Assembly (NCBI GenBank): GCA_964464495.1
Contig: CAYXGI010000002.1
Coordinates: forward strand, 10,558-74,557
Reading direction: 5' to 3'
Source of the DNA: an uncultured Phycisphaerales bacterium
Lineage (GTDB): Bacteria > Planctomycetota > B15-G4 > CAYZWU01
Length of the DNA: 64,000 nucleotides
In this document: positions 1-64,000 of the stretch, piece by piece
Numbering within the stretch: position 1 is the first letter of the stretch
Layout: the number at the start of each line of letters is the position of its first letter
Program-made: the position numbers and the translations under genes
Notes under the pieces: model-generated
Seen by the model: the letters and a program-made list of their open reading frames with translations, nothing else
Database searches by the model: none
Told to the model about the DNA's origin: nothing

Positions 1-1
1 T

Positions 2-1210
2 CCGGTCTGGAACAAGCGTGAGGGAGCACAATCGGGCCCCCTCGGAATCGTCGCGGGCGGACCGTCCCTGGCCCATTTGCGGGACATCTTGAAGGAACGG
101 GCTCTGGAACTCCCGCTGCTGGCGGTGGGAATGAGTTATCCTCTCGATCATGGCCTGCTCGACGAATTCGCCCGCTCCTACGACCGTGTACTGGTTCTCG
201 AGGAACCCGAAGACGCGGTCGAGAGCCAGTTCACCGACCGGAGCGACCTTCTCGGACGTCGGTCGGGCCACGTGCCATCAGCAGGAGAAATAACACCTGA
301 GAAGGTGGAATCCATTCTCGATCGCGCCCTCAAGGAAACGGGTCTTTCTGCAGCAATCCCAGGCAAGGACGATGGCGCGCTGGGCGACCTGGAAGCGGCG
401 ATAGAAAATCTCTCCCTCTCACCACGGCGGCCGACGCTCTGCGCTGGATGCCCCCACCGCGCATCGTTCTTCGCGATCCGCAAGGCGATCCCGCGCGCCA
501 TCTACACGTCGGATATCGGGTGCTACACCCTCGGAATAAACCTGCGCGCCGTCGACACCTGCGTCGACATGGGCGCCGCGGTGAGCATGGCGGCCGGCTT
601 TTCCCAGGCCTATCGGCAGGATGATGAAAAGAAGACCGTGGTGGCCACCATCGGCGACTCGACCTTCTTTCACTCCGGGCTCTCGGGCCTGCTCTCGTCA
701 GTCTACACCGATGCGCGGTTCATCCTCGTGATCCTCGACAATGCCGTCACGGCCATGACCGGGATGCAGCCCACTCCAGGCACCGGCGTGCTCGCAGACG
801 GCGCAAAGGGCAACGCGATCGCGCTCGAGGACGCGGTGCGGGGAACGACGGTCGAGTTTCTCGAGGTCATCGATCCTTACGATTTCAGCGGCATGAAGCA
901 AACCCTGAAGAAGGCCGAGGAGTATATCCATTCACCCGACGGTGGTGTGGCCGTGATCATCTCCCGCGCACCTTGCCTGATCAACGAGAAGAAGACTCAC
1001 GACCAGTGGGCCGGACAGCGCGTCGATGTGGACGAGACGAAATGCGAGGGATGTGGCTTGTGCGTCAAGGCGTTCGAGTGCCCGGCGCTTGTCCAGGAAG
1101 AGCCAAAGGGACCGGTTCATGTCGATCATTCTCTTTGCGTGAACTGCGCGTCCTGCGTGGTGGCTTGCAAGGAAGAGGCGATCGTTCTCAGAGATAACCG
1201 AGTTTCTTGA
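2..1210 (+). CDS. iorA: Indolepyruvate:ferredoxin oxidoreductase alpha subunit, 5'-truncated by window edge
   Basis: Frame is open from position 2. Contains RRPTLCAGCPHR, SDIGCYTLG, the TPP motif GDSTFFHSG...LDN, AMTGMQP and two C-terminal 4Fe-4S motifs (CEGCGLC..C, CVNCASC..C). Confidence 0.92.
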   Translation, partial: PVWNKREGAQSGPLGIVAGGPSLAHLRDILKERALELPLLAVGMSYPLDHGLLDEFARSYDRVLVLEEPEDAVESQFTDRSDLLGRRSGHVPSAGEITPEKVESILDRALKETGLSAAIPGKDDGALGDLEAAIENLSLSPRRPTLCAGCPHRASFFAIRKAIPRAIYTSDIGCYTLGINLRAVDTCVDMGAAVSMAAGFSQAYRQDDEKKTVVATIGDSTFFHSGLSGLLSSVYTDARFILVILDNAVTAMTGMQPTPGTGVLADGAKGNAIALEDAVRGTTVEFLEVIDPYDFSGMKQTLKKAEEYIHSPDGGVAVIISRAPCLINEKKTHDQWAGQRVDVDETKCEGCGLCVKAFECPALVQEEPKGPVHVDHSLCVNCASCVVACKEEAIVLRDNRVS

Positions 1211-1706
1211 GAGCGGCCTTTTCCTCGTCGGTCTCGGCGCGCTTGATGAGGTTTTCCTTGTAGTTGTCGAATTTGGTACCGACATCGGGGTACTTTGCTT
1301 TGGCGAACCCTATGATATCCGTCATGATCAGCACGGGAGCATTGGCTCTATCCATTTCATTGGTCACAGCGAGTGCGTGTTTGTACGAATTCGGTTTGGC
1401 CATCTCGTCGGCGAAGTCCTTCTCCAGTGCAAGAAAGCTAACCTTGGCTTCCTCGTGGAGTCCGAGTTGAACCTGGCACTTGACCGACTCTAGAGCAGCC
1501 TTGAATCGCTTGTCCTGGGCAACCTCGCCATCTCCCTTCCAGTCGAGCAGTTCCTGGTATAGCTTGAACGCTTCTTCGTAGTCTTGGGCCGCCATGGCCT
1601 TGTCCGCGGCTTTTTCCTGTTCGGCCGGGGTCGAGGCGCCGTTGCAGGCCGCGAAAAGGAGAAGGGACAGCAATGAGATCACGAGGGCGGTATTTTTGAG
1701 AATCAT
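1188..1706 (-). CDS. Predicted lipoprotein, TPR-like helical, C-terminal LKKLGYL tail
   Basis: ATG at 1706 gives a signal peptide with lipobox LFAA-C; helical TPR-like segment (QDYEEAFKLYQELL); 23-nt tail-to-tail overlap with iorA. Confidence 0.75.
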   Translation of the reverse strand: MILKNTALVISLLSLLLFAACNGASTPAEQEKAADKAMAAQDYEEAFKLYQELLDWKGDGEVAQDKRFKAALESVKCQVQLGLHEEAKVSFLALEKDFADEMAKPNSYKHALAVTNEMDRANAPVLIMTDIIGFAKAKYPDVGTKFDNYKENLIKRAETDEEKAALKKLGYL

Positions 1707-2042
1707 CTTGTTCGTACTCCCGGTGACGCTAACAACCACGGATTGTGTCTCTGCCCCAAACAGGCAGAAAACTTTAATAGACCACAGGTTACATTACGGT
1801 TTTTCGACCGCTCGGACGATAGAATGAGCAGCTCATTGTACGGACTCCAGTTGGTCGATGACAGAGAGATTTTTACGAGACATCGGATTATTCGATTGGT
1901 TCCCATTGATCCGATTGCAGACTCCTTATCTTGATACACTCCCTGGCTGAACGATTGACTTGTACGGTCTTTTGAGTAAAGTTGCGCTTTTGTCCACCGC
2001 CCGGTATTCGGACTTTCGTATATGTGGTCTTTAGAGAGAATC

Positions 2043-4184
2043 ATGATTCAGAGAACACCCAAACCTCTTGTTATTCTCCTCCTGGTCGTCTGGATCAGCC
2101 TTTGTGTTTGCGACAGGGCTGATGCTTATATCGGTCCGGGAGCCGGATTCGCGTTTCTCGGCACCTTTCTCGTATTCTTCATTGCCATCGCTTTGGCGCT
2201 GGTCACGATTCTCATGTGGCCGATCCGTGCCGCGATCCGTGTTTTTTACAAGAGGCGCGCCCTGACGAAGAGCCTCGTCGACCGCGTCGTGGTCGTCGGT
2301 CTCGACGGGCTCGATCCGGCCCGCGCGAGGAAGTACATCAACGAGGGAAAACTACCAAATTTTAAGAAGCTCATGGACGAGGGCTGTTTTCATCCTCTGG
2401 CCACGACAATTCCGTCCATGTCGCCCGTTGCGTGGTCGTCGTTCCAGACCGGGGTCGATCCCTCGAAACACAACATCTTCGACTTCCTGGCACGCGACCC
2501 GAAATCCTACCTTTCCGTGCTTTCTTCGGCCGACATCAAGGACAGCGGCAATGTCTTCAAGATCGGAAAATTTAGGATCCCGCTGGGCAAGCCGCGCATC
2601 AAGCTTCTCCGGAAGGGAATTCCTTTCTGGAAGATCCTGGGCGACAAGAAAATCTTCAGCTCCATCATCCGCGTTCCCATCACTTTTCCACCGGAGAAAT
2701 TTTACGGCGTGAGCCTCTCGGCCATGTGCGTGCCCGACCTGCGCGGCACGCAAGGAACGTTCTCCTTTTACACGACGGAAAAAATAGCCGGTGACACCAC
2801 GCAAGGTGTCCGCATTCCGGTCGAATGGGACGGCGACACGATTCACGCGGAGGTCACCGGACCGCCCAACTCGCTCAAACAGGGCACGCCCGAGATGAAA
2901 GCGCCGCTGACCGTCACGGTCGACAAAACCGACGGCACGGCTCATTTCGACGTGGGCGAGGAGCCCTTCACGTTGAAGGAGAGGGAGTACTCGGACTGGA
3001 TCCATGTCATATTCAAGGCCGGTCTCGGAATCAAGGTGCGCGGATTGTGCCGCTTCTACGTGATGGAGATGGAGCCGGAGTTCAAGTGCTACATGACTCC
3101 GATTCACATCGATCCCGACAATCCCGCCCTGCCGATCTCACATCCCTTCACCTACGCGACCTATCTGTCCAAAACCTTCGGGCCCTATGCCACCCTCGGC
3201 CTCGCAGAGGACACGTGGGCGCTCAACGAACGGGTCATCGACGAGAAGGCCTTCCTCGACCAGGCGTACCTGATCCACGGCGAGCGCGAGAAGATGTTCT
3301 TCGACGCTCTCGACAAGACCAAGAAGGGCACTGTGGTCACCGTGTTCGACGCCACCGACCGGATCCAGCACATGTTCATGCGCTACACCGACCCCACCCA
3401 TCCGGCCAACCGCGACAAGGATACTGAGATCCACAAGAACGCCATCGAGGATCTCTATGTCCGCATGGACGACCTGGTGGGCCGCGTCATGAAAAAGATC
3501 GAAGGGACCAAGACCATGATGATGGTCATTTCCGACCATGGATTCAAGGTCTTCCGACGCGGCATCAATCTCAATTCGTGGCTCATGGCCAATGGCTACA
3601 TGACCATGAAGAACGGGGCCGAAGGCAGCGGCGAGTGGTTCGAGAATGTCGACTGGAGCAAGACCAAGGCCTTCGCTCTCGGTCTGTCGGGGATCTACCT
3701 CAACGTGAAGGACCGCGAATCGCGCGGCATCGTGGAACCTGGCGAGGAGGAAGCCCGCCTGAAGGAAGAGATCACCGCCGGTCTCATGAAGATCTACGAC
3801 GAAGAGGACAAGCAAGATGCGATCAACCGTATCTACGATGCGAAGAAAATATTCAACGGGCCTTACGTCTCGAACTGCCCCGACCTGCTGATCGGCTACA
3901 AGATCGGCTACCGTGCATCTTGGGATTGCGCCGTGGGCAAGGTGGACCAGACGATCATCGAGGACAATACCAAGAGCTGGAGCGGCGATCACTGCATCGA
4001 TCCGGTCCTCGTTCCGGGAATCTTTTTCTGTAACTATTCGATCGATACTGAGAAGCCGCGACTCATGGATATAGCCCCCACCATCCTGCACCTTTTCGGG
4101 GTGGCCAAGCAGCCCCACATGGATGGTGTGACGCTGATCGAGGGCAAACCGGAAAGAAAAGCACAAGCGAGCGATCGCAACTGA
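2043..4184 (+). CDS. AlkP-superfamily phosphodiesterase/nucleotide pyrophosphatase (COG3379-like) with N-terminal YIGPGAG motif and TM helix
   Basis: VVGLDGLD, TIPSMSPVAWSSFQTG, DATDRIQH, ISDHG and WSGDH metal/nucleophile motifs. Start 2043 preferred over 2022 (uncertain). Confidence 0.85.
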   Translation: MIQRTPKPLVILLLVVWISLCVCDRADAYIGPGAGFAFLGTFLVFFIAIALALVTILMWPIRAAIRVFYKRRALTKSLVDRVVVVGLDGLDPARARKYINEGKLPNFKKLMDEGCFHPLATTIPSMSPVAWSSFQTGVDPSKHNIFDFLARDPKSYLSVLSSADIKDSGNVFKIGKFRIPLGKPRIKLLRKGIPFWKILGDKKIFSSIIRVPITFPPEKFYGVSLSAMCVPDLRGTQGTFSFYTTEKIAGDTTQGVRIPVEWDGDTIHAEVTGPPNSLKQGTPEMKAPLTVTVDKTDGTAHFDVGEEPFTLKEREYSDWIHVIFKAGLGIKVRGLCRFYVMEMEPEFKCYMTPIHIDPDNPALPISHPFTYATYLSKTFGPYATLGLAEDTWALNERVIDEKAFLDQAYLIHGEREKMFFDALDKTKKGTVVTVFDATDRIQHMFMRYTDPTHPANRDKDTEIHKNAIEDLYVRMDDLVGRVMKKIEGTKTMMMVISDHGFKVFRRGINLNSWLMANGYMTMKNGAEGSGEWFENVDWSKTKAFALGLSGIYLNVKDRESRGIVEPGEEEARLKEEITAGLMKIYDEEDKQDAINRIYDAKKIFNGPYVSNCPDLLIGYKIGYRASWDCAVGKVDQTIIEDNTKSWSGDHCIDPVLVPGIFFCNYSIDTEKPRLMDIAPTILHLFGVAKQPHMDGVTLIEGKPERKAQASDRN

Positions 4185-4202
4185 GGAGAGTATCTCAAGA
4201 AG

Positions 4203-6227
4203 ATGAATTCCAAATTCACATCGACTCAATTAGTGGTGGCTGTTCTCCTTCTCCTCGGCCTCTTCACGATACTCGGCGGGTGTGGAGAGAGCGCGGAGCA
4301 CAGGGTCATCTTCGTCGCCATCGACGGCATGGATTACAAGCTCACCAGAAAATGGCTCGACGAGGGATTGCTTCCCAACCTGGCCGCCATGAAGAAGGAA
4401 GGCGACTTCCGGTCGATGGGAACGAGCATCCCGCCCGAAAGCCCGGTGGCGTGGTCCAACTTCATCAGCGGACAGAATCCGGGTGGGCACGGGATCTACG
4501 ACTTCCTGCATCACAAATGGGAAAAGGATCCTGAAACCGGAGCCACCCGCCTCATGCCCGTTGATCCGATCGTGGAGACCGAGGATGTGGGGCTCTCTCT
4601 GACCATGTTAGGGCGTTACTTCCCCCTCACCGGCGGAACGCAGATCAACATGCGTCAGGGAACGGCCTTCTGGGAGATACTCGAGGACCACGGCGTCCCG
4701 GCCACGATTTACAAGATTCCCGCCCACTACCCCCCCACCGAGACCGGACAACAGACCATGAGCGGCATGGGTACTCCCGATTTCCAGGGCGGTTACGGGA
4801 CATACTATCTCTACACCGAGGACCAGTTCGCCATCCCTGGAAATGTGACAAAGGGGGTTCTCGTGGCGAACACGATCTACGACAACGTGTTTCGCGATTT
4901 TCTCTACGGTCCGCCGAACGCCAGCATCGCCGTGGAAGAGGGCGAAATCCCCCCGGAAATGAAAGTCCCCTTCTGCGTCTATATCGATCCCGAAAGGCCG
5001 ATCGTCAAGATCGAGATCGGCGAGGACGAAGACGACGCCATTCCGGTCATTCTCGCCGAGGGCGAGTGGAGCGACTTCATCGCCGTTGACTTCGAGGTGA
5101 TCCCTTACGTAACCAATCTTTCGGGCCTTGTGCGATTCTATCTGGCCGAGGTGCGGCCGAATTTCCGGTTATTCGTCGACCCGATCAATATCGATCCTCT
5201 CTCCCCGAGCGCCGAAATCACGACGCCCTCCGGCTGGTCGGCCGAACTCGCCGACAGGTACGGTCTTTTCGAGACAAAAGGCATGCCCGAAAATACGGCG
5301 GCCTTGAAAGACGGCGTCCTCTCTTACGACGAGTACCGCGCCCACTCCATGTTGATCTACGAGAAGCGCAAGGAAATGCTCCACAAGTTCATCGAGGATC
5401 ATGACAGCGGCTTCCTCTTCTACTACTTCTGCAGTATCGACCTCGACCAGCACATGTTCTGGGCGCTCATGGACGAGAAACATCCCTTCCACGACAAGAA
5501 CGAGTCCGATTACAACAAGAACTTCATCAAGACCCTGTATCAGGATATCGACGGCGTCATCGGCGAGGTCCGCCGCAACTTGCGCGAAGGGGACACTCTC
5601 ATCGTCATGTCCGATCATGGATTCGCGCCCTTTTACCGGACCTTCAACCTCAATTCGTGGCTTCTCGAAAAGGGTTACCTCCATCTCAAGGAGGGCGCGG
5701 ACAGGGCCAAGCTCGACGAGCTCGATTTCGACGACGTCGACTGGTCGCGCACCCAGGCATACGGCATCGGTTTCGCGAGCCTCTACCTGAACGTCGTGAA
5801 GCGCGATCCCGAGGGGATCGTGAAGCCGGCAGAGGTGGACAGCCTGGTCGACGAGATCTGCGGCAGGCTGATGACCGAGAAGGATCCCGAAAACGGAGAG
5901 CCGCTTTTTTACACGATGTACAAGGGCCGCGAGGTCTACGACGGAGCGGCGATCGAGAACGCTCCCGATATGGTTGTCGGCTTCTTCAGTGGATACGGTG
6001 TGTCGGACAAGTCCGCGCTGGGCGAGTTCTCGAGCGAGATCCTCCAGGACAACATGAACCCATGGAGCGGCAACCATCTCATGGCCGCCGAGGAGGTCCC
6101 CGGCATCCTCTTTGTAAACAAGAAGATGATCCTCGACGAACCCAAACTTTACGACCTCACCGTCACAATTCTCAAAGAATACGGTGTCGAAAAAACACCC
6201 GAGATGATCGGCAAGCCGATCTGGTAG
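4203..6227 (+). CDS. Second COG3379-like AlkP-superfamily enzyme, predicted lipoprotein
   Basis: Lipobox LGG-C; AIDGMD, SIPPESPVAWSNF, IDLDQH, MSDHG and WSGNH motifs; GAGGAG RBS upstream; paralogous to the preceding gene. Confidence 0.85.
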   Translation: MNSKFTSTQLVVAVLLLLGLFTILGGCGESAEHRVIFVAIDGMDYKLTRKWLDEGLLPNLAAMKKEGDFRSMGTSIPPESPVAWSNFISGQNPGGHGIYDFLHHKWEKDPETGATRLMPVDPIVETEDVGLSLTMLGRYFPLTGGTQINMRQGTAFWEILEDHGVPATIYKIPAHYPPTETGQQTMSGMGTPDFQGGYGTYYLYTEDQFAIPGNVTKGVLVANTIYDNVFRDFLYGPPNASIAVEEGEIPPEMKVPFCVYIDPERPIVKIEIGEDEDDAIPVILAEGEWSDFIAVDFEVIPYVTNLSGLVRFYLAEVRPNFRLFVDPINIDPLSPSAEITTPSGWSAELADRYGLFETKGMPENTAALKDGVLSYDEYRAHSMLIYEKRKEMLHKFIEDHDSGFLFYYFCSIDLDQHMFWALMDEKHPFHDKNESDYNKNFIKTLYQDIDGVIGEVRRNLREGDTLIVMSDHGFAPFYRTFNLNSWLLEKGYLHLKEGADRAKLDELDFDDVDWSRTQAYGIGFASLYLNVVKRDPEGIVKPAEVDSLVDEICGRLMTEKDPENGEPLFYTMYKGREVYDGAAIENAPDMVVGFFSGYGVSDKSALGEFSSEILQDNMNPWSGNHLMAAEEVPGILFVNKKMILDEPKLYDLTVTILKEYGVEKTPEMIGKPIW

Positions 6228-6243
6228 AAATGGAGAAAATACA

Positions 6244-6435
6244 ATGTTCGGTTCCAAGATAAAAATCGACAAGGACCTGCTGGAGAAGATCAAGAAGTTC
6301 GCGTCGATCGCGGGATATTCTTCTCCGGAAGAGTTTGTCCATCACGCTCTCGAAAAGGAAATCGCCAAGCTCGAGGAATCGGACTCGGACGAGGACATCA
6401 AGAACAAGCTCAAGGGATTGGGTTACATTTCCTGA
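6244..6435 (+). CDS. Small protein, ribbon-helix-helix-like N-terminus, LKGLGYIS tail
   Basis: GGAGA RBS; in operon; IKIDKDLLEKIKKFA...YSSPEEFVHHALEKEI resembles the CopG/RHH pattern. Confidence 0.75.
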   Translation: MFGSKIKIDKDLLEKIKKFASIAGYSSPEEFVHHALEKEIAKLEESDSDEDIKNKLKGLGYIS

Positions 6436-6500
6436 TCCGTCGCGAAACAAACGCGCAAGCTCGTGGGATGAATCGGAAGTATCGCTAACCAGGAAACGCC

Positions 6501-7382
6501 ATGTCCATATTCAACGCGATCATGAACAGCCTCTTCGACGTGATTCTCTTTCCCTTCAAGGGAATGGCGCCCGTTGTGGGGCTCACCGTCTTCTCTATCC
6601 TCGCGGGGATCTTGCTTCTCCTTCTCTACAAGTACACCTCGCCTCAGAAGAGGATCAAGGCGGTCAAGGCCCGAATCAAGGCCGGATTGCTGGCGATCCG
6701 CATCTTCAAGGATGACCTCGGAGTACTCTCGGGCGCGATCGGGCGCCTCTTCTTGAAGGACATCCCCCATTACCTCGGCTGCAACTGCCTCCCGCTCGTG
6801 CCGCTCATCATCATCGTTGTTCCCATGCTGGTGCAGCTCGATTCGAGATACGGTTTCGCACCTTTCGAGGCGGGCGACCGGTTTGTTCTCGAGGTGACCC
6901 TTTCGAAGGAGGCTTTTTCGGCCACCGACGGTTCGGCGGCGGGCGCCGATCCGAAAACGGCGATCCTTGGCGACGTGGTGCTTGAACTGCCCGAAGGCCT
7001 CATCGTCGAATCGGGTCCCGTGCGAATCCCGGAAAAGGGAGAGGTCGCCTACCGCATCAGAATCGATCGAGAAGGCGATTACGATATGAAAATTCACGCT
7101 CTGGGCGAAGAGTACACCAAGAGTCTCGCGGCGGCCGCAGATCTTCCACCTGCGATCTCGTCGGCTCGCTTCAGCGTGACCGAAACATTGGACCTGCTCG
7201 AAAATCCTGTGGAATCTGCCTGGCCGTCCGATTCAGCGATTCAGTCGGTCAAGATCCGAGATCATTCCCGAAGAGCCATGCTAGGTATTGATGGCGATTA
7301 TTTTCCGTGGGGAATAATATTCTGTCTCGTAGGACTCGCCTTTGGATTTGCACTCAAAGGCGTTTTCAAGGTCAATATCTGA
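6501..7382 (+). CDS. Membrane protein, DUF106/EMC3/TMCO1-like architecture with an inserted soluble domain
   Basis: TM1, basic amphipathic helix (SPQKRIKAVKARIK), TM2, about 150-aa soluble domain, C-terminal TM (PWGIIFCLVGLAFGFALKGVFKV). Family assignment is inference. Confidence 0.65.
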   Translation: MSIFNAIMNSLFDVILFPFKGMAPVVGLTVFSILAGILLLLLYKYTSPQKRIKAVKARIKAGLLAIRIFKDDLGVLSGAIGRLFLKDIPHYLGCNCLPLVPLIIIVVPMLVQLDSRYGFAPFEAGDRFVLEVTLSKEAFSATDGSAAGADPKTAILGDVVLELPEGLIVESGPVRIPEKGEVAYRIRIDREGDYDMKIHALGEEYTKSLAAAADLPPAISSARFSVTETLDLLENPVESAWPSDSAIQSVKIRDHSRRAMLGIDGDYFPWGIIFCLVGLAFGFALKGVFKVNI

Positions 7383-7394
7383 GACTCTGCTCGC

Positions 7395-8996
7395 TCAGCT
7401 GACCTTTGTCCCCTCCCCGTCGACGAGGCAGCGATAGGTCTTCTCGATACGATCCCAGTTGTACTCGCGATCGAGCGCCCAGAAGCGTCCCATCACGGAG
7501 ACCACTTTGCCCACACCGAGCTTCCTGCCCTCCTCTTCCACATCGCGGATGTAGGCGGCGCCCGCCTCGGGACGCTCGCCGCGGCGGCCGAGGAGAGAGT
7601 GGATATAGACCTCGTTGACTCCGTGATCGCTCGCCATTTTCATCAGCTCGATGAGGTGGTGGAGTGAACCGTGGGAGGAATAAAAGGAGACGATGCCCAG
7701 AAGGTGGAGCGGCTTGTTCTCCTTCTTCGCTCCCTCGATAGCCCAGAGGAAAGCGGGATTGGCTGCGTAACTCCCGTCTTCGAGGGCGCGGTCGATGCGC
7801 AGTCGATCGGAATAGACAACCCGTCCGACACCGATGTGAAGGTGGCCGGCCTCGGAATTTCCCACGGTGCCCTCGGGCATGCCGACGGCTTCGCCCGAGG
7901 CGGCGATCGCCGCGAAAGGTTTCTCGGCGATGTAGCTGTCCATGTTGGGAGAGTGTGCCTCGACGATCAGGTTTCCCTCTTTCTCCTCGCGATAGCCCCA
8001 GCCGTCGGCGATCATCAGAAGCGCCTTGCGCTTCGGCTTCTCGAACTGGACCTTTCCCGTTGCAGAATCGAAGAAAGACTCTCCCGTCATCTCGGCCGGT
8101 TGCCCGATACCCATGATTTCCAGAATCGTGGGAGCCACGTCGGTAAGCGAACCGCTCTTGCGCAGGACAGGAGGCTGGCCATCCACTGTCCCCTTTCCAA
8201 TGTAAATGAAGGGGACGAGGCTGTCGGTGTGACCTGTGTCGACCTTGCCGTCAGGATAGAGCCAACGCTCGGCAGAGCCGTGATCAGCGGTGATCACCAC
8301 CTCTCTCCCCGCCTTCCGTGCGGCGTCCACCACTCTTCCAACACAGCCATCGACCGTCTCGACCGCGGTGATGACAGCGTCGCGGTTTTCGATGTGGCCG
8401 ACCACGTCCACATTGGCGAAATTGGCGATGATCAGATCGTGTTCGTCGTCATCGATGGCGCCGACGACAGTGTCGCAGACTTCCTCGACCGACATCTTGG
8501 GATGCTGCGAGAAGTCGTCCACTTTCAGTGAATGAGTAAATCGGTGTTCCTCGCCCTCGTGAGGATTCTCACGCTTCCCATTGAGAAAGTAGCCGAGGTG
8601 AACGGCTTTCTCCGTTTCCACGACCTTCAGTGTCTTCAATCCCGCTTTACTGACCATCTCCACCAAGGTATTCACCGGCACCTGCTGGGGTTCGAAGGCA
8701 ACCTTGACATCGAGCTTCTTGTCGTACTCGATCATCGTGACAAAACGGGATGTCAGGCCACCCGTGTCGAAATGAGTGAAAGCTGGATCGGTCAGGCACT
8801 CTGTCAGCTGAATCTCTCGTTCGCCGCGGATATCATAAAAGATGACGTAGTCTCCGTCCTGAATCCGCCCGACGGGCCTGCCCTTCTCGTCGGCGAGAAG
8901 GATGGGATTCATCGCCTCATCTTCCTCGCCTGCCCTGTAGACGTTGAGAACCGCTTTGGCCATGGGGGTATCGATTTTATTGCTTGTCTCTGTCAT
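7395..8996 (-). CDS. gpmI: 2,3-bisphosphoglycerate-independent phosphoglycerate mutase-like protein, circularly permuted
   Basis: All iPGM motifs present (ETEK, NVDVVGH, TADHG, TGHT, DVAPTIL..EMTG, ADGWG, GNSEAGH, GRFWALDRE) but the canonical C-terminal part precedes the canonical N-terminal part. Confidence 0.88.
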   Translation of the reverse strand: MTETSNKIDTPMAKAVLNVYRAGEEDEAMNPILLADEKGRPVGRIQDGDYVIFYDIRGEREIQLTECLTDPAFTHFDTGGLTSRFVTMIEYDKKLDVKVAFEPQQVPVNTLVEMVSKAGLKTLKVVETEKAVHLGYFLNGKRENPHEGEEHRFTHSLKVDDFSQHPKMSVEEVCDTVVGAIDDDEHDLIIANFANVDVVGHIENRDAVITAVETVDGCVGRVVDAARKAGREVVITADHGSAERWLYPDGKVDTGHTDSLVPFIYIGKGTVDGQPPVLRKSGSLTDVAPTILEIMGIGQPAEMTGESFFDSATGKVQFEKPKRKALLMIADGWGYREEKEGNLIVEAHSPNMDSYIAEKPFAAIAASGEAVGMPEGTVGNSEAGHLHIGVGRVVYSDRLRIDRALEDGSYAANPAFLWAIEGAKKENKPLHLLGIVSFYSSHGSLHHLIELMKMASDHGVNEVYIHSLLGRRGERPEAGAAYIRDVEEEGRKLGVGKVVSVMGRFWALDREYNWDRIEKTYRCLVDGEGTKVS

Positions 8997-9212
8997 GATC
9001 AGACTCTCTCAAATGTTCTTCTGAATCGCGTTTAGGAACCACGAAAATGGAAGGCTCATCATAATTATGATTCGTCGAACTTCAACCTCCCAACCTTGAG
9101 TATTTAGCCGATAAATCTTGTTCGCCCATAAATAGTGCCGAAGCGCGTTGACGATCGAAGCGGGGTTGATTATCGTTCCTCTATCACAGGATGGACTGAA
9201 GAAAGGCTGAGT

Positions 9213-9755
9213 ATGGATCTCAAGATAGTCATCTGCGGAGTGGGCGGCCAAGGTGTGCTCTATTTCGCGAAAAACCTCTATGCCTTGGCGGTTGCGGCTG
9301 GAGCCAGCGTTTTGGGAAGTGAAACACATGGCATGAGCCAGCGCGGGGGCTCGGTCGTCTCTCACGTAAAGATCGGGGATTATTCCTCACCCATGGTTCA
9401 AGCTGGCACGGCCGATATTCTCTTTTCGCTCAGATTCGAGGAGACCTATCCTCATCTCACTTTTCTCAGAAAAGGAGGGACTCTGATCGTCAATTCGTCG
9501 AGCGACCAGGCGATGAAAAACGAGATGGTCGAAGCTCTCGCCAAAAGGGAGGTGAAAATCCACAGGTTCGACGCTTTCTCCCGAGCGACGAAACTCAACG
9601 CACCCGCCTCCGCAAATTTGATCCTTCTGAGCCACTCCGTGAATGAAGGACTGTTGCCTTTCACTATGGCTGATTTGAAAAACGCGGTCGAAACAGTGAC
9701 TGCACGGGCTCGGCTGGAGGCGAGTTTCAGAGCGATCGAGGCCGGGTTGGAGTGA
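9213..9755 (+). CDS. iorB: Indolepyruvate oxidoreductase beta subunit
   Basis: ICGVGGQG...SETHGMSQRGGSVVSHV signature; start set at ATG 9213. Confidence 0.88.
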   Translation: MDLKIVICGVGGQGVLYFAKNLYALAVAAGASVLGSETHGMSQRGGSVVSHVKIGDYSSPMVQAGTADILFSLRFEETYPHLTFLRKGGTLIVNSSSDQAMKNEMVEALAKREVKIHRFDAFSRATKLNAPASANLILLSHSVNEGLLPFTMADLKNAVETVTARARLEASFRAIEAGLE

Positions 9756-9818
9756 CGGGGAATCGAAAACTCAATATTTGCGGAAGTCGTTTTTTTACTC
9801 GTGGTGAGATAAAGAGTT

Positions 9819-10283
9819 ATGTGCACAAAGAAGAAACACCGAGGTCTTTTCTGGGATGACTTCGAACTGGGCCAGGAGTTTCACTCTCCTGGCAGAACGG
9901 TTACAGAGACTGACATTGTCCTCTTTGCGGGACTCTCAGGCGATTTCAATCCGCTGCACATGGATGAATCGTTCGCCCGGGAATCGTCTTTCGGCAAAAG
10001 GATGGCCCATGGAGCATTGATTCAGTCTTTGATGACTGGAATGATCGCCCAACTGGGCATATTCGAAGGGACAACCATAGCTCTGCGGCGTCTGGACTCC
10101 AAATTCAAGAGCGCAGTCTTTTTTGGTGACACTCTCTTCGCATCGATTACCGTCGTTCAGAAAAAAGGACTGAAAGGCGGTCAAGGACTCCTGTTTTTCA
10201 GCACGAGAGTAAAAAATCACAATGAGCGAATCGTCGCCGACGGTCAATGGACGCTGCTCCTCAAAACCCGCCCAGTTGATTAG
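9819..10283 (+). CDS. MaoC-family (hot-dog fold) dehydratase
   Basis: FWDDFELGQ..GRTVTETDIVLFAGLSGDFNPLHMD...RMAHG hydratase motif. Confidence 0.9.
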   Translation: MCTKKKHRGLFWDDFELGQEFHSPGRTVTETDIVLFAGLSGDFNPLHMDESFARESSFGKRMAHGALIQSLMTGMIAQLGIFEGTTIALRRLDSKFKSAVFFGDTLFASITVVQKKGLKGGQGLLFFSTRVKNHNERIVADGQWTLLLKTRPVD

Positions 10284-10535
10284 AATCTCTCCTCGATTCA
10301 CCAGCGGACTGTCCTGATTTCCCAACAACTCGTGGGGACTTGCGTATGGTAGGCTATTAGTCGGTGTAGATGACTTTCCCAGTCTCCCCGCGAATGGTAA
10401 CTCCATGCAGAATCATCACAGAATCGTTGTTTCAGAATTTTCCTCGAGCGAGGTTACTCCTTGTACAGAAGTTTTTTTTAGATTTTTGTTGAAATTATCA
10501 TCATAACTACATTATATTATAACAACTTCTAAATA

Positions 10536-10555
10536 TAGCAATTAATATATTGCTA
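10536..10555. promoter_or_regulatory. Perfect inverted repeat TAGCAAT-N6-ATTGCTA, candidate operator
   Basis: Read directly in the very AT-rich intergenic region, about 30 nt upstream of the ATG at 10588. Confidence 0.45.
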
Positions 10556-10587
10556 CTGATATATGTAACGAGTAGGAGTTCTTGAAT

Positions 10588-10782
10588 ATGGGAGACACTC
10601 TTCTTCAGTCCCTCAAGAAGGCGGCACGATCGGATATCGTATCGTTGACATTCAAGGATGGAAAAACCATCGAGGGAGCCATTCTCTTCAACGAAATCAA
10701 GAAATCTGGAAAGATCATCAATATCGTGGAAGAAATATCAGTTGACTTTGATATCGATGATGTTTCCCGCGTAAGATTGTAA
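10588..10782 (+). CDS. Small hypothetical protein, possible Sm/Hfq-like fold
   Basis: AGGAG RBS 9 nt upstream and a downstream terminator; DTLLQSLKK..IVSLTFKDGKTIEGAI resembles helix plus Sm1 motif. Confidence 0.7.
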   Translation: MGDTLLQSLKKAARSDIVSLTFKDGKTIEGAILFNEIKKSGKIINIVEEISVDFDIDDVSRVRL

Positions 10783-10807
10783 TTCGACACAATCATGCGG
10801 TTCAATC

Positions 10808-10842
10808 AAGCACCCGTTTTTCAGCGGGTGCTTTTCTTTCTT
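10808..10842 (+). terminator. Rho-independent terminator
   Basis: AAGCACCCG / CGGGTGCTT 9-bp stem followed by a T-rich tract. Confidence 0.75.
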
Positions 10843-11121
10843 ACGTTGGCCGGTTTCGTTTTTCGTTACCCTTTGGTAACCAGCGCAAGCCGATTGCAGA
10901 CCAATTACTTAGATTCCCCCAACTCTCCAGACGAAACTGGTATCAAGAAGGCAATTCTGTTTAAATCAAGCCTATTACGGCCTTAAAATTGGTTTGAATA
11001 TTTTTACAGAGAGGGCCGTAATTTGCGACGATCTCAAGCGATGTCGAATGAACTTACAAATCAACACATTCTCATTTGCGACAACCTCATGTAATTAGAA
11101 CTTAATTTAAGGAGCCCCATC

Positions 11122-13065
11122 ATGAAGAAAGTCGTTCTATTTCTCGCCTTAATCGGCATTCTGGGCTTTTTCCTCGACGATGTTGCCCTCGGTCACGGCG
11201 GCCAGTACCGTGGACCCGGTGATACAGTCCCACCTAACTTGGGCGGCCCGGGCGACTCGACTCCTCCCGGTAATTCAAGCGGCCCTACCACTCCGGGCCC
11301 TGCAGGTCCTTCAGCTGCTGGCCCTCGCGGACCAGCCACCCCCACTGGTCTCTCCGGCCCCACCGGCCCTCGTGGTGCGAGAACGGGGGGTATGAGCCGC
11401 AAACGCTACAGTGGTGGCATGGGTTATGAACGTTGGGAGTTCTGGTGGGAAAACAACAAAGATGCCTACCTCGACCTCAAAAACCGCCTCGGCGGAACGA
11501 GCAACGTTTCGGGATCTGGCGGCTTTCTCGTGGGCCGCGGTCGTAAAGACCAGGCTCGGACATCCAAGAGGCCCACTGTCGACATGATCAAATCGGAAGT
11601 TCTTCCTTCGCTGAAAATCGGCCTGCAGGCCGACCACCCCGATATTCTCGACTCGGCCGTTCTCGCGGTTGCGCGCATCACGCGAGCTGAGGATGCCTCT
11701 CTCGTTATCGACGACATCAGGGCTCTTCTCAATTCGAAGTACGAAACCGCACAGCAGTCAGCGTGTCTCTCTCTGGGCGTTCTCGGTTCAGCCGAGTCGT
11801 GCCAGACCTGTTACGATCTGATGATCGATAGTTCTGAAGGCCGCAAAATTGTTGGTGGAGGAAAGGTGCCCAGGCTGGTCAGGGCCTTTGCGGCTCTCTC
11901 TCTCGGCCTGATTGGCGCCGAGCAATCGGCTCCCAAATTGAGACTCGTCATCGAAAAGGAAGACGAGAAGACCCAAAAGGACCTCATCGGCTGCGCAATC
12001 ACCGCTCTGGGACTCATGACCGACATCGATGCGAAGGATGAGAACGTTCGTTTCCTTATCCGTCTGCTCGAAAACTCGAAAATGGATCCCTTCCTCAATG
12101 CGTACATACCGGTCGCTCTTGGCAAACTGGGCAACCCGGTTGCACTCAGCCCGATCGTGAAAGCGTTCAAGGAAGATAAGCAGAACGACTGGATCCGCCA
12201 GTCCTGCACCATCGCGATCGGCCAGCTGGCCACGATCGAAGACGAGGAGGTGATTAACCTTCTCCTGAAGTACGCCAAGGAAGGCAAGGATGTCCAGACA
12301 CGGCATTTCTGCTTCGTCGCTCTGGCCCAAATCGGGACGCGCGATGACGACTACGCAACCCATCAGGAGACTCACAAGAAAATCTCCAACTTCTTCCTCT
12401 CCGAGATTGCCCGCCCCAGCAAGACCCAGCACCTTTCCTGGGCCTCGATCTCCAGCGCGATTCACTCGCTCAAGCACAACGCTCTGCAAGCTCCGGTGAT
12501 CAGCAAGATCAGGGAGAAATTTTCCGAAACAAAAGTACCTTCCGAAAAAGGAGCCATCGCGGTCAGCCTCGGCCTGCTCAACGCTACGGGCCACGCCAAA
12601 ATGATTCACGACGCGCTGCTCGACACCAAGAACAAGGCTCTGCAGGGACATCTCTGCATCGGACTCGGTCTCATGAACTATGGAAAGGCGGCTGAGAAGC
12701 TCCGTGATTTTGCTGCAAACGAAATCGTCTTTCGCCTTCGTCTGCAGGCAGCCACCGCGCTTGGTCTGATGGGTGATACAGAAGCTGTCGACGTCCTCGT
12801 CAAGGCACTCGAGACCGGTCAGACCTTGAGCGTGACCTCTTCCGCTGCCAAAGCTCTCGGTCTCATCGGTGATTCGAGTGCGATCGCGCCTCTCAAGAAT
12901 ATCCTCGAGGACTCGAAAGCCAATAATCTGGCCCGTGCTTTCGCGGCAGTCGCTCTGGGTATCATTGGCGAGAAAACGAATCTGCCTTGGAATGCCTGCA
13001 TTTCCGAGAATTGCAACTACCGCGCCAAGGTCGACGCCATTTCCGAGGTGCTTGATATCCTCTAA
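11122..13065 (+). CDS. Secreted HEAT/ARM-repeat protein with Pro/Gly-rich N-terminus
   Basis: AAGGAG RBS; signal peptide ending VALG-HGGQYRGP; repeated A(L)ALGxxG HEAT units. Confidence 0.85.
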   Translation: MKKVVLFLALIGILGFFLDDVALGHGGQYRGPGDTVPPNLGGPGDSTPPGNSSGPTTPGPAGPSAAGPRGPATPTGLSGPTGPRGARTGGMSRKRYSGGMGYERWEFWWENNKDAYLDLKNRLGGTSNVSGSGGFLVGRGRKDQARTSKRPTVDMIKSEVLPSLKIGLQADHPDILDSAVLAVARITRAEDASLVIDDIRALLNSKYETAQQSACLSLGVLGSAESCQTCYDLMIDSSEGRKIVGGGKVPRLVRAFAALSLGLIGAEQSAPKLRLVIEKEDEKTQKDLIGCAITALGLMTDIDAKDENVRFLIRLLENSKMDPFLNAYIPVALGKLGNPVALSPIVKAFKEDKQNDWIRQSCTIAIGQLATIEDEEVINLLLKYAKEGKDVQTRHFCFVALAQIGTRDDDYATHQETHKKISNFFLSEIARPSKTQHLSWASISSAIHSLKHNALQAPVISKIREKFSETKVPSEKGAIAVSLGLLNATGHAKMIHDALLDTKNKALQGHLCIGLGLMNYGKAAEKLRDFAANEIVFRLRLQAATALGLMGDTEAVDVLVKALETGQTLSVTSSAAKALGLIGDSSAIAPLKNILEDSKANNLARAFAAVALGIIGEKTNLPWNACISENCNYRAKVDAISEVLDIL

Positions 13066-13088
13066 GCAATAAAATGTTGCGAATGCAT

Positions 13089-13124
13089 AAAAGAACCGGG
13101 CTTTGTGCCCGGTTCTTTTTTTTT
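13089..13124. terminator. Bidirectional rho-independent terminator
   Basis: AAAAGAACCGGGC-TTTGT-GCCCGGTTCTTTTTTTTT between convergent genes. Confidence 0.9.
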
Positions 13125-13125
13125 C

Positions 13126-13674
13126 TCATTTCCTCTGTTTCAAGTCGATCGCCAGGAATAGGAGAAGGAGCATCATCGCCCCGATAATCGCTCCCCAGTA
13201 AAAGCGATCGCAGCGCTCCCTCAGTCCTTTGAGCAGCCGGACTCTTTTGATCTGTTCTCCCAGCAGCGCCTGATTTTTTTGGAGAGAGGGATACCGAGGA
13301 TCGAGGAGAGCCGTTTCGCGGTAGAGATCACTGGCATCTCCGAGCCTGAACTCTCTAAACGCGACGTTGGCGAGCATGAAAAAAATGTAAGGTGTCGGCC
13401 CCTCGATATTGAGAACGCGCTCAAAATACTCTCGGGACTCGGAAATATCTTCTGATTTATACCTGATGAAACCCAGCGTTTTCAAAATACCGATGTCGTC
13501 TGGATCCTTTGTCAGGCACTCTTCCAGCGGCCCAATCGCCCGCCCGATTTCCCCTGCGTTGAACAATTCCAGAGCCTGGGAGCGTGTCTTGTCGAATTCA
13601 CTCTTATCGAATGATGACATCTGCGCCGCAAGTGGAAGGAACCAACCGATGAGAACAGCGCTCCAGAGAGCCAT
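13126..13674 (-). CDS. TPR-repeat protein with signal peptide and C-terminal TM helix
   Basis: TPR patterns (ALELFNAGEIGRAI, LGFIRYKSED..SREYFERVL); hydrophobic termini. Confidence 0.8.
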   Translation of the reverse strand: MALWSAVLIGWFLPLAAQMSSFDKSEFDKTRSQALELFNAGEIGRAIGPLEECLTKDPDDIGILKTLGFIRYKSEDISESREYFERVLNIEGPTPYIFFMLANVAFREFRLGDASDLYRETALLDPRYPSLQKNQALLGEQIKRVRLLKGLRERCDRFYWGAIIGAMMLLLLFLAIDLKQRK

Positions 13675-13675
13675 T

Positions 13676-15283
13676 TTATCGATTCTCCGAGATCGACTCG
13701 ACGAGGTGGTTCGAACGCGCCATCAGCACTCTGTCGCTCATCAGTTCGAGTGGAGCATGATCATCGGTCAGATTGAGTTTTGTCGCGTCAAACACCACCG
13801 GACGGGTCAAACCGAAAGCGGCGATCCTATCGAGAAGAGGACGCAGTGAAGCGGGAAGTCTTTGAGAGCCGATTTTCGAGGGACAGATGTGCCCTCTCCC
13901 CTTGACAGCGTAAAGCATGAAATTACGGCCATCGGGAATTCTGGCCAGGGAGACCGAGCCAAAAACCTTCGCTGCCGTGTTCCCGATCGCGGCGATCACC
14001 GGCTCGTCGCGGCTGAAACCGCTGAGGTTGATACCGAAAATCCCACCCTCCTTCAAGTGGTCGTGAAGGAGGCGAAAAAACTCCACCGTGGCCAGATGAA
14101 AGGGTATATAAATCTGCTGAGAATAGGCGTCGACCACAATGACATCATATTCGGTAGTAGAGCAATCGAGAAACACGCGGCCATCCACGTCACTGAAGAC
14201 CGTCATCCAGGGGTCGGCCAGAGCGAGATCCATAAGGTCATAGCCGGCCCGAACTACCTCTGGATCGATCTCCACACCGTCGATCTCCAGACCTCCGCCT
14301 GAACCGAAGAAATGAGCATACTGCCTCGCAATAGTTCCTGCGGCGAGGCCGATGATGCAGACCTCACCGGGATTTTCCATACCGGCAAGCCCTGGCAAGA
14401 GCGAATAGTAGTCATAGTACTGCCCATGGGTCAGGATCTCGTCTTTAACGTAAATGGAGTGAAAAGAGTCGAGTCCTTCATTGATGCAAAGATGAAGCGT
14501 TTCGCCGTTGTCTCTTTCGACGACCCGGATGTACTGGTAGCGGCTCTCAGTTTCCCACAGAACAGAACCGTCGTCGGCAAACCCCCTGTCCGGTGCCAAC
14601 GGTCCCAGACAGAGGCTTATCAGAACGACCGCCCCCCCCATGGTCTTTTCCTTGAAGCGGCCGAGCACGATGAAGCCGAGACCTGCAAGTGCGATGAGGA
14701 AAAGACCGGCGGCATAAAAGGTCCCTTTCGAACCGAAGAACTCGACAAACAGATAGGTGGTCAAGAAAGTTCCCGTAATCGAACCAATCGTCGAAGCCGC
14801 ATAGATCGAACCGCTCGCCCGGCCGACACCATCGTAAATTTCAGACGCCTGCCTTACGATGAAAGGCAAAGCCATGCCGAGAAGAAAAACAGGAGGGGCA
14901 AAAACGAGCAATGTCGTCGCGAACGATCCCCGTACGAGAAGGGAAAATGCTTCCTCCAGTTGCAGATTTCTCCCCAGGAAGAAGTGAGAAACCCAACCGA
15001 TCATTCCCGGAATCGCGAGGCAGAGTGCACCGGCGAGGACGAGGATGAAGAACAACGGCTTCAACGACTTTGTGGCATCGGCCAGACGTCCGCCAAGATA
15101 ATTGCCCGCAGCGATCGCAGCGAGGATCACACCGATCACATTGGTCCATACGAAAACGGACTGGCCGAAATAGGGAGTGAGAATCCTGGCTGCGGCGAGT
15201 TCAACCACCATCACAGCCGCACCAGCCGCGAAGGCGATGAGGATCAGGAAAATGAGCCGTTTATCGAACGACCGGGGCCTCAA
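13676..15283 (-). CDS. Fused membrane domain / spermidine synthase-like SAM-dependent transferase
   Basis: N-terminal TMs with MVVELAAARIL.PYFGQS..VW motif; IIGLAAGT, VEIDPEVV, DGRVFL and DVIVVDAY motifs; TTG start overlaps the upstream stop. Confidence 0.88.
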   Translation of the reverse strand: MRPRSFDKRLIFLILIAFAAGAAVMVVELAAARILTPYFGQSVFVWTNVIGVILAAIAAGNYLGGRLADATKSLKPLFFILVLAGALCLAIPGMIGWVSHFFLGRNLQLEEAFSLLVRGSFATTLLVFAPPVFLLGMALPFIVRQASEIYDGVGRASGSIYAASTIGSITGTFLTTYLFVEFFGSKGTFYAAGLFLIALAGLGFIVLGRFKEKTMGGAVVLISLCLGPLAPDRGFADDGSVLWETESRYQYIRVVERDNGETLHLCINEGLDSFHSIYVKDEILTHGQYYDYYSLLPGLAGMENPGEVCIIGLAAGTIARQYAHFFGSGGGLEIDGVEIDPEVVRAGYDLMDLALADPWMTVFSDVDGRVFLDCSTTEYDVIVVDAYSQQIYIPFHLATVEFFRLLHDHLKEGGIFGINLSGFSRDEPVIAAIGNTAAKVFGSVSLARIPDGRNFMLYAVKGRGHICPSKIGSQRLPASLRPLLDRIAAFGLTRPVVFDATKLNLTDDHAPLELMSDRVLMARSNHLVESISENR

Positions 15284-16710
15284 ATGTCCTCTTCTTCAAT
15301 TTCGATGTAGTTCGTGTAAATATCGTAATTGCCCGCCAGATTGGTGAACATCATGTCGAGCATTCTGTCCATGTTGCGCGCTTTGGTCCCCTCGAAGCGG
15401 GTCTTGCCGTTGAGATTGACGATGATGGGCCTGTCCATATCGACCACATTGTCGTTGAGGAAAATCCTGAGCTTCCCCACCCTGTTGGTTTTGATATCGA
15501 AGGTGTTGGACGCTTTGTCCACCTCGGCAACGACGCTGGGGACATCCTCGTCCCCCTCTTTCATGGAGTTCGTGTTGTTCATGACCAGAATCTGCAGCCA
15601 TCCGTTCGAACTGTATTCGAGACTGATCGTCTTGAGAGCGATCTTGGAAGGCGCAGCCGCCTTCGGAGTGCGATCGATGAGGTCCCTGATCGCCGCCAGC
15701 CCCTTGTCGTCCAAACTCGAGGAGTCTGTGCCCCCACCGTCGACAAAAGTCGCTTTCGGCCCGCCGTCGCTGCCGGTCATTGCCCCGGCCCAGTCGGACG
15801 CGGCCTTGGCCTGACTTGAATCATTGGCTTCAGTGCTGATGTAAACGAACTGGCTATCGCCCCCGTTTTCCGAAAACATCGGTGCCAGCGGCGAATCGAT
15901 CGCAACCGCTCCTGCAAAGAGGCTCGGGTACCAGGTGGCGTATTTGAACGCGGCCAGGCCGTCCTTGCCTTTGCCGAGAACAAAAACCCGTCCCCGATCG
16001 AAGACCATCTTCTCCGTGAAGACCCGCACGGCGACAAACGCCGACATGCGTCCCCATTGCAGTTTCTCCCAGTCGACGGCCGCATCGGTGACGTTTTTGT
16101 TCTTACGTCCCGACAAGGGGCCTACAGGCACGATGATGATCGCTTTTTCAAAGATCTCCTTGCAGACGGGATTCTTGCCGTTGAAGAAACTATCCAGCTC
16201 GGCTTTGATCTCTTTCAAGACCCTCGTCTTGACTTTGGATTTGACCTTGGTCTTGGAATGGAGGTAGATGAGAACAGGAAAACGCTCTTCGGCGTCAGGC
16301 TTGTACCCCTTGGGAATGGAGATCATGTAGCTGTACGCCTGTGCCCCACCCGATTCGTCGGTGAATTCGCTCTCCTGAAATCCCTCCTTGCCGGCCTTAG
16401 TCTTGATGACCTTGTCCGTCTTGTCGATCGCCCATTCCTTGAGCCTGTAGAACTGGTCGGAATACTTCAGTATATCTTTGATGCTCTTCTTATCTTTGAT
16501 TGTATCGAGTGCCTTGTTGAATTCACCGAGCCGTTTGGATTCCTCGGTGCGATCATCGATGATCTTGGCGTCGATTATCTTTTTGAGGATTTCGCCCAGT
16601 TTCTTGGCATCCCGTTCCTCAAAAGAAAAGTCATCTTCAGCGAAAGATGCAGGCGAGATGAAAAGCAATGTTCCGACGAGTGGGAGAAGGAAGAACGCAA
16701 GCGGTTTCAT
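15280..16710 (-). CDS. Secreted hypothetical protein with alpha/beta-hydrolase-like core
   Basis: Signal peptide; YMISIPKGYKP...FPVLIYLH and DRGRVFVLGKGKDG..YPSLFAGA patterns; nucleophile-elbow Ser is not conserved. Confidence 0.7.
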   Translation of the reverse strand: MKPLAFFLLPLVGTLLFISPASFAEDDFSFEERDAKKLGEILKKIIDAKIIDDRTEESKRLGEFNKALDTIKDKKSIKDILKYSDQFYRLKEWAIDKTDKVIKTKAGKEGFQESEFTDESGGAQAYSYMISIPKGYKPDAEERFPVLIYLHSKTKVKSKVKTRVLKEIKAELDSFFNGKNPVCKEIFEKAIIIVPVGPLSGRKNKNVTDAAVDWEKLQWGRMSAFVAVRVFTEKMVFDRGRVFVLGKGKDGLAAFKYATWYPSLFAGAVAIDSPLAPMFSENGGDSQFVYISTEANDSSQAKAASDWAGAMTGSDGGPKATFVDGGGTDSSSLDDKGLAAIRDLIDRTPKAAAPSKIALKTISLEYSSNGWLQILVMNNTNSMKEGDEDVPSVVAEVDKASNTFDIKTNRVGKLRIFLNDNVVDMDRPIIVNLNGKTRFEGTKARNMDRMLDMMFTNLAGNYDIYTNYIEIEEEDI

Positions 16711-16823
16711 ACCGAAAGTCCTTTATAAAAGAAAACCAGAATAAGCTTAAATCCCGGTCAGTACTATTCATTACAACGATGAAAAAGCAGTGTAACGGCC
16801 TGTGGTGAAGATGTCAATCGCCC

Positions 16824-18308
16824 CTATTGACCAGAGAAGCGGCGTCGGATCCGCTCGAGGAGAATCAACGATTTCTCACGGTGAGGATCCGCTTCCAGAA
16901 CATGCGTCAGATATAGGGCGGCTTTTTCCAGGTCATCGGCCACAAAAAAATAATAGGCTCCGAGATTCTCGCACGCATCGAGATTGCCATCGATGGAATA
17001 AGCTTGTTTGAGCAATTCGAGCGCTTTCCGGGTGCGTCCCGTACCCATCATGTGGAGCGCACGGTCATTGAGCACCTGGGAATCGCGTGGAGAGGTTTCG
17101 AGTATGAGTTCGTAGGCTCGATCAGCCTCCTCGATACGACCGCACTGGGCCAGGGCGAGGGCCCGGTTGGCAGCCAGAATCGAGTCGAATGGCAGGATAG
17201 GAAGCAAAGAGTCGTAGATCTCGATCGCTTCCTCGTAAAGTCCGGCGGCGGCCTTCGTGAAGGCCAGAACCCTCAATCGGTCGAGAGAAAGCTCGAAATA
17301 GCGCCCCTCCTTTTTCAGCTCCGTCCTGTAACTGACCACGGCATCGTCGAAGAGACGCTGTTTTTCGCGGAGCAGCCCTTCAAAATAGTGGGCCCCGTCG
17401 AAGGCGACATCGATCTCCAGAATCTCGGCGATGTGACGGCTCGACGAAGCAACGTCTTCGAGTCGGTATTCGACGACGGCGAGGTAAAAAACAATATCCC
17501 GCCTCTTGGGAGCGACCTCGAGCAGGCTTTGATAGAGCGAAGCAGCCTCGAGATAGCTCTCCCGCGGCTCGAAAACCGAATAAGCCAGCGGGGCGATCTC
17601 GATCCGCAGAGGATCCTTGGCCGCGAGCGCCACCAGCAGACCCGCTGCTTCCGGATAGTCTTCGAGAGCGATGAGCGCCCTGACCTCGCCATGCATGGCG
17701 TCGAGCAGATTCTCGTCTTTTCCGCGCGCATCGCGGAACAGGTCGAGTGCTGTTTCGGGATTCTCGCATCGGAGCTCGATCTCCGCCAGAATGTAGAGCG
17801 GATAGGCTTCGCCGGGATAGGTATTGACCAGAGACCGCGCTTCGCGGCGCGCCCCTGTGAAGTTTCTCAAAAGAAAGAGACTGAACGCCAAGTGGTTGCC
17901 GGCTTCGAGAGAAGAAGGCTGACGATCGAGCGCGATGCGGAACGCATCGGCCGCCTGATAGAGCAGGCTCTGCCGGAAGGTCCCCTCGAATCCGGTCAAT
18001 CCCCGAATCGCGCCCGCCTGTCCCAGATAGACCTTGCCGAGAAGAACCCACGCACCGCCAGACTGATCGAATTCTTCCGTCAGTCCGAGAGCAATGTCCA
18101 TGAGACCTGCGGCAGCGTCGGCGGCGATGAACCTGTCAAAAATCTCGTGAAGCCTTTCCCAGCTCTTCGCTTCGTCGGGCGACGCCCTGAGTTCTTCGAG
18201 GGCTACTTCGAGATCATTTGTCCCGGACGGTTCTTGCCCCCAGGCCCGGTCATGAGCACAAAGGGCGATTAAGAAAAAGATCAACAAGCAGGGACTAAAT
18301 GCCTTCAA
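16824..18308 (-). CDS. Secreted multi-TPR protein
   Basis: TTG at 18308 overlaps the purM stop and yields a signal peptide; many TPR units. The longer ORF-track start lies inside purM. Confidence 0.8.
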   Translation of the reverse strand: MKAFSPCLLIFFLIALCAHDRAWGQEPSGTNDLEVALEELRASPDEAKSWERLHEIFDRFIAADAAAGLMDIALGLTEEFDQSGGAWVLLGKVYLGQAGAIRGLTGFEGTFRQSLLYQAADAFRIALDRQPSSLEAGNHLAFSLFLLRNFTGARREARSLVNTYPGEAYPLYILAEIELRCENPETALDLFRDARGKDENLLDAMHGEVRALIALEDYPEAAGLLVALAAKDPLRIEIAPLAYSVFEPRESYLEAASLYQSLLEVAPKRRDIVFYLAVVEYRLEDVASSSRHIAEILEIDVAFDGAHYFEGLLREKQRLFDDAVVSYRTELKKEGRYFELSLDRLRVLAFTKAAAGLYEEAIEIYDSLLPILPFDSILAANRALALAQCGRIEEADRAYELILETSPRDSQVLNDRALHMMGTGRTRKALELLKQAYSIDGNLDACENLGAYYFFVADDLEKAALYLTHVLEADPHREKSLILLERIRRRFSGQ

Positions 18309-19344
18309 GCTGGACTCCCCCCTCGCCCCTCTCGACTTCACCGATAATGTACGGAGAGTAGCCAAGATCTCCGAGTGTCTTGAGGCACTCTTGCGCGGCC
18401 GATCGGTCGATGACAAATACGAAGCCGATACCCATATTGAAGGTTCTGAATGCTTCCTTCTTGTCGAGTTGGGCCAGCGCCACGACCAGCCGAAAGATTC
18501 CAGGAACATTCCACGATCCGATATCGATCCTCACGGAGAATCCCTCGGGGAGTGCGCGCGGTATGTTGTCTATGAAACCGCCTCCCGTGATATGAGCCAT
18601 CGCCTTCACACAGCCCATCTCCTTCATAGCGTTGACAGCGCTGAGGTAACTCATGTGAGGTTCGAGCAACTCGTCTCCGAGGGGACGTCCCAATTCGGGA
18701 GGCGCCGAGGAGAGGTCGTGCTTCTTCATCTCGAAGAAGACCTTTCTCACCAGCGAATAGCCGTTGGTATGCAATCCGGAAGACGCGAGACCGACGAGGA
18801 GATCGCCGTTCTTGACCGACGAACCGTCGATAATCTTATCGCGATCGACGATTCCCACGATAAAGCCGGCAAGGTCGTACTCTCCCTCGGCGTAAAAATC
18901 GGGCATCTCGGCGGTTTCTCCGCCGATGAGAGCGATCTTGTTCTGCGCGCAGGCATTGGCGAGACCGTCGATGATCGATTGAAAAACCTCGGTTTCGAGC
19001 TTTCCCACGGCCAGATAGTCGAGGAAAAAGAGGGGCTGGGCGCCCTGCACGATAATATCGTTGACGCAGTGGTTGACGATGTCCATGCCGACCGTGTTGT
19101 GGCGTCCGGTCATGAAGGCGATCTTGAGCTTCGTCCCCACCCCGTCGGCGCTGGCCACAAGAACCGGCGCTTGACCGCCCAGTCCGTCGATGCTGTAGAG
19201 AGTCCCGAAATTCTTGATGTGAGAGAGGACGCGGTCGTTGAATGTCGAGGAGAGCTTCTCCTTGACCGCACGCAGGGATCGGGTGGCCTTGTCAATGTCA
19301 ACTCCGGCATCTTCGTAGGTCACCTTTCGCTGTTCCTGTTCCAT
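18295..19344 (-). CDS. purM: Phosphoribosylformylglycinamidine cyclo-ligase
   Basis: TYEDAGVDI, SADGVGTKL, PLFFLDY, GGETAEMP, SSGLHTNGYSLVRK, FNMGIG. Confidence 0.97.
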   Translation of the reverse strand: MEQEQRKVTYEDAGVDIDKATRSLRAVKEKLSSTFNDRVLSHIKNFGTLYSIDGLGGQAPVLVASADGVGTKLKIAFMTGRHNTVGMDIVNHCVNDIIVQGAQPLFFLDYLAVGKLETEVFQSIIDGLANACAQNKIALIGGETAEMPDFYAEGEYDLAGFIVGIVDRDKIIDGSSVKNGDLLVGLASSGLHTNGYSLVRKVFFEMKKHDLSSAPPELGRPLGDELLEPHMSYLSAVNAMKEMGCVKAMAHITGGGFIDNIPRALPEGFSVRIDIGSWNVPGIFRLVVALAQLDKKEAFRTFNMGIGFVFVIDRSAAQECLKTLGDLGYSPYIIGEVERGEGGVQLEGI

Positions 19345-19569
19345 CTCAGTAAACCCTTACTTAGAGATAATTTCTGAAAGAAACTCTGTCGACTCTCGGC
19401 GTTCGGCCCCCATCGAAGACGGCCGCCCATTTCTGACCGCCCACCCAGAATAGTTTACGGATAGGCTTCAAAACAGGGCAATACAATTTATAATCCTCAC
19501 TTTAATGCGAGCGTTAAACCAAAAAAGTCGTTTACTCTTTTTTTTAACTCCCTCGATCATTAGGTATTG

Positions 19570-20715
19570 ATGAAGCGCGTCGTAATTCTTGGTTCGACCG
19601 GATCGGTTGGAAAGCAGACCATCGATGTCCTCAGGGGCTTGGCCCACTCCTTCGATGTGGTCGGCCTTTCGGGAAATTCCAACACGGAAGCTCTCGTCGA
19701 GCAGGCGCGTGAGTTCAAGCCTGCCGCTGTCGCGGTAGCCGCAGCCGCCCCCAAGCGCCAACTCGCCTCGATCCTCGATCGACTGAATATCAGCCTTCTG
19801 AGCGGCCCCGATGCCCTCGTCGATCTGATTCGGCAGCAAGAGCCCCACATCGTGGTGCAAGCCGTCTCTGGGGCGGCCGGTCTCCCGTCATCGATGGCAA
19901 CGATCGAACAGGGAGCGCGGCTTGCGCTGGCAAACAAGGAATCGCTGGTCATGGCCGGACACCTCCTCATGCCGCTCGCCGCAAAGAGGGGGGCCGAGAT
20001 CATTCCGGTGGACAGCGAGCACAGCGCCATCTACCAGTGTCTCCAGGGCCGCACCGGGCGCGACGTGCGGCGTGTTTTTCTCACCGCATCGGGCGGCCCC
20101 TTCGTGGACACTCCGATCGATGATCTCAAAAAGATCACTCCAGAGGAGGCGGCGCACCATCCGACGTGGAACATGGGCGGCAAGATCACCATCGACTCGG
20201 CCACCATGATGAACAAGGCTCTCGAGATTGTCGAAGCCCGCTGGTTGTTCGAACTCGAACCGACCCAGATCGAGGTGATCGTCCACCGCCAATCGATCGT
20301 TCACTCCATGGTGGAATTCGCGGACGGTTCGATCCTGGCGCAGATGGGAATCCCCGACATGCGGGTTCCTATCCGCTACGCGCTCACCCATCCCGAACGT
20401 CCCGAACTTTCGAGGGATTTTTTCGATTTCAACCGATGGAGCCGTCTCACCTTCGAGCCGCCCGACAGAAAGCGATTTCCCGCGATCGATCTGGGGTTCG
20501 ACGCCGTTCGCAAGGGAGGTCTCCATGGAGCTGTGCTCAACGCGGCCAACGAGGAAGCGGTCGGACTTTTTCTCAAGGGCGTGATTCCCTTTGACGAAAT
20601 TTCTAAAAGAGTGTCTCTTGTACTCGGCAAAACCAAGCACATTCAATCGCCCACTTTGGAAGAGGTCCTCGATGCGGACCGCTGGGCGCGAGAGGAATCG
20701 ACACAATGTTTTTAG
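19570..20715 (+). CDS. dxr: 1-deoxy-D-xylulose-5-phosphate reductoisomerase
   Basis: LGSTGSVG, LANKESLV, PVDSEHSAI, LTASGGPF, HPTWNMGGKITIDSATMMNK. Confidence 0.97.
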   Translation: MKRVVILGSTGSVGKQTIDVLRGLAHSFDVVGLSGNSNTEALVEQAREFKPAAVAVAAAAPKRQLASILDRLNISLLSGPDALVDLIRQQEPHIVVQAVSGAAGLPSSMATIEQGARLALANKESLVMAGHLLMPLAAKRGAEIIPVDSEHSAIYQCLQGRTGRDVRRVFLTASGGPFVDTPIDDLKKITPEEAAHHPTWNMGGKITIDSATMMNKALEIVEARWLFELEPTQIEVIVHRQSIVHSMVEFADGSILAQMGIPDMRVPIRYALTHPERPELSRDFFDFNRWSRLTFEPPDRKRFPAIDLGFDAVRKGGLHGAVLNAANEEAVGLFLKGVIPFDEISKRVSLVLGKTKHIQSPTLEEVLDADRWAREESTQCF

Positions 20716-22556
20716 GCGTCGAGAGCGGGGGGTTCGATCTCCTCGCCTTTCTGGAAAAAACCTGGCTCACCGTGGAAGTCATCCTCGGTATCGGCCTCAT
20801 GATATTCATCCACGAACTAGGCCACTTCCTCGCCGCGAAGAAGTCGGGCGTCCGCGTGGAAACCTTCTCGCTCGGATTCGGGCCAAAGCTGGCCGGATTC
20901 CGCAAGGGAGATACCCTCTATCAGCTCTGTGCGATTCCCCTGGGGGGGTTCGTCAAGATGGCGGGCGAAAATCCGGGCGAGGACCTGAGCGGTGCGGCCG
21001 ACGAGCTTCCGAGCAAGACCCCCCTGCAGAGAATGTGGATCTTCAGTGCCGGCGTGCTGATGAACTTTGTCTTCGCCTTCATCACCTTCCCAATAATTTT
21101 CGCCACTGGTGTTCCTTTCGTCAGCCCCGAGGTCGGTTTTGTCAGACCCGGTGGTCCGGCCTGGCAGGCGGGCTTGGAGCGGGGCGACAACGTCCTCCGC
21201 ATCAACGGCAACAAGGTCTACGAGTTTCACGATATCCCGCTCAACATCGCCCTGGCCAAGGAGGGCCCCGTCGAGGTCGTATTCGATCGTGCCGGGAAGA
21301 CGCTGCGCGTCGACGTCACCCCGGAAAAAGACGACGAGATCGGCTTTCAACAGATCAGGATCACCAGTCCCTCCATCTACCATGCAACGGCCGTCACCGA
21401 GGCCGGCCCCGCCTTTCGGGCCGGCTTGCGCGAAAACGACCAAATCCTCACGATCGATAAGATGCCCCCCGACGAATGGCTCAACGATCGCGGCGCGTCG
21501 AGCGAGGCGCCCGTCACTCTGGAGATCGCCCGGACGCGAGACGAGGGGGAAATATTCATCGAGATGCGCGTCGTTCCCGAGATCATGGCTGATGAGGAAA
21601 AACGCAGGATCGGAATCAAACGGTCCTTCGATTTCACCGTGAAAGGTTTGCGGGGCGATCTGGCCGCTCTGGACACCGGTCTCGAAAAAGGCGATATCAT
21701 CGTCAGCGTCGGAGATCGGGAGATTCTCACCAAGAGCGATTTCAACGAGGTGCTCTCGGAGGAACCTCTTCGATTTCACATTGTCCGCACCGACGATGCC
21801 AGTCGCGCCGCTGGGAATCCTATCGTCTACGACGAGAGACATCGCGATGCGCTGCAGCGCGATCTGGCCACTGCCTGGGTCGACCGGAATAACCGTGTCG
21901 AGATCATTCCCGATGCACCCCTCTCGAAGGCGGGATTCAGCGGCTCCGTGACGATCCACGCGATCAACGGCCGCGATATCAAGACCTTCGGTGACATCGT
22001 TGACGCCATCAACGGCGCTGACGATCAAAAGATCAGCCTCGCGATCAGTCGGGCCGACTCCTCCTCCCAGGAGGACGTGGTCGTCACCACCGAGGCCATG
22101 AAATTACCGAGCCTGGGATTCGATTTCAATCTCACATCGGTTCTGCTCACGCGCAACCTCAACGTGGTCGATGCGATTTCGGCCGGCTTTCACTGCGCCC
22201 TCTACCAGATCAAGAACTGTTACATCACGCTGTCGCGGATCCTGAGCCAGGATGTCTCCGCCAAGAACCTCGGCGGTATCATCACGATCTCACGCACAAC
22301 CTACTCCTTCGCTGAACTCGGCCTGGCCCGGCTCTTCCTCTTCCTCGCCATCCTGTCTATCAACCTGGGATTCATCAATATCCTCCCGATTCCCATTCTC
22401 GACGGGGGCCATCTGATGTTTCTGCTGATCGAAAAGATCAAGGGATCCCCGGTCAACGAGAAGGTCATGGGCTACTCCCAGATCGTCGGGCTCGTGTTGA
22501 TACTCGCGCTCGTGGTCTACGTGACTTACAACGATATACTGCGTCTGTTCAGCTGA
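20706..22556 (+). CDS. rseP: RseP/site-2 intramembrane metalloprotease with multiple PDZ domains
   Basis: HELGH, GGFVKMAGE, NLGFINILPIPILDGGH; follows dxr. Confidence 0.93.
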   Translation: MFLGVESGGFDLLAFLEKTWLTVEVILGIGLMIFIHELGHFLAAKKSGVRVETFSLGFGPKLAGFRKGDTLYQLCAIPLGGFVKMAGENPGEDLSGAADELPSKTPLQRMWIFSAGVLMNFVFAFITFPIIFATGVPFVSPEVGFVRPGGPAWQAGLERGDNVLRINGNKVYEFHDIPLNIALAKEGPVEVVFDRAGKTLRVDVTPEKDDEIGFQQIRITSPSIYHATAVTEAGPAFRAGLRENDQILTIDKMPPDEWLNDRGASSEAPVTLEIARTRDEGEIFIEMRVVPEIMADEEKRRIGIKRSFDFTVKGLRGDLAALDTGLEKGDIIVSVGDREILTKSDFNEVLSEEPLRFHIVRTDDASRAAGNPIVYDERHRDALQRDLATAWVDRNNRVEIIPDAPLSKAGFSGSVTIHAINGRDIKTFGDIVDAINGADDQKISLAISRADSSSQEDVVVTTEAMKLPSLGFDFNLTSVLLTRNLNVVDAISAGFHCALYQIKNCYITLSRILSQDVSAKNLGGIITISRTTYSFAELGLARLFLFLAILSINLGFINILPIPILDGGHLMFLLIEKIKGSPVNEKVMGYSQIVGLVLILALVVYVTYNDILRLFS

Positions 22557-22576
22557 TCATTGCGGACTGGTGATTC

Positions 22577-23470
22577 TTGGCCGTCCCCGGATTCTTGAGA
22601 CTGTTTAGGATCTCGATAGCCTTCACGCCCGCAGCGGACGTGACTCTCGGCTACGCGTGCGCCCTCGCCTGGCAGTCGGATCGCGGTCTCGATATCGTCG
22701 TTCTTCTCACCGGCTGCCTCGTGTCGAGCCTCATCTTCGGTTCCGCCGTCGCCGTCAACGACATCGTGGATGAGGAAAAGGATGGTCGAACGGCGCCCGG
22801 CCGCCCCATCCCCTCCGGTGCGATCACTCCCGCCCTCGCCAAGAGAATGGCCGTGGGGACGGCCCTGAGCGCCCTGATTCTTGCCGGAACACTTGGACTC
22901 TCAGCCCTGGTCGCGGCCGCGGTAGTGATGGCGCTCACCGCTTCCTATAACCTCCTGACGCGGTCCAACCGCTGGCTGGGCGTCGGAAACCTTGCCCTCA
23001 TCAGGGCTGTGGATTTCGGTTTCGGAATGGTCTGCGCCGGCGGATTCGGGGCTCTGGCCGATCTTCTCCCCGAGTTCCGGTGGGCGATTCCCGTTCTCTA
23101 CGGTCTCTATGCTCTAAGTCTTTCGGGGGTGGCGCTCGGCGAGCGGCTCGATCGTCCGAGCCATTCCATGACCCTTTTCTTCTCACTGATCGCCGCGGCC
23201 AGCGCCGGTTGCTTTCTCTGGTTCGCACTCCGTTCCTCTCCCCACTTCTGGCCACCGACCATCACCCTCGTCATTCTCCTCTCGCCCCTGTGCGTGCGCC
23301 TCCTCAGACCGACGGGCGCTGTCGAGCCGATCGTGGGTCATCTCGTCTCGGGCTACCTTCTCATGGCCGCCATTCCCGTTCATGCGCTGCTCTCGCCGGT
23401 CGCGGGGTGGACTCTGGTCGCTCTTTTTTTTCTCTCCCGTGCGATGAGCCGTTTCTTCCCGCCGGCGTGA
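22577..23470 (+). CDS. UbiA-family prenyltransferase
   Basis: NDIVDEEKD...RPIPSG aspartate-rich motif; multiple TM helices. Confidence 0.85.
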   Translation: MAVPGFLRLFRISIAFTPAADVTLGYACALAWQSDRGLDIVVLLTGCLVSSLIFGSAVAVNDIVDEEKDGRTAPGRPIPSGAITPALAKRMAVGTALSALILAGTLGLSALVAAAVVMALTASYNLLTRSNRWLGVGNLALIRAVDFGFGMVCAGGFGALADLLPEFRWAIPVLYGLYALSLSGVALGERLDRPSHSMTLFFSLIAAASAGCFLWFALRSSPHFWPPTITLVILLSPLCVRLLRPTGAVEPIVGHLVSGYLLMAAIPVHALLSPVAGWTLVALFFLSRAMSRFFPPA

Positions 23471-23485
23471 TGAATGGGGACCGCA

Positions 23486-24790
23486 CTATTTGCGCGGATA
23501 ACACCGGGCAACATGATCCCGCGCTTGTCGCGTCGTTTCGAGCTTTCCCTCGTACTGAAGCTCTGTCACCTCGGCAAGGATCTGTCCCATGAGCGGGCCG
23601 GGCGTATAACCCATGGCAAGCAGATCGCGCCCCATGAGCAACGGTTCCTTGACCGCGGGTTGACGCCCCCACTTGCGTCTCATCAAGGCGATGTATTTGA
23701 TGTTGTCGAGTTTCCCATGGCTCGCGATGCAGTCGGCACGGTGCAGTTCCACATGAGCCGCGGCCACGGGGGATTCGAGGAAGCGGCGCAATTTGGATTC
23801 GCGCATCTTCTGGAGATTGACGAAATGCATGTGGCGCCCTACCAGTTCGACCGTCGCTTTCGTCTCCTTTCCGGAGAGCCTCAAACGCCGGCAGATCCGT
23901 TCGGCCATCGCCGCGCCTTTGGTGTCGTGTCCGTAGAAGCGGATCCTGTCGGTCGAAGACCGTGTCGCCGGCTTCGCCACATCGTGAAGAAGCGCGCCCA
24001 GGGCAAGGGCGAAGTCAGGCTTGCGGAGCGCTTCGAGTACGCGAAAAGTGTGCTCCAGAACATCGCCTTCAGGATGATAGCATTCGTCCTGCGTCACTCC
24101 CTCGCAATCAGCCACCTCGGGCAAGATCCCGCGAAGCAATCCGAGATCGTGCATCATCCGGATTCCGGCCCCCCGTTCGGGGTGAACGAGGATCAGCCGC
24201 AGTTCGTCGGAAATCCGTTCCGCGCTCAGTTCGGTCACCCGATCCGCCGCGTTTCTGATCGCCGCCGCGGTTTTTTCGTGAAGACCGAATCCGAGGGTGG
24301 TCGCGAAGCGAACGGCGCGCAGCAAGCGCAAACGGTCTTCGGAGAAACGTTGCGCCGGATCGCCGATCGTTCTCACAATCCGCCGGGCGATGTCTTTCCG
24401 ACCTCCCACGTAATCGAAGATTTCCCCGTCAAAGGGATCCATCAGGAGCCCGTTGATCGTGAAGTCGCGCCGCGCCACGTCCTGTCTCTCATCATCGGTA
24501 AAGAGGACGCGATCAGGATGACGACCGTCGCTCCCCCCCAGATCCCTGCGAAAGGTGGCGGTCTGATACACCTTTCCGCCCATCCGGACCATGACCACGC
24601 CGAAAGCCGCCCCGACCATGAGTGAGCGGGGAAAGAGCCGGGAGATCTCATCGGGGAGTGCGCTCGTGCAGATGTCGTAGTCCTTGGGCCTCTTTCCCAT
24701 CAGGGCGTCTCTGACGGAGCCGCCCACAAAATAGGCCTTGAATCCAGACTGCCTGAGTCTCTTAATGATTTTTTTAGCGACTGCTTTCAT
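23486..24790 (-). CDS. cca: CCA tRNA nucleotidyltransferase with HD domain
   Basis: VGGSVRD..KDYD, RRDFTING, EDRLRLLRAVRF, ERI..EL, HPEGDV..H, LLHDVAK. Confidence 0.9.
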   Translation of the reverse strand: MKAVAKKIIKRLRQSGFKAYFVGGSVRDALMGKRPKDYDICTSALPDEISRLFPRSLMVGAAFGVVMVRMGGKVYQTATFRRDLGGSDGRHPDRVLFTDDERQDVARRDFTINGLLMDPFDGEIFDYVGGRKDIARRIVRTIGDPAQRFSEDRLRLLRAVRFATTLGFGLHEKTAAAIRNAADRVTELSAERISDELRLILVHPERGAGIRMMHDLGLLRGILPEVADCEGVTQDECYHPEGDVLEHTFRVLEALRKPDFALALGALLHDVAKPATRSSTDRIRFYGHDTKGAAMAERICRRLRLSGKETKATVELVGRHMHFVNLQKMRESKLRRFLESPVAAAHVELHRADCIASHGKLDNIKYIALMRRKWGRQPAVKEPLLMGRDLLAMGYTPGPLMGQILAEVTELQYEGKLETTRQARDHVARCYPRK

Positions 24791-24859
24791 GGCATGTTGA
24801 AAATAGTTTTTCGAAGGGGTCGCGGCAAGAGATTAGTCGCGCCGGAGAGTTTGACGCCC

Positions 24860-25501
24860 ATGATTTCACTGCGCACCGCCTACTTCAATGCTGGAGAGAT
24901 CATCACTCTCTGTCTCCTGGGATTCTTCGTTTTTTTCATCCTCTTCTCGTTTTCACAAGCTCATACGATTCTCGACAATGAGGACCTGTCGAGAAAAGCG
25001 ATCGAAGAGATCTTCGCGCTGGAAGAAGAAGTCTTCGAGAAAGAAGGATCTTATATCGGACTGCGGGAACTGATCGCGCGATCGGACAATTTGAGCCGAT
25101 TCAAGACCTATCCCAACCAGATGAAAGACTACGATTCCCAGGAACTCGCCTCGGATGGGAAATACTTCTATCTCCTCAAACTCGAACGGACCGAGGCGAA
25201 GTCCGCGCTCCTGGGCGCCAATCTCTCAGAGCGCATACCGGTGGGATTCCAGTGCATCTGCTGGCCGCGCCACTTCGGAACCACGGGCGAAACATGCTAC
25301 TACGTGGACGACGCCGGTTTCTTCTCTGTGTCGCCAAACACCTTTGGAGAACTGGACGGCATAAAAAAGCACTCCACCTTTCCACCAGACATGAAACCGG
25401 CTGCCGAAGCGGTGCCCATGTCAAGATCGGATAAGAGCGCACAGTGGTTCAGACTTTCCGATCTCAGCCAATCGAATCCCTTGCCAGATCCCTTCGACTA
25501 G
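24860..25501 (+). CDS. Hypothetical membrane-anchored protein with DUF2950/pilin-like C-terminal motif
   Basis: N-terminal TM; CWPRHFGTTGETCYYVDDAG resembles a WPxxxGxTGxxxFxV motif. Start uncertain (24794 or 24860). Confidence 0.6.
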   Translation: MISLRTAYFNAGEIITLCLLGFFVFFILFSFSQAHTILDNEDLSRKAIEEIFALEEEVFEKEGSYIGLRELIARSDNLSRFKTYPNQMKDYDSQELASDGKYFYLLKLERTEAKSALLGANLSERIPVGFQCICWPRHFGTTGETCYYVDDAGFFSVSPNTFGELDGIKKHSTFPPDMKPAAEAVPMSRSDKSAQWFRLSDLSQSNPLPDPFD

Positions 25502-27156
25502 AAGTAATTCCAGAAGACCTTGTAGGCCAGGGCGGCGATTATCCTGTCCGGACACTCGCGGTGGAACTTGAGAAGTTTCTTACCGACCGCGTCAGCTCCC
25601 TTCGTGCCGTTGACCTCGATATGAGCGAACGATTTGATTGCTTCCTCACGAATCCAATCAGGCCGCTCGCGATCGCCGGCCAGGGCGAGTAGGCACTCCG
25701 CCCCACGCGGATCGCCCAGATTACGCAGCCCGTTCACGACAAGGTATGCGGCGAGATCGCTGCTTTCGCTTTCGAGATATTTTTCCCAGCGCGCGAGTAC
25801 CTCCGGGCCAAGGGCATGCACCTGAAAGGCCGCAAGCCGGTCGAGTGAGAATTCTCCCACTAAGGTCGTGCGCGCTTTCCATCCTCCGCCGATCACCTCG
25901 AAAAAGAGATCTATCGCCTCGGGCGCCGCTGCCGTGGCCAGGCCCGAGAGGAGCGCCATGCGGTCGCTCGGCGTCAGACTCGAATCGTCCACGAAACGCC
26001 GCATCACGAGGGCTGGCGCCTCGGGAGACCTGACCACCGCCGTCAAGATCTCTACCGCTTCCGAGAGTTCAGCCCCCACAGTACTGGGCAGCTTGCGCAG
26101 ATAGGGAACGGCCACGCCCACGTCGCCAGCATTGTAGAGCCCCTCCAGAGCTTTGAGTCGCACGTCGGGTCTCGGATCGTTGAGAAGAAACTGAAGGACC
26201 GTTCGCGCCCTCTGAAGTTGCTCGCCCTCGTCTCGCTCCAGGTGGGCGATGAGTGATATCGTCAGATAGATCCGCACCGTGTCCGCGCGATGAGATGCCA
26301 GATTCTGCAGAATATCAATGGGCGGCAGCCATCGCGCGATCTCCAGGAACTTCACACCGTTGGTCAAGCGCACCGGGCCCTCGTGAGTGAGCATCTTCTC
26401 CAGTTCGGCATTCGCTTCATAAACGCCAAGCCTGAGAAGCGACTTGAGCGCCAGCGTTCGGACATCGAGATTGGAATCCTGGAGACAACCGAGAAGGAAC
26501 TGGCGGGACTCGTCAGTGTCGAAATTCCCCAATCCCTCGACAGCCATTCGACGAACGTGGAGATCTTCTCCCACCCCGGCCAGATCGCGAAAGAGAGCGA
26601 AAACAGCAGGTGATTTCTTTTCGGCCAGGCTCTCCAGGCAAAACAGTCGCAGCCTCTCACTCCCCTCTCGCGCCTGCTCGACCAGGATCCGCGTACTTTC
26701 GGGATCGTCGAATCCCGAGAGGCTGCGTATGGCCGCTCTGCTGATGATCTCGGCAGGATCGGTGGCGCAATCGAGCAGAGTGGCCAGAGCCTTGAGTGAT
26801 TTTGTTTCGGCAAGAAGGTCGACGTATTTCTTGGCCAGTGAGGGCCGTTCCCTCCGGAAGCGGTTGATCCTGTTGATCGTCTCGAAGAGGGTGGCGTCCT
26901 GATCCATCTCGACGAGCAATTCGATCGATCGGCGGGCAGATTCGGTGGTTCCCCAAATGATCCGATCGAGGCAGCGGCCGCGCCGGTCGCCCACCCCCTT
27001 GCCGAGGTACTCAGCAGGCGCGTCAATGAGTTTCACGGGGCGGCCGAAGAGAATCGGCTGTTCGAAATTCTCTTCCTCCTCGCCTGGAAGAAAGATATAG
27101 AGGAGGGCGACGAGAGTTGTGAGTACGAGAACGATGACTGTGGTTTTCTTCTTCAT
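25498..27156 (-). CDS. Membrane-anchored HEAT-repeat protein
   Basis: MKKK plus TM anchor from ATG 27156; D.D..VR..A...L HEAT repeats. Confidence 0.8.
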   Translation of the reverse strand: MKKKTTVIVLVLTTLVALLYIFLPGEEEENFEQPILFGRPVKLIDAPAEYLGKGVGDRRGRCLDRIIWGTTESARRSIELLVEMDQDATLFETINRINRFRRERPSLAKKYVDLLAETKSLKALATLLDCATDPAEIISRAAIRSLSGFDDPESTRILVEQAREGSERLRLFCLESLAEKKSPAVFALFRDLAGVGEDLHVRRMAVEGLGNFDTDESRQFLLGCLQDSNLDVRTLALKSLLRLGVYEANAELEKMLTHEGPVRLTNGVKFLEIARWLPPIDILQNLASHRADTVRIYLTISLIAHLERDEGEQLQRARTVLQFLLNDPRPDVRLKALEGLYNAGDVGVAVPYLRKLPSTVGAELSEAVEILTAVVRSPEAPALVMRRFVDDSSLTPSDRMALLSGLATAAAPEAIDLFFEVIGGGWKARTTLVGEFSLDRLAAFQVHALGPEVLARWEKYLESESSDLAAYLVVNGLRNLGDPRGAECLLALAGDRERPDWIREEAIKSFAHIEVNGTKGADAVGKKLLKFHRECPDRIIAALAYKVFWNYF

Positions 27157-27192
27157 TTTTTTTGAGCCAAGTTTAAGGGCAGACCAAAGCCG

Positions 27193-28170
27193 ATGCAATC
27201 GCCTTCACAAAGATCGCACGACGATCTGACCGATCACCTCCGACTGGTTTGTGCACCGATGGCTGGAATCTCCACACCCATCTTCCGCCAGCTCTGCGAG
27301 GAAAAGGGCGCTTCTCTGACGGTGACCGAGATGATCAGCGCGCGCGCGTTGAGCATGGGCAATCAAAAAACTATAGGCCTCCTCCGCAAGGGAGGTGGCG
27401 AGAAAAATGTGGCTGCCCAGATTTTCGGCGCCCGTCCCCGCGACCTCTCGGCCGCTGCCGCACAGGTCGAAGAGGCTGGTTTCAAGGCTGTCGACGTGAA
27501 CATGGGGTGTCCCGTGCGCAAAGTGGTCGGTACGGGAGCGGGCGCGGCTCTCGCCCGCACCCCGGCGCTCGCAGCCGAGATCGTGGCCGCCATCAGGGAC
27601 CGGATCTCCATTCCCGTGACGGCCAAGATCAGGTCGGGATGGAATCACGATCAGATCAACGCTCCCGAGCTCGCGGCGCGGCTCGAGAAAGCCGGACTCG
27701 CTGCCCTTTTCGTGCATGCCAGGACGAGGGACCAGGGATACAGCGGGCACGCCGACTGGCAGGTGATCGCCGATGTTGTCTCAGCAGTGAACATCCCCGT
27801 CGTTGGCAACGGCGACGTGAAGAACGGCCCCTCGGCGCTCCGCATGCTCGATGAGACGGGCTGCCAAGGGATCATGGTGGGACGGGCCGCCCTGGGCAAT
27901 CCGTGGATCTTCTCTGAGATCGCCTGCGCCCTGAACGCCGGTCGGCCTTTCGCACCGCCCGACCGGCGCGAACGCTTCGAGCTTTTCGTGCGCCATCTGC
28001 AGGGAACGATCGAGTGGGCAGGCCCGACTCGCGGTGTGAGACAATTTCGAGCGTGTGCGGTCTGGTACACGAAAGGCTTGAAAGGCGCGCCCGCGGCGCG
28101 ACAAAGAATCCACCATGCCCACTCAGCAGAGGAGATCGTCGAGATCGTCAAGGAACTCCATGGTATCTAG
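27193..28170 (+). CDS. dusB: tRNA-dihydrouridine synthase
   Basis: APMAGIS, TEMISA, DVNMGCP..KV, TAKIRSGW, VHART, NGDV, MVGRAALGNPWIF. Confidence 0.93.
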   Translation: MQSPSQRSHDDLTDHLRLVCAPMAGISTPIFRQLCEEKGASLTVTEMISARALSMGNQKTIGLLRKGGGEKNVAAQIFGARPRDLSAAAAQVEEAGFKAVDVNMGCPVRKVVGTGAGAALARTPALAAEIVAAIRDRISIPVTAKIRSGWNHDQINAPELAARLEKAGLAALFVHARTRDQGYSGHADWQVIADVVSAVNIPVVGNGDVKNGPSALRMLDETGCQGIMVGRAALGNPWIFSEIACALNAGRPFAPPDRRERFELFVRHLQGTIEWAGPTRGVRQFRACAVWYTKGLKGAPAARQRIHHAHSAEEIVEIVKELHGI

Positions 28171-28294
28171 CCGATCCGGGCACTGTACTTCGTAGCCAAT
28201 CTGTTGAGTCCAATTGGGTTAGAGTCCCTCCAACCCCGTCCTGCTCCGTTCCATCAGGAGTCTTCAACGAACCGACGGAAGGCAATTTTTTTGA

Positions 28295-28323
28295 TTGACG
28301 GCGAAATCGATGGTTGCTATTTT
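28295..28323 (+). promoter_or_regulatory. Sigma70-like promoter TTGACG-N17-TATTTT
   Basis: Consensus-like hexamers with 17-nt spacing upstream of the lipoprotein at 28412. Confidence 0.5.
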
Positions 28324-28411
28324 CTTTTTCTTGCATATAGTCTGACCGAATCAATACTTAGGTTACTGTTTTAAAGACTCTTTGATCAAGACATCACAAA
28401 CGGAGGACGGA

Positions 28412-28678
28412 ATGCTCAAAAGGCTGTTGGCCCTTTTCCTTCTCATATCATTGTTGGTTTCTGTTTCGGGCTGCGCCCTGATCTGGGGGCACGACGGCGG
28501 GCACCCGATCTCCCAGTATCTTGCCGAAGATAAAGAACAGGTCAGCACCGGCACATTCTGGAGCCAGCGCCACTTCAAGACTCACTGGCAGATCTTCTTC
28601 GACGGCGTCAATGATATGCACAAATTTGTCGACCGGCATTTCTGGAACTACGACTGGGACAATCCCGATTACAACTAG
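28412..28678 (+). CDS. Small lipoprotein, Trp/His/Asp-rich
   Basis: GGAGGA RBS; lipobox VSG-C; C-terminus DRHFWNYDWDNPDYN. Confidence 0.8.
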   Translation: MLKRLLALFLLISLLVSVSGCALIWGHDGGHPISQYLAEDKEQVSTGTFWSQRHFKTHWQIFFDGVNDMHKFVDRHFWNYDWDNPDYN

Positions 28679-28721
28679 TCCCTGTGCGGTACAGTTCTTG
28701 ACGGTCCTCTTTCCGGTTTCC

Positions 28722-29936
28722 GTGCGGTCCCCCTTGCGGGTCGTTCTCACGGTCTCGTTCGTTTGTGTATTTCTGCTCACCCTCTATTCCGGTTGCGCCC
28801 CCCACGGCCTTCTGTCTTTGAGGCAGGAGGCTGACGGCCATTTCCGCGAAGCGCTTCGCCTGTCGGGAATCGAAAATCTCTACGCGGAGAGAAATCTTTC
28901 CAACGCCTTCGATTCCGCATCCCTCGATACCGCCCTGGTCGAAGCACGCATTGCGGTCGACATCGATCCCTTTCACTTCCCCGCTCATTTGCTCGTTGTC
29001 GAACTCCTCTCCCTCCTCGACAGGAAGGACGAATACCGGGCGCAGTTGCACTACCTTCTCGATATCTTTCCCGATAATCTGCTCATCAGGCAGGAGGTTG
29101 CGCGTATCGAGATCGAAGTGTTCGAGAACAGCCACAACGCGGTGGGGATCATCAACGAGGGCCTCCAGCGTTCTCCGAGCAACATCGTTCTTCGCCTGCT
29201 CGATACCGAGCTCATGGTGGAAGGGGGCGCGGAAGAGGACGAAATTTTCGAGCGGATCGACGAACTCGTTGCGTTTCGGAGCCTTCGCGGAATCGGTTTG
29301 ACAGGCAACGACGCAGGTCTCTTCTGGTTCCGCATCATCAGGCTGTGCATCATCCTCTCCGAAAAGGATCTCAACGACCGGACCGTCAAACCTCTCATCG
29401 AGCTGGCCCACAAGTCTCCCGAACAGCTGCAGATCTGCTTGCGGATTCTCTATCAAGCGGGGTTGCTCGGATCGGCCAAGGATCTTTTTGTCCACGCCTG
29501 CGACGCTGACGACGCCGATTTCAACCTCAAGCTCGCCACGGCGCGGTTGCTGGTCCTGCTCAACGAGAGACAGCCGGCAGCAGACCTCCTCGAGGAGCTC
29601 AACGCCGAGGCGTCTGCCGACGAGCAGACAGAGCTCACGGTTCTCGAGGGCCACATACTCTTTCTCGACGGCAAGCCTGAAGAAGCGCTCCGTCTCTTCC
29701 GGCAGATTCTGGCCGACGATCCGGCTCACATCGGTGCGATTCAGGGTTTCTGGCTGATCTACGAACGCACACCTCTCGTTGGGATCGACGAGGCCGTGAA
29801 GGTCCTGGAGCAGGCCGCCGCAGTCACCCGCTCTTCGGCGGTGAGGAATCTACTCAGGGAACTGGCTCAGAGCATCCAGACGCTGCCGCAGAATCGAGAG
29901 ATCCAGCCCGATCAGCCGCTCTCACCCGAAAAGTAG
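28722..29936 (+). CDS. TPR-repeat lipoprotein
   Basis: Hydrophobic leader ending YSG-C; TPR patterns; start uncertain (GTG 28722 chosen to avoid overlap with the upstream gene). Confidence 0.7.
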   Translation: MRSPLRVVLTVSFVCVFLLTLYSGCAPHGLLSLRQEADGHFREALRLSGIENLYAERNLSNAFDSASLDTALVEARIAVDIDPFHFPAHLLVVELLSLLDRKDEYRAQLHYLLDIFPDNLLIRQEVARIEIEVFENSHNAVGIINEGLQRSPSNIVLRLLDTELMVEGGAEEDEIFERIDELVAFRSLRGIGLTGNDAGLFWFRIIRLCIILSEKDLNDRTVKPLIELAHKSPEQLQICLRILYQAGLLGSAKDLFVHACDADDADFNLKLATARLLVLLNERQPAADLLEELNAEASADEQTELTVLEGHILFLDGKPEEALRLFRQILADDPAHIGAIQGFWLIYERTPLVGIDEAVKVLEQAAAVTRSSAVRNLLRELAQSIQTLPQNREIQPDQPLSPEK

Positions 29937-30847
29937 TCGGCGGCCTCCTCGACAACACGCCCGGCGTCTTCGGACGAGCGCAGTTCGAACCACCGAATCT
30001 CGGGAAAACGCCGGTACCACGTTTCCTGCTTCTTGACGAATTTCAGGCTGTTGCGGTTGATCTCTTCCTCGGCCTCGCCGCGGGTGAGGTCGCCCTTGAT
30101 GTGAGAGATGATTTCCCTGTAGCCGATCGCTTTGCCCGATTCCGGGCCGAACTCCGATCCCTCGAGAATTGTGCGCACCTCGTCGACGAGGCCCTTGGCC
30201 AACATCCGCGCCGTGCGCTCCCTGATCCGTTCCTCGAGCTTGGCGAGAGGCCATCTCAAGCCGACCGTACGGGCAGGATTGTCGATGATCCGCGTGGTCC
30301 TGTGGGTTTTGAGCCATGAGAGCGGTTTGCCCGTGACCCGGATCACCTCGAGCGCCCTCACGAGACGCTTGATATCGTTTTTGTGGATCTTGTCCGCCGA
30401 AGCCGGATCAGCGCCCCTCAGGCGGCCGTGGAGGTGTGCGGTTCCCATCGCGCGCGCCTCGCGGAGCAATTCGTCCCTGATGAGGGGATCCGATTCGGGA
30501 GCGGTGAACAATCCGTTGAGAAGGCAGTTGAGATAAAACGCCGTGCCTCCGAGAAAGAGGACCTCCTTGCCCCGCCCGTGAATGCTCTCCACATGTTCGC
30601 GTGCTGTTTCGAGGAAGGAACCGACCGAAAAGGACTGTGTGGGATCGAGAATGTCGAGCATGTGAAAGACAGCCCTCGATCGGTCCTCTGGCGACGGCTT
30701 GGCCGTGCCGATATCCATTCCGCGATAGACCTTCATCGAATCGAGCGAGATGATTTCAGCGTCGATCCTCTCGGCGATGGCGATCCCGATTTTTTTCTTA
30801 CCGCAAGCGGTCAAGCCGACAAGGTTGAACAGAGTGCGCGTGCCCAT
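29912..30847 (-). CDS. miaA: tRNA dimethylallyltransferase
   Basis: EIISLDSMKVYRGMDIGTAKP, GGTAFY, DPASADKIHKND..RLVRALEV, KAIGY.E, KKQETWYR. Confidence 0.95.
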   Translation of the reverse strand: MGTRTLFNLVGLTACGKKKIGIAIAERIDAEIISLDSMKVYRGMDIGTAKPSPEDRSRAVFHMLDILDPTQSFSVGSFLETAREHVESIHGRGKEVLFLGGTAFYLNCLLNGLFTAPESDPLIRDELLREARAMGTAHLHGRLRGADPASADKIHKNDIKRLVRALEVIRVTGKPLSWLKTHRTTRIIDNPARTVGLRWPLAKLEERIRERTARMLAKGLVDEVRTILEGSEFGPESGKAIGYREIISHIKGDLTRGEAEEEINRNSLKFVKKQETWYRRFPEIRWFELRSSEDAGRVVEEAADYFSGESG

Positions 30848-30851
30848 CGGT

Positions 30852-32150
30852 TTATTCCGGCTGGTCGAGGGGCAGGATGACCGAAACGGAAAGATTGTCC
30901 GGATCGAAATGAGTGTGGAGGCGTTCGATGAGTTCCTCATGGGTGACTTCGCGAATCATATCGGCCAGTTCGGAGGGCCACAACCCCCTGAAGAAGCAGC
31001 CAAGGAACGAATAGGCCGTGCTCTCGATCGAGTTGAACATTCTCACGTAGTTGCCCAGATACTTGTTCCTGATCCTCTCGAAGGTCTCTTTTTCGATCCC
31101 CTCGGTGCGCGCGGCCGCGAGGATATCGAGCAGCCTCTGCTTGAGTCTCTCGGGCTCCCTGGTATCCGCACTGATTATTGTATGGCCCGAATCGCCGTAT
31201 CCCGAGTAGTAGGCCGAAAAGGAGTCATCGATGACATCCTCGGCATAGAGCTCCTCGTAGGCGGGCGATGATCTGCTGAGCAGACAATCGAGAACGAGCT
31301 GGGTGCGGAGCTCGACCATCTCCGTCTCTCTCCCGCTGTCACAGAACGTGGCGTCTTTGAATCCCATGAGAAACTTCGGCCGGTAGACGATCATCTCGGC
31401 CTGCTCCACGGGGGATGCGATCGAGCGGTCCGTCTCGGTGAAGAAGCGATGGTTCAGCCCCTTCTGGTCGGCCTGGCGGCCGTCGGCGTCGCGCGACGCC
31501 ACTTCGAGAACCTCGTTGGGATCGAAACCTCCCACGAGGACGAGCGCCATGTTTCCCGGCCTGTAAAAGGAGCTGTAACATTCCTCGAGAAAAGATGGGG
31601 TGATTTCGGCGATCGATTCGGCAGTACCGGCTATGTTCTGCCGGATCGGGTGTTCCCTGTAGAGCGACTTCAAGAGGTTGAAGAAGACGATCCACCCTGG
31701 ATCGTCGTCGTACATCTTGATCTCCTGCTGAATGATCCCCTGCTCCTTTTTGACCAGTTCGTCCGTGAAGTATGGCGACTGGACAAATGAAAGAAGCAGG
31801 CGCAGATTGTCGGCAACCTTGTTCGTGCAGGAAAACATGTAAGACGTTGTCGTGAATCCCGTGCTCGCGTTACAGAGCGCGCCGTTGGCCGCGAAACGAT
31901 CGCTCACATCGCCGTCGGCATCTTCGAAGAGCTTGTGTTCGAGAAAATGAGCTGTTCCGTCGGGAAGCGCACGCGGCCCATTTCGGCCGTTGGCCGGCAA
32001 GACATTGTCAGCCGAGCCGAACTTCACCCCCATCAGGCCCATCGTCTTCGAAAAGCCTCTCTTGGGGTTCATGACCAGTGTCAATCCCGAGGAGAGCTTG
32101 ACCGTCGAGAACTGTTCGTCAACGTTGTTGTCTATCGATTGAAGCACCAT
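30852..32150 (-). CDS. M16 (pitrilysin-family) metallopeptidase, catalytic-type subunit, YmfH-like
   Basis: PDGTAHFLEHKLF (HxxEH), NASTGF..T.Y, KEQGII.QEI.MYDDDP.W. Confidence 0.9.
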   Translation of the reverse strand: MVLQSIDNNVDEQFSTVKLSSGLTLVMNPKRGFSKTMGLMGVKFGSADNVLPANGRNGPRALPDGTAHFLEHKLFEDADGDVSDRFAANGALCNASTGFTTTSYMFSCTNKVADNLRLLLSFVQSPYFTDELVKKEQGIIQQEIKMYDDDPGWIVFFNLLKSLYREHPIRQNIAGTAESIAEITPSFLEECYSSFYRPGNMALVLVGGFDPNEVLEVASRDADGRQADQKGLNHRFFTETDRSIASPVEQAEMIVYRPKFLMGFKDATFCDSGRETEMVELRTQLVLDCLLSRSSPAYEELYAEDVIDDSFSAYYSGYGDSGHTIISADTREPERLKQRLLDILAAARTEGIEKETFERIRNKYLGNYVRMFNSIESTAYSFLGCFFRGLWPSELADMIREVTHEELIERLHTHFDPDNLSVSVILPLDQPE

Positions 32151-32151
32151 C

Positions 32152-33453
32152 TCAACCGGCAGTTCCTTTCAGGAAGAAGGTCTTTCCCGGGGAGACGAGC
32201 CGTGCCGCGGCCACGACATGCTCGGGTTTGACCTTTTTCAACTTGTTCATGATCTTGTCGAGGCCTGTCTCCCGTCCTGTGAGACTGGCCACCAGGTGAT
32301 AGTCGATGAGCTGGCTTGGGCTGTCCTGCACACCCTGCAGGCCCGAAAAGAGAGCCTTTCGCGCGTTGGAAAACTCCTCGTCCGTGACCCGCCCCTTGAC
32401 AATATCGTCCATCTGCTCCGCAACGATCTCCAGGATCCTGTCGAAATTGTCCCGGTGAATTCCCGCCCCGACCCTGAGAAAGCCCTTGACCTTGTCGTAG
32501 ACGGAATGCGCGTAGTAGGCCAGGCTCTCCTTTTCGCGCACATTCTTGAAGAGTTTGGAGAAGGAACCTCCGCCGAGAATCGAGTTGTAAAAGAAGAGCG
32601 CATAATAGAGTTCTTCGTCGCAGTCCCGTTCGACATTGAATCCCATGACCAGCTTGGATTGCTCCAGAGGCTGCTCCTCCTCGATCACCTCGCCATTTCC
32701 TCCCGTTTTCGTCCCTTCCGTTGGGGTGCTGTGGACAACGCTCCGCTTGACCCCATCGAAGACGGTGGTCGCCAGTTCTCGGGCCTTGTCCCGCTCCACA
32801 TCGCCCACCACATAGAGCACCGATGGAGCGCCGGCGATGAATTTCTTGAAAAAAGACCACGTGCGTGCAGAGTCGAGAAGCGCCACCTTCTCGGCGTCGC
32901 CCCACTGGAATTTCCCGAAGGGCTCTCCCTTGAACATCTCCTCAACAAGGCGAATGTTGGCGTAAACGCCCTTGTCGTTGATCTGGCTTCTGATCAAGCG
33001 CTCCAGGTTCCGCTTCTCGCTCGCAAAAAGATCCTCGGGAAAGGATCCGTTGTCGGAGCGGGGATTGGTCAGAACATCGTTGAGCACGCCGATGCCGTCT
33101 TTCAAGAGCCCCTCACCGCCGGGAACAAGACGGTCGTTGACCATATCGACAGCTGTGACGAATATCTGCCGCTCGTCGAGCTTCAACGTATCGAGGCTCA
33201 GCTTCGTGCCGTAGAGAAATTCGAGTTTGCGCGAGATCTTCGCAAGGGTCGGATATTTTCCCGAGCCCCTCTTGAGGATGAAAGGCAGGATCGCCTCTTC
33301 CTCCACATCACGATCCAACCGGCCCATAAGGAAGGCCTTGACGGTCACGGTCTTGAATTTTCGGCTGTGCAGGAAGTGGATGTCGTACTCAGCACCGCGT
33401 TCGAGCGTGTCGAAGGAGCAGGTCTCTTTATTGAGCATCGATGAAATCTCCAC
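32152..33453 (-). CDS. M16-family non-catalytic partner subunit, YmfF-like
   Basis: KFKT, LYG, N.ILGGGSFSKLFKNVREKESLAYY; lacks HxxEH. Confidence 0.85.
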   Translation of the reverse strand: MEISSMLNKETCSFDTLERGAEYDIHFLHSRKFKTVTVKAFLMGRLDRDVEEEAILPFILKRGSGKYPTLAKISRKLEFLYGTKLSLDTLKLDERQIFVTAVDMVNDRLVPGGEGLLKDGIGVLNDVLTNPRSDNGSFPEDLFASEKRNLERLIRSQINDKGVYANIRLVEEMFKGEPFGKFQWGDAEKVALLDSARTWSFFKKFIAGAPSVLYVVGDVERDKARELATTVFDGVKRSVVHSTPTEGTKTGGNGEVIEEEQPLEQSKLVMGFNVERDCDEELYYALFFYNSILGGGSFSKLFKNVREKESLAYYAHSVYDKVKGFLRVGAGIHRDNFDRILEIVAEQMDDIVKGRVTDEEFSNARKALFSGLQGVQDSPSQLIDYHLVASLTGRETGLDKIMNKLKKVKPEHVVAAARLVSPGKTFFLKGTAG

Positions 33454-33673
33454 CGGTGCGGGTAATCAGTAATCGAGTGGCGAAAAGAAAAAGGATGGTC
33501 TGCGCGAGCGGTCGAAGACCGCCTCTGCAAAACGCTCTTCAATTTGGACCTCCCCACGAAAAGAGTCAAAGAAATTCATCGTCAAAAAGAAATCTTTTGA
33601 AATCGGGCAGGACCTGTTATAGACAACCGGTTGTTTCCATCATCGAAACCGCTGTCCGGCCGGAGTTCCGGTA

Positions 33674-34996
33674 TTGGCTTTTCCATCAGAAGCGAAGATC
33701 ATCGAGGACACGATCATCTTTCCCGCGGCCATCGATCCCGACGCGGCAAAGATCGTGAAAAGGCTCAAGAGGTACGGCCATGAAGCCTACCTCGTGGGCG
33801 GCTGTGTGCGCGACCTCCTCCTCGGCGCCATTCCCAAGGACTTCGACGTCTCCACGTCGGCGCGCCCCCGGCAGATCCGCAGACTCTTCCGCAATTCGAA
33901 AATAATCGGAAGGCGCTTCAAGCTGGCCCACATCATGTTTCGCGACAAGGTGATCGAGGTGTCGACTTTCCGGAAACTTCCGCCCGACGAGAATTCGAAA
34001 CATTTCAAGAGCGAGGGCCTGCTCATCGTGCGGGACAATGTCTACGGCGAACCGCGCGATGACGCCTTGCGGCGCGATTTCACGGTGAACTCCCTCTTCT
34101 ACGATCTCGAAAAGGAAGCGGTCATCGATTTCTCCAACGGTTTCGACGACCTCAACAAGCGCCTCCTGATGACGATCGGCGATCCCCACGTCCGGTACTG
34201 CGAAGACCCGATCCGGATACTCCGGGCTGTGAGATTCTCGTGCCGTCTCAAGCTCTGGATCGAACCGGAGAACGCCGTCGCCATGAAGGCCCATGTGGGC
34301 GAACTCCAGAAGAGCGCCCCACCCCGCGTCAAGGAGGAGATCATCCGCCTCCTGGCATGCGGCGCTTCGCGGCAGGCGCTGCACATGATTTTCGATCTCG
34401 GCCTTCTTGGAGTGATTTTTCCCGAGCTCGAATCATCGCTCGACAAGAAAGCGTCCTGGTTCAACAGCGAGCGCACCGGCACGGAGTTCCTCGTCGCCCT
34501 CGGCGCCGCGGTCGATCCTCTCGACCGGGGGCGCCGGCGCTATTCTGATGCCCTCTTTCTGGCGGTCCTCTTCTCCCACCACGTTGGCGTTGCGCTCAAC
34601 GAAGCGCTGTCGAGCGGAGTGGCGATACACGACCGCATCGCGTTCATCGACAATGTCCTGAGGCCGATCGCGATGCGCATGGGCGTCTCGAAAAAAGACC
34701 TGAACAGGATCAAGCACATCATCAATGGTTTTCACCGGTTCGATCGCAAGAAATGGCGCGGCCGTCCCCGTCCCGGGGAATTCGTCGCGCGTGATTATTT
34801 CCGCGAAACCCTCGAGTTCTACAGGTTCGTTGTCGAGGGATTGGGACGCGACAAAAGCGCCTTCCATCGCTGGCTGAACAGATGGAACGAGCAGGACGCT
34901 CCAGACGCCCCCCACAGCCCGATGAAAGAGAAGACCGGACGGAGCCGAAGAAGACGCCGGCGCCGTCCCCGCAGGCCGCGGGTGCAGGACGATTGA
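33674..34996 (+). CDS. pcnB: Poly(A) polymerase I
   Basis: VGGCVRD..KDFD, PAP-type upstream signature IIGRRFKLAHIMF, RRDFTVN, EDPIRILRAVRF and an Arg-rich C-terminus. Confidence 0.88.
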   Translation: MAFPSEAKIIEDTIIFPAAIDPDAAKIVKRLKRYGHEAYLVGGCVRDLLLGAIPKDFDVSTSARPRQIRRLFRNSKIIGRRFKLAHIMFRDKVIEVSTFRKLPPDENSKHFKSEGLLIVRDNVYGEPRDDALRRDFTVNSLFYDLEKEAVIDFSNGFDDLNKRLLMTIGDPHVRYCEDPIRILRAVRFSCRLKLWIEPENAVAMKAHVGELQKSAPPRVKEEIIRLLACGASRQALHMIFDLGLLGVIFPELESSLDKKASWFNSERTGTEFLVALGAAVDPLDRGRRRYSDALFLAVLFSHHVGVALNEALSSGVAIHDRIAFIDNVLRPIAMRMGVSKKDLNRIKHIINGFHRFDRKKWRGRPRPGEFVARDYFRETLEFYRFVVEGLGRDKSAFHRWLNRWNEQDAPDAPHSPMKEKTGRSRRRRRRRPRRPRVQDD

Positions 34997-35003
34997 AAAA
35001 CGA

Positions 35004-36227
35004 TCAGCGGCGCCTCAGCCGTCTCGGTCTCACTCCTGTCTGCTTCAGCGGTTTCTCGCGGTAGTTGGCGAGAACATACTCCTCCCATTCCCTTTGAAAG
35101 GTGATCACATTGAGGCCGTAGGCTTCCTTGAGAGCGTCACGGCACTCCTTCTTGTCCTTGATCGCCTTCATGAAGAGCTTGAACTTGCCCGGGTCCCTCT
35201 TCTTGAGCAGGAAGTCGACAAAGGACCAGACGGTCTGGTGATCCATGCCGTGGAGAGAGGTCACGCTCTTGTTGATCAACTCGGCGAAGGAGGGAAGCTT
35301 TCCGGCGGCCAGATCGCGCCGCACCTCGTACTCCCAGTCGGTGTTTGAGACCTCCTCCTCCTCGCCCTCCTCGTCGCAGGTGTTGGACGCCCTCTTGAAG
35401 TAATGAACTTCAAAGAAATGAGCCAGCCCCTCGTCGGCCCATCCGGCGGTGGACGCCATCCACTCCATGCGGTAATAGGAGACGTTGAGGAGATGGCTCA
35501 GATGATGAATGAGGTGCTGGTGAAAAAGCTCCTCCTCGGGCATGTTGGCCTTGTCGTAGAAGGAGACGAGGATCGACGGGTTGCCCGGCATCTTGGCCGC
35601 GTTCCAGCAGTTGAGCCCAGTCAGTTCCTTCGCCGCCTTGAAGCTGTGCTTCTGCCTTTCGAAGAGATAGACGTAATGCGTCTTGTTCCGGATCTCCCTC
35701 TCGTCGATCCCGAAGAAATTCATGAAATCGTTGTAGAAGGTCTCGAGTCTCTCGGCGTAGAGGTGCATCGCCTCGTGCATCCTGTAAGTCTTCTTCTCCT
35801 TCGTGACGATCTTGGGAATATCCCAGGCGATGACGAAATGATCTGTTTCCACGTAGAGGAGTTTCGTGTTGAGGAAGGAGTCTTTTTGTCTGCGCCGTTC
35901 GAGCCACTTCGTCTTCTTGGCGACGATGGCGTCGAACTGGCGCCTCGCTGCCTCGGCGAGCGCCGGATTGCGGCATCTCTCGCACGGATACCAGGCGTTT
36001 CCATGGCCCTTCTTGTCCTGTTCAAAGATGTATGAACAGTGGACGACCTTCGCTTCCAGGGCGGCGAGCGCGGGCGTCAGGTACTTGTTTTCCACCTTAC
36101 CCGTCGTCTTGCACTTGGAACAGCGCGGTCCGTCGGCGTCCTGCGCTCGGGTCGTGTCATGGAAGGTCAGAGAAAAAACGAAGACGATGAGCAATCCCCA
36201 TGCGAGACAGTGTCCGCTCCGCACCAT
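35004..36227 (-). CDS. Secreted hypothetical protein: CxxC...CxxC Zn-binding motif plus peptidase MA-like domain
   Basis: GAGGAGG RBS; signal peptide; CSKC and CERC; IHHLSH..W.DEGLA.FFE gluzincin-like segment. Confidence 0.7.
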   Translation of the reverse strand: MVRSGHCLAWGLLIVFVFSLTFHDTTRAQDADGPRCSKCKTTGKVENKYLTPALAALEAKVVHCSYIFEQDKKGHGNAWYPCERCRNPALAEAARRQFDAIVAKKTKWLERRRQKDSFLNTKLLYVETDHFVIAWDIPKIVTKEKKTYRMHEAMHLYAERLETFYNDFMNFFGIDEREIRNKTHYVYLFERQKHSFKAAKELTGLNCWNAAKMPGNPSILVSFYDKANMPEEELFHQHLIHHLSHLLNVSYYRMEWMASTAGWADEGLAHFFEVHYFKRASNTCDEEGEEEEVSNTDWEYEVRRDLAAGKLPSFAELINKSVTSLHGMDHQTVWSFVDFLLKKRDPGKFKLFMKAIKDKKECRDALKEAYGLNVITFQREWEEYVLANYREKPLKQTGVRPRRLRRR

Positions 36228-36391
36228 GATGTCCCTCCTCGCTGTGACGAATCGTTCTTGCAGAGTTCGTCGGGCTGGCGGTAATTGCCGGGATGGATGC
36301 ACTCTGGCCGGGCTCGAGAGCCGTTCATTAGGCTATCGCGCATGGAAAAGAACTACAACACTTTTGTCCTTTGCCGCCGCGTGGGGGCCTG

Positions 36392-37711
36392 TCAGATCTG
36401 AATCCCCCCGGCCAGTTTGATCATCTCGGCCCTGATTGTGGCCATGAGCCTGTCCACCTCGATGAGGGCTTCCCTCGCCGCCTCCAGTTCGAGGGCGATT
36501 TCCAAGCTCCTGGTAATGGGGGTGCGTCCCGTCTCGACGAGGCCCTCGACGAGACCATGTTGCTTGGCCAGCGAGGGGATGATCGAGTTCGTGTAGAGAT
36601 CGCGGCTCGCGGCGAGAGCCAGCCAGCGTTCGCGATTGCCGAACCACTCATCGAGCGCGCGCGCCGCGGCGCGCTCGAGGGATGCTTCGGCGCCGCGAAT
36701 ATCGGCCTCGGCACTCATGATCGCGCCCTGCTTGCGGTCGACGAGGGGGAGTGGAATCTGAATGAAGGCGCCCATAAAATCATCGCGCTCGGCCATGCCC
36801 TCGGCGCCGCGCGAGTATCCGACCCCCACCGTGATGTCGGTCCACTTGCCTGACTCGGCAAGCCGGAGATTAGCCCGCGCCGCTTCGATCTCGCCGTCGA
36901 GACGATTCAGTTCGGGACTGCGCGTCAAGATCGACGCTGCGCCCTCGTCCCAGGACGGTGGTTCCCACGCCGGCGCGCCGTGGCGGCATTGAAGGATCGT
37001 CCCCGCGGGGAGTCCGAGAAGCCCCTCGAGTTCTGCAATGAATTTTTTCTCGTCGCCCCGGTGCTTGAGAAGCCGATCGGTTGCCTTGGCGACAGCCACC
37101 TGGAAAGTGATGAGATCTTGTTGGGGAAGCCGTCCCTTTCGATTCATCTCCTCGGCGATGGCCAGAAGGCGCATTCGCAGCTTTTCGGCCCGCTCATTGC
37201 TCTCGGACTTGTCCCGCGCATGGGCTGCATCATAAAAGAGCGTCATTGCCTCAGCGGCCAGATCGCTGCGGACCTGAAAGTAGGCGGCCTCGGCCGCGTT
37301 CCGCCGGGCCTCGGCCAGATCGACCCGCGCGCCGGCCTTGCCGGCCGTCTCGATCCGCTGCGCGATGCGCACCTTGTTGCGGGCGTTTCCGAATCCCATA
37401 TCGTCGATGGGCATCATCTCGGTTTCGAGAGTCAAAACCGGATTGGGCATGTACGATCCCTGAATCAGGTTGCCTGTTTCGCGGGCGATCTTTTCCCGCG
37501 CCTCCTTCAGCGCCGGTGCCTGTTCGAGCAGATCCAGTACCATGGTTGCTTCGAAAACAGACGGATCCCTCTCGATGATTTTCCGAACCGCGGGCCGCGA
37601 CAGCGGAGACGGGGCGCCGGGATCGACGTGACGCGGACCGGGATTCGATTCAGGAAGGTCGGCGCAACCGGCCAGGAAAAGAGTGGTCAGTAAAAAAAAT
37701 CCGCGCACCAT
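36392..37711 (-). CDS. TolC/CzcC-like outer-membrane efflux lipoprotein
   Basis: Lipobox LAG-C; PNPVL, QRIETAGKAGAR, IQIPLPLVDRKQG OEP repeats; last gene of the exporter operon. Confidence 0.9.
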   Translation of the reverse strand: MVRGFFLLTTLFLAGCADLPESNPGPRHVDPGAPSPLSRPAVRKIIERDPSVFEATMVLDLLEQAPALKEAREKIARETGNLIQGSYMPNPVLTLETEMMPIDDMGFGNARNKVRIAQRIETAGKAGARVDLAEARRNAAEAAYFQVRSDLAAEAMTLFYDAAHARDKSESNERAEKLRMRLLAIAEEMNRKGRLPQQDLITFQVAVAKATDRLLKHRGDEKKFIAELEGLLGLPAGTILQCRHGAPAWEPPSWDEGAASILTRSPELNRLDGEIEAARANLRLAESGKWTDITVGVGYSRGAEGMAERDDFMGAFIQIPLPLVDRKQGAIMSAEADIRGAEASLERAAARALDEWFGNRERWLALAASRDLYTNSIIPSLAKQHGLVEGLVETGRTPITRSLEIALELEAAREALIEVDRLMATIRAEMIKLAGGIQI

Positions 37712-37720
37712 GTTTAGCTC

Positions 37721-38923
37721 CTACTGGTACCTGACAGCGTCGACCATCCGGAGTCGCAAGGCCCTGTAAGCTGGCATGAAAGCACCGATCAGGCCGATCA
37801 GCACTGTCGTTCCCAACGCCCAGGCGACAACGGTAGCTTCGACTTCCACGCGAAAGGCCGCCATGGGAATCTTGATCGGGAGCCCGTTGGCGAGAAATCC
37901 AAGGCCACACCCGAGGATCCCCGCCGTAAAGGTGATCAGGAGGGATTCCGTCATGATCCCCATGAGCACGGCTTTCTTTGAAAAGCCGATGACCTGAAGA
38001 GTCCCAATCTCTCGAACGCGCCCCATGACGGCGGTGTACATCGTGTTCATTCCGGCCACCACCCCCCCCACGACAATGATCATGGCGAGGGCGTGGGCGA
38101 ACTGGCGAAAGAAATCGAAACCCTCGGCATAGTCGGCAAAGTACTCCTGCTCGGGAAAGGCCTTGACCCCGAACTGCTCGTCCGTGCTGAGCCGGTCGCA
38201 GAGCTCGGCCATCCGGCTCGGGTCTTTGAGCTTGATCTTCATGAACGAATAGTCCTGGCGCTTGAGGTAGAGCCGGAGGTCCTGTTCGTGCGTCCAGAGC
38301 TCGCTCTCGTTGATCGTTCCCGCTGCCTCGAAGGCGCCCACCACGGTCCACGACTTGTTGAGAAAGTAGAGTTCCCGGCCGATCGACAGATCGGTCTGAT
38401 CGACGCCGATTCGCGTGCCGGCGAGCTTGCCCACGAGCAGTTCGCGCATACCCTTGCGCGGCAGCCGTCCGTCGATGATGCGCACATGGCTGTTCAAGCC
38501 GAGGCAGATCGCCGGGTCGATGCCGTGAATGATTCCCCGCTGCTGGCCGCGCCGGAATTTTTCCGCCTCCTTGACCTCCACGTTGAGGCCGATGTAGGCC
38601 TCCTTGGAAATCAACGGCACCTGGGTCTCACCCCACGTCCCCGACGTGGTGATTGCCACGGCGTCGTCGTAGAGCTTGTTCTGGATCAGCTCGCAGTCCT
38701 GATCGGAGATCGACGAGAGCACGAAGGTCTGCGCTTTCTTGGAGATGATGATCATGTTGTCCGGATCGCCCGTTTCGCGGAAGGTCGCCGCCATGGAGCT
38801 GCTGAAGGCGAGCACGAAGACGAGAGCCGACACGACCAGCGCCAGACCGATGGTGGTGAGCAGTGTGCGCGTGCGGCGTCGAAAGAGATTTCGAATGCTG
38901 TAACGCAAGGGAAGCCGTGCCAT
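37721..38923 (-). CDS. MacB/FtsX-like ABC permease (second subunit)
   Basis: YSIRNLFRRRTRTLLT, periplasmic domain, NTMYTAVMGRVREIGTLQVIGF, four TM helices. Confidence 0.93.
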   Translation of the reverse strand: MARLPLRYSIRNLFRRRTRTLLTTIGLALVVSALVFVLAFSSSMAATFRETGDPDNMIIISKKAQTFVLSSISDQDCELIQNKLYDDAVAITTSGTWGETQVPLISKEAYIGLNVEVKEAEKFRRGQQRGIIHGIDPAICLGLNSHVRIIDGRLPRKGMRELLVGKLAGTRIGVDQTDLSIGRELYFLNKSWTVVGAFEAAGTINESELWTHEQDLRLYLKRQDYSFMKIKLKDPSRMAELCDRLSTDEQFGVKAFPEQEYFADYAEGFDFFRQFAHALAMIIVVGGVVAGMNTMYTAVMGRVREIGTLQVIGFSKKAVLMGIMTESLLITFTAGILGCGLGFLANGLPIKIPMAAFRVEVEATVVAWALGTTVLIGLIGAFMPAYRALRLRMVDAVRYQ

Positions 38924-38927
38924 ATGA

Positions 38928-40091
38928 TTATTCCACGTTTCTCAAAGACGTGACGATGTTGAGCCGCGATGCGTTGAAAGCCGGGATCAAACCTCCGGCA
39001 AAACCAACGACCAGAGAAGCGCCGATCCCGAGACCGAGGATGACGGGCCGCATGATGATCGGGATCGACACGCCGCGAAGGGCCAGTTCCTGATTGGAGA
39101 AGGAGATGATCACGAAGGCGGCCACACAGCCGAGTGCTCCTCCGAACAGACTGAGCAAGACCGACTCTGCGAGCACGAGTCTCAAAACGCGGGGCCGTCC
39201 AAATCCCATGGCTCTCAAGATGCCGATCTCCTGCGATCTGTCGTAGGTCGACATGCTGATCGTGTTGGCGATGCAAAGAAAGATGACGAGCGCCGAAAAG
39301 ACGATCACGTACCCCGCGTACTTGAGCATGTCGTCGAGATCGTCGAGAGCCTGATCGAGGGCGACCTGAGCCGGTTCGGTGTGCGTCTTGATCGGAAAGT
39401 CGAGGTTGTCGATCGCGGTGCACACTCTCTCGGCGTCCTCGCGATCGGCGATCTTGACGTAGATCTGGTGGGAAACGCCCCGCGACCCGTCGACGTCCTG
39501 CAAGAAGACCCTGTCCGCCAGGATCACGTTGCGAAACGCTGGATCTCGCGGGGTAAAGGCGCTTGCCATGAAAAGGCTCAGCCCCTCGAAATCGGCCATG
39601 GCGAATTCGCCATCTTCTTTCCAGACGTACTGGTCACTGTATTTGGTGACAATATCGATGCCCAGCAAAGCGCCGTTGCGCTTGGAGCAAAATTTCTCCC
39701 ACGCCCCGGGTTCCAGATCGAACTCGATCATGTCCCTCAGGTCGTCTTTATCGATTCCTGCGATCTTGACCAGACCGCCACCCGACGAGGCTCAGTGATT
39801 CATCTTGAAGAAGATCGGCGCGGCATTGACCACGCCGGGGACTTCACGCTCGATACGGCGCGCCATGTCCTCGTCGCCGGGCATTGAACTCTTGGTCGGT
39901 CAGTAGACGTCTTCCTCGTTGACCACGAGGATCGTGCTCGCGGCGCCGGCGACCATCTGATTGCGGCTGTCGAAGATCGTCGTCAGGTAGGTAACGATGA
40001 AGACCGCCACCCCCACTCCGAAAATCGTCAGCATGGTCCTCACCGGGTTGCGCCACACGTTGCGGATGACGTAACGCCAGAATTTGAACAT
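38928..40091 (-). CDS. MacB/FtsX-like ABC permease with two in-frame TGA codons, candidate double selenoprotein (U64, U100), 387 aa
   Basis: ORF-track pieces 39900..40091 and 38928..39731 are in one frame, interrupted only by TGA at 39900-39902 and 39792-39794. Joined: ..NEEDVY-U-PTKSSMP..FFKMNH-U-ASSGGGLV..; hairpins follow both TGAs. Confidence 0.85.
39760..39778 (-). promoter_or_regulatory. Candidate bacterial SECIS for TGA 39792-39794
   Basis: Minus strand GCGGTCT-GGTCA-AGATCGC: 7-bp stem (one G-U); GG-initiated loop at +21. Confidence 0.7.
39865..39884 (-). promoter_or_regulatory. Candidate bacterial SECIS for TGA 39900-39902
   Basis: Minus strand ATGCCC-GGCGACGA-GGACAT: 5 bp with one mismatch; GG-initiated loop at +22. 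Weak stem. Confidence 0.5.
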
Positions 40092-40166
40092 GGCTTTGCC
40101 TTTCGTTTTTCCCGGCAGCGATTTGTTCGACTCGGCCGCCGGAGCCCATCGATGGTTCGTTGAGGA

Positions 40167-40859
40167 TCACGGGGCTTTGACTTCCTCTTTCAAAACACCC
40201 TTGTCGAGGTAGAGGATCCGGTCCGCGTAGGAGGCGGCGCGCGCATCGTGGGTCACCATGACCAGGGTCTTTCCAAATTTCTGATTGAGCTCTTTCAGAA
40301 GGTCGAGAATCTCCGTCTCGCTCTCCGCATCGAGATCGCCCGTCGGCTCATCGGCGATGATCACCTTGGGATCGGTCACGATGGCGCGCGCGATGGCCAC
40401 CCGCTGTTCCTGCCCGCCCGACAACTGCCGCGGATAGTGATCGGCGCGCTCGGCGATTCCGACAGCTTTCAGTGCCGTATCGGTGTGCGTCTTGCGCTCT
40501 GCGCGCGACAGGGGCAGGAGCAAGAGGGGCAGTTCCACATTCTCCCGCGCCGTGAGAACGGGAACGAGGTTGTAGAGCTGGAAGATGTAGCCGACGGAAC
40601 GGGTCCGCCACTGAGAGAGTTCGCTGTCGCTCATGGAGGAGAGGTTCTCGCCTGCCACGGTCACCGAGCCGTTCGTCGGCGTGTCGATGCCGGCGATCAG
40701 GTTGAGAAGCGTTGTCTTTCCCGATCCCGACGGTCCCATGAGAGCAAGGAATTCGCCCTCCGCCACGTCGACGTTTACGCCCCGGAGGGGGCGGATCTCT
40801 TCGCTGCCGCGGCGGAAGACCTTTGTCAGGTTCTCAGTCCTGACCATCGTTTGAGTCAT
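40167..40859 (-). CDS. ABC transporter ATP-binding protein (MacB/LolD-type)
   Basis: [31 protein letters not shown]. Confidence 0.96.
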
Positions 40860-41958
40860 TGTTTTTCCTCATGAAGCGGATTCGGGCGATCATTTCTGGG
40901 TAGAGGTTTTCCGAGGGGGCGTGGATCTTGACCTTGACCTGGATCGTGTTCTTCTTGAAGTCGGCCATCGGTTCGAGGCGTATCACTCGCCCCTCGTAGG
41001 CGCGGTCGAGTTCGGCATCGGTGAAGACCTCCACCGTCTGTCCCACGAAGACACCGCCGATGTTTTCCTGGCGGACGTCGACGCGCACCTGGAGATCGTT
41101 GGGATCATAGAGGCTGACGATTCGCGGATTCTGCGCCGCGATCCATGTGCCGGGCGTGACGAAACGTTCGAGGACGGCGCCGTCGAAGGGGCTCGTCACC
41201 GTCGCGTAGGAGAGCTGATTGCGCGCCAACTCGACATCGGCGAGGGATCGGTTGTAATCCGCCTCTGCGGCCTCGATGTCCTCGACGCGACTCCCCTCCT
41301 CTTTGAGAAGCAGTTCCTGCTCGAGCGCGTTGCGCCGCGCCAGCGACGTTTTGCAGGCGGCCTCGTCCCTGTCGAGATCCTCTCTGCTGACCGCACCCGA
41401 TGAAAGAAGAGACCGCGTGCGCTCGAGGATCTTCTTCTTGAGGGTCACGTCCGAGTCGAGCGCTGCCAGGTCTGCCCGGGCCTTCTCGACTTCCTGAACG
41501 CGGAAGCCCGCCTTGAGCCGCTCCATGTTGGCGCGTGCAGATCCGGCTTCCGCCTCGGCCCGCCTGAGGGCGTCGGTCAGATCCTTCTCGTAGAGCCGGG
41601 CAATGACATCGCCTTTCTTGACACGCGATCCCTCGAGCACGAGGAGCTCGTCGAGACGTCCCGGAATAAGGCTGCTCACCACCACGGGATGGTAAGAGGG
41701 GACCTCGATCCAGCCGCCCTCGGTGAACGACTCGGGTTCAGGCTCCTCCGGTTCGGGGTTGACAGGATTGTTCCCCACGGCGGCGACCGGGTCCTTTTGC
41801 ACGGTCTCCTCATTTGACAGGGGCCAGAAATCGGCAGCCAGATAGCCGACGACCAGCCCGGCCGGAAAGAGCAGGATCACGATCAAAACCGGAAAGCGCG
41901 CCTTTTTCCCGGTCGTGCCGTGGTTGATCTTGAGATCGTTGAGGTCGACTTCGCTCAT
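40834..41958 (-). CDS. Efflux membrane-fusion (periplasmic adaptor) protein
   Basis: N-terminal TM; lipoyl halves (VKKGDVIARL, VTSPFDGAV); long alpha-hairpin; start set at ATG 41958. Confidence 0.92.
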   Translation of the reverse strand: MSEVDLNDLKINHGTTGKKARFPVLIVILLFPAGLVVGYLAADFWPLSNEETVQKDPVAAVGNNPVNPEPEEPEPESFTEGGWIEVPSYHPVVVSSLIPGRLDELLVLEGSRVKKGDVIARLYEKDLTDALRRAEAEAGSARANMERLKAGFRVQEVEKARADLAALDSDVTLKKKILERTRSLLSSGAVSREDLDRDEAACKTSLARRNALEQELLLKEEGSRVEDIEAAEADYNRSLADVELARNQLSYATVTSPFDGAVLERFVTPGTWIAAQNPRIVSLYDPNDLQVRVDVRQENIGGVFVGQTVEVFTDAELDRAYEGRVIRLEPMADFKKNTIQVKVKIHAPSENLYPEMIARIRFMRKNNDSNDGQD

Positions 41959-42156
41959 GACTGTTGACTTCCTACCAAAATAGCAGGGTATTCTATTAGC
42001 CTCTAATTCTAAAAACAACTTCTATAACTTATTAACCACGTAAATATCCTGAAGCAGTCAAGCGCTTCGCCATGTGGGGTGCGCAATTGTGCTCGTCATC
42101 GCGAAAAGCTAAGGTGTTGTTACCGAGAGAAATCAGCAGCATGGAGACCATTGACA

Positions 42157-43983
42157 ATGACTCGAATTCCTGGAACCTCGAATAATACCTGTCTCGTCTC
42201 CTTGTTGGCAGTTCTTTTCCTGTCTCTTCTGATGGAGAGTCTCCCCGCGCCGGAGGAGGACGACTCTGCCCGACCTTTCTTCCACAACGTGGCAACCGAG
42301 ACCGGCGTGGCTCGACATCCCGCTCAGCGCGTCGCTTTCGTCGACCTCAACGGCGACCACTACCTCGATTGCGTGGTAGGGTGCATCTGGAAAGACAATT
42401 CAACCCATTGCTACTTGAATCGCGCGGCTGATAAGAAGGACTCTCTTCCGATTTTTTCCGATTTCACCGCGGAGTCGCGGATCGCGTGGGATGCGAAAAA
42501 AAAATCCAATCGCTCGGCGTCTGTCATGGTCTTTGCCGACGTGGACAACGACGGAGACGTTGACGCTTTCTCCGGCATCGATTGTTCAGCAGGCGCCAAA
42601 GAAAAGGGCAGCGACATTCAAACAGTCAGCGCGATCCTGCTCAACGACGGCGAGGGGCTATTCGTTCTCGGCACGAAGTCTGGTGTAGGCGAACACCCGG
42701 CAACGACCTGTGCGGCCACCTTCTTCGATGGGGACAACGATGGGCTCATCGATCTCTTCGTGGGCAACTGGTACAGGGAGTACGGGTCATCGCTCGACAG
42801 CTTTCAGGATCGGCTCTACAAGGGGATCGGCAAGGGACGATTCAAGGAGATCACCGAGAAAGCAGGTATCGAGACCGCACAAACCGCGGGGATGCGCGAA
42901 AGCTCGAAGCCGGTCTACGGCGCCGGCCACTGCGATTACAACAACGACGGTCTTCAGGATATCCTCGTCTGCGTTTACGGCAGGCAGTGGAACTTCCTCT
43001 GGAAAAACAAGGGCAAGGGCATCTTCACCGACGTTGCCGCCGCGACCGGATTTGACGGAGACACGATCACCCACGGCCGCTACCCCGAATCGATCAAGGA
43101 GTACTTCAGAACCCAGCGCGGCATCGAACGCGAAGACGAGTCGCCCTTTCGGTCGAATGGCAACACCTTCAGCGTGGCGCCCGCCGACTTCGATTGCGAC
43201 GGAGACATCGATCTCTATCTCGGCGAGATCACCCACGCCTGGGCGGGCGACTCATCGGACCGATCGAGCCTTCTCGTCAATCAGGGGGCCGAGATGGGAT
43301 TCATCTTCGAACGGCATGCCGACGCACTCAGGCGCGAACACACATCGCCCGACAAGTGGAACCAGGGCGACATGCACGTGGCATGGATCGATTTCGACAA
43401 CGATGGGCTCCAGGACCTGCTCGTCTCGTCAGGCGACTACCCCGACGGACAGTACCTCCGGCTTTTCGCGCAGCGCGACGATCACTCCTTCGAGGACATC
43501 ACCGGAGCGTGCGGATTCGACTGGGAAAGTTCATCGGCCATCTCGGTGGGCGACTTCGACCGTGACGGCGACGAGGATATCCTTGCCGGACAATCATGGA
43601 TGCGCATGCCGCCTGAGCGCCGCAAGGGGGACTATCCGGCTCCGGCTCTCTTCCGAAACGATGTGGGCAACAGGAACAACTGGATCACCATCCAGCTCAG
43701 GGGAAAGGGCAAAGGCGGCGCCAATGCGCTCGCCATCGGAGCACGGATCGTGGTCGAGGCCGGCGGCCGCGTTCAGATGCGCGAGATCCGCGGCGGCTGC
43801 GGCCACGCGGGCCAGTACGATCCTCCCGAGGCTCATTTCGGCCTCGCCAGGGCGGAGTCGATCGATCGAATCACCGTACACTGGCCAAACAGAAAGCAGA
43901 CCGTCACCACAGTGCAGAATATCGAACCAAACCGCTTGGTGCGCATCGCCGAAACCGGCAATCTGACAGAGCTCCTGCCCTGA
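42157..43983 (+). CDS. CRTAC1-like FG-GAP repeat protein with ASPIC/UnbV domain
   Basis: D.NGD/D.DNDG..D repeats; LFRND.GN.NNW..IQL.G..AIGARI.V..HFGL. Confidence 0.92.
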   Translation: MTRIPGTSNNTCLVSLLAVLFLSLLMESLPAPEEDDSARPFFHNVATETGVARHPAQRVAFVDLNGDHYLDCVVGCIWKDNSTHCYLNRAADKKDSLPIFSDFTAESRIAWDAKKKSNRSASVMVFADVDNDGDVDAFSGIDCSAGAKEKGSDIQTVSAILLNDGEGLFVLGTKSGVGEHPATTCAATFFDGDNDGLIDLFVGNWYREYGSSLDSFQDRLYKGIGKGRFKEITEKAGIETAQTAGMRESSKPVYGAGHCDYNNDGLQDILVCVYGRQWNFLWKNKGKGIFTDVAAATGFDGDTITHGRYPESIKEYFRTQRGIEREDESPFRSNGNTFSVAPADFDCDGDIDLYLGEITHAWAGDSSDRSSLLVNQGAEMGFIFERHADALRREHTSPDKWNQGDMHVAWIDFDNDGLQDLLVSSGDYPDGQYLRLFAQRDDHSFEDITGACGFDWESSSAISVGDFDRDGDEDILAGQSWMRMPPERRKGDYPAPALFRNDVGNRNNWITIQLRGKGKGGANALAIGARIVVEAGGRVQMREIRGGCGHAGQYDPPEAHFGLARAESIDRITVHWPNRKQTVTTVQNIEPNRLVRIAETGNLTELLP

Positions 43984-44142
43984 TTCGAGGCTCTCTCCAG
44001 GCCCAATTTATAGCCCTCTCGCCGGCCTTCGTGTGGTAGAATTCATCAGTTGGCACAACGTGAAAGCCTGAATCCATGACAGTACGGCAAATATCTTTTC
44101 AACCGATTATCGGTGAAACGAATTCGTAAAGGAGAATCCACG

Positions 44143-45588
44143 ATGCGGCACCTGTATTGGAAAATCATCCTGGCATTGACAGCGTTTCTTCTCTGTTCGG
44201 CCCCGGCAGGGGCGGTTTACACGTGGGAGCACACCGCATTCGTCGAAACCGCGATCCAGAGCTCAATGGGCCGTCTCATCGCCCATCCCACCGATCCGAA
44301 CACCCTCTTTCTGGCCACGTCCAACATGCCCGATATCCTGGGGGGCACTCTCGATCCGGCCGACGGTCTCTGGATGACCTCCGACCTGGGCCAGACGTGG
44401 ACAACGATCAACGACTCGGTCCTCCTCACGACCTACATCATTCTCGACATCGCCGTCTGCCAGGCGAATCCCGCTGTGATGTACGTGGCCACGATCGAGG
44501 AAGGCATCTTCAAGAGTGTCGACGGCGGTCAGAACTGGACCGACGTGAGCGGCTCTTTCCAGTACAGCGGCGAGACCTTCCCCAACACCAAGTGGGGCGT
44601 CATGGCCGTGGCAGTCGATCCGACGAACGCCGACAGGGTCTACATCAGCGTGGCCCAGATCGGCGAACTCGATGTCTTCAATCTCGCCCCGAGCCACCCC
44701 GGCTTCTTCTACAGCACGGACGGCGCCACCACGTGGCTGGAGAACAACAGCGGACTGCCTCCCCGCTACGACGATATCTGGGATGGAACGTCGCATACGT
44801 CGGTGGCCGGCAGCATCGTGGTCCTCCCCCAGAAGCCGAACCTCGTGATCCTCGGTATGGCCGACCTCGAGGTCAACACGGCGTTTTTTTTCAACAAGAC
44901 GGCCGAGACGCGCGGGAGGGTCTTCGCGAGCAACACGTCGGGTCAAGGAACCTTCTTCGAGGTCAGCGGCGGATTGCCGACTCAGATCAAGCAGAGCCCC
45001 GAGATCAGCGGCAGCCTTGCGCGGGTCTCTTCGTCGACCATGCTCCTGTCGCACACGACCGGGTCCCAGCTCGGTGTCTGGGGCTCGCACGTGAGTCTCA
45101 CCTTCGATGTCAGCCTCGACGCCACGCTCACGGTCACGCGCAACAAGGGACTCTTCTTCACGCCCAACGGCTATTGGCAGGAGAGAAACAGCGGCCTCCC
45201 CCACGTGGCGAACTGGACGGACAACACGTCGAGCACGAACAGCACGATCAAGTTTGTCGACACCTACAACATGGGCAACGTGGCCGTGGGCAAGGGTGAG
45301 TGGAACAACGTGTGCCTGTCGGGCAGCAACCGCTGCGACATGGGCGACGCCACGACGAACAATACCAAAGTCTACGCCACGGTGAACTCCGGTTTGCCGT
45401 CGTGGCTCAAATCATGGGACTCCGGCCTCGACACCTCCCCCACTTACGGGTACACCGAGGCGAACGCAACCATGATCACCTTCAATGCTGATATGTCATA
45501 CGGTTTTGCCACGGTGCGCTGGTCGGACGACGATCAGACATCGCTCTTCAAGGACGACAACGGCGTCTACAGGTTCAGGGTCTGGTAG
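44143..45588 (+). CDS. Secreted BNR/Asp-box (sialidase-like) beta-propeller protein
   Basis: Signal peptide; TSDLGQTW, SVDGGQNW and STDGATTW Asp-boxes. Confidence 0.82.
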   Translation: MRHLYWKIILALTAFLLCSAPAGAVYTWEHTAFVETAIQSSMGRLIAHPTDPNTLFLATSNMPDILGGTLDPADGLWMTSDLGQTWTTINDSVLLTTYIILDIAVCQANPAVMYVATIEEGIFKSVDGGQNWTDVSGSFQYSGETFPNTKWGVMAVAVDPTNADRVYISVAQIGELDVFNLAPSHPGFFYSTDGATTWLENNSGLPPRYDDIWDGTSHTSVAGSIVVLPQKPNLVILGMADLEVNTAFFFNKTAETRGRVFASNTSGQGTFFEVSGGLPTQIKQSPEISGSLARVSSSTMLLSHTTGSQLGVWGSHVSLTFDVSLDATLTVTRNKGLFFTPNGYWQERNSGLPHVANWTDNTSSTNSTIKFVDTYNMGNVAVGKGEWNNVCLSGSNRCDMGDATTNNTKVYATVNSGLPSWLKSWDSGLDTSPTYGYTEANATMITFNADMSYGFATVRWSDDDQTSLFKDDNGVYRFRVW

Positions 45589-45600
45589 GAGAACGCAGAT

Positions 45601-47841
45601 TCACGATCGACTGACGATCTCGTAACAGGCACCGTCGAGACAGACTACCGTCTGCGCACCGGCCGAAAGGTACCGGGCTATCTCGGGGTGCTCGGTGACC
45701 AGGTCAAAGTACTCCTCGCTGAGGAAAACGATCCGCGTGGCGGCAGTCCCTTCCCTGTAGGCGCTATCGTACCAGACATCGTCGATCTTGAAGAAGGTCT
45801 TGTCCCCGATCTGGCGGATCGTCTGCGCCACGTTGAGGGCGCGGCCCAATTCGCTGTCCGCCTCCTCGCGCGCCACGCCTGCGCGCAGCTTTTTCAGTTC
45901 CTTGCTCGTGTCGACCGCTCCCTTGCCCGTGGTTCGGCCAAAACCATCGGGAATCCGGACCAGCGCCTCTCCGGCGGCGGGGAGCTGCCTGCCGCGGTCA
46001 CTCCACTGTTGCATGGGCGATGCAGGGCCTTGAGCGAGTTTTTCGTCTTCCATGACGAGCAGAGCCGTGTAGGGGGTGACGATTCCGAATTCACTGGCCA
46101 GGGCAATGATCTCGTCGACCACCTCGCGCGCCGGGCCCGTTGGTTTCTGGCCCAGTGCGACATTGACTCCCCCAAGCCTCAGTTGGTCGAGGAGGTAGCC
46201 GATCTTGGTCGTTGCCCAGAGGCGCGGAATGGCGGCATGCTCCTTCGAAACCTCGGCAAAGGCGCACTCGTAAACGAATTCCTTGGCCACGTTGTTGACC
46301 GCGCCGCTGAGCGTGACTACCTTGCTCCCCGCTCCCTTGTAGCGGCCGTGAATCACGAGCTGCGATCCACGGAAGAGATCGGGCAGGCGGGGTGGAAAGA
46401 GATCGTAGGTCTCGATGCCGTCAATGGCGATCTTCACGTCGGCCATGACCGGCGACGCGATCTTCTCGTAGAATGCCGACACCCTGACTTCGATGTTTTC
46501 GTCGGGCGCCACGTACATGCGCTCGCCGCGGTTGTCGAGGGCGAGCTTGTCGAGAAGGTGGGTGTTCACATCGTAGCCCACGCCGAAGGCGAAGAGCCGC
46601 GTCGCCGGCCCGGCCTTGGTCCGGGCGAGAGCAGCGAGGTCCTCGGCCTTCTGGATATCACCCACGGTGGGAAGCCCGTCGGTGAGAAAAACGACCATGA
46701 AAGGTCTCGTCCCGGCAGCCGATTGATCCTGGAGCCCCAGCGCCTCCTCGAGGGCGGCCTGGATGTTGGTGCCGCCGCCGGCCTTCATGTCGGCGATGAA
46801 ACCGAGTGCTTCTTCCACGAGGTCGCTCGTGGCAGGCTGCAGATCCTGCCGGAACTTGCGCGCCCCGGTGGCGTAGGAAACGATGTTGAAACGGTCCCTG
46901 CCATTGAGGCTCTTTACGCAGAAGCGGAGCGCCGCCTTGGCTTGATCGATCTTCCAGGGCTTTTTGTCCGGCTCCTTCATGCTCCCCGACGTGTCGATCA
47001 CGAAGACCACGTCCTTGTCGACCACCTCGGCTCCCGATGCTGCCTGCTTGGGTGTGACGAAGAGGGAAAAATAACCGTCCTCGCCCCTGCGGCGAAACGA
47101 CGCGAGGGTGGCGCCTAAATCCTCGTCTGACAGGGAGTAATAAAGGATGAAATCCTTGTTCGGTGTGACGTTGCGTTTCTCGTATCCCACGATCGCCTTG
47201 TGATCGCCCTTTCGCACCACGTCGACCGCGTGAGAGGGAGAAAAGACTGTTTTGAGGGAACGCTTGCTCTCGAGTCGCACCGAGATCGCCACCTCGTCGA
47301 GCGGCTGGGAGGAGAACTTTTCCGTGGAGAGCGGATAGCGGTAAATCGACAGACCGGCGTCAGTGCTCACCGTTTCCGAGTAGGTGATCTTGACGCGCTT
47401 CTCGCCTCGCGGCTCGATGGGAAAGATCCGCATGCGGAAGAGGCGCGTTCCCATGTACTCGAGGATGGCCGGGTCTTTCATGCGGCGCACGATGTCGGTG
47501 TAGATCTTCACCGCCTCGTCGCGGGGCAGGATCTCGCCCTCCACCTCCTGGCCGTCGATCCACATGCTCATCTTCGAAATCGCGGCATCTTCAGGCAGGG
47601 GAAATATGTAAGTCCCCTCGAGCCGCATGTTGTTGGGATTGACGAAAATCTGATCGACAGTGGTCGTCGCAAAGTGGTCGCGAATCACTGTGTCCACGTG
47701 GTGGTATTTCACTGAAAGAGGAACGGGCGTGACGCCCTGCCGGGGAGGGTGGAGAACGATGAGCCCATCTCCGTGGGCCAGCGGCGCGCTCAACAGTAAA
47801 AGCAAAGAAGCCACAAAGAACGTCCGGTTTATTCTGCCCAT
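45601..47841 (-). CDS. VIT and vWA domain protein (inter-alpha-trypsin inhibitor-like), secreted
   Basis: GGAGG RBS, signal peptide; VIT motif (EGTYIFPLP); MIDAS DTSGS..GGT..LTDG. Confidence 0.92.
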   Translation of the reverse strand: MGRINRTFFVASLLLLLSAPLAHGDGLIVLHPPRQGVTPVPLSVKYHHVDTVIRDHFATTTVDQIFVNPNNMRLEGTYIFPLPEDAAISKMSMWIDGQEVEGEILPRDEAVKIYTDIVRRMKDPAILEYMGTRLFRMRIFPIEPRGEKRVKITYSETVSTDAGLSIYRYPLSTEKFSSQPLDEVAISVRLESKRSLKTVFSPSHAVDVVRKGDHKAIVGYEKRNVTPNKDFILYYSLSDEDLGATLASFRRRGEDGYFSLFVTPKQAASGAEVVDKDVVFVIDTSGSMKEPDKKPWKIDQAKAALRFCVKSLNGRDRFNIVSYATGARKFRQDLQPATSDLVEEALGFIADMKAGGGTNIQAALEEALGLQDQSAAGTRPFMVVFLTDGLPTVGDIQKAEDLAALARTKAGPATRLFAFGVGYDVNTHLLDKLALDNRGERMYVAPDENIEVRVSAFYEKIASPVMADVKIAIDGIETYDLFPPRLPDLFRGSQLVIHGRYKGAGSKVVTLSGAVNNVAKEFVYECAFAEVSKEHAAIPRLWATTKIGYLLDQLRLGGVNVALGQKPTGPAREVVDEIIALASEFGIVTPYTALLVMEDEKLAQGPASPMQQWSDRGRQLPAAGEALVRIPDGFGRTTGKGAVDTSKELKKLRAGVAREEADSELGRALNVAQTIRQIGDKTFFKIDDVWYDSAYREGTAATRIVFLSEEYFDLVTEHPEIARYLSAGAQTVVCLDGACYEIVSRS

Positions 47842-48028
47842 CCTATCGGTCCCTCCAGATGAAATTGCATTCCGCTCCGCTCGACACAACACTCCTTTTC
47901 CAATGGTCCTGTTAGATAGACTTGAATTGATAAGGTTCCTCATCCCAAAATAAAAACGTGGAAAATAGTCACGAAGGCCAACACGTGCGATCAATCGCAA
48001 AGCGCGCAATCAATCACAACGCGCGCGA

Positions 48029-48814
48029 TCAATCGCCGAAAAGATTGCCCAGTTTGCCCAGAACCGATCCCTCTCCCTTGCTGCTTCCGCCCGCGCTCGG
48101 CGCGCTGGCCAGGATCCGATCAGCCATGCGTGAAAAAGGCAGACTCTGGAGCCACACCGTGCCAGCCCCCCTCAGAGTGGCCAGAAAGAGCCCTTCGCCG
48201 CCGAAAACCATGGTCTTGAGGCTCCCGGCGCGTTCGATCGAGTATTCGATCCCGGGAGTGAAACCGACGAGGCAGCCCGTGTCGACCCTGAGCGTCTCGC
48301 CTGCCAGTTCCCGACGGATGATCGTGCCGCAGGCGTGGATGAAGCACATGCCGTCGCCGAGCAGCTTCTGGAGAATGAACCCCTCACCGCCGAAGAAACC
48401 GGCGCCGAGGCGCTTGTTGAAGGTGATCGAGATCTCGGTACCCATGGCGGCGCAGAGAAAAGCATCCTTCTGGCAGATAATCTCCTCACCGATGACGCCC
48501 ATGTCGACAGGGATGATTTTTCCCGGGTAGGGCGACGCAAACGCCACGCGGCGCTTGTCGCCCCCATCGTTGGTGAAATGGGTCATGAACAACGACTCGC
48601 CGGTGATCATGCGTTTCCCCGCGCTGAAGAGCTTGCCCATGAAACCCTCGTCAGGTTTCGAGCCGTCGCCCATGCGGGCCTGGAATGTAATGTCCTCCTC
48701 CATGTAATTCATGGCACCCGCTTCGGCGATAACTGTTTCGCCGGGATCGAGTTCCACCTCGACCATCTGCATGTCATCACCGATGATATCAAAATCAACC
48801 TTGTGGCACTTCAT
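48029..48814 (-). CDS. TIGR00266/AIM24-family protein
   Basis: [54 protein letters not shown]. Confidence 0.93.
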
Positions 48815-48849
48815 CGCGTCTCTCCCTTTTCGTTTCATGGTCAGGCAAC

Positions 48850-48879
48850 GAGAAAACGGCCTTCACAGGCCGTTTTCTC
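48850..48879. terminator. Hairpin terminator downstream of the DUF4242-like gene
   Basis: GAGAAAACGGCC-TTCACA-GGCCGTTTTCTC perfect 12-bp stem. Confidence 0.75.
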
Positions 48880-48923
48880 TGTTTCTCGCACCCTGCGCGT
48901 AATCGTTTGCGCCCTGCGCGAAT

Positions 48924-49178
48924 TCAGGAAACGAGGGTTTCTGCGGCGTGCTCCTCGACAGCAATGATCCTCTCGTAAGGAGTTCCCACCTTCTCGAACA
49001 GGCCCGCCAGTTCATCCTTTGACGACGCTGTCCAGCAACACATGCCGAATCCTTCTTCCCAGTTCAGGTAGGAGCGTTCGAACGTGGCACCGCTTCCCCT
49101 TGAAGCGTTGACGACGTCGGCTCATCCCTTTTTGAGTTCGGCTTCCGACATGGTCGGCATGGTGATCACAAACTTCAT
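48924..49178 (-). CDS. DUF4242-like small protein with in-frame TGA, candidate selenoprotein (U19), 84 aa; absent from the ORF track
   Basis: GGAGGTG RBS; MKFVITMPTMSEAELKKG-U-ADVVNASRGSGATFERSYLNWEEGFGMCCWTASSKDELAGLFEKVGTPYERIIAVEEHAAETLVS; TGA at 49122-49124; hairpin follows. Confidence 0.75.
49091..49107 (-). promoter_or_regulatory. Candidate bacterial SECIS for TGA 49122-49124
   Basis: Minus strand CGCTTC-AAGGG-GAAGCG: perfect 6-bp stem, loop at +21. The loop starts with A, not G. Confidence 0.55.
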
Positions 49179-49275
49179 AATGCACCTCCGATCTTGAAGA
49201 GAGTGTTACCCCGCGCGTGGCGGAGTCGTGATCCCGGCCCCAACCAGAACCTTTGAGGATCACTTGGTAAGATTA

Positions 49276-49303
49276 CTTATAGTCGGTTCAGTATAAAACT
49301 CAA
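49276..49303 (-). promoter_or_regulatory. Sigma70-like promoter TTGAGT-N16-TATAAG upstream of the DUF4242-like gene
   Basis: Near-consensus hexamers in the AT-rich gap immediately after the yjbQ stop. Confidence 0.4.
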
Positions 49304-49304
49304 G

Positions 49305-49721
49305 CTAATCTCCGATGATTTTGACGAGCACCCGTTTACGGCGCCGACCGTCGAATTCACCGTAGAAGATTCGCTCCCACGTTCCGAAATCGAGTCGCCC
49401 GCCGGTGATGGCCACGACCACATCGCGGCCCATGACGCTCCGCTTGAGATGGGCGTCGGCATTGTCCTCACCCACGTTGTGGGCATAAGACGCCACCGGC
49501 TCGTGGGGGGCGAGATGTTCGAGCCACTTTTCCAGATCCTGGTGCAAGCCGGACTCGTCGTCATTGATGAACACACTCGCCGTGATGTGCATGGCGTTGA
49601 CCAGACAGAGCCCCTCGCGCACACCGCTCTGACGGACGAGGTCTTCGACGTCATCGGTGATGTTGATGAACCCCCGGCGGGACGGCACTTCGAACCAGAG
49701 GTACTCGGTGAGTGATTTCAC
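49305..49721 (-). CDS. YjbQ/UPF0047-family protein (copy 1)
   Basis: [41 protein letters not shown]. Confidence 0.92.
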
Positions 49722-49732
49722 GTCTTTCTCCT

Positions 49733-51694
49733 TCAGTGAGATTCTTCGTCTTTTTGAAAGGCATACTTTTCATCCATGGCGGATCTGAGCAGGGTGATGA
49801 GATCGGGATCCTCCTCAGTGCCGCTTGTCCAGACAGCGTGCGCCTTGACCGACGTTTTCAGGCATTCGATGGAAGGCGCATAGAATCCTCTCGGTTGCAC
49901 CACGATCGCTCCCGCACCTCCGGAAAAACAGTCGGCCCAGCCGCCTATCCCCGACAAACCGGCGACGAAGGAAATCTCGGGATCGATGAGAGCGGCGTAG
50001 AGAGCGGCCTGTGCGGCGCACGGACCACGACCGATCACTCCTACCACGGGCACGTGGGCTCCCACCACGGGTACATGGCGTTTCAAAATGGCCGCTGCGC
50101 GAGCAACGTCCCATCCCTGGGCAAAGGGAACCGCCGTGCCGAGGTAGGCCATGAGCCGCCCATCTATCTTCTCGAACTCCCCTGTTCCGCGCACGTCGAT
50201 GGCGAGGCACTCGATGCCGGCGGCGAGAAGCGCGTCGACCGGCATCGATCGCATCGCGTCATGCTTGCCTCCATCAGAGATGAGCACGACAGCGCCGAGC
50301 GTCTCTCCGGGAGGAAGTCTCACGATTCCCGGGATCGTCAAGCCCGGTTCCGATTCGAAACAGAGCGCCTCGCCGGACTCTTCCAACGGGGAGCGCACTA
50401 TCTTCGAGGGATCGATCTCCCCGTCGGGAAGACCGCCATTGAGAGCAACGACAGCGTCAAAGAAGAGTTCTCCTTCCGAACAGCTCTGCGCCGCCGCGAT
50501 CTGAGCCATGGTAAGAAGCCGATCGGGCGGTTCGGGAAGACAGAGGTACTCGCGCGCGTCGACGGACGCTGTGGCGATCTCCCCCTCGGGAACAGGCTCC
50601 CCAACGCCAACGCCCTTGAGGTGTTTGTTGAAAAATCCCAGCGCCGCCTCGCGCATGGCGCGGTTGTAGTCATGGCCGCTTTCGAAGATTTGCCAGCGCG
50701 CGTTATGCCTCGCATTGAAGAGAGACCAGATCTTTTCAATCTTTTCTCCGGTCCGCCGCGTACCGTCAGCCGGAAACTCCGGATCGTTGCTCGCGCCAAT
50801 GACGAACAATGGTGCCGGAGCACGGATCGCCAGGACGTCGGAACGGTCACCGACCTGGAGGACGCCGGGAACATGATTGCACGCACAGCCATTGTGGGGA
50901 TTCACTTCCATACTGGTGGCATAGCAGACCGGCACGGCACAGGTGAATCGCTCGTCGGCGGCGAAAGCGTAGAGCGTGGCGAGCCCACCGCCCGAAGCCC
51001 CGGTGAGGCCCACACGGGAGAGATCCGCCTCGGGCCGCGTGGCGAGATAGTCGAGGCCGCGCATCAGATCCCAGACATAGACGGTCGTGGCGTTCGTTGC
51101 GCCCTGGATGAGGGCGAAGTCGAAGTGACTTCCCGCCCATCGCCGTTCGATGAGCGCATCTCGTTCGAAGCTCTCTCCCGGTGAATCGACGACGAGGACC
51201 ACGTATCCGGCACGAGCCTGGGCGATGGCGCGCTTCTGAACACGCGGTTCCATCTTCTTGTCGCGCCAGTGACCGTGCGGATTGACAATGACAGGAAGCG
51301 GATGCTCGACGGCGGCCAGAGGCAAATAAAGATGGGCGGTGACCGGAAATCGGGGCCGGCTCTCGAAGACGATTTTCTCCACACGATAGCCATCGCCTTG
51401 GATCACACCGGTCACCCGGGCGTTGAGGGGAGTTCGATCCGGGAGCGGATCGAGACCGAGGCAGCGCATCAATTGCTTCTTCTGCGCCGGCCGTTGCCTC
51501 TCAAACGCCTCCCGTGTCGACGGAATGGGACGAGCCGCGGCTGCCTTGGCTTTCTTCTCGAGGAAGGACTGTAACATGGCTGGTGCCTTGCCGCCGAGCA
51601 CGGTGACGTCCGTCTCAGCCTGGCCCGCCTCGTCTTCCGTCGTGATCGGGCCTCCGGCAAAGAGAAGCAGCAAGAGCAGCGCGCCCGCTTTCAT
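49733..51694 (-). CDS. Secreted acetylxylan-esterase/dienelactone-hydrolase-like alpha/beta hydrolase
   Basis: [35 protein letters not shown] nucleophile elbow, GHDYN; second degenerate hydrolase domain. Confidence 0.88.
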
Positions 51695-52092
51695 CCCGCC
51701 ACCACCTTGACCAGCACCTTGCGCGTACGGGGCCCGTCAAAATCGCAGAAGTAGACACCCTGCCAGGTGCCGAGCCGCATCCGGCCTTCCTCGACCGGGA
51801 TAACCGCTGTCGCCCCCATGAGGGACGCTTTCACATGGGCGGCACTGTTTCCCTCGGAGTGGGCATACCCCCCCTCCCAGGGAACAATGCGGTCGAGCAC
51901 GTTGATGATGTCGTGCTGAACCGACGGATCGGCATTCTCGTTGATCGTCACGCCCGCCGTGGTGTGCGGCACGTAGACGTAGCACAGACCGCTCTCCACA
52001 CCGCTCGCAGCCACCACCGCGCCGACCTGAGCGCTGATGTCGACAAAATCGGTACGGCCCCCCGTGCGGATCGAAAGACGCTGGGAGATCAT
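51691..52092 (-). CDS. YjbQ/UPF0047-family protein (copy 2)
   Basis: PHTTAGVTINENADPSV, EGNSAAHVKASLMG, LGTWQGVYFCDFDGPR. Confidence 0.93.
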   Translation of the reverse strand: MISQRLSIRTGGRTDFVDISAQVGAVVAASGVESGLCYVYVPHTTAGVTINENADPSVQHDIINVLDRIVPWEGGYAHSEGNSAAHVKASLMGATAVIPVEEGRMRLGTWQGVYFCDFDGPRTRKVLVKVVAG

Positions 52093-52324
52093 GCTCCCCC
52101 CTTTCTCGAAGTAGAACTAAAAACCTGATAGAGTGTTCCTGATGAAAGCCACGCCGAACTCATGGCCGCGTCTCAGACCGGTCTTTCCCAGACGGCGATG
52201 AGTGGATCTTGAACTCTCTCGCGGCAATGATAGCCTGACAAGGTCGGTTTTTACAGAATCACTGGAACAGTGCGGGTCCGAAAAAAGGATTTCTTCGATC
52301 TGCCGGCCCGCGAGAGAGAGGCGC

Positions 52325-54445
52325 ATGATGAAGAAAATCACACTCCACTTTCTTGTCCTCTTCGTTCTCCTTCCCGCTTTTTCGTTGGGCGAGGAGTCGG
52401 ATGCGCTCGACGAGGCTCTCGGCCTCGTGGGAATGGCGCGCGCCGACCTGGGCTGGACGCCCAAGGCGTGGTGGCCGCGCTTTCCTGTGGCGCCTTACAA
52501 GCTGCGTGCCTTCGATTCCCTCTTTGCGGCGCCTCTCGATACGGTGGCTTTCACGCGCGCTCTAAGTGCGACAGCCTACAGAAATCTCGATCCCGCCGAG
52601 CTCGACAAAAACCAGGGACGCGCGAGTCGCAACCTCTTCCTCGCGGTGCAAGCACTCGGCATCGATCCCAAGTTCGGTGGATTTCGTGGTTATGCAACCA
52701 ACCTCCTTGCGCCTGAGAAACCGCTCGACGAAGCGATTCTCGATCTGATCGCGGCCTCGGGCCATCCCACGAAGATCCACACCTTCGGCATGGACCTCCC
52801 CTATCCGACTCCACACGAGGGTCTCGCGGCGCAAGTGGGCTCCCTACCCGCCCCGGTGAGCAAGATCGTGGGGCGCCTCGTGCTCAACATCGTGGACGCT
52901 CATCACTGGGCGGAACTCGCCTTTCGAAATGTGGACGGAAAGGACAGAACCAAGGTGGCGCGCCGTTTCGACGTGGGCGAGGAGATGATCGATGCCTACG
53001 ATTTCGCGCCCGAGATCGACGACATGGCGCGCACCTTCGACGAGGCAAGCCTCTGGTATGCGGCGCAGAAGTGTGTGCAAGGCCTCGACGACGCGCGCGT
53101 GGCCCTCGCGGCGGTCGACCTCGGGGAGATTGCGGCATTGAGCTTCGACTGGGAGACCCCCTGGGGTTGGATCAGGATCCGCGGCTCGGGCAACGATTCG
53201 GTCGACGGCCACGATGCACTGCTCCTCGTCGATCTCGGCGGCGATGACAGGTACCTGGGAGGCGTGGCCGCGTCCACGGCGGACCGTCCGATCGGACTCG
53301 TTCTCGACATGGGCGGCAACGACTTCTACGAGTCGAATGAGCCCGCCCAGGGCGCCGGGCTCTGCGGTGTGGGGCTCCTGATCGATGTGGCGGGCGACGA
53401 CACCTACAAGGGCAGCCGCTACGCGCAAGGCGTGGGACAGTTCGGACTCGGCCTTCTTGCCGACCTAGGCGGCAATGATATGTACTACAATGGCTTCAGC
53501 GGACAGGGATGCGGCTACTTCGGGATCGGCCTCCTCTTCGATTGCGCCGGAAGCGATATCTATTCTCTCATGGCTGACGGACAGGGACTGGGCGGCGTCT
53601 CCGGTGTGGGCGTTCTGGCTGACCGGGATGGAAACGACATGTACACCGCGGTGCGCGAACACTCGGTCACCGGCCGGCCCTCCTATCATTCGCCGGAGCT
53701 CGATGTGGGCGTTTCCAATGCCCAGGGCTGCGGCATGGGCCGCCGCGGCGATGGCGCCGACGGCCACTGCTGGGCGGGAGGGCTGGGCGCCCTGCTCGAC
53801 GGCGGGGGTGACGATATCTACCGTTCGGGAAACTGGGCGATGGGCACGGGGTACTGGTTCGGGATCGGCCTTCTTCACGACCGCAGCGGCAATGACGTCT
53901 ATCACGGTGTGGCTTACACGCAGGCCACGGGCGCTCACTTCTGTATCGGGGTCATGATCGACGAGGCGGGCGACGACCAGCACCTCGCCGAGGAGAACTC
54001 CACGCTCAGCATCGCGTGGGCCCACGATTTCACGATCGCCATCCTGATCGACAGCGCCGGCGACGACCTCTATCGTGTCAACAAGAACGGCCTCGCCTAT
54101 TCGATCAACCGGAGCGTGGCGCTCCTCGTCGACGGCAGCGGCGACGATACCTACGAGAGCGGCGATCTGGTTCGTCCGGGATTCGCCCAGAACAACACGA
54201 GTTTCCGTGCACGCGACGGGGTGTCGACCTACTTCGGGCAGACCACGTCGATCGGCTGCTTTCTCGATCTGGACGGACTCGATTCTTACTTCGGTGGTCT
54301 GCAGAACGACACGCACTGGCTCGATCCCGACGACTCGCCCAACTGGATTGATCGAAACTTCTCCGTCGGTGTCGATCGCAGCGATGGCCGGGTCGACTTC
54401 AGGCCCACCCCGGTCCGGCCACCGTCTCGACCGCGCCGCAAGTAA
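52325..54445 (+). CDS. Secreted hypothetical protein with about 12 G-x-G-L-L-x-D-x-x-G-x-D-x-Y repeats
   Basis: Signal peptide from ATG 52325/52328; repeats read directly in the translation. Confidence 0.85.
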   Translation: MMKKITLHFLVLFVLLPAFSLGEESDALDEALGLVGMARADLGWTPKAWWPRFPVAPYKLRAFDSLFAAPLDTVAFTRALSATAYRNLDPAELDKNQGRASRNLFLAVQALGIDPKFGGFRGYATNLLAPEKPLDEAILDLIAASGHPTKIHTFGMDLPYPTPHEGLAAQVGSLPAPVSKIVGRLVLNIVDAHHWAELAFRNVDGKDRTKVARRFDVGEEMIDAYDFAPEIDDMARTFDEASLWYAAQKCVQGLDDARVALAAVDLGEIAALSFDWETPWGWIRIRGSGNDSVDGHDALLLVDLGGDDRYLGGVAASTADRPIGLVLDMGGNDFYESNEPAQGAGLCGVGLLIDVAGDDTYKGSRYAQGVGQFGLGLLADLGGNDMYYNGFSGQGCGYFGIGLLFDCAGSDIYSLMADGQGLGGVSGVGVLADRDGNDMYTAVREHSVTGRPSYHSPELDVGVSNAQGCGMGRRGDGADGHCWAGGLGALLDGGGDDIYRSGNWAMGTGYWFGIGLLHDRSGNDVYHGVAYTQATGAHFCIGVMIDEAGDDQHLAEENSTLSIAWAHDFTIAILIDSAGDDLYRVNKNGLAYSINRSVALLVDGSGDDTYESGDLVRPGFAQNNTSFRARDGVSTYFGQTTSIGCFLDLDGLDSYFGGLQNDTHWLDPDDSPNWIDRNFSVGVDRSDGRVDFRPTPVRPPSRPRRK

Positions 54446-54470
54446 GTGAGGACAGAAAGGCACTGACACG

Positions 54471-55043
54471 ATGGGAAGAATGGCCATGAAATATTTACCG
54501 CTCACCAAGAAACGGTGGAAGGACTTCGAGAAACTCTTCGGCCCGCGCGGCGCCTACAGCGGCTGCTGGTGCATGTGGTGGCGCCTGAAACGGAGCGAGT
54601 TCGAAAAGCAGCAAGGAGAGGGCAACCGTCGCGCCATGAAGGCGATCGTCGAATCAGGAAAGATCCCGGGCATCCTCGCCTATTCGGGAAGCGAGCCGGT
54701 GGCGTGGTGTTCGGTGGCGCCAAGGGATGACTACGCCTCGCTGAACCGCTCCAGGATCCTCAAGAAACTCGACGACACGTCGGTCTGGTCGATCGTCTGC
54801 TTCTTCGTCGCAAAGGAGTACCGAAGGCAAGGTGTGATACAGGGACTCATCGAGGGCGCCGTCGACTATGTGCGCCGCTGCGGCGGCCGGGTGATCGAGG
54901 CATACCCGACGGTGCCCAGGAGCGACAAGGTTCCACCCGTGTCGAGTTTCATGGGCTTTCCGGCTCTGTTCGAGCGAGCGGGATTCGCCGAATGCACCCG
55001 ACCCTCTCCGAGCAAGCGCATCGTGCGCTACACTATCGAATAG
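54471..55043 (+). CDS. GNAT-family acetyltransferase
   Basis: GCWCMWWR, PVAWCSVAPR, WSIVCFFVAKEYRRQGV, IEAYP, FERAGF. Confidence 0.92.
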   Translation: MGRMAMKYLPLTKKRWKDFEKLFGPRGAYSGCWCMWWRLKRSEFEKQQGEGNRRAMKAIVESGKIPGILAYSGSEPVAWCSVAPRDDYASLNRSRILKKLDDTSVWSIVCFFVAKEYRRQGVIQGLIEGAVDYVRRCGGRVIEAYPTVPRSDKVPPVSSFMGFPALFERAGFAECTRPSPSKRIVRYTIE

Positions 55044-55099
55044 AGATCGGCTCCGAGCTCTCGACTATAAGAGGGGAATGTCGGGATGAGGCGCGGTTC

Positions 55100-56932
55100 T
55101 CAGAAAATCTTCTCCACCCGATGAGTTCTTCCGGCGAGCAGCGATCCCTCGTCGATGAGATTCTTCGAGAGGTAGATAAGGCCTTCGTCGGAATGCGTCT
55201 CCGTGACCTTGACGTGCAAAGACCTGATACCACCCAGCCAGCGCCGGCCGTCGGCCACGTAGACCAGGTCGCCGACTTCGGCCGCCAGACGATCGAGCAT
55301 CTTCTCCGTTAGGGCGATTCCATCGAGTCCATCTCTCGGTTCGAGGCGCCCCACAACATCCCTTCCCGGCGTTTCGTTCACCTTGCCGCCCTTGTATTTC
55401 TCCTTACCGCGATTGATCGTCCCGATCACCAGGCCCTCGATCTCGGCAAGCGGCTTCGGGCGCGTGAACAGGGTGACAGTCACGCCGATGGCAAGCGAGC
55501 CCGCGAGCCCGTATAGAGCTCGCATGAACTTGAATCCGCCCGCAGGATCGACGCCGTGCGCGAAGGGTGAAATCAGGACCGGCCAGCGGATCGATGCCGC
55601 CACGAGAATCAGGCCACCGGCGAGGGTCCAGAAGGCGGCGCGCGGCGTGTAGCGTTTCCAGAAAGCGCCGAGCACGATGGCGACCACCATGGGCGGCGTG
55701 ACCGCGGCGGTGAACCATGCATGGGCCTGGTAGATCGAGTTGAATGACGCGAAGAGCGGCACGAGCGCGATTCCCACTCCGGCCGATGAAAGGGAAACAA
55801 TCCGCGCCACCTTGAGGTAGTGGCGGTCAGGCGCGGAGCGCTTGAAGTAGGGTTTGTAGATGTCGTTCACGGTCACGGCCGACACCGCGTTGATCAACGT
55901 GTCCACCGTCGACATGAGCGCCGCCGTGAGCGCTGCCATGACAAAACCAAAGAGGCCCGGTACGCAGACCTTGTCGGCCACGGCCACGAAGATGTGGTCC
56001 GCGTTTGTACCGGCGGGCAGGATGCCGGCCGACACCATCGACCGGCCGAGCCAGCCGGCATTGGCGATCGCCAGGGTGGCGAGCGGCATGAGAACGAGGA
56101 GAAGGACGGTGAAGGCTTTCTTCCCCTCGCGCGCGCTTTTCAACGAGAGGAAGCGCAAGATGAATCCCTGGTTCATCATGTAGAGGGCGATGTTGTTGGC
56201 CACGCCGTCCTGCCAGAATATGCCCGAGAAGTGGAAGGAGTGCGGCTCGTTGAAGGACGCGAAGGGAAGTCTGTGCGCCGGCGGCAATCCCGCCCAGAAA
56301 GAGTCCCACCCCCCGAGTGCGTGCAGACCGAGGCCGAAGAGGATGAGCCCTGCCACGAGGAGGATCACCCCCTGGGCGAGATCGGTCATGATCACCGACG
56401 TTTGCCCCCCGGCGGTGACATAGACCGCGCAGACCACGGCCACCACCACGGCCGACCAGAATGGATCGGTTCCGAGCATCGCCTCGAGCGCCACACCCAT
56501 GGTGAAGAGGTTGATGCCGATGTAGCCCACCATGTAGAGCATGATGATGATCGTGGCCATGAGCCGGGTGGGGCTGTCGAATCTTTTTTGAAAGTACTCG
56601 GGAATGCTGACGCACCGGGAGAAATAGATGATCGGGAACCACCCGAAGAGCAGGATCGTCATCACGATCCAGTCGTTGAGATAAGTCATCGACGACGACA
56701 TGCCGTAACGATAGCCCGCCGCCGAGTACTTGATGAAGCTGTACGAGCCCACAATGGACGCCACGTAGCTGAACGCCACCAGCCACCAGGAGAACCGCTG
56801 GCCGCCGAAAAAGAAGTCCTTCGTGGAACGGGTGAATCGCGCAAAGAATGCCCCGAAAGCGAAGATCGCCACGAAGTAGCCCACGATGATGCCGTAGTCG
56901 AGCTTGGTGCCGATGATGGTCGTCGTTTCCAC
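55100..56932 (-). CDS. Sodium:solute symporter (SSS family) with cytoplasmic C-terminal extension
   Basis: DFFFGGQRFSWW, SIPEYFQKRF, YVTAGGQTSVIMTD, AALMST.D..IN. Confidence 0.92.
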   Translation of the reverse strand: METTTIIGTKLDYGIIVGYFVAIFAFGAFFARFTRSTKDFFFGGQRFSWWLVAFSYVASIVGSYSFIKYSAAGYRYGMSSSMTYLNDWIVMTILLFGWFPIIYFSRCVSIPEYFQKRFDSPTRLMATIIIMLYMVGYIGINLFTMGVALEAMLGTDPFWSAVVVAVVCAVYVTAGGQTSVIMTDLAQGVILLVAGLILFGLGLHALGGWDSFWAGLPPAHRLPFASFNEPHSFHFSGIFWQDGVANNIALYMMNQGFILRFLSLKSAREGKKAFTVLLLVLMPLATLAIANAGWLGRSMVSAGILPAGTNADHIFVAVADKVCVPGLFGFVMAALTAALMSTVDTLINAVSAVTVNDIYKPYFKRSAPDRHYLKVARIVSLSSAGVGIALVPLFASFNSIYQAHAWFTAAVTPPMVVAIVLGAFWKRYTPRAAFWTLAGGLILVAASIRWPVLISPFAHGVDPAGGFKFMRALYGLAGSLAIGVTVTLFTRPKPLAEIEGLVIGTINRGKEKYKGGKVNETPGRDVVGRLEPRDGLDGIALTEKMLDRLAAEVGDLVYVADGRRWLGGIRSLHVKVTETHSDEGLIYLSKNLIDEGSLLAGRTHRVEKIF

Positions 56933-57133
56933 CTATCCGCCTCCGGAAGCGACGATCTGCCAGACGAGGTGGCCGCAGAAATAAAAGGCGAAGATGGAAA
57001 TCACGAAGTAAGTGGTGAGCCGGTCGTAAACGTTCTTCCACGAGTAATCACCCGACCGCCAGGCGATCACCAGCCCCGCAAGGAAGATGATCCCCCCCAC
57101 CGCATACTGATAAACAAAACTCTCCCAGTTCAA
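56933..57133 (-). CDS. Small two-TM membrane protein abutting the SSS gene
   Basis: Two hydrophobic helices; stop codon directly adjacent to the SSS start; TTG start. Confidence 0.75.
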   Translation of the reverse strand: MNWESFVYQYAVGGIIFLAGLVIAWRSGDYSWKNVYDRLTTYFVISIFAFYFCGHLVWQIVASGGG

Positions 57134-57157
57134 AGGTAACTCCCGATCAGCACCCCT

Positions 57158-59098
57158 CTATGAAAGGCCGAACACCTCCACCACCATGACAGCCACCCCC
57201 ATCAGGGCCGACCCCGCGATCAGGCCGGAGCTTATCGATTCTTGATTCTGGACCACCACCTCGTTGACCCGCTGTTCGGGCCGGGGATAGAGCCTCGCCA
57301 CGAGCCAGAACGCAAAGGCACCGAGAAACATGGAGAGACAGATCGTGAAGGGAATCATGAAAGCCAGTCCGATCCCCACCGGCGTGAGCGGAAACTTTCC
57401 CTTGGCGCGGATCCGGATGAGCTCGAGAACGATCCCGAGGAGCCCGCCGATCACCGTGGCGTAGATCGCCGATTCAGGAAGATTGCTGAGCCCCTTGGTG
57501 AGGACCTCGGCCACGGCCTTCCAGACCGTGGCAGCCGGATAGGGAAATTGCTCGTTGATCAATCCCGCCGGGTTGTTTCTCAGGAAGAGCGGGTAGAAGA
57601 CGAGCACCGAGAAAATCGCACCCGAGAAGGCGCCGATCACATGGCCGATCGCCTGGAGGCGCGGCTTGGCGCCGAGCATGTAGCCGGGCTTGATGTTCTG
57701 GATCAGGTTCGACGCGCTTCCCGACACCTCGGCGGTGATCCCCGCCGTGGCGATGTTGGTCGTGATGTTACCCGGCGCCAGAACACCGTAGGTGAGCTGC
57801 GTGAGCTTGCCGAGCGGTCCTGTCGGTGTGATCGAAGTGATCGCCGTGGCATTGACGCCGATCAGCGTGAAGATGAACACCATGGGGATCGCGATGATCC
57901 CCATCAAGAAACTGACCCCGAAGAACCAGTGGGCGATGAACACGATGTATGCACCCACGATGAAAGCACCCACGACCGAGACCTTGACGGGCAGCTCGAT
58001 GTGGGCGAGGCAGTCCTCTTTGCGCTTGTTCTTTTTCCCGAAAATCCCGCCGAATACGCTCAGGAGGACCTGGGGCTTGGCAAAGAAGCTGAGCAGCGAC
58101 GCCGTGGTCATCATGGCCACACCGCTCCAGAGCGACCACTTCGTGATCTCTGTGAAGCCCACACTCATGACGCCGTCAGCGCTCACCGTGGAAACGATGT
58201 CACCCGCCCCGACCATGATCGGCGCGAGGATGCAGTAATTGACCACCCCCCCCACGAGAAGCGACAGCCCCGCGTTGATCCCGATCAGCCCCCCCACGCC
58301 GAACATGGCGAGGTCGAGGGTGGGACGCACGGTGAGCTCCTTGAGCGGGATGCCATTGATATTCGGCATCCACCAGCCGAACTTCTCCACGAGACAGTAG
58401 TACCACTCGTCGAGGAGTTCTGGGAGTGCAAGGAATCCGGCCTTGATCGTTGCGAAGATCGAGTGCGACTGCCAGAGCTTGATCAGCGCACCTGCCAGAC
58501 CGGTGATCAGGAGAAGCCGTGCCGGCAGGTGGGCCCTATGATTTTTCGTCTCGCCCGACTCCTCACTGTGCAGGGTGTCGAGAACCACTCCGGCCGCGCG
58601 CCCCTCGGGAAAGGGCATCTGCTCCTCGTTGATGAAACGTCTCTTCAAGGGGAATGCAAACAGAACGCCCATCACGTTCAGACCGATGAGCCACATGACC
58701 ATCTGCCACCAGGGAACGACCGAATCGGTGATGATCATGTAGGCCGCCATGCTCGCGATCATGGGAGCGTTCATGTACCCCGCGTTGCAGGCGATCGACT
58801 GGAGAATGTTGTTTTCCAGGACATGGTAGTTTGCGCCGAGGCCGATTCTGCTGAGCGTCTTGAAGATCACGAAGGCGAGGATCACCGCCGTGATCGCCGT
58901 GCCGAGCGCCCAACCCGTCCTCGCCCCGATGTAGAGGTTGCAGATCGACAGGACACCGCCGAGCAGGAATCCGCTGATCACCACGCGCGGCGTGAACTGG
59001 CGCACGTCGCCCTGGTAGACGTTTTCGAGCCACCAGCGATCCTTCTCCTCGGACGACATGGTCTGGATCTGTTCGTCGGTCAGCTGTTTGATCACCAC
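57158..59098 (-). CDS. OPT-family oligopeptide/metal-chelate transporter
   Basis: NLYIGARTGW, ENNILQSIA, FPEGRAAG.VL, GPLGKLTQL, KPGYMLGA.PR.Q, SGLIAG; start approximate. Confidence 0.93.
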   Translation of the reverse strand: MVIKQLTDEQIQTMSSEEKDRWWLENVYQGDVRQFTPRVVISGFLLGGVLSICNLYIGARTGWALGTAITAVILAFVIFKTLSRIGLGANYHVLENNILQSIACNAGYMNAPMIASMAAYMIITDSVVPWWQMVMWLIGLNVMGVLFAFPLKRRFINEEQMPFPEGRAAGVVLDTLHSEESGETKNHRAHLPARLLLITGLAGALIKLWQSHSIFATIKAGFLALPELLDEWYYCLVEKFGWWMPNINGIPLKELTVRPTLDLAMFGVGGLIGINAGLSLLVGGVVNYCILAPIMVGAGDIVSTVSADGVMSVGFTEITKWSLWSGVAMMTTASLLSFFAKPQVLLSVFGGIFGKKNKRKEDCLAHIELPVKVSVVGAFIVGAYIVFIAHWFFGVSFLMGIIAIPMVFIFTLIGVNATAITSITPTGPLGKLTQLTYGVLAPGNITTNIATAGITAEVSGSASNLIQNIKPGYMLGAKPRLQAIGHVIGAFSGAIFSVLVFYPLFLRNNPAGLINEQFPYPAATVWKAVAEVLTKGLSNLPESAIYATVIGGLLGIVLELIRIRAKGKFPLTPVGIGLAFMIPFTICLSMFLGAFAFWLVARLYPRPEQRVNEVVVQNQESISSGLIAGSALMGVAVMVVEVFGLS

Positions 59099-59152
59099 GG
59101 TTCGCTCCCATTCTGACAGGAAAGGCAAAGATCGATCACGTCGAGGATCGGA

Positions 59153-59974
59153 TCAATGTTCGGCAGTTTCATAGCGCGCATAGAAGGCGCTGTCCTCGTT
59201 CCTGATGCGCGTCAGAAGTTCCTCGTCGAGGCTCTCGCGCCACTTGAAGTTGGCGCTCTCGAAACGCTCCGGAATAGAAGCCGCGAATCGGTCGCCGAAG
59301 CGCAGGCCGCAGTCGCCGGCCAGGCGCCGGAGCAGCGTGCGCGGCTCGTTGCAGAGTTCCTCGTACGACGCTCTGAAGACGCGGCCCTCGAGCTCGGCCG
59401 CCTCCTTCTCGATGGCGAGGGTTGCCACGCGAAACTGGCGCGCCGCGGTCACGGCATGAGGCAGATCGACCATGTCGCGCCACCCTGGGATGTAGACGCC
59501 GAACCAGCCCCCGCCCCGTCCCGTGCGCTTGACCTTCCGGTTGAGTGTGGAATTCACCACGGCGCGCCAGTCGCGCGACATGTGAACGAAGAGCGCGTCG
59601 GGAAAGATGGCGTTGATCCACTGCATGCGGAGCGAGAGGCGGGGGTACTTGGCAACGAAACGGTCGGCCTTGCGCAGGCGGAGCACCCGTTCCACGAGTC
59701 GCCTGTACCAGTCGATCGCCGCGGGGGGGGCGTCGGCCGCCCCCATGGTGTCTTCCATGCCCTTCTTGAAGAAATCCCAAACGGATTGGGCCTCCACGGG
59801 GAAATCGGGCTTGAAAAGTCCCGTCAGGAGATGGGCCACCCCCGGAAGGCGGGGCAGCCGCTTGTTCATCGGCGTGAGATAACCCACGTCGTGATGGCGC
59901 CCCAGAAGCCGGTAGAGAAGGGTTGTGCCGCTCCGGTGCGGTCCCACGATAAAAATCGGTCGGTCGACGGTCAT
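59153..59974 (-). CDS. Sulfotransferase family protein
   Basis: PIFIVGPHRSGTTLL 5'-PSB motif; K.PR, FPDALFVH..RD.RAV..S; YEELC..P; GGAGGA RBS. Confidence 0.9.
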   Translation of the reverse strand: MTVDRPIFIVGPHRSGTTLLYRLLGRHHDVGYLTPMNKRLPRLPGVAHLLTGLFKPDFPVEAQSVWDFFKKGMEDTMGAADAPPAAIDWYRRLVERVLRLRKADRFVAKYPRLSLRMQWINAIFPDALFVHMSRDWRAVVNSTLNRKVKRTGRGGGWFGVYIPGWRDMVDLPHAVTAARQFRVATLAIEKEAAELEGRVFRASYEELCNEPRTLLRRLAGDCGLRFGDRFAASIPERFESANFKWRESLDEELLTRIRNEDSAFYARYETAEH

Positions 59975-60085
59975 CGTTCCTCCGGGAACCAAGATTTCTT
60001 TCGGACCACTATATCGAATTGAACTGCCCCGGCAAGGGAAGGTCCCTTTCAATTCCGATTCTGTTCGTGATATAGTTTTTTCACT

Positions 60086-60120
60086 CCGACAGGCTTTGTC
60101 GGACCGACAGGCTTTGTCGG
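60086..60120. repeat. Tandem duplication of the 17-bp palindrome CCGACA-GGCTT-TGTCGG (18-bp period)
   Basis: Two exact copies at 60086-60102 and 60104-60120, between divergent genes. Confidence 0.9.
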
Positions 60121-60153
60121 ATTGAAACCGATCTTAACGGCTGGGAGGTCTCC

Positions 60154-60441
60154 ATGGGTGATGAATCGGAAATCGCGGTTCTTGAAACCGCGTCCAATCC
60201 CTTCGTGGCGCAGATGATCGCCGAAGCGCTCAAGAGTCATGGCATCGCGGCCTATGTGGAGGGGATCTCGCTGATCGACGAATTCGCCATGTCGCAGAAG
60301 GCGATGGGACTGACCAGCGTCGACATTCAAGTCCACCGCGACCGTCTCGACGAAGCGCGCGAGATCCTGGCCGCCCTCCGTGAGGCGGGAAAGCTCATGG
60401 CCGACGAAGCCGAGAAGGAAGACAAGGACGATCACGACTGA
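60154..60441 (+). CDS. DUF2007-like (putative signal-transducing) small protein
   Basis: GGGAGG RBS; A.N.F.AQMI..AL.SHGI.A.V...IQV......EAREIL. Confidence 0.85.
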   Translation: MGDESEIAVLETASNPFVAQMIAEALKSHGIAAYVEGISLIDEFAMSQKAMGLTSVDIQVHRDRLDEAREILAALREAGKLMADEAEKEDKDDHD

Positions 60442-60638
60442 TCGTCGTCGCTCGCCGCCTCTGCGGAACCGCAACCAGTATCGAGGCCACAATCGGAGGC
60501 CGGCTTCTTTTCTCCGCCCACGGCGGGACCGGGAGCCATTCATGTGGCCACGCCCATGCGGGGAAGAACGACGCGCTGCAGCAGAATCCAGACAGCGATG
60601 ATTACCGCGACTGTGAGCAGTCCTTTGAATAGTTGCAT
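60432..60638 (-). CDS. Small single-TM peptide with in-frame TGA, candidate selenoprotein (U33), 68 aa; absent from the ORF track
   Basis: GGAGG/AGGA RBS; MQLFKGLLTVAVIIAVWILLQRVVLPRMGVAT-U-MAPGPAVGGEKKPASDCGLDTGCGSAEAASDDDQS; TGA at 60540-60542. Confidence 0.55.
60514..60526 (-). promoter_or_regulatory. Candidate bacterial SECIS for TGA 60540-60542
   Basis: Minus strand CCGCC-GTG-GGCGG: 5 G-C pairs; GU-initiated loop at +19. Confidence 0.45.
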
Positions 60639-60723
60639 GTTATCCTGGTTCCTCCGGAACTGGTGGATGACGAATATCTTCTAAACTAATATAGCCTCCA
60701 TTCCATAACGAGCAAGGAGAGCC

Positions 60724-61590
60724 ATGAGAACGCTCTTAGCGCTTTGTGTCGGCCTGTCACTCTGCCTGACCTTCACAGCCTGCTGGACTCCGGAACAACG
60801 GACCGAGAGAGCATCGTTCCGCATACTCACATTCAATATCCGTTACGGCACTGCCGATGACGGTGCGAACAACTGGCAAAATCGCAGAGATCTCGTTGCC
60901 GAGGTTCTCGCCGACGCAGAGCCCCATCTGGTGTCGATCCAGGAAGCGCTCGATTTCCAGCTCGATTTTCTCCTTCAGCGATCGCCCCGATACAAGAAAA
61001 TCGGCCAGCACCGCGACGGCGGGACCAAGGGCGAGTTTTGCGGCCTTCTTGTTGACACCGCGCGTTTTCGCGTCCTCGACGCGGGAGAATTCTGGCTGAG
61101 CGAGACACCGCACGCACCCGGATCGATCGGGTGGGACGCAGCCTGTCCGCGCATGTGCGTGTGGGGCCATCTCATGGACCGCGCCACCGGCCGCAATCTC
61201 GTCGTCTACTCCACCCATCTCGACCACCGTGGCGCGCGCGCCCGGCGCGAGGGCGTGGGCCAGATCGTTCACAACATCGTCGACGACCGCATGCGGCGGA
61301 CCGTGCCCACTCTGCTCGCCGGCGACTTCAATGCCGGTGAGACATCGGCGCCCATCGCGTTTCTCGAAAACGCCGGTTTCAGCGATACCTATCGGATCAT
61401 CTGGCCCGACGCCGGACGATCAGGCACGTTCAATGCGTTCCGCGGCAGGGACGATGGGGACAAGATCGACTATATTTTCTGCACCCGCGGGTTACGGATT
61501 CTCGATGCTGCGATCATCAAGACGCACCGCGACGGCCGCTATCCGTCCGATCACTTTCCCGTTCTGGCCGTTGTCGAGGTTCTTCCCTGA
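60724..61590 (+). CDS. Endonuclease/exonuclease/phosphatase (EEP) family, predicted lipoprotein
   Basis: TFNIRYG..DG.N.W..R, IQEAL..Q, STHLDH, GDFNA, IDYIF, YPSDHFP. Confidence 0.93.
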   Translation: MRTLLALCVGLSLCLTFTACWTPEQRTERASFRILTFNIRYGTADDGANNWQNRRDLVAEVLADAEPHLVSIQEALDFQLDFLLQRSPRYKKIGQHRDGGTKGEFCGLLVDTARFRVLDAGEFWLSETPHAPGSIGWDAACPRMCVWGHLMDRATGRNLVVYSTHLDHRGARARREGVGQIVHNIVDDRMRRTVPTLLAGDFNAGETSAPIAFLENAGFSDTYRIIWPDAGRSGTFNAFRGRDDGDKIDYIFCTRGLRILDAAIIKTHRDGRYPSDHFPVLAVVEVLP

Positions 61591-61623
61591 CCGGGACGAC
61601 TTCTTCCCGTGCGGAAAGGGAAT

Positions 61624-64000
61624 CTACTCGTCGAGCGCCCGGCGCACCTGTTCGAGGAGTGACTCGGGAGTGAATGGTTTCTGGACGAAGTGCAAACCTT
61701 TCTTCGCCACACCGTCCTGCACGACTGTTGCACCGGCGAATCCGGACATGAAGACCACCTTGAGATCGGGAATCAACCGCTCCAGTTCCTCGAAGAGCGC
61801 TTTGCCGTCCATCCCGGGCATGACCACGTCTGTGAGCAAGAGATTGAGCGATCCCTTGTGCCTTTCGCAGATCCCGATGGCATCGCGCGGATCGGATGAG
61901 GAGAGGACGTTGTAACCGTGCATATCGAGAATCTTGCAGGCCACCTTGCGCACCAGATCCTCATCCTCGACAACGAGTACGTTTTCAGTCCCGATCAGCA
62001 GCGACGAGGAGAAAGGCCGGTCGCGATCAGCCTCGACATCGCGATCGATACCGGGGAGGTAGATCTTGAAATCAGCGCCTTGGCCCGGTTCGCTCGATAG
62101 GGTGATGTGCCCCTTGTGCTGCTTCACGATTCCGTAAACAGTGGAGAGGCCGAATCCCGTGCCCTTTCCCTGTTCCTTGGTCGTGAAGAAGGGTTCGAAG
62201 ACACGCGACAGGGTTTCAGAGTCCATACCCTGCCCTGTATCGCTCACCGTGATCAGCACGTAGCGGCCCGGTTCGACGTCGGCCAGCGTCCGCGCAGAGG
62301 CTTCATCCAGGACGACGTTGGCCGTCTTCATGGTCAACCTTCCTCCAGCAGGCATGGCGTCGCGCGCGTTCACGGCGAGGTTCATCACGATCTGCTCGAT
62401 CTGACTCGGGTCTGCCATGACTTTTACCAGAGGCTCCTCGAAGACCGTGACCAGCTCGATGTCGTCGCCGATCAGACGGCGCAGCATTCTCTCGAGATCG
62501 GCGATGATGGCGTTGAGGTCGAGGACCCTGACAGAGAGCACCTGCCTGCGGCTGAATGCGAGGAGCTGCCTCGTGAGTTCAGCCGCTCTCTTGGCTGCCT
62601 GATTGATGAAAATGACGCTCTGCCGAAAAGGATCGTCTTTGCCCATCTCCTCGATGGACACACCCGTATAGCCGAGAATGGCAGCGAGAATGTTGTTGAA
62701 ATCGTGTGCGATCCCGCCCGCCAGGCGTCCCACCGCTTCCATCTTCTGCGACTGGCGCAACTGTTCCTCGAGCCGCTTCCGCGCCGTGATGTCGCGCACC
62801 ACGGCCAGCAGGCGGTCGCGGCCGCCGACGACGGCCCGTTTGAGATTGACCTCCACCCAGAAGTAGGTTCCCTTCTTGTCGTGTGCCATCCATTCGAAGG
62901 TCTGCGGTTCACCGGCTGCCGCTCCGAGCCGCTTCGACCCGATAGAGTCTCCCTGGGCGAAATGGGGCCGGCCGGCGAAGAGGTCGTCGAAACTGAGACC
63001 GAGAGCCTCTTCCCTGGTGTAGCCGAACATGGCGCACATCTTCTCGTTCACGTCGAGAGTTTCGCAGCCTTCGAGATCGTGGACAGTGATGGCATCGTCC
63101 ACTGCGTCCAGAATCGCACGGTAGTTCTCCTCGGACGCGCGCAGCGCCTCCTCGGCACGCTTGCGCTCCGTGATATCGCGCACATACTCGATCACGCCCT
63201 TGGTCTGTCCCGTTTCCCGGTCGACAAGAGGAAAGGAATAGAGGTCGAGCCATCCGATTTTCGCGCCTCCCGGTCCGATCTTGGGAACAACATGGCAAGA
63301 GACATCGCCAGTGGTAAGCGTATCGCGCGTGGGACATTTCTCGCACGTCTCGTCCCGGCCGTGGTAGACCTCGAAACACTTTCGTCCCACGAAGGGCAGA
63401 GCATGGGCATACCACTCTTCCATCTTCCTGTTGACGGTGATGATTTTCAGATCGTTGTCGAGTACGCTGATGCCGTCCTGGATGCTGGCGAACACATCTA
63501 AAAGAAAGTTTTCCCTCTCGCGCAGAGCGTCCTCTGTTTTCTTGCGATCGGTGATATCCCGGAAACTCCAGATGCGGCCTGTTCTTTTCCCCTCCTTCAG
63601 GAAAGGGCTCGAGTAGCGCTCGAAGATCCGCCCGTCCTTGAACTCGATCGTGTCGAGGGCCGCGTCTGTCGACTTGTAGAGTACCTTGACCTTCTCGATA
63701 AACACGTCGGGATCAGTGAGCTGATCGAGAACGAAGTCGAGCAGTTCCCGATCGGCTCCCGCGTCGAGAAGCTCCTTGGGAATATTCCACATCTCGAGGA
63801 AGCGCGCGTTCCAGTGGGTGGCTTTGCCCTCCTGGCTGACAACGAGGATGCCGTCCGCAGTCGATTCGATCGTGGCCTTGAGAGTCGCCTCGCTTTCGTG
63901 CAAGGCCTTCTCCGTTCTCTTGCGCGGTGTGATGTCGATCGCCACGATCAGATGGCCGCGACTGCGCTCTCCGGCCTTGAGCGACGTCAACCGGATCTGA
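61624..64000 (-). CDS. Hybrid PAS sensor histidine kinase/response regulator, 5'-truncated by window edge
   Basis: Three PAS/PAC units, [12 protein letters not shown]-box, N/G boxes ([27 protein letters not shown]) and a C-terminal REC domain; frame open to the window end. Confidence 0.95.

Follow-up and report, generated by a model that had tools for sequence, protein, structure and literature searches.

The FtsX/MacB-type permease encoded at 38928..40091 on the minus strand of a 64,000-nucleotide stretch of planctomycete (Phycisphaerales-like) DNA, referred to here as the window, very probably carries two periplasmic-domain selenocysteines (Sec), which align with a cysteine pair that is invariant in a large sister family. 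That a single permease of a MacAB–TolC-like exporter has two Sec codons in the part encoding its periplasmic domain was the central reading of an initial annotation, and it holds, on the evidence of TGA conservation in 23 of 23 genes, purifying selection, constraint at the RNA level and the alignment with cysteine. The protein, designated permease U, belongs to a genuine and essentially undescribed selenoprotein family. We consider it likely that the gene is a functional selenoprotein gene whose Sec pair acts as one unit in a heterodimeric exporter.

The operon

Permease U lies within a five-gene MacAB–TolC-like operon, in the order membrane-fusion protein (MFP), ATPase, permease, permease, outer-membrane protein (OMP):

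40834..42018 (-), membrane-fusion (periplasmic adaptor) protein, HlyD-type, 394 aa from TTG; Pfam HlyD_D23, HlyD_3 and Biotin_lipoyl_2
40167..40859 (-), ABC ATPase, a polypeptide of its own, 230 aa; Pfam ABC_tran, 129 bits
38928..40091 (-), permease U, FtsX/MacB-type, 387 codons with two in-frame TGA codons (predicted Sec64 and Sec100); from Pfam and orthologues
37721..38923 (-), permease 2, Cys-less FtsX/MacB_PCD partner, 400 aa; from Pfam, with no conserved periplasmic Cys
36392..37711 (-), TolC-like outer-membrane factor, 439 aa; Pfam OEP, 90.4 bits, in two stretches

The four neighbours of permease U are intact, as had been claimed, with uninterrupted frames and recognisable Pfam domains. 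The TTG start places the beginning of the MFP at 42018, where the ATG at 41958 had earlier been taken. The MFP scores 122.6 bits against the NCBIfam RND_mfp model (cutoff 94.9), the top NCBIfam matches of the ATPase (LolD, DarD, DevA and the MacB nucleotide-binding domain, NBD) each fall under cutoff, with LolD scoring highest, and the OMP gives weak NCBIfam TolC and IhpA scores. In all loci with enough flanking sequence the five-gene order is kept and permease 2 is syntenic. The genes flanking the operon, in the window and in related loci alike, include no conserved redox partner, metal regulator or substrate gene.

Two in-frame TGA codons

Translation of 38928-40091 (-) bears out the claim of a single 387-codon frame in which TGA provides the only internal stops, at codons 64 and 100, within the local motifs DVY-U-PTKSSMP and MNH-U-ASSGGG:

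39900..39902 (-), TGA codon 64, predicted Sec; context always UGA-CC; matched in the alignment by an invariant Cys in the sister family and by Sec in three Sec/Cys (U/C) hybrids
39792..39794 (-), TGA codon 100, predicted Sec; matched in the alignment by the sister family's second invariant Cys

Both codons are TGA, never TAA or TAG, in all 23 orthologous genes (the window gene and 22 others, 36–93% identity), none of which contains any other stop, and on these sequences the shared double TGA is far beyond chance. Both TGAs are also present in identical DNA from independent assemblies (JGI 3300009008 and Logan SRR8062346). The 35 codons between them, which the initial annotation had read as normal protein, have a dN/dS of 0.51 (codons 65–99), with values of 0.39 and 0.37 for codons 1–63 and 101 to the end, so that purifying selection acts on each of the three segments. 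When 5.8 billion protein sequences were searched, the 24 closest relatives (39–92% identity) were all found to be annotated as C-terminal fragments of 240–289 aa and no full-length relative exceeded 31% identity, indicating that the same interruption affects all close relatives. Among the ordinary stops of the window TGA is moreover the most frequent (31 of 50), and the genetic code is therefore not reassigned.

No selA, selB, selC or selD, tRNA or other selenoprotein gene was found in the 64-kb window. A contig carrying two U/U permeases (L027) does encode SelD, from a gene with its own in-frame TGA that lies 3 kb downstream of the operon (TIGR00476, 353 bits), and Sec machinery has been documented in other Planctomycetes (PMC4807772). 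In the present organism, SelB would be expected to decode both UGA codons as Sec, guided by hairpins that start about 13–20 nt downstream.

Downstream hairpins

In bacterial SECIS elements the apical loop is expected 16–37 nt from the UGA, with a G within the first two loop bases. Two candidates can be drawn:

39865..39884 (-), candidate SECIS 1, AUGCCCG[GCGA]CG(A)GG(A)CAU, 7 bp with two bulges; MFE and centroid element, weak
39760..39778 (-), candidate SECIS 2, GCGGUCU[GGUCA]AGAUCGC; from conserved nucleotides and pairing

A hairpin with a GG-initiated loop at +22 or +21 had been proposed after each TGA. For the second TGA this stands: the hairpin is conserved, its loop starting 20 nt after the UGA, and it is well supported. 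The consensus across orthologues is a 7-bp helix, GCGGUCU-SGUSA-AGAUCGY, that is 97% paired over 23 sequences (30–44% in slid controls) and shows one compensatory change, C-G to G-C. Its core, GGCGGTCT[G/C]GT[C/G]AAGATCG, is unchanged in 20 of 20 close orthologues, third codon positions included, and coincides with the gene-wide minimum of third-position entropy. Its folding energy is ordinary (z = -0.87), hairpins after the second TGA lying within the background of the gene (4–37% of controls).

For the first TGA the proposal fares less well, the hairpin being weak in the window's own subclade. At about -5.5 kcal/mol (z = +0.89) the window element is no better than shuffled sequence, and 63% of control positions score at least equally in a bSECIS-like scan; across the eight sequences of the subclade, 45–73% of controls equal it in seven and 26% in the eighth (L003). 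The core CCCG..CG.GG is, however, common to a strong 8–9 bp hairpin of the sister subclade, AUCCCCGG-GGA-CCGGGGAU, which falls in the top 1–4% of control positions in 11 of 12 sequences (the 12th is too short for the scan), and in two U/C forms the element ranks in the top 2% and 0.5%. Codons 70–77, which overlie it, are among the most synonymously constrained of the gene. The gene's strongest third-codon-position constraint sits on both downstream hairpins, with individual codons such as Gly GGC and GGT, Lys AAG, Ile ATC and Pro71 CCC each kept in 20 of 20 sequences.

Fold and the cysteine-pair family

The read-through product matches Pfam FtsX (67.9 bits) and MacB_PCD (27.8 bits, residues 19–152), both above cutoff, and has the layout of a type VII ABC permease: an N-terminal TM1, a large extracytoplasmic MacB_PCD domain and a C-terminal three-TM FtsX domain. 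An AF2 model of a Cys homologue (pLDDT 87) matches LolCDE, MacB, Spr0694-5, HrtB and YbbP; the pair positions fall in lower-confidence parts of this model (block pLDDT 74–80).

The initial annotation had named a subfamily with Cys at both places, and its motifs proved very nearly exact. The planctomycete P0029/P0198 family has K[FY]-C-P[AG]TS and FTNN-C-RASL in 120 of 120 sampled sequences, and the aligned columns are Cys/Cys in 59 representatives obtained by clustering at 50%. The two cysteines are gained or lost jointly, with a single full-length exception. This C/C family is very large (3740 matches at E <= 1e-10) and widespread in aerobic Pirellulales, for example Blastopirellula marina and Aureliella. 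Between the two states stand the U/C hybrids, confirmed on DNA at three loci (L028, L031 and L032), which occupy three separate places in a rough NJ tree and carry Sec at the first position in every case (3/3).

Proposed mechanism and alternatives

We propose that permease U joins its Cys-less partner in a heterodimeric ABC permease of type VII (MacB/LolCE fold), and that this heterodimer, together with the separate ATPase, the membrane-fusion protein and the TolC-like channel, would make up an envelope-spanning exporter. Sec64 and Sec100 are predicted to lie in the loops after strands one and two of the first beta-alpha-beta unit (Porter subdomain) of the periplasmic domain, where they may constitute a chalcogen pair closing to a diselenide, or to a selenylsulfide in the U/C and a disulfide in the C/C relatives. 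Position 64 would be the more reactive partner. The pair might then either serve as a redox-dependent lock or gate on the moving periplasmic domain or hold a thiophilic substrate transiently until it is expelled by way of the channel.

An unlikely but credible alternative is that the pair is a purely structural periplasmic cross-link, in which anaerobic lineages have swapped Cys for Sec because a diselenide or selenylsulfide persists where a disulfide would be reduced. Diselenide reduction potentials are much below those of disulfides, and the strict co-inheritance of both positions is what bonded partners would show. The distribution fits too, in that the U/U contigs bear anaerobe-type genes (PFOR-like genes in the window, a hybrid-cluster protein gene on L027) and the C/C forms come largely from aerobic Pirellulales. 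To our knowledge, however, there is little precedent for purely structural Sec, and the placing of Sec at the first position in all three hybrids is an asymmetry that typifies catalytic or resolving pairs rather than a symmetric staple.

The second suggestion of the initial annotation, that the two residues bind a soft metal or metalloid (Hg, As, Cd, Cu(I), Ag), is doubtful; such a site would capture its ion in the periplasm and hand it over to the TolC-like channel, the whole serving as a metal(loid) resistance exporter. MacB-type pumps do take their substrates from the periplasm, chalcogen ligands paired on neighbouring loops would be able to chelate a thiophilic ion, and most of the transporters so far listed as selenoproteins have a connection with metals (SaoP, SaoB, MerT-like proteins and the SO_0444 Cu/Zn exporter). 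The top NCBIfam match of the OMP is likewise a divalent-metal exporter subunit, IhpA, yet far under cutoff (30 vs 650 bits). Against such a site, the surroundings of the operon, in the window as in the related loci, lack any conserved regulator of the MerR, ArsR or CsoR type, any conserved metallochaperone and any other conserved metal gene, and the motifs match no known metal motif, the two residues being 35 apart, unlike CxxC or CU. The size of the C/C family and its spread in aerobic Pirellulales also suit a housekeeping role better than one in resistance.

That UGA is not read as Sec at all, the gene being a conserved split gene or pseudogene, or a suppressor or recoding tRNA supplying Cys or Trp at these codons, is very improbable: UGA-C is a leaky stop context, Sec genes are absent from the 64-kb window, the first hairpin is weak and an ATG directly after the second TGA in 12 of 20 orthologues would allow re-initiation in principle, but no start codon follows the first TGA in any orthologue or the second in the window's subclade, products of 63 aa (a TM1 fragment) and 35 aa would be meaningless for a MacB fold, and the exclusive use of TGA with no further lesions, the invariant Cys aligned with both sites, the synonymous-site constraint exactly over the downstream hairpins, the Sec-type selD adjoining one operon and the use of UGA as the main ordinary stop in the window all speak for Sec.

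Comparison with known systems

Of the known exporters, MacAB–TolC (MacB of E. coli, A. baumannii and A. actinomycetemcomitans; PDB 5NIK, 5GKO and 5LIL) shares with the present system the four-TM FtsX fold, the large MacB_PCD domain between TM1 and TM2, and the HlyD-type adaptor and TolC-like outer-membrane channel (OEP) encoded alongside the transporter. Against MacB, the Cys-homologue model gives a Foldseek E of about 1e-15 and a profile E of 2e-42. MacB, however, is a homodimer with a fused NBD, whereas here the NBD is separate and two distinct permease genes presumably supply a heterodimer, and MacB has no counterpart of the Sec/Cys pair, Gly and Met/Arg-region residues aligning in 5GKO. 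MacB proper was rejected as an identity on the separate NBD, the two permease genes and the NCBIfam score (NF007826, 44.7 bits vs a cutoff of 966).

LolCDE, which releases lipoproteins, offers a heterodimer of two paralogous FtsX/MacB_PCD permeases with a separate ATPase, and its chains are the top Foldseek matches. It differs in having neither an adaptor nor an outer-membrane channel, both of which are encoded here, and LolC and LolE lack the chalcogen pair; scores of 33 vs 362 bits (lolCE) and 233 vs 308 (LolD) also exclude it. A DevBCA-type glycolipid exporter was rejected likewise (DevC 21.9 vs 290, DevB 68.6 vs 129 and DevA 220.6 vs 295.8 bits).

SelL, a eukaryotic selenoprotein with a UxxU motif, also has two Sec residues in one protein, for which a diselenide has been proposed. 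It is a cytosolic protein of unrelated fold, and its Sec residues are adjacent and part of a thioredoxin-fold redox motif.

Among ABC-transporter permeases, SaoP alone has been listed as a selenoprotein (Haft, bioRxiv 10.1101/2022.07.06.499078; review PMC13188914). Like permease U it has Sec in an ABC membrane subunit, it occurs mostly in Sec and in few Cys forms, and diselenide formation or metal binding between two Sec residues has been proposed. The initial annotation had set it apart as an importer permease, and Haft's paper agrees, placing it in type I (bioRxiv 10.1101/2022.07.06.499078). It is a MetI-like permease of binding-protein-dependent uptake in Firmicutes, with one Sec per chain at a homodimer gate, and is thus unrelated to permease U in fold, transport direction and phylum; permease U has no match to its NCBIfam model (NF040733) and has the FtsX/MacB fold.

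The claim that no such system had been described is nearly true. In Table S9 of Kim et al. (2016) a planctomycete ABC efflux gene of SalY (FtsX/MacB) type, annotated in split form, is marked as possibly encoding a selenoprotein and has a bSECIS match (PMC4807772); its membership of the present family is only possible, and its division into two genes implies a single TGA. The entry is a single line, with no aligned residue, family analysis or mention in the text (PMC4807772), and is the only precedent found; this kind of selenoprotein has lacked a proper description.

The Cys-pair permeases (such as P0198 of Blastopirellula marina) differ from permease U in having Cys for Sec and only about 28–31% identity to it, and one of their loci (L023) has another gene order and no adjacent OEP gene. 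They nevertheless share with it the fold, the two positions, the motifs [FYW]-C/U-P-x-[TS]S-x-[LIM]P and N-x-C/U-x-[AST][SN], and the company of a Cys-less partner permease, an adaptor and an ATPase.

The permease gene and its operon

On translation, window positions 40091 to 38928 (reverse strand) form a single 387-codon frame with the start MFKFWRYVIRNVWRNPVRT whose sole internal stops are two TGA codons, at codons 64 and 100, as the initial annotation had proposed. This gene, designated permease U, lies in a tight cassette with four others, all of them uninterrupted:

Genes of the exporter cassette and the in-frame TGA codons of permease U (window positions)
40834-42018, reverse strand: HlyD-type adaptor
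40167-40859, reverse strand: ABC ATPase
38928-40091, reverse strand: permease U (FtsX and MacB periplasmic core domain, two TGA codons)
39900-39902, reverse strand: TGA1, codon 64 of permease U, motif DVY-U-PTKSSMP
39792-39794, reverse strand: TGA2, codon 100 of permease U, motif KMNH-U-ASSGGGLVKIAGI
37721-38923, reverse strand: permease 2 (FtsX/MacB_PCD, uninterrupted)
36392-37711, reverse strand: OEP (TolC-like) protein

The read-through product of permease U matches the Pfam FtsX domain at its C-terminus (67.9 bits) and the MacB periplasmic core domain at its N-terminus (residues 19-152, 27.8 bits), a layout that places both TGA codons beyond TM1, within the extracytoplasmic domain. Neither permease scores above the cutoff of any curated NCBIfam model, with MacB, LolC/E, DevC and FtsX all far under threshold. 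Every locus with enough flanking sequence has the five genes in the order adaptor-ATPase-permease U-permease 2-OEP, and no conserved periplasmic cysteine was found in the partner permease.

Two genes flank the cassette. On the same strand, 90 nt downstream of the OEP gene, is a 432 amino acid ORF (35004-36302) with no Pfam or NCBIfam match; two related loci (L003 and L006) carry a homologue of it (64-65% identity) 1-2 kb beyond the OEP gene, and the other loci do not. Divergent from the operon is an FG-GAP/ASPIC-UnbV gene (42079-43983, forward strand), an uninterrupted ORF beyond whose terminal TGA there are more stops. This family is among the split selenoprotein candidates reported in other Planctomycetes (Kim et al. 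2016, PMC4807772).

Conservation of the two TGA codons

A search of ~5.8 billion predicted proteins returned as the 24 closest relatives of permease U (39-92% identity) fragments of 240-289 amino acids, all starting after TGA2, the best full-length matches being only ~30% identical. At the DNA level, both sites, codons 64 and 100, are TGA in all 19 close orthologues recovered (46-93% identity) from Phycisphaerales/Planctomycetota MAGs and metagenomes (a one-codon deletion makes the second site codon 99 in one of them), and none has TAA or TAG at either site or any further stop. Both TGAs are also present in three genes of a more distant clade (36-41% identity), one on locus L025 and two in tandem on locus L027. 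Independently assembled DNA from different samples, among them JGI 3300009008 and SRR8062346, contains the exact window sequence with both TGAs, and there the gene is called as proteins of 63, 30 and 267 amino acids. Pairwise dN/dS is 0.39 before TGA1, 0.51 between the TGAs and 0.37 after TGA2.

The reading of permease U as a selenoprotein is strongly supported, and both UGAs are very probably translated as selenocysteine (Sec). Termination followed by re-initiation was rejected, there being no start codon after TGA1 nor, in the window's subclade, after TGA2. The TGA conservation (23 of 23 orthologues), the identical independent assemblies and the dN/dS values below 1 make a pseudogene, an assembly error or a split gene untenable. 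TGA is the commonest ordinary stop in the window's 50 best ORFs (31/50), so the genetic code is not reassigned.

The codon after TGA2 differs between subclades: it is GCN in the window's subclade and ATG (TGAATG) in the sister subclade, which makes up 12 of 20 close orthologues (for example L004:6301-6303), and some called fragments consequently start 'MSSGGGLV'.

Hairpins downstream of the TGA codons

A hairpin had been proposed after each TGA. That after TGA2 is well conserved: 20/20 close orthologues have in common, downstream of the TGA, the string GGCGGTCT[G/C]GT[C/G]AAGATCG, third codon positions included, with the codons Gly GGC, Gly GGT, Lys AAG and Ile ATC each used in all 20, whilst other Gly/Pro columns of the gene use three or four codons. 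The predicted structure comprises a GCGGUCU/AGAUCGY helix and a five-base loop, SGUSA, beginning 20 nt past the UGA. Pairing in the helix reaches 97% over 23 sequences, against 30-44% for slid controls, and its changes are from G-C to G-U together with one compensatory change, C-G to G-C, in L027a (one of the two L027 copies). Third-position entropy in 7-codon windows across the whole gene is lowest at codons 104-111 (the TGA2 hairpin), followed by 94-101 and then 70-77 (the TGA1 hairpin).

After TGA1, the 12 sequences of the sister subclade have a perfect, GC-rich hairpin, AUCCCCGG-GGA-CCGGGGAU, and the 11 long enough to scan all fall within the top 1-4% of control positions; strong hairpins are also seen in L025, L027a and two of the Sec/Cys hybrid genes described below (L028 and L032). 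The eight sequences of the window's own subclade have a weak one, AUGCCCG[GCGA]CG(A)GG(A)CAU (about -5.5 kcal/mol), which has the core CCCG..CG.GG in common with the strong form. By folding energy, neither window hairpin beats shuffled sequence (z = -0.87 and +0.89), and neither is separable from the GC-rich gene background when ranked among in-gene windows or in a bSECIS-like scan with controls. Since these thermodynamic tests failed to separate the window hairpins from background, the RNA argument rests on synonymous-site conservation; the putative SECIS function of these candidates rests on position, loop composition and that same conservation, not on stability.

Selenocysteine machinery

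In the window, no tRNA gene (tRNA-Sec included), Rfam match or other selenoprotein gene was found, nor any selA, selB or selD among its ~50 ORFs; the scan for further in-frame TGAs was too noisy in such GC-rich DNA. The L027 contig lends indirect support: 3 kb beyond the operon with its two U/U permeases (Sec at both positions) it encodes SelD (TIGR00476, 353 bits; cutoff 125). This SelD has an in-frame TGA of its own within the profile match (...ASCAG-U-AGKLE...), at what we take, by E. coli SelD, to be the catalytic Cys/Sec position. The L027 organism evidently decodes Sec. A search with L027 SelD gave no taxon-named Phycisphaerales matches. Several Planctomycetes are reported to possess the complete Sec machinery (PMC4807772).

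The tandem U/U genes (L027:5384-7864) lie upstream of the Cys-less partner permease, selD is at L027:12400-13524 and a hybrid-cluster protein gene is found at the locus end.

A cysteine-pair family and Sec/Cys hybrids

The initial annotation had pointed to a permease subfamily with cysteine at both positions, and such a family exists. P0029, a full-length match from the first search, has Cys in each of the two aligned columns; as a query it gave 3740 matches with E <= 1e-10 within the set of scored candidates, mostly from Pirellulales (e.g. Blastopirellula marina, Aureliella), and K[FY]-C-P[AG]TS plus FTNN-C-RASL were present in 120/120 sampled members. When P0198, a B. marina member of this family, was compared exhaustively by HMMER with 1.84 billion cluster representatives, the pair could be traced down to ~26% identity (59 representatives with Cys at both positions, C/C); at greater distance, FtsX families show V/Y, N/V and the like at the two columns, not Cys. 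In that search the two cysteines were gained or lost jointly, with one full-length exception seen. As in the U/U operons, loci of the Cys-pair family also encode a partner permease, adaptor and ATPase.

Several representatives stop short just before the second Cys. P0283 is cut off by its contig end and gives no information; the three representatives that could be checked on DNA are Sec/Cys (U/C) hybrids, each annotated as a fragment of ~63-65 amino acids plus one of ~300:

U/C hybrid genes (positions within each locus)
L028, 1485-2627: NRF-U-YATSRLP ... NN-C-RAS
L031, 947-2089: NRY-U-PSKS ... NS-C-ATN
L032, 194-1342: HW-U-PPRS ... SE-C-KAT

In a rough neighbour-joining tree, calculated without support values, a single clade within the Cys-pair superfamily holds the U/U genes, and the three U/C genes fall at three different places. 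The family thus presents a C/C, U/C, U/U series in which the first position is always the first to take Sec.

Structure and possible role of the residue pair

An AlphaFold2 model was built for the Cys homologue P0198, rather than for permease U itself, from a 98-sequence alignment (mean pLDDT 87.3), and it matches LolCDE, Streptococcus pneumoniae Spr0694-5, MacB, HrtB and YbbP. Strand 55-60 is followed by the loop that holds Cys65 and strand 85-95 by the loop that holds Cys98, these loops being the C-terminal ends of both strands of the first beta-alpha-beta unit. In a beta-alpha-beta motif both strand ends face the same sheet edge, where the two cysteines would accordingly be expected to lie.

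Strict co-inheritance, the U/C hybrids and the invariable placing of Sec at the first position favour a cooperating chalcogen pair. For the Sec pair we infer a function of the following kind: on the mobile periplasmic domain it could close as a diselenide (U/U), its counterparts being a selenylsulfide (U/C) and a disulfide (C/C), and might then gate or lock the domain by redox state, or hold the substrate transiently at a thiophilic site. We advance only tentatively, as somewhat less than an even prospect, that a reversible natural diselenide (selenylsulfide in U/C) on this moving domain makes the complex a redox-gated mechanotransmission pump or permits covalent/thiophilic capture of cargo before expulsion. 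It is possible that the pair instead serves only as a structural staple suited to low redox potential, with which the anaerobe-type genes in the window and at L027 would accord. A soft-metal site is also possible, but no conserved metal-related genes are found near the operon.

Other features of the window

Genes of the pyruvate/2-oxoacid:ferredoxin oxidoreductase type are found at 77-1210 (forward strand; TPP_enzyme_C with 4Fe-4S domains) and 9135-9755 (forward strand; POR gamma), which suggests that the host lives anaerobically or facultatively so. Two paralogous type I phosphodiesterase/nucleotide pyrophosphatase genes (2022-4184 and 4203-6227, forward strand) are in the same frame, separated by a TGA plus six codons, and are probably ordinary tandem paralogues. 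Two UPF0047 (YjbQ-like) paralogues (49305-49721 and 51691-52092, reverse strand) have a peptidase S9 gene between them, and there are two PolyA_pol/CCA-adding-type nucleotidyltransferase paralogues (23486-24790, reverse strand; 33674-34996, forward strand).

Comparison with known selenoproteins and transporters

To our knowledge, nearly all selenoproteins are soluble redox enzymes, Sec-bearing membrane transporters amount to a handful and substrate handling by the periplasmic domain of type VII ABC transporters is poorly understood. Permease U belongs to a tripartite exporter of the type VII ABC class and is very probably a bacterial selenoprotein; it has essentially not been described before, and its annotation is systematically wrong, all close database homologues being called as fragments of 63, 30 and ~265 amino acids. 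Full-text literature searches for selenocysteine together with MacB or FtsX gave nothing relevant, and NCBIfam has no FtsX/MacB-type selenoprotein member. The earlier view that no such system had been described needs qualifying in one respect: the sole precedent found is a single line in Table S9 of Kim et al. (2016; PMC4807772), without residue, family or discussion. According to Haft (bioRxiv 10.1101/2022.07.06.499078), no ABC permease selenoprotein had been known previously, and in the table of prokaryotic selenoprotein families of a 2026 review, SaoP is the sole ABC permease and no FtsX/MacB-type protein appears (PMC13188914).

What emerges is a whole clade of Planctomycetota pumps that would be obligately Sec-dependent at two sites, with the C/C, U/C, U/U series pointing to two reactive residues in the periplasmic domain of this type VII ABC transporter. 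The system should also make it practicable to examine why Cys gives way to Sec outside the cytoplasm. A reversible diselenide, if true, would be the first for ABC exporters, and would add these permeases to the small number of natural diselenides and of bacterial selenoproteins located beyond the cytoplasm.

Follow-up and report, generated by a model that had tools for sequence, protein, structure and literature searches.

Four in-frame TGA codons as probable selenocysteine codons in three uncatalogued protein families of a marine Phycisphaerales bacterium

In the fdhF paradigm of Escherichia coli, selenocysteine (Sec) is encoded by an in-frame UGA followed by a stem-loop within the coding sequence, decoding is served by selA, selB, selC and selD, and homologues carry Cys. 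The same arrangement was found at the locus described here. The generic bacterial SECIS (bSECIS) model that PMC13188914 summarises after Zhang and Gladyshev has a loop of 3-9 nt, an upper stem of 4-16 bp, G in the first two loop positions, a spacing of 16-37 nt and an MFE of -7.5 or lower. The elements at this locus are alike in having a loop 16-37 nt downstream that often begins with G. They show no similarity in sequence to those of E. coli and differ further in that one is nearly absent in its family and another has a loop (AAGGG) without an early G. Large selenoproteomes have been described in the Olavius algarvensis Delta 1 symbiont (at least 57 selenoprotein genes) and in a Methylomirabilota MAG (63), and Phycisphaerales (Planctomycetota) are not named among the selenoprotein-enriched, mostly anaerobic lineages (PMC13188914).

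The window is a stretch of 64,000 nucleotides from an uncultured Phycisphaerales bacterium (GCA_964464495.1 CAYXGI010000002.1:10558-74557). The assembly is a 116-contig draft of a marine Phycisphaerales genome, 90.6% complete, with a G+C content of 60%. A first-pass annotation of the window had reported four in-frame TGAs in three genes and read them as Sec codons, none of them in a classic redox selenoenzyme. All four TGAs were confirmed, all on the minus strand, and the Sec reading is supported by conservation of the TGA in relatives and Cys in homologues. The four TGAs are very probably Sec codons, decoded in the ordinary bacterial way, in three selenoprotein families that are not in current catalogues. 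Sec-tRNA(Sec) would be delivered by SelB tethered to a coding-sequence stem-loop just downstream of the UGA. Actual Sec insertion at the four sites and the functions of the three proteins are what we infer from sequence comparison. The case for Sec is made by the TGA conservation and Cys correspondence in relatives, not by the hairpins. In all three genes coding sequence is conserved in orthologues on both sides of the in-frame UGA, Cys was found at the aligned position for all four sites, and neither TAA nor TAG was seen in place of any of the four TGAs among the relatives compared. The Sec machinery was also found, with selC only partial. The three families are absent from the 2026 inventory of 119 prokaryotic selenoprotein families (PMC13188914) and no NCBIfam selenoprotein model matched any of them. 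On classic comparative criteria all three are now callable as selenoproteins.

The first gene encodes an ABC transporter permease with two TGAs and lies in an apparent operon. Its features are as follows.

38928-40091, minus strand: MacB/FtsX-type ABC permease gene, 387 aa, Sec at residues 64 and 100 (U64 and U100); frame open from the ATG at 40091 with TGA read as Sec
39900-39902, minus strand: Sec codon U64; Cys in distant homologues, TGA kept in relatives
39792-39794, minus strand: Sec codon U100; Cys in distant homologues, TGA kept in relatives
39856-39883, minus strand: weak candidate SECIS of U64, imperfect 2+2 bp stem with an 8-nt loop
39760-39778, minus strand: SECIS hairpin of U100, GCGGUCU-GGUCA-AGAUCGC, loop at +21
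40834-42018, minus strand: HlyD-family membrane-fusion protein, upstream in the same apparent operon (Pfam HlyD_D23/HlyD_3)
40167-40859, minus strand: ABC ATPase, upstream in the same apparent operon (Pfam ABC_tran)
37721-38923, minus strand: second permease of the pair (Pfam MacB_PCD and FtsX)

The permease matched both the periplasmic MacB_PCD domain (PF12704, residues 19-152, 27.8 bits against a cut-off of 27) and a C-terminal FtsX domain (PF02687, residues 262-379, 67.9 bits) and was assigned to the MacB/FtsX type. Both TGAs lie within the extracytoplasmic MacB_PCD domain. MacB/LolCDE-type (FtsX-fold) transporters likewise combine MacB_PCD and FtsX, a separate ATPase, two permeases and a HlyD-family adaptor; the planctomycetal subfamily differs in a conserved Cys pair which corresponds to the Sec pair here. 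SaoP (NCBIfam NF040733) is likewise a Sec-containing ABC transporter permease subunit. It differs from the present permease, which is of the MacB/FtsX type, has two extracytoplasmic Sec residues and belongs to a HlyD-ATPase-permease-permease operon rather than a Sao locus. The permease had no match to NF040733, a model absent from the 11 NCBIfam matches at E<=1.

Two TGAs were present in the permease of all five genomes of this Phycisphaerales family (59-89% identity). In a sample of 401 Planctomycetota genomes, 14 further genomes belonging to other families had two TGAs in the permease and 5 had one, with the TGA positions checked in 5 of those genomes. The U64 codon was TGA in each of the 10 genomes inspected. 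Among 14 distant homologues aligned (24-30% identity), the same 13 had the Cys of an NRYCPxTS motif in the U64 column and the Cys of SNCRASLD in the U100 column, and the only homologue without one Cys was without both. The two residues are 36 residues apart. Neither position has Cys in the second permease by pairwise alignment. An extracytoplasmic Cys pair, conserved in homologues, would have been swapped for a Sec pair in the permease. The Sec pair would probably form a diselenide, with a selenylsulfide in relatives with a single TGA. With a Sec pair standing in for a conserved Cys pair, such a diselenide would be a rarity in nature. The permease occurs widely across Planctomycetota, so that many genomes now carry it as a broken gene. 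The earlier expectation that standard annotation would take such genes for pseudogenes is supported: of the three genes, public protein collections hold only truncated pieces. An ORF at 39844-40170 was considered as a frameshifted permease N-terminus and rejected; the gene begins at the ATG at 40091, which shares its reading frame with the FtsX portion.

The second gene encodes a DUF4242/SCO4226-like protein; SCO4226 itself binds nickel.

48924-49178, minus strand: DUF4242/SCO4226-like selenoprotein gene, 84 aa, Sec at residue 19 (Pfam PF14026)
49122-49124, minus strand: Sec codon U19 in the context ELKKG-U-ADVV, same codon in 6 genomes
49091-49107, minus strand: hairpin CGCUUC-AAGGG-GAAGCG, loop at +21, from the sequence fold

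The PF14026 match spans U19 (residues 11-74) and passed the gathering score with 31.6 bits against a cut-off of 28.5. The protein is alike in size to members of the family (approximately 80 aa) and is set apart by Sec at residue 19 together with a CCW motif. Six genomes carry the gene (46-99% identity), with a single TGA at the same codon in every case. Four of the seven full-length distant homologues have Cys in the U19 column and the other three have W. The W in these three could be a real Trp or a TGA rendered as W by the gene caller. Sec19 probably works jointly with the nearly invariant Cys47. The NCBIfam model for the nickel-binding SCO4226 gave no significant match (E=0.066), a PDB sequence search returned spurious antibody matches alone and a word-based homologue search returned one truncated piece and nothing else.

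The third gene encodes a small membrane peptide.

60432-60638, minus strand: single-helix membrane selenoprotein gene, 68 aa, Sec at residue 33, Cys in the tail; open with TGA read as Sec
60540-60542, minus strand: Sec codon U33, motif LPRMGVAT-U-M, conserved TGA
60512-60528, minus strand: SECIS hairpin around CCGCC-GUG-GGCGG, loop at +19, from the sequence fold

A word-based homologue search with the peptide gave zero matches. Eleven species genomes, spread over at least 6 phyla, have homologues, with TGA at the U33 codon in 10 and a Cys codon in one. The hairpin is kept in the orthologues of genomes G019 (CCGCC-GUG-GGCGG) and G020 (UCCGCC-GUA-GGCGGA). Past the TGA the tail is weakly conserved except for the hairpin-encoded SAVGG and one Cys. 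An ATGA overlap at 60543 was considered as the start of a downstream 164-aa gene and rejected; the ORF has no Pfam family and the opposite strand encodes a DUF2007 protein.

The first-pass annotation had ascribed one hairpin spacing to all four TGAs. This stood for U100, the DUF4242-like gene and the peptide, with loops at +21, +21 and +19, respectively. It did not stand for U64, where the loop at +22 is carried by an imperfect stem only. U100 has a perfect 7-bp stem (GCGGUCU/AGAUCGC) with the loop GGUCA from +21, U19 a 6-bp stem (CGCUUC/GAAGCG) with the loop AAGGG and U33 a 5-bp stem (CCGCC/GGCGG) with the loop GUG. At U64 the stem is of 2+2 bp, containing a C.A mismatch, and the 8-nt loop begins with GG; the best perfect stem is 3 bp and an alternative stem places the loop near +30. 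The consensus fold at U64 is weak within the family, with broken pairs; this genome and the four closest to it all have a very weak hairpin there. The equivalent site in other Planctomycetota families has strong hairpins of 7-8 bp with no common register. The inner six pairs of the U100 stem (CGGUCU/AGAUCG) are nucleotide-invariant in 9 genomes, synonymous sites included, down to approximately 36% protein identity. The apical stem of the DUF4242-like gene is retained in 4-5 of 6 orthologues, with the loops ACGGG, CACGGGC and AGA. The confirmed hairpins have no sequence in common, lie in differing registers and could not be aligned structurally by MAFFT. No Rfam match was found in the region at E<=10, and none near selB or selD.

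Of 2614 confident ordinary TGA stops, 15.3% were followed by a perfect stem of at least 5 bp with a loop starting at the same four positions; for 20000 internal TGN codons the share was 16.2%. The rate fell to 7% for stems of at least 6 bp and 3% for at least 7 bp. Three of four sites with a hairpin against a chance level of approximately 15% gives a binomial p of approximately 0.013. Over 50 nt, folding energies at the four sites fall between the 28th and the 82nd percentile for internal coding sequence. The shared hairpin spacing is a mild enrichment and not proof. The weight placed on the hairpins earlier was not upheld; equally frequent hairpins after ordinary TGA stops had been named as the finding that would undo it, and the observed rate comes close to this. 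Hairpins after UGA are almost uninformative at 60% G+C, and it is TGA conservation and the Cys/Sec pairing that discriminate.

When the bSECIS constraints were implemented strictly, U100 was the sole site to pass every one, with its 7-bp stem, the loop GGUCA, a spacing of 20 nt and a hairpin energy of -9.0 kcal/mol. U33 lies within the model for loop (GUG), stem (5 bp) and spacing (18 nt). Its perfect 5-bp stem alone falls short of -7.5 kcal/mol in the strict test and the extended fold reaches -16.1. U19 has no G in the first two loop positions and U64 lacks a stable upper stem of 4 bp or more.

The genome has selA, selB and selD in two copies each, in which it differs from the E. coli fdhF paradigm. 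Both selB genes are full length with a SelB winged-helix domain, and one selD has an in-frame TGA. Each SelB paralogue has its own SECIS-binding winged helix. Absence of tRNA-Sec or SelB had been named in the first-pass annotation as grounds for giving up the Sec reading; selA, selB and selD were each found, and a contig end cuts off tRNA-Sec. Only the 5' 54 nt of selC are in the assembly; they include the anticodon UCA and form the last bases of a contig. This piece was found by BLAST with the same-genus copy and is 100% identical to it over the 54 nt. Across the order, 39 of 42 genomes carry an intact tRNA-Sec. ARAGORN at default settings predicted no tRNA-Sec and at a lowered threshold gave hundreds of false UCA calls. 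Rfam tRNA-Sec matches in the genome itself were rejected as tRNA-Ser.

A reading of the four TGAs as normal stops, nonsense mutations or errors of assembly, leaving pseudogenes or split genes with chance hairpins at 60% G+C, is very improbable. The draft state of the assembly, the unremarkable folding energies and the equivalent hairpins after ordinary stops and internal codons would fit such an explanation. The same TGA codons, however, occur in independent assemblies (5 to 19 or more genomes for the permease, 6 for the DUF4242-like gene and 10 for the peptide), with protein conservation on both sides, Cys aligned in distant homologues and no TAA or TAG substitutes. Reassignment of TGA to a standard amino acid (Trp or Gly, genetic codes 4 and 25), or selenium-free read-through, is hardly credible. 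The W in the Sec column of three distant DUF4242 homologues speaks for it. Against it, TGA is the commonest ordinary stop, ending 970 of 1646 ORFs of at least 500 aa (59%), and therefore the code is not reassigned. Moreover, Cys is the aligned homologue residue at all four sites, the full Sec apparatus is present in the genome, and ARAGORN at default stringency found no UCA suppressor tRNA besides tRNA-Sec.

For the peptide alone the TGA could be a true stop, giving a 32-aa product, with the conserved hairpin as a 3' RNA structure and the open tail fortuitous. The tail is poorly conserved between this genome and a same-genus relative, and open frames of 21-35 codons are not rare at this G+C. 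This is nevertheless improbable. The Planctomycetales 71-10 homologue has a Cys codon exactly at the TGA position and its frame continues (…GVPT-C-MGGSCAVSP…), and a Cys shortly before an early stop is found in the read-through tail of all 11 homologues, as distant as Nitrospirota and Myxococcota. The hairpin is not followed by a U-run and is therefore not a terminator. The hairpins might define a lineage-specific SECIS class, as first proposed. Apical loops lie 17-21 nt after the UGA at many confirmed Sec sites of the genome, the DUF4242 loop and the U64 element are outside the generic model, and the Phycisphaerales family has 2-3 SelB paralogues. Such a class is unlikely, and the proposal was not sustained. 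In spacing and in loops that begin with G the elements agree exactly with the generic bacterial model (PMC13188914), which U100 fits throughout and the peptide in loop, stem length and spacing. The hairpin of U100 is common to the phylum and invariant across distant Planctomycetota, and the peptide with its TGA is present in other phyla (at least 6 in all). Nor is the spacing uniform, as other Sec sites of the genome have loops near +27/+28.

Two or three SelB paralogues were found in each of the 5 genomes of the Phycisphaerales family, with 36% identity to each other. A tentative suggestion, and an unlikely one, is that the paralogues share out the SECIS population, for example loops at +17-21 and at +27-28, or degenerate elements like that of U64. 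This would relax the constraint on SECIS sequence and could permit selenoprotein expansion, with many products bearing signal-peptide-like N-termini and the probable-diselenide transporter among them. The SelB duplication, seen in exactly this family, gives a testable way into the evolution of SECIS recognition.

The genome was screened against three family-level relatives (approximately 50-90% identity). At least 29 TGA sites in 28 genes were conserved as TGA, the relative's TGA being placed for most of the 29 from match ranges rather than inspected alignments. Queries were 58 segments of 51 aa, and a beta-helix repeat segment dominated the matches listed. A simple screen on codon usage returned 434-1065 TGA candidates, the bulk of them neighbours in the same frame or shadow frames. 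The peptide escaped this screen at either threshold and the DUF4242 gene did so at the stricter one, and the census is therefore a lower bound. The unusually large selenoproteome foreseen in the first-pass annotation agrees with this count from a 90.6%-complete assembly, and the predicted large selenoproteome of this Phycisphaerales family holds. Selenoprotein-rich bacteria likewise have dozens of Sec codons and expanded paralogous families; the verified lower bound here is 29. At least 29 Sec codons in a lineage absent from the selenium-rich list bear on the idea that it is anaerobes that have large selenoproteomes. Many candidates appear to have a signal-peptide-like N-terminus, as judged by eye, and match no known selenoprotein model.

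The assembly of the uncultured Phycisphaerales bacterium (G000) is 5.29 Mb in 116 contigs and is 90.6% complete. The window (positions 10558-74557 of contig C2) has a G+C content of approximately 60%. Four in-frame TGA codons were located in three genes, and all four are on the minus strand.

40091 (ATG) to 38928, minus strand: MacB/FtsX-type ABC permease gene, TGA at codons 64 and 100 (U64 and U100)
49178 to 48924, minus strand: DUF4242-like gene, TGA at codon 19
60638 to 60432, minus strand: gene for a 68-aa peptide, TGA at codon 33

The first-pass annotation had read these codons, each with a hairpin at a shared spacing, as signs of a large selenoproteome with a lineage-specific SECIS. Its observation was mostly right and so was the main inference of a large selenoproteome; the support came from comparative evidence that lay beyond its view. 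On this evidence the three genes are predicted to represent three uncatalogued selenoprotein families. Neither a MacB/FtsX-type permease, a DUF4242 protein nor such a peptide is included in the 2026 table of 119 prokaryotic selenoprotein families (PMC13188914). The sole ABC permease of that table is SaoP (NF040733), which the window permease does not match.

The Pfam domain MacB_PCD spans both permease TGAs (residues 19-152). Upstream of the gene are those for an HlyD-family protein and an ABC ATPase, and it is followed by a second MacB_PCD and FtsX permease gene, which is without the cysteine pair. A GTG at 40170 was rejected as the permease start; it belongs to a shadow ORF of 108 aa (39844-40170, minus strand), which overlaps the permease N-terminus in a different frame. 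Exactly two TGAs were present in the permease gene of all five family genomes at 59-89% identity. In an alignment with 14 homologues (24-30% identity) both TGAs fell on conserved cysteines, in the motifs NRYCPxTS and SNCRASLD, and the single homologue missing one cysteine was missing both. Among 401 Planctomycetota genomes sampled, 14 more carried two TGAs (several other families), five carried one and the rest carried none. TGA positions, checked for five of these genomes, agreed with both U64 and U100 in four; in the remaining one (L090) TGA number two lay a residue further on, which creates a C-U motif.

PF14026 spans the TGA of the small DUF4242-like protein (residues 11-74). Six genomes carry a single TGA in this gene, always at this codon, with identity down to 46%. 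An exhaustive protein search returned truncated pieces of 48-55 aa starting after the TGA, together with seven full-length relatives in which the Sec column was C in four and W in three. The W-bearing homologues were P0008, P0010 and P0015, and this residue could be a genuine TGG or a TGA called as Trp by a genetic-code-4 gene caller. No paper was found in a literature search for DUF4242 selenoproteins.

Two relatives in the order share the codon position of the peptide TGA. Scanning species genomes located 11 peptide loci, in Phycisphaerales, Holophagales, Chthonomonadaceae, one deltaproteobacterial MAG, one Planctomycetales MAG, two Anaeromyxobacter isolates and two Nitrospirae MAGs. TGA was present in ten of the 11 loci and a Cys codon with continued reading in the remaining one (Planctomycetales 71-10). 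Every peptide tail had a cysteine shortly upstream of the stop. The peptide and four homologues matched no selenoprotein model in NCBIfam, with only chance-level hits (E 0.09 or worse). In the window the gene has a DUF2007 gene on one side and an EEP-family phosphatase gene on the other. The DUF2007 gene (60154-60441, plus strand) is genuine and lies opposite a 164-aa shadow ORF (60049-60543, minus strand). In other phyla a DUF302 gene was just upstream in three genomes (L077, L082 and L084), and rhodanese or YgaP-like genes were nearby in two (L080 and L081). These neighbors hint that the peptide may take part in the handling of sulfur or selenium.

Three other readings of the TGAs (pseudogenes, assembly errors and reassignment of the genetic code) were excluded: the TGAs recur unchanged in independent assemblies, homologues have cysteine at the aligned residue, and TGA is the commonest stop codon in G000 (970 of 1646 long ORFs). 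Selenocysteine is the preferred reading, and its insertion would follow the textbook bacterial mechanism.

The first-pass annotation had proposed a check for the sel genes. SelA, selB and selD genes were all located, and selC (tRNA-Sec) was present in a form cut by a contig end. One selA adjoins selB on C30 and a second is on C69. Two full-length SelB copies, 36% identical, are encoded outside the window at C30:212-2095 and C53:30659-32542, and both keep the C-terminal winged-helix (SECIS-binding) domain. Two selD genes were found, of which one carries an in-frame TGA, as is usual (…ACAG-U-AAKL…). G000 belongs to a selenoprotein-rich lineage of Planctomycetota with duplicated SelB. In G000 selA and selD are duplicated too. 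This lineage and the three families are of real interest for the selenium field. Full-length SelB paralogues (E<1e-70) numbered two to three in all five family genomes (G000 and G017-G020). Elsewhere in the order most genomes had one, and G024, G025 and G031 had two. A literature search for multiple SelB paralogues in one bacterium found no paper with the search terms used.

Of 42 genomes in the order, 39 had a tRNA-Sec scoring 68-79 bits; that scan did not detect one in the G000 assembly. BLAST with a same-genus tRNA-Sec placed its first 54 nt, including the anticodon UCA, at the last 54 bases of C69 (24855-24908), 1.8 kb downstream of the second selA. The gene is truncated at the end of the contig and is not absent; standard tRNA finders give no selC for G000 because the tRNA ends with the contig after 54 nt. 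A downstream flank matching the tRNA-Sec locus was found near the end of contig C34. The last 120 bases of C34 are low-complexity runs (GGGGGGGAAAAAAACC…AATTTAATTTTTGG…), probably an assembly artefact beside the missing half of the locus.

To estimate the size of the selenoproteome, codon usage was screened for TGAs flanked by coding signal in both directions, and 434 candidates were obtained. For 116 of these, 51-aa windows were joined into two queries and searched in three family-level relatives (approximately 60% identity). A site was confirmed where the match spanned the TGA and itself held one TGA; for most sites the alignment of the relative's TGA was inferred from match ranges and not from inspected alignments. 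At least 29 TGA sites in 28 genes were confirmed, a lower bound because Sec near either protein end is invisible to the screen. The largest bacterial selenoproteomes hold 57 and 63, and the phyla named are mainly anaerobic (PMC13188914). Known kinds among the 29 sites were SelD, three HdrA-like proteins, one VPGUxxT-type thioredoxin-like protein, and one protein each of TlpA/redoxin-like, deiodinase-like (SSYT-U-PPF) and rhodanese-like type. The others included seven paralogues with …YQFDAD…C-x-C-U-GG or related motifs, two FG-GAP proteins with U-C, and two each with GSYC-U-G, with U-G-x-T-C-x-YSW, of cytochrome c-like type and of beta-helix type. In an NCBIfam scan of ten such proteins, nine matched no selenoprotein model. 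The tenth, a multihaem cytochrome, had a sub-threshold match (18.4 bits vs a cut-off of 375) to TIGR04315, which is among the selenoprotein families listed in PMC13188914. Six more sites were plausible and were unconfirmed (G-U-PYC, W-U-PYT, SelW-like and three others).

The approximately seven YQFDAD paralogues are on C7, C15, C29, C36 and C57 (e.g., C7:87412-88482), with the in-frame TGA conserved in relatives. They have in common the motif …YQFDAD…C-x-C-U-GG(T/N)SDGG or C-U-SN(D/E)PDGG as well as a C-terminal domain, and their N-termini resemble signal peptides. An NCBIfam scan of one member returned no model. The FG-GAP-like repeat proteins with the U-C motif (…SYG-U-CIG…) are encoded at C30:57706-59022 and C11:83168-84493. 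Such loci were many in G017, G018 and G020, with at least 7-9 TGA-containing paralogues in each relative, making this a candidate expanded selenoprotein family. One C12 candidate within an FG-GAP-like repeat (C12 - 55959, on the minus strand, with its TGA at 55959 bases from the plus-strand 3' end) does not look like Sec. Dozens of homologous repeats in relatives carry a sense codon there, probably Trp, and this TGA resembles an error or a nonsense mutation.

Three of the four hairpins reported after the TGAs were as described. These were U100 (GCGGUCU-GGUCA-AGAUCGC, loop at +21), DUF4242 (CGCUUC-AAGGG-GAAGCG, loop at +21, early G missing from the loop) and the peptide (CCGCC-GUG-GGCGG, loop at +19). 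At U64 the hairpin (loop at +22) was only a 2+2 bp stem with one mismatch. Null frequencies were taken from 2614 TGA stops ending ORFs that were at least 200 aa long and scored well for codon usage, and from 20000 internal TGG/TGC/TGT codons. Perfect stems of at least 5 bp with the loop starting at the same four positions were seen after 15.3% of these stops and 16.2% of these codons; stems of at least 6 bp and 7 bp occurred at 7% and 3%. Hairpins at three of four sites gave p ~0.013 against this null, and folding energies over 50 nt were ordinary for coding sequence at all four sites. Under a strict implementation of the bSECIS constraints published in PMC13188914, pass rates were 6% for true stops, 8% for internal codons and 32% for 22 other confirmed Sec sites, and U100 alone of the four sites passed. 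Hairpins are enriched at Sec sites, yet they cannot carry the argument. The first-pass annotation had held that equally frequent hairpins after ordinary TGA stops, or missing machinery, would speak against it, and half of this was encountered in the weak hairpin statistics.

The six inner pairs of the U100 stem were nucleotide-invariant in nine genomes, to approximately 36% protein identity, including synonymous positions of the encoded GGLVKI, which Cys-type homologues are without. This invariance is the signature of RNA constraint within a coding region. The U100 SECIS (39760-39778 in the window) fixes GGLVKI(A/E)G(I/V)DK in all Sec-type permeases, with unrelated residues in Cys-type homologues, and is a clear example of protein sequence shaped by an RNA element. 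At U64, relatives from other families had strong hairpins of 7-8 bp in the corresponding place (AUCCCCGG-GGA-CCGGGGAU; CUUCCUG-CGGC-CAGGAAG), and remnants only were seen in the five genomes of the G000 family. No common-register consensus of the U64 elements emerged. The proposal of a lineage-specific SECIS was not upheld: the elements follow the generic bacterial model in spacing and loops, and two of them occur far outside the lineage. The peptide hairpin was retained in both orthologues of the order and the DUF4242 apical stem in most orthologues.

Follow-up and report, generated by a model that had tools for sequence, protein, structure and literature searches.

The locus and its expression signals

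The 64-kb stretch of DNA analyzed in this work, referred to here as the window, belongs to an uncultured Phycisphaerales bacterium and holds, on its minus strand, an annotation gap occupied by an 84-codon open reading frame (ORF) with an in-frame TGA (49178..48924). The ORF list for this gap offers just short or overlapping frames of 39, 50 and 83 amino acids, the 39-residue one beginning at Met46 of the longer frame. Starting at ATG 49178, the full frame runs through 18 sense codons to the TGA, and then through 65 more to a second TGA, the conceptual product being MKFVITMPTMSEAELKKG up to the first of these and ADVVNASRGSGATFERSYLNWEEGFGMCCWTASSKDELAGLFEKVGTPYERIIAVEEHAAETLVS between the two, with the C-terminal portion running ADVV...TLVS. 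Third-position GC content (GC3) is 0.72 before the TGA and 0.68 after it, similar to other genes of the window. An earlier reading of this DNA, made from its letters alone (the sequence-only reading), had proposed the same arrangement of ribosome-binding site (RBS; GGAGGTG), start, 18 codons, TGA and 65 further codons, and it was recovered here in the same form. The features are collected in Table 1.

Table 1. Features of the candidate selenoprotein locus and their positions in the window.
Feature	Position	Strand	Details
Selenoprotein coding sequence (proposed)	48924..49178	-	M1...G18-U19-A20...S84; stop TGA 48926..48924
In-frame UGA, codon 19, proposed selenocysteine (Sec) codon	49122..49124	-	TGA in 17/17 DNA-verified relatives
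Shine-Dalgarno sequence GGAGGTG	49183..49189	-	4 nt ahead of the ATG
SECIS-like hairpin	49088..49110	-	core stem 49107..49102 / 49096..49091; loop AAGGG 49101..49097; weaker lower pairs 49110..49108 / 49090..49088
Cys47-Cys48 codons TGT TGC	49035..49040	-	CCW motif, strand beta-3; C48 invariant, C47 nearly so
Promoter-like element TTGAGT-16 nt-TATAAG	49276..49303	-	TTGAGT 49303..49298, TATAAG 49281..49276; found by eye; weak
Terminator-like 13-bp hairpin GAGAAAACGGCCT-GTGA-AGGCCGTTTTCTC	48850..48879	-	between the selenoprotein gene and the AIM24/TIGR00266 gene; U-rich stretch after it

Signals for translation recur across the family, a purine-rich Shine-Dalgarno sequence standing before the same ATG or GTG in 15 of the 16 relatives with readable upstream DNA; the exception, at locus L006, has GGAG alone, 8 nt upstream of the start. 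Translation would be expected to begin at ATG 49178, which the strong RBS precedes, and to end at the second TGA. Signals for transcription are less clear-cut, and of the sigma70-like promoter and 12-bp terminator that the sequence-only reading had assigned to the gene each stood in part. The promoter-like element begins right after the stop codon of the YjbQ gene, and its hexamers and their spacing are retained in the two closest relatives (L004 and L011), in which the spacer has diverged; against this, the candidate -10 hexamer ends in G, and a sigma-70 consensus scan of the minus strand reported no promoter site. A promoter of its own, with a weak match to the consensus, is therefore possible for this gene. 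Beyond the stop codon, the hairpin with its U-rich stretch is present, its stem counting 13 bp rather than 12; a terminator scan flagged this palindrome on the plus strand only, and on the minus strand the U-run lies partly within the 3' arm.

Coding on both sides of a conserved TGA

TGA occupies the identical codon in all 17 distinct genes for which DNA could be read, namely those of the window, L004, L001, L006, L007, L011/12, L013, L014, L015 (two tandem paralogues), L017, L019, L020, L021, L022, L023 and L024/25. The relatives include uncultured Phycisphaerales (L004, 92%; L001/L005, 70%), a member of the Planctomycetaceae (L006, 62%), Ca. Fermentibacterales (L021), metagenome sequences (L007-L014, L017, L020, L022 and L023) and other metagenome-assembled genomes (MAGs; L019 and L024/L025). 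Homologues do extend across the TGA, which the sequence-only reading had made a test of its proposal, with the TGA at the same alignment column and an RBS-preceded, conserved N-terminal segment ahead of it.

This N-terminal segment evolves as protein-coding sequence. Over the 17 codons that follow the ATG, eleven pairwise comparisons gave pN of 0.11-0.45 vs pS of 0.53-1.06 (for example, pN 0.11 vs pS 1.06, or pN 0.20 vs pS 1.00), and the part downstream of the TGA shows the same pattern (pN 0.16-0.38 vs pS 0.54-0.91). Judged by these rates, the stretch upstream of the TGA is coding and under purifying selection. Past the TGA lies FERSYLNWEEG, the most conserved block of the protein and one without any variation in the four closest sequences; it would therefore be lost from any product initiated internally at Met46. 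A separate start for the downstream part is ruled out in the window up to that residue, since no ATG, GTG or TTG occurs between the TGA and Met46, the first possible start.

These data bear directly on the least probable of the explanations considered, namely that the TGA is not passed at all and that the locus represents either a DUF4242 gene in decay, or two units translated apart from each other, an upstream ORF of 18 codons and a C-terminal fragment. Public annotation does point that way, as gene callers restrict the protein to 46-63 residues downstream of the TGA, under names such as "DUF4242 domain-containing protein" (50 aa), "nickel-binding protein" or "hypothetical protein". Yet translation from Met46 would yield a 39-residue fragment lacking helix 1 and strand 2, the protein is nowhere better conserved than between the TGA and Met46, the 18 codons upstream have both an RBS and the mark of purifying selection, and a pseudogene would not retain a single, identical TGA in 17 loci from several phyla. 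We regard this explanation as very improbable indeed. Reassignment of the genetic code does not account for the TGA either: among 45 ORFs of the window, 25 end in TGA, 15 in TAG and 5 in TAA, so that TGA is the commonest ordinary stop and the code is not reassigned. Since TGA, frame and hairpin (see below) recur in every relative examined, their combination is more than chance.

Database relatives and the residues at the Sec position

The family is poorly represented by intact gene calls. A phmmer search with the 65 residues after the TGA, exhaustive over 1.84 billion representatives, returned 16 proteins, 14 of them 48-55-residue gene calls that start at an internal Met, and another, P0025, a 79-residue call with W at the site, the codon being TGA under code 11. 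No intact relative with a codon other than TGA was found among the 1.84 billion representatives, only truncated or code-4 W calls; P0019 (1591 aa) was rejected as a relative, being a WD40-repeat false positive. A profile search then widened the family to about 110 clusters at 90% identity, nearly all truncated, which are spread over Planctomycetota, Fermentibacterota, WOR-3 and other lineages. The site is covered in 25 full-length calls, with W in 23, R in one (CGA, P0037) and C in one (TGT, P0049), where W would stand for a code-4 call of TGA, as verified at the DNA level for P0025 and its neighbor.

The Cys-bearing P0049, a protein of 80 residues, has its TGT at the aligned Sec codon on three contigs, and with it the family provides the Sec/Cys exchange by which selenoproteins are classically recognized. 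The sequence-only reading had proposed looking for either Cys or TGA at position 19 of homologues, and both occur. In most selenoprotein families, members with Cys far outnumber those with Sec, whereas in this DUF4242-like family the proportion is reversed, Cys accounting for 1/25 of the full-length calls.

A SECIS-like hairpin downstream of the UGA

Following UGA19 in the transcript is a perfect 6-bp stem (CGCTTC/GAAGCG, or CGCUUC/GAAGCG in RNA) closed by the loop AAGGG. Counted from the UGA, 20 nt intervene before the loop, which starts 21 nt after the UGA, in agreement with the sequence-only reading. The 23-nt core of the hairpin was computed to fold with -8.5 kcal/mol, and a stretch of 51 nt with -15.5 kcal/mol. 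[quoted passage not shown] Its loop departs from the last of the rules, as do those of L004, L006, L007, L011 and L023, all of which read AAGGG or ACGGG and have their first G at position 3; counting the A.G closing mismatch as a pair turns the window loop into AGG. [quoted passage not shown]

All relatives that were folded have a hairpin at the same offset, its conservation being a point that the sequence-only reading had set down to be checked. The codons that form its arms are frozen at synonymous sites (GCT in 13/14, GGA in 13/14 and AGC in 13/14), as compared to a top codon of 33-54% at eleven further conserved columns with four- or six-fold degeneracy, and all three are minority codons in the source genome (13%, 22% and 24%, respectively). 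In L019, a three-residue insertion and a different peptide are nonetheless accompanied by a hairpin of -23.3 kcal/mol in the same place. The frozen synonymous sites and this replacement hairpin argue for selection acting on the RNA structure itself. Other tests were negative: covariation in the stem, which is nearly invariant family-wide, was not significant, the fold of the 71-nt region was no more stable than those of shuffled sequences (z -1.18), and Rfam at gathering thresholds returned nothing across the window, with noise only around the gene. Both the Cys (TGT) and the Arg (CGA) variant retain the hairpin; its conservation may in part be owed to the A-S-x-G-S peptide that it encodes, or these variants could be recent conversions.

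The arrangement resembles that of fdhF-type genes with an intragenic SECIS, which share with it an in-frame UGA followed by a hairpin in the coding region, a distance of 20 nt between UGA and loop, an upper stem of 6-8 bp and a G-containing loop of 3-5 nt, the GGUC loop of L019 matching that of E. coli fdhF itself. It differs from them in the A[A/C]GGG loop of the window and its closest relatives, and in lacking compensatory changes in the stem. UGA19 would be decoded as Sec by SelB and Sec-tRNA(Sec), guided by the hairpin 15-37 nt downstream.

Sec machinery and the link to selD

No selA, selB, selD or tRNA-Sec gene was detected in the window (about 40 ORFs scanned, together with a tRNA scan), and there was no tRNA gene of any kind either in the window or in 15 loci. 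The one AIRS-family gene of the window (AIRS/AIRS_C, 18298..19344) was considered as selD and rejected, being purM (389 bits). A generic scan for TGA codons flanked by open, GC3-rich frames proved too noisy, and a permease gene (38928..40091) with two in-frame TGAs alone stood out in it. Full sets of Sec genes have been described in several Planctomycetes (PMC4807772). Indirect support for Sec use comes from L024/L025 (GCA_036382775.1), where the family gene starts 10 nt after a selD gene (301.7 bits on TIGR00476, cut-off 125) that has an in-frame TGA of its own, in the motif CAG-U-ASK, and the two genes form an apparent, presumably co-transcribed operon.

With this, the possibility can be weighed that UGA19 is passed without Sec, through near-cognate read-through as Trp, Cys or Arg or through a local recoding, with the hairpin serving as a read-through stimulator. 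It would accommodate the empty search for Sec genes within the window, a window loop that lacks the early G of the bSECIS rule, and the existence of CGA and TGT variants at the site. But a Cys variant is to be expected of a Sec site, a Sec-containing selD apparently shares its transcript with one family member, the distance and size of the hairpin fit a bSECIS, and TGA is kept in 17/17 loci of distant lineages, in which a sense codon would be a far cheaper way to insert Trp, Arg or Cys. We consider read-through of this kind improbable, if somewhat less so than a TGA that is not passed. UGA19 is almost certainly read as selenocysteine, and the best explanation for the locus, to which we assign a probability of about 0.87, is that it comprises a functional, unannotated gene for an 84-residue cytoplasmic selenoprotein.

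Protein family and fold

The sequence-only reading had recognized a resemblance of the protein to DUF4242 and to SCO4226 of Streptomyces coelicolor, and both profile and fold comparisons bear this out. With U read as C, the protein matches PF14026 at 31.6 bits, above the gathering cut-off of 28.5 (residues 11-74 aligned to profile positions 12-76), and the portion after the TGA alone scores 30.0 bits. An AlphaFold2 (AF2) model of the family member P0025, built from a 26-sequence alignment, has a pLDDT of 96.3 and a beta-alpha-beta-beta-alpha-beta fold (E3-7, H13-27, E33-40, E45-51, H55-65, E71-75), for which the best PDB match by Foldseek is SCO4226 (4OI6_A; TM 0.81, rmsd 2.2 A, E 1.6e-5); a sequence search of the PDB with the family profile gave chance antibody matches only. 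An hhalign comparison between a 15-member full-length alignment and SCO4226, in whose sequence the first residue and the last four were filled in from the numbering in the paper, is ungapped from 7-75 to 11-79 with a probability of 89%. The predicted selenoprotein is thereby confirmed, by profile and modelled fold, as one of the SCO4226-like (DUF4242, PF14026) ferredoxin-fold proteins, among which its family would form a Sec-containing subfamily.

Across the full-length alignment, M1, K2, U19, S26, C48, W49, F61 and V74 are invariant, and at least one of Cys47 and Cys48 is present in every sequence seen. In the P0025 model, helix alpha-1 (13-27) has the Sec position at its center, and strand beta-3 (45-51) contains the CC motif.

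SCO4226 (PDB 4OI3, 4OI6) shares with the window protein the ferredoxin-like fold of about 80 residues and the Cys of strand beta-3, hhalign pairing Cys47 with its conserved Cys51. It differs in having neither Sec nor the CC motif, identity is only about 15%, and the window protein scores 13.3 bits on the corresponding equivalog model, NF033706, vs a cut-off of 125. Nickel in SCO4226 is bound by ligands conserved among Streptomyces homologues, namely His23, Asp43, Ser46, Glu74 and His76 (PMC4186839), which hhalign places opposite Sec19, Asn39, Glu42, Arg70 and Ile72 of the window protein. As all of these ligands are replaced, the "nickel-binding" label is not transferable; nickel binding was rejected as a transferred function and is not expected in this protein.

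Other small proteins with comparable attributes were also considered. Metal carriers of the HMA/CopZ/Atx1 type and CopZ-family 2Fe-2S selenoproteins have the same general fold class, are small and cytoplasmic, and use Sec or Cys as ligands; Atx1, TM0320 and HMA domains are among the weaker Foldseek matches to the P0025 model, and several small, metal-related selenoproteins are included in a 2026 review. Unlike in these, no MxCxxC or GxUC motif occurs where beta-1 meets alpha-1 in the window family, which has instead Sec in mid-helix and a Cys pair on beta-3, and HMMs of HMA/CopZ-type families gave no match to the window protein. The CC/Se motif family (NF041239) similarly combines Cys-Cys with Sec in a small, uncharacterized protein, but its motif is CxxU, whereas U lies 28 residues before CC in the window protein, and there was no NF041239 match at E<=10. 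More generally, when three family members were searched against NCBIfam release 20 at E<=10, the sole match was a weak one to NF033706 (13-17 bits vs 125), and none of the selenoprotein models (GOS_B, GOS_C, DG, DW, DF, CC/Se, Sao, Tso) matched.

A putative Sec/Cys center and its possible function

The alignment with SCO4226, which pairs Sec19 with His23, also offers a view of how Sec and Cys may be disposed in space. Sec19 is on the helix face that it has in common with L15, V22 and V23. In SCO4226, Tyr50 and Leu52, which flank Cys51, face the dimer core (PMC4186839), and Cys51, as well as its counterpart Cys47, should therefore face the helices. Together with the helix face on which Sec19 resides, this orientation makes a joint center plausible, and we infer that Sec19 and Cys47/48 would constitute one reactive chalcogen center.

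What such a center might do is suggested by genomic context, which varies with lineage: YjbQ/AIM24 in the window, and selD, ArsM or the SAM cycle elsewhere. In the window and in L001, YjbQ is upstream, and AIM24/TIGR00266 and a VIT-VWA protein are downstream. SAM synthetase and SAH hydrolase genes lie directly upstream in L019, and the Cys form P0049 is flanked, in divergent orientation, by genes for an ArsR-family regulator, an arsenite methyltransferase (NF008823, 353.7 bits) and a DsbD-like protein. What recurs in these neighborhoods is the chemistry of selenium, arsenic and SAM.

A redox function is presumed for most uncharacterized bacterial selenoproteins (PMC13188914), and the window protein might likewise be a plain, Sec-decoded thiol/selenol oxidoreductase, in which a Sec19-Cys47 selenenylsulfide would reduce peroxides or disulfides without any metalloid cargo. 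One Sec and a conserved Cys pair are the usual make-up of a resolving couple, and at L007 genes for rubrerythrin, AhpC, Fe-SOD and ferritin are found within 6 kb of the family gene. However, a divergent serine dehydratase gene separates the family gene from these stress genes, and the association was not seen in other loci. The genes directly adjoining are selD or, in the case of the Cys form, ArsR and ArsM. The protein, moreover, lacks the thioredoxin fold and any UxxC or CxxU motif, and 28 residues separate its Sec from its Cys, which belong to different elements of secondary structure. A purely redox function thus appears rather unlikely, though far from negligible.

Given the selenium, arsenic and SAM theme of the neighborhoods, we lean, tentatively, toward binding or transfer of a metalloid, with plain redox chemistry close behind. 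The Sec/Cys center may bind or hand over a soft metalloid, be it selenium destined for SelD or a substrate of the arsenic type that is methylated with SAM, a reading that we favor without rating it as probable. The metalloid would then be held, or passed on, through Se-S or Se-X bonds at the Sec19/Cys center. A more elaborate version, in which the family acts as a near-obligate Sec ferredoxin-fold carrier that takes selenium or arsenic on Sec19, Cys47 and Cys48 and delivers it to SelD or to metalloid methyltransferases, is speculative and, as a whole, doubtful.

Novelty and significance

The sequence-only reading was not aware of this family in described selenoprotein lists, and that impression holds: it is missing from a 2026 review table of 119 prokaryotic selenoprotein families and from NCBIfam, as well as from the deep-Sep paper, the BSepDB paper and a planctomycete candidate table. 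A search of the openly accessible literature turned up no link between DUF4242, PF14026 or SCO4226 and selenoproteins. We could not find the family in any current list, and among the lists and NCBIfam models checked it would thus be a new one.

If so, it would add to the prokaryotic selenoproteome both a family and a fold class, a dimeric ferredoxin fold of the SCO4226 type whose Sec is in mid-helix. In this clade, gene calling and the annotation as DUF4242 would have to be corrected. With Cys forms much rarer than Sec forms, the family may also be useful for asking why Sec is retained. Finally, the proximity to selD in one lineage, and to ArsR and ArsM for the Cys form, offers a starting point for testing how selenium and metalloids are trafficked. 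The 2026 review treats as unsettled which donor supplies SelD with selenium under physiological conditions, and, should the carrier reading be true, this small selenoprotein would be a candidate for that donor in vivo.

Genomic neighbourhood of the SCO4226-like selenoprotein gene

The YjbQ, selenoprotein, AIM24 and VIT-VWA gene neighbourhood is conserved in Phycisphaerales: one of the two window YjbQ/UPF0047 paralogues lies directly upstream of the selenoprotein gene, at the related locus L001 a pair of YjbQ genes likewise lies upstream of the family copy, within 3 kb, and AIM24 and VIT-VWA genes lie downstream of the family gene in both. At the relative's locus L019, the family gene shares its strand with genes for SAM synthetase and SAH hydrolase (Table), with 37 nt preceding it and an arylsulfotransferase gene after it on the opposite strand. 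An arylsulfotransferase gene also occurs in another locus, L007, about 7 kb from the family gene.

Table. Positions of features at the window and at loci of relatives.
Feature	Location	Strand	Detail
YjbQ/UPF0047 paralogue	window 49305..49721	-	
YjbQ/UPF0047 paralogue	window 51691..52092	-	
16-nt block GGTTGGGGCCGGGATC	window 49230..49245	-	between promoter-like site and RBS
Two direct copies of CGCGCAGGG(C/T)GC	window 48886..48920	-	between stop codon and terminator hairpin
FtsX/MacB-type ABC permease	window 38928..40091	-	single 387-codon frame interrupted by two in-frame TGAs
First permease TGA	window 39902..39900	-	EEDVY*PTKS
Second permease TGA	window 39794..39792	-	FFKMNH*ASSGGG
SAM synthetase, SAH hydrolase, family gene	L019 2403..5156		all one strand
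selD	L024 3863..4897 (also L025)		MPKGILSFIKCAG-TGA-ASKMS..., TGA in frame
Cys-form homologue	L026 2083..2325; L027 2453..2695		TGT at Sec codon
Two tandem family paralogues	L015 902..1141 and 1194..1439		

Non-coding elements around the gene include a 16-nt block that is identical in the window and in two relatives (L004 and L011), with the sequence around it diverged or deleted, and that may be an operator or leader element, and, beyond the stop codon, two direct repeats spaced 11 nt apart.

selD, tandem and cysteine-containing relatives

The selD of the L024/L025 MAG, shortened to 324 aa by the gene caller in L024, is itself a predicted selenoprotein gene. The SCO4226-like gene starts 10 nt past the selD stop in L024, and so short a separation suggests that the two form one operon. 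In a lower-GC organism (L015), each tandem paralogue has its own RBS, an in-frame TGA, rendered as W (code 4) in public gene calls, and a GCUUCC-GUA-GGAAG(C/U) hairpin. The Cys form, the sole one found among the homologues, retains a GCTTCC-GTG-GGAAGT hairpin and carries ICIW where the family has CCW; the genes divergent from it encode a regulator of the ArsR/SmtB type, an arsenite methyltransferase scoring 353.7 bits on NF008823, and a membrane protein resembling DsbD.

A permease frame with two in-frame TGAs

Elsewhere in the window, in a cluster that also includes a permease paralogue, an ABC ATPase gene and genes of the HlyD and OEP types, a permease gene could encode a second selenoprotein, or else be a pseudogene. 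Starting 13 nt downstream of its second TGA is a bSECIS-like 7-bp hairpin with a GGUCA loop; no convincing hairpin accompanies the first. In NCBIfam, the permease has only generic FtsX/MacB matches and none to SaoP, and an “ABC transporter SalX-SalY” is listed as a planctomycete selenoprotein candidate (PMC4807772, Table S9). As a second selenoprotein, the permease could provide evidence of Sec decoding in the window's organism.
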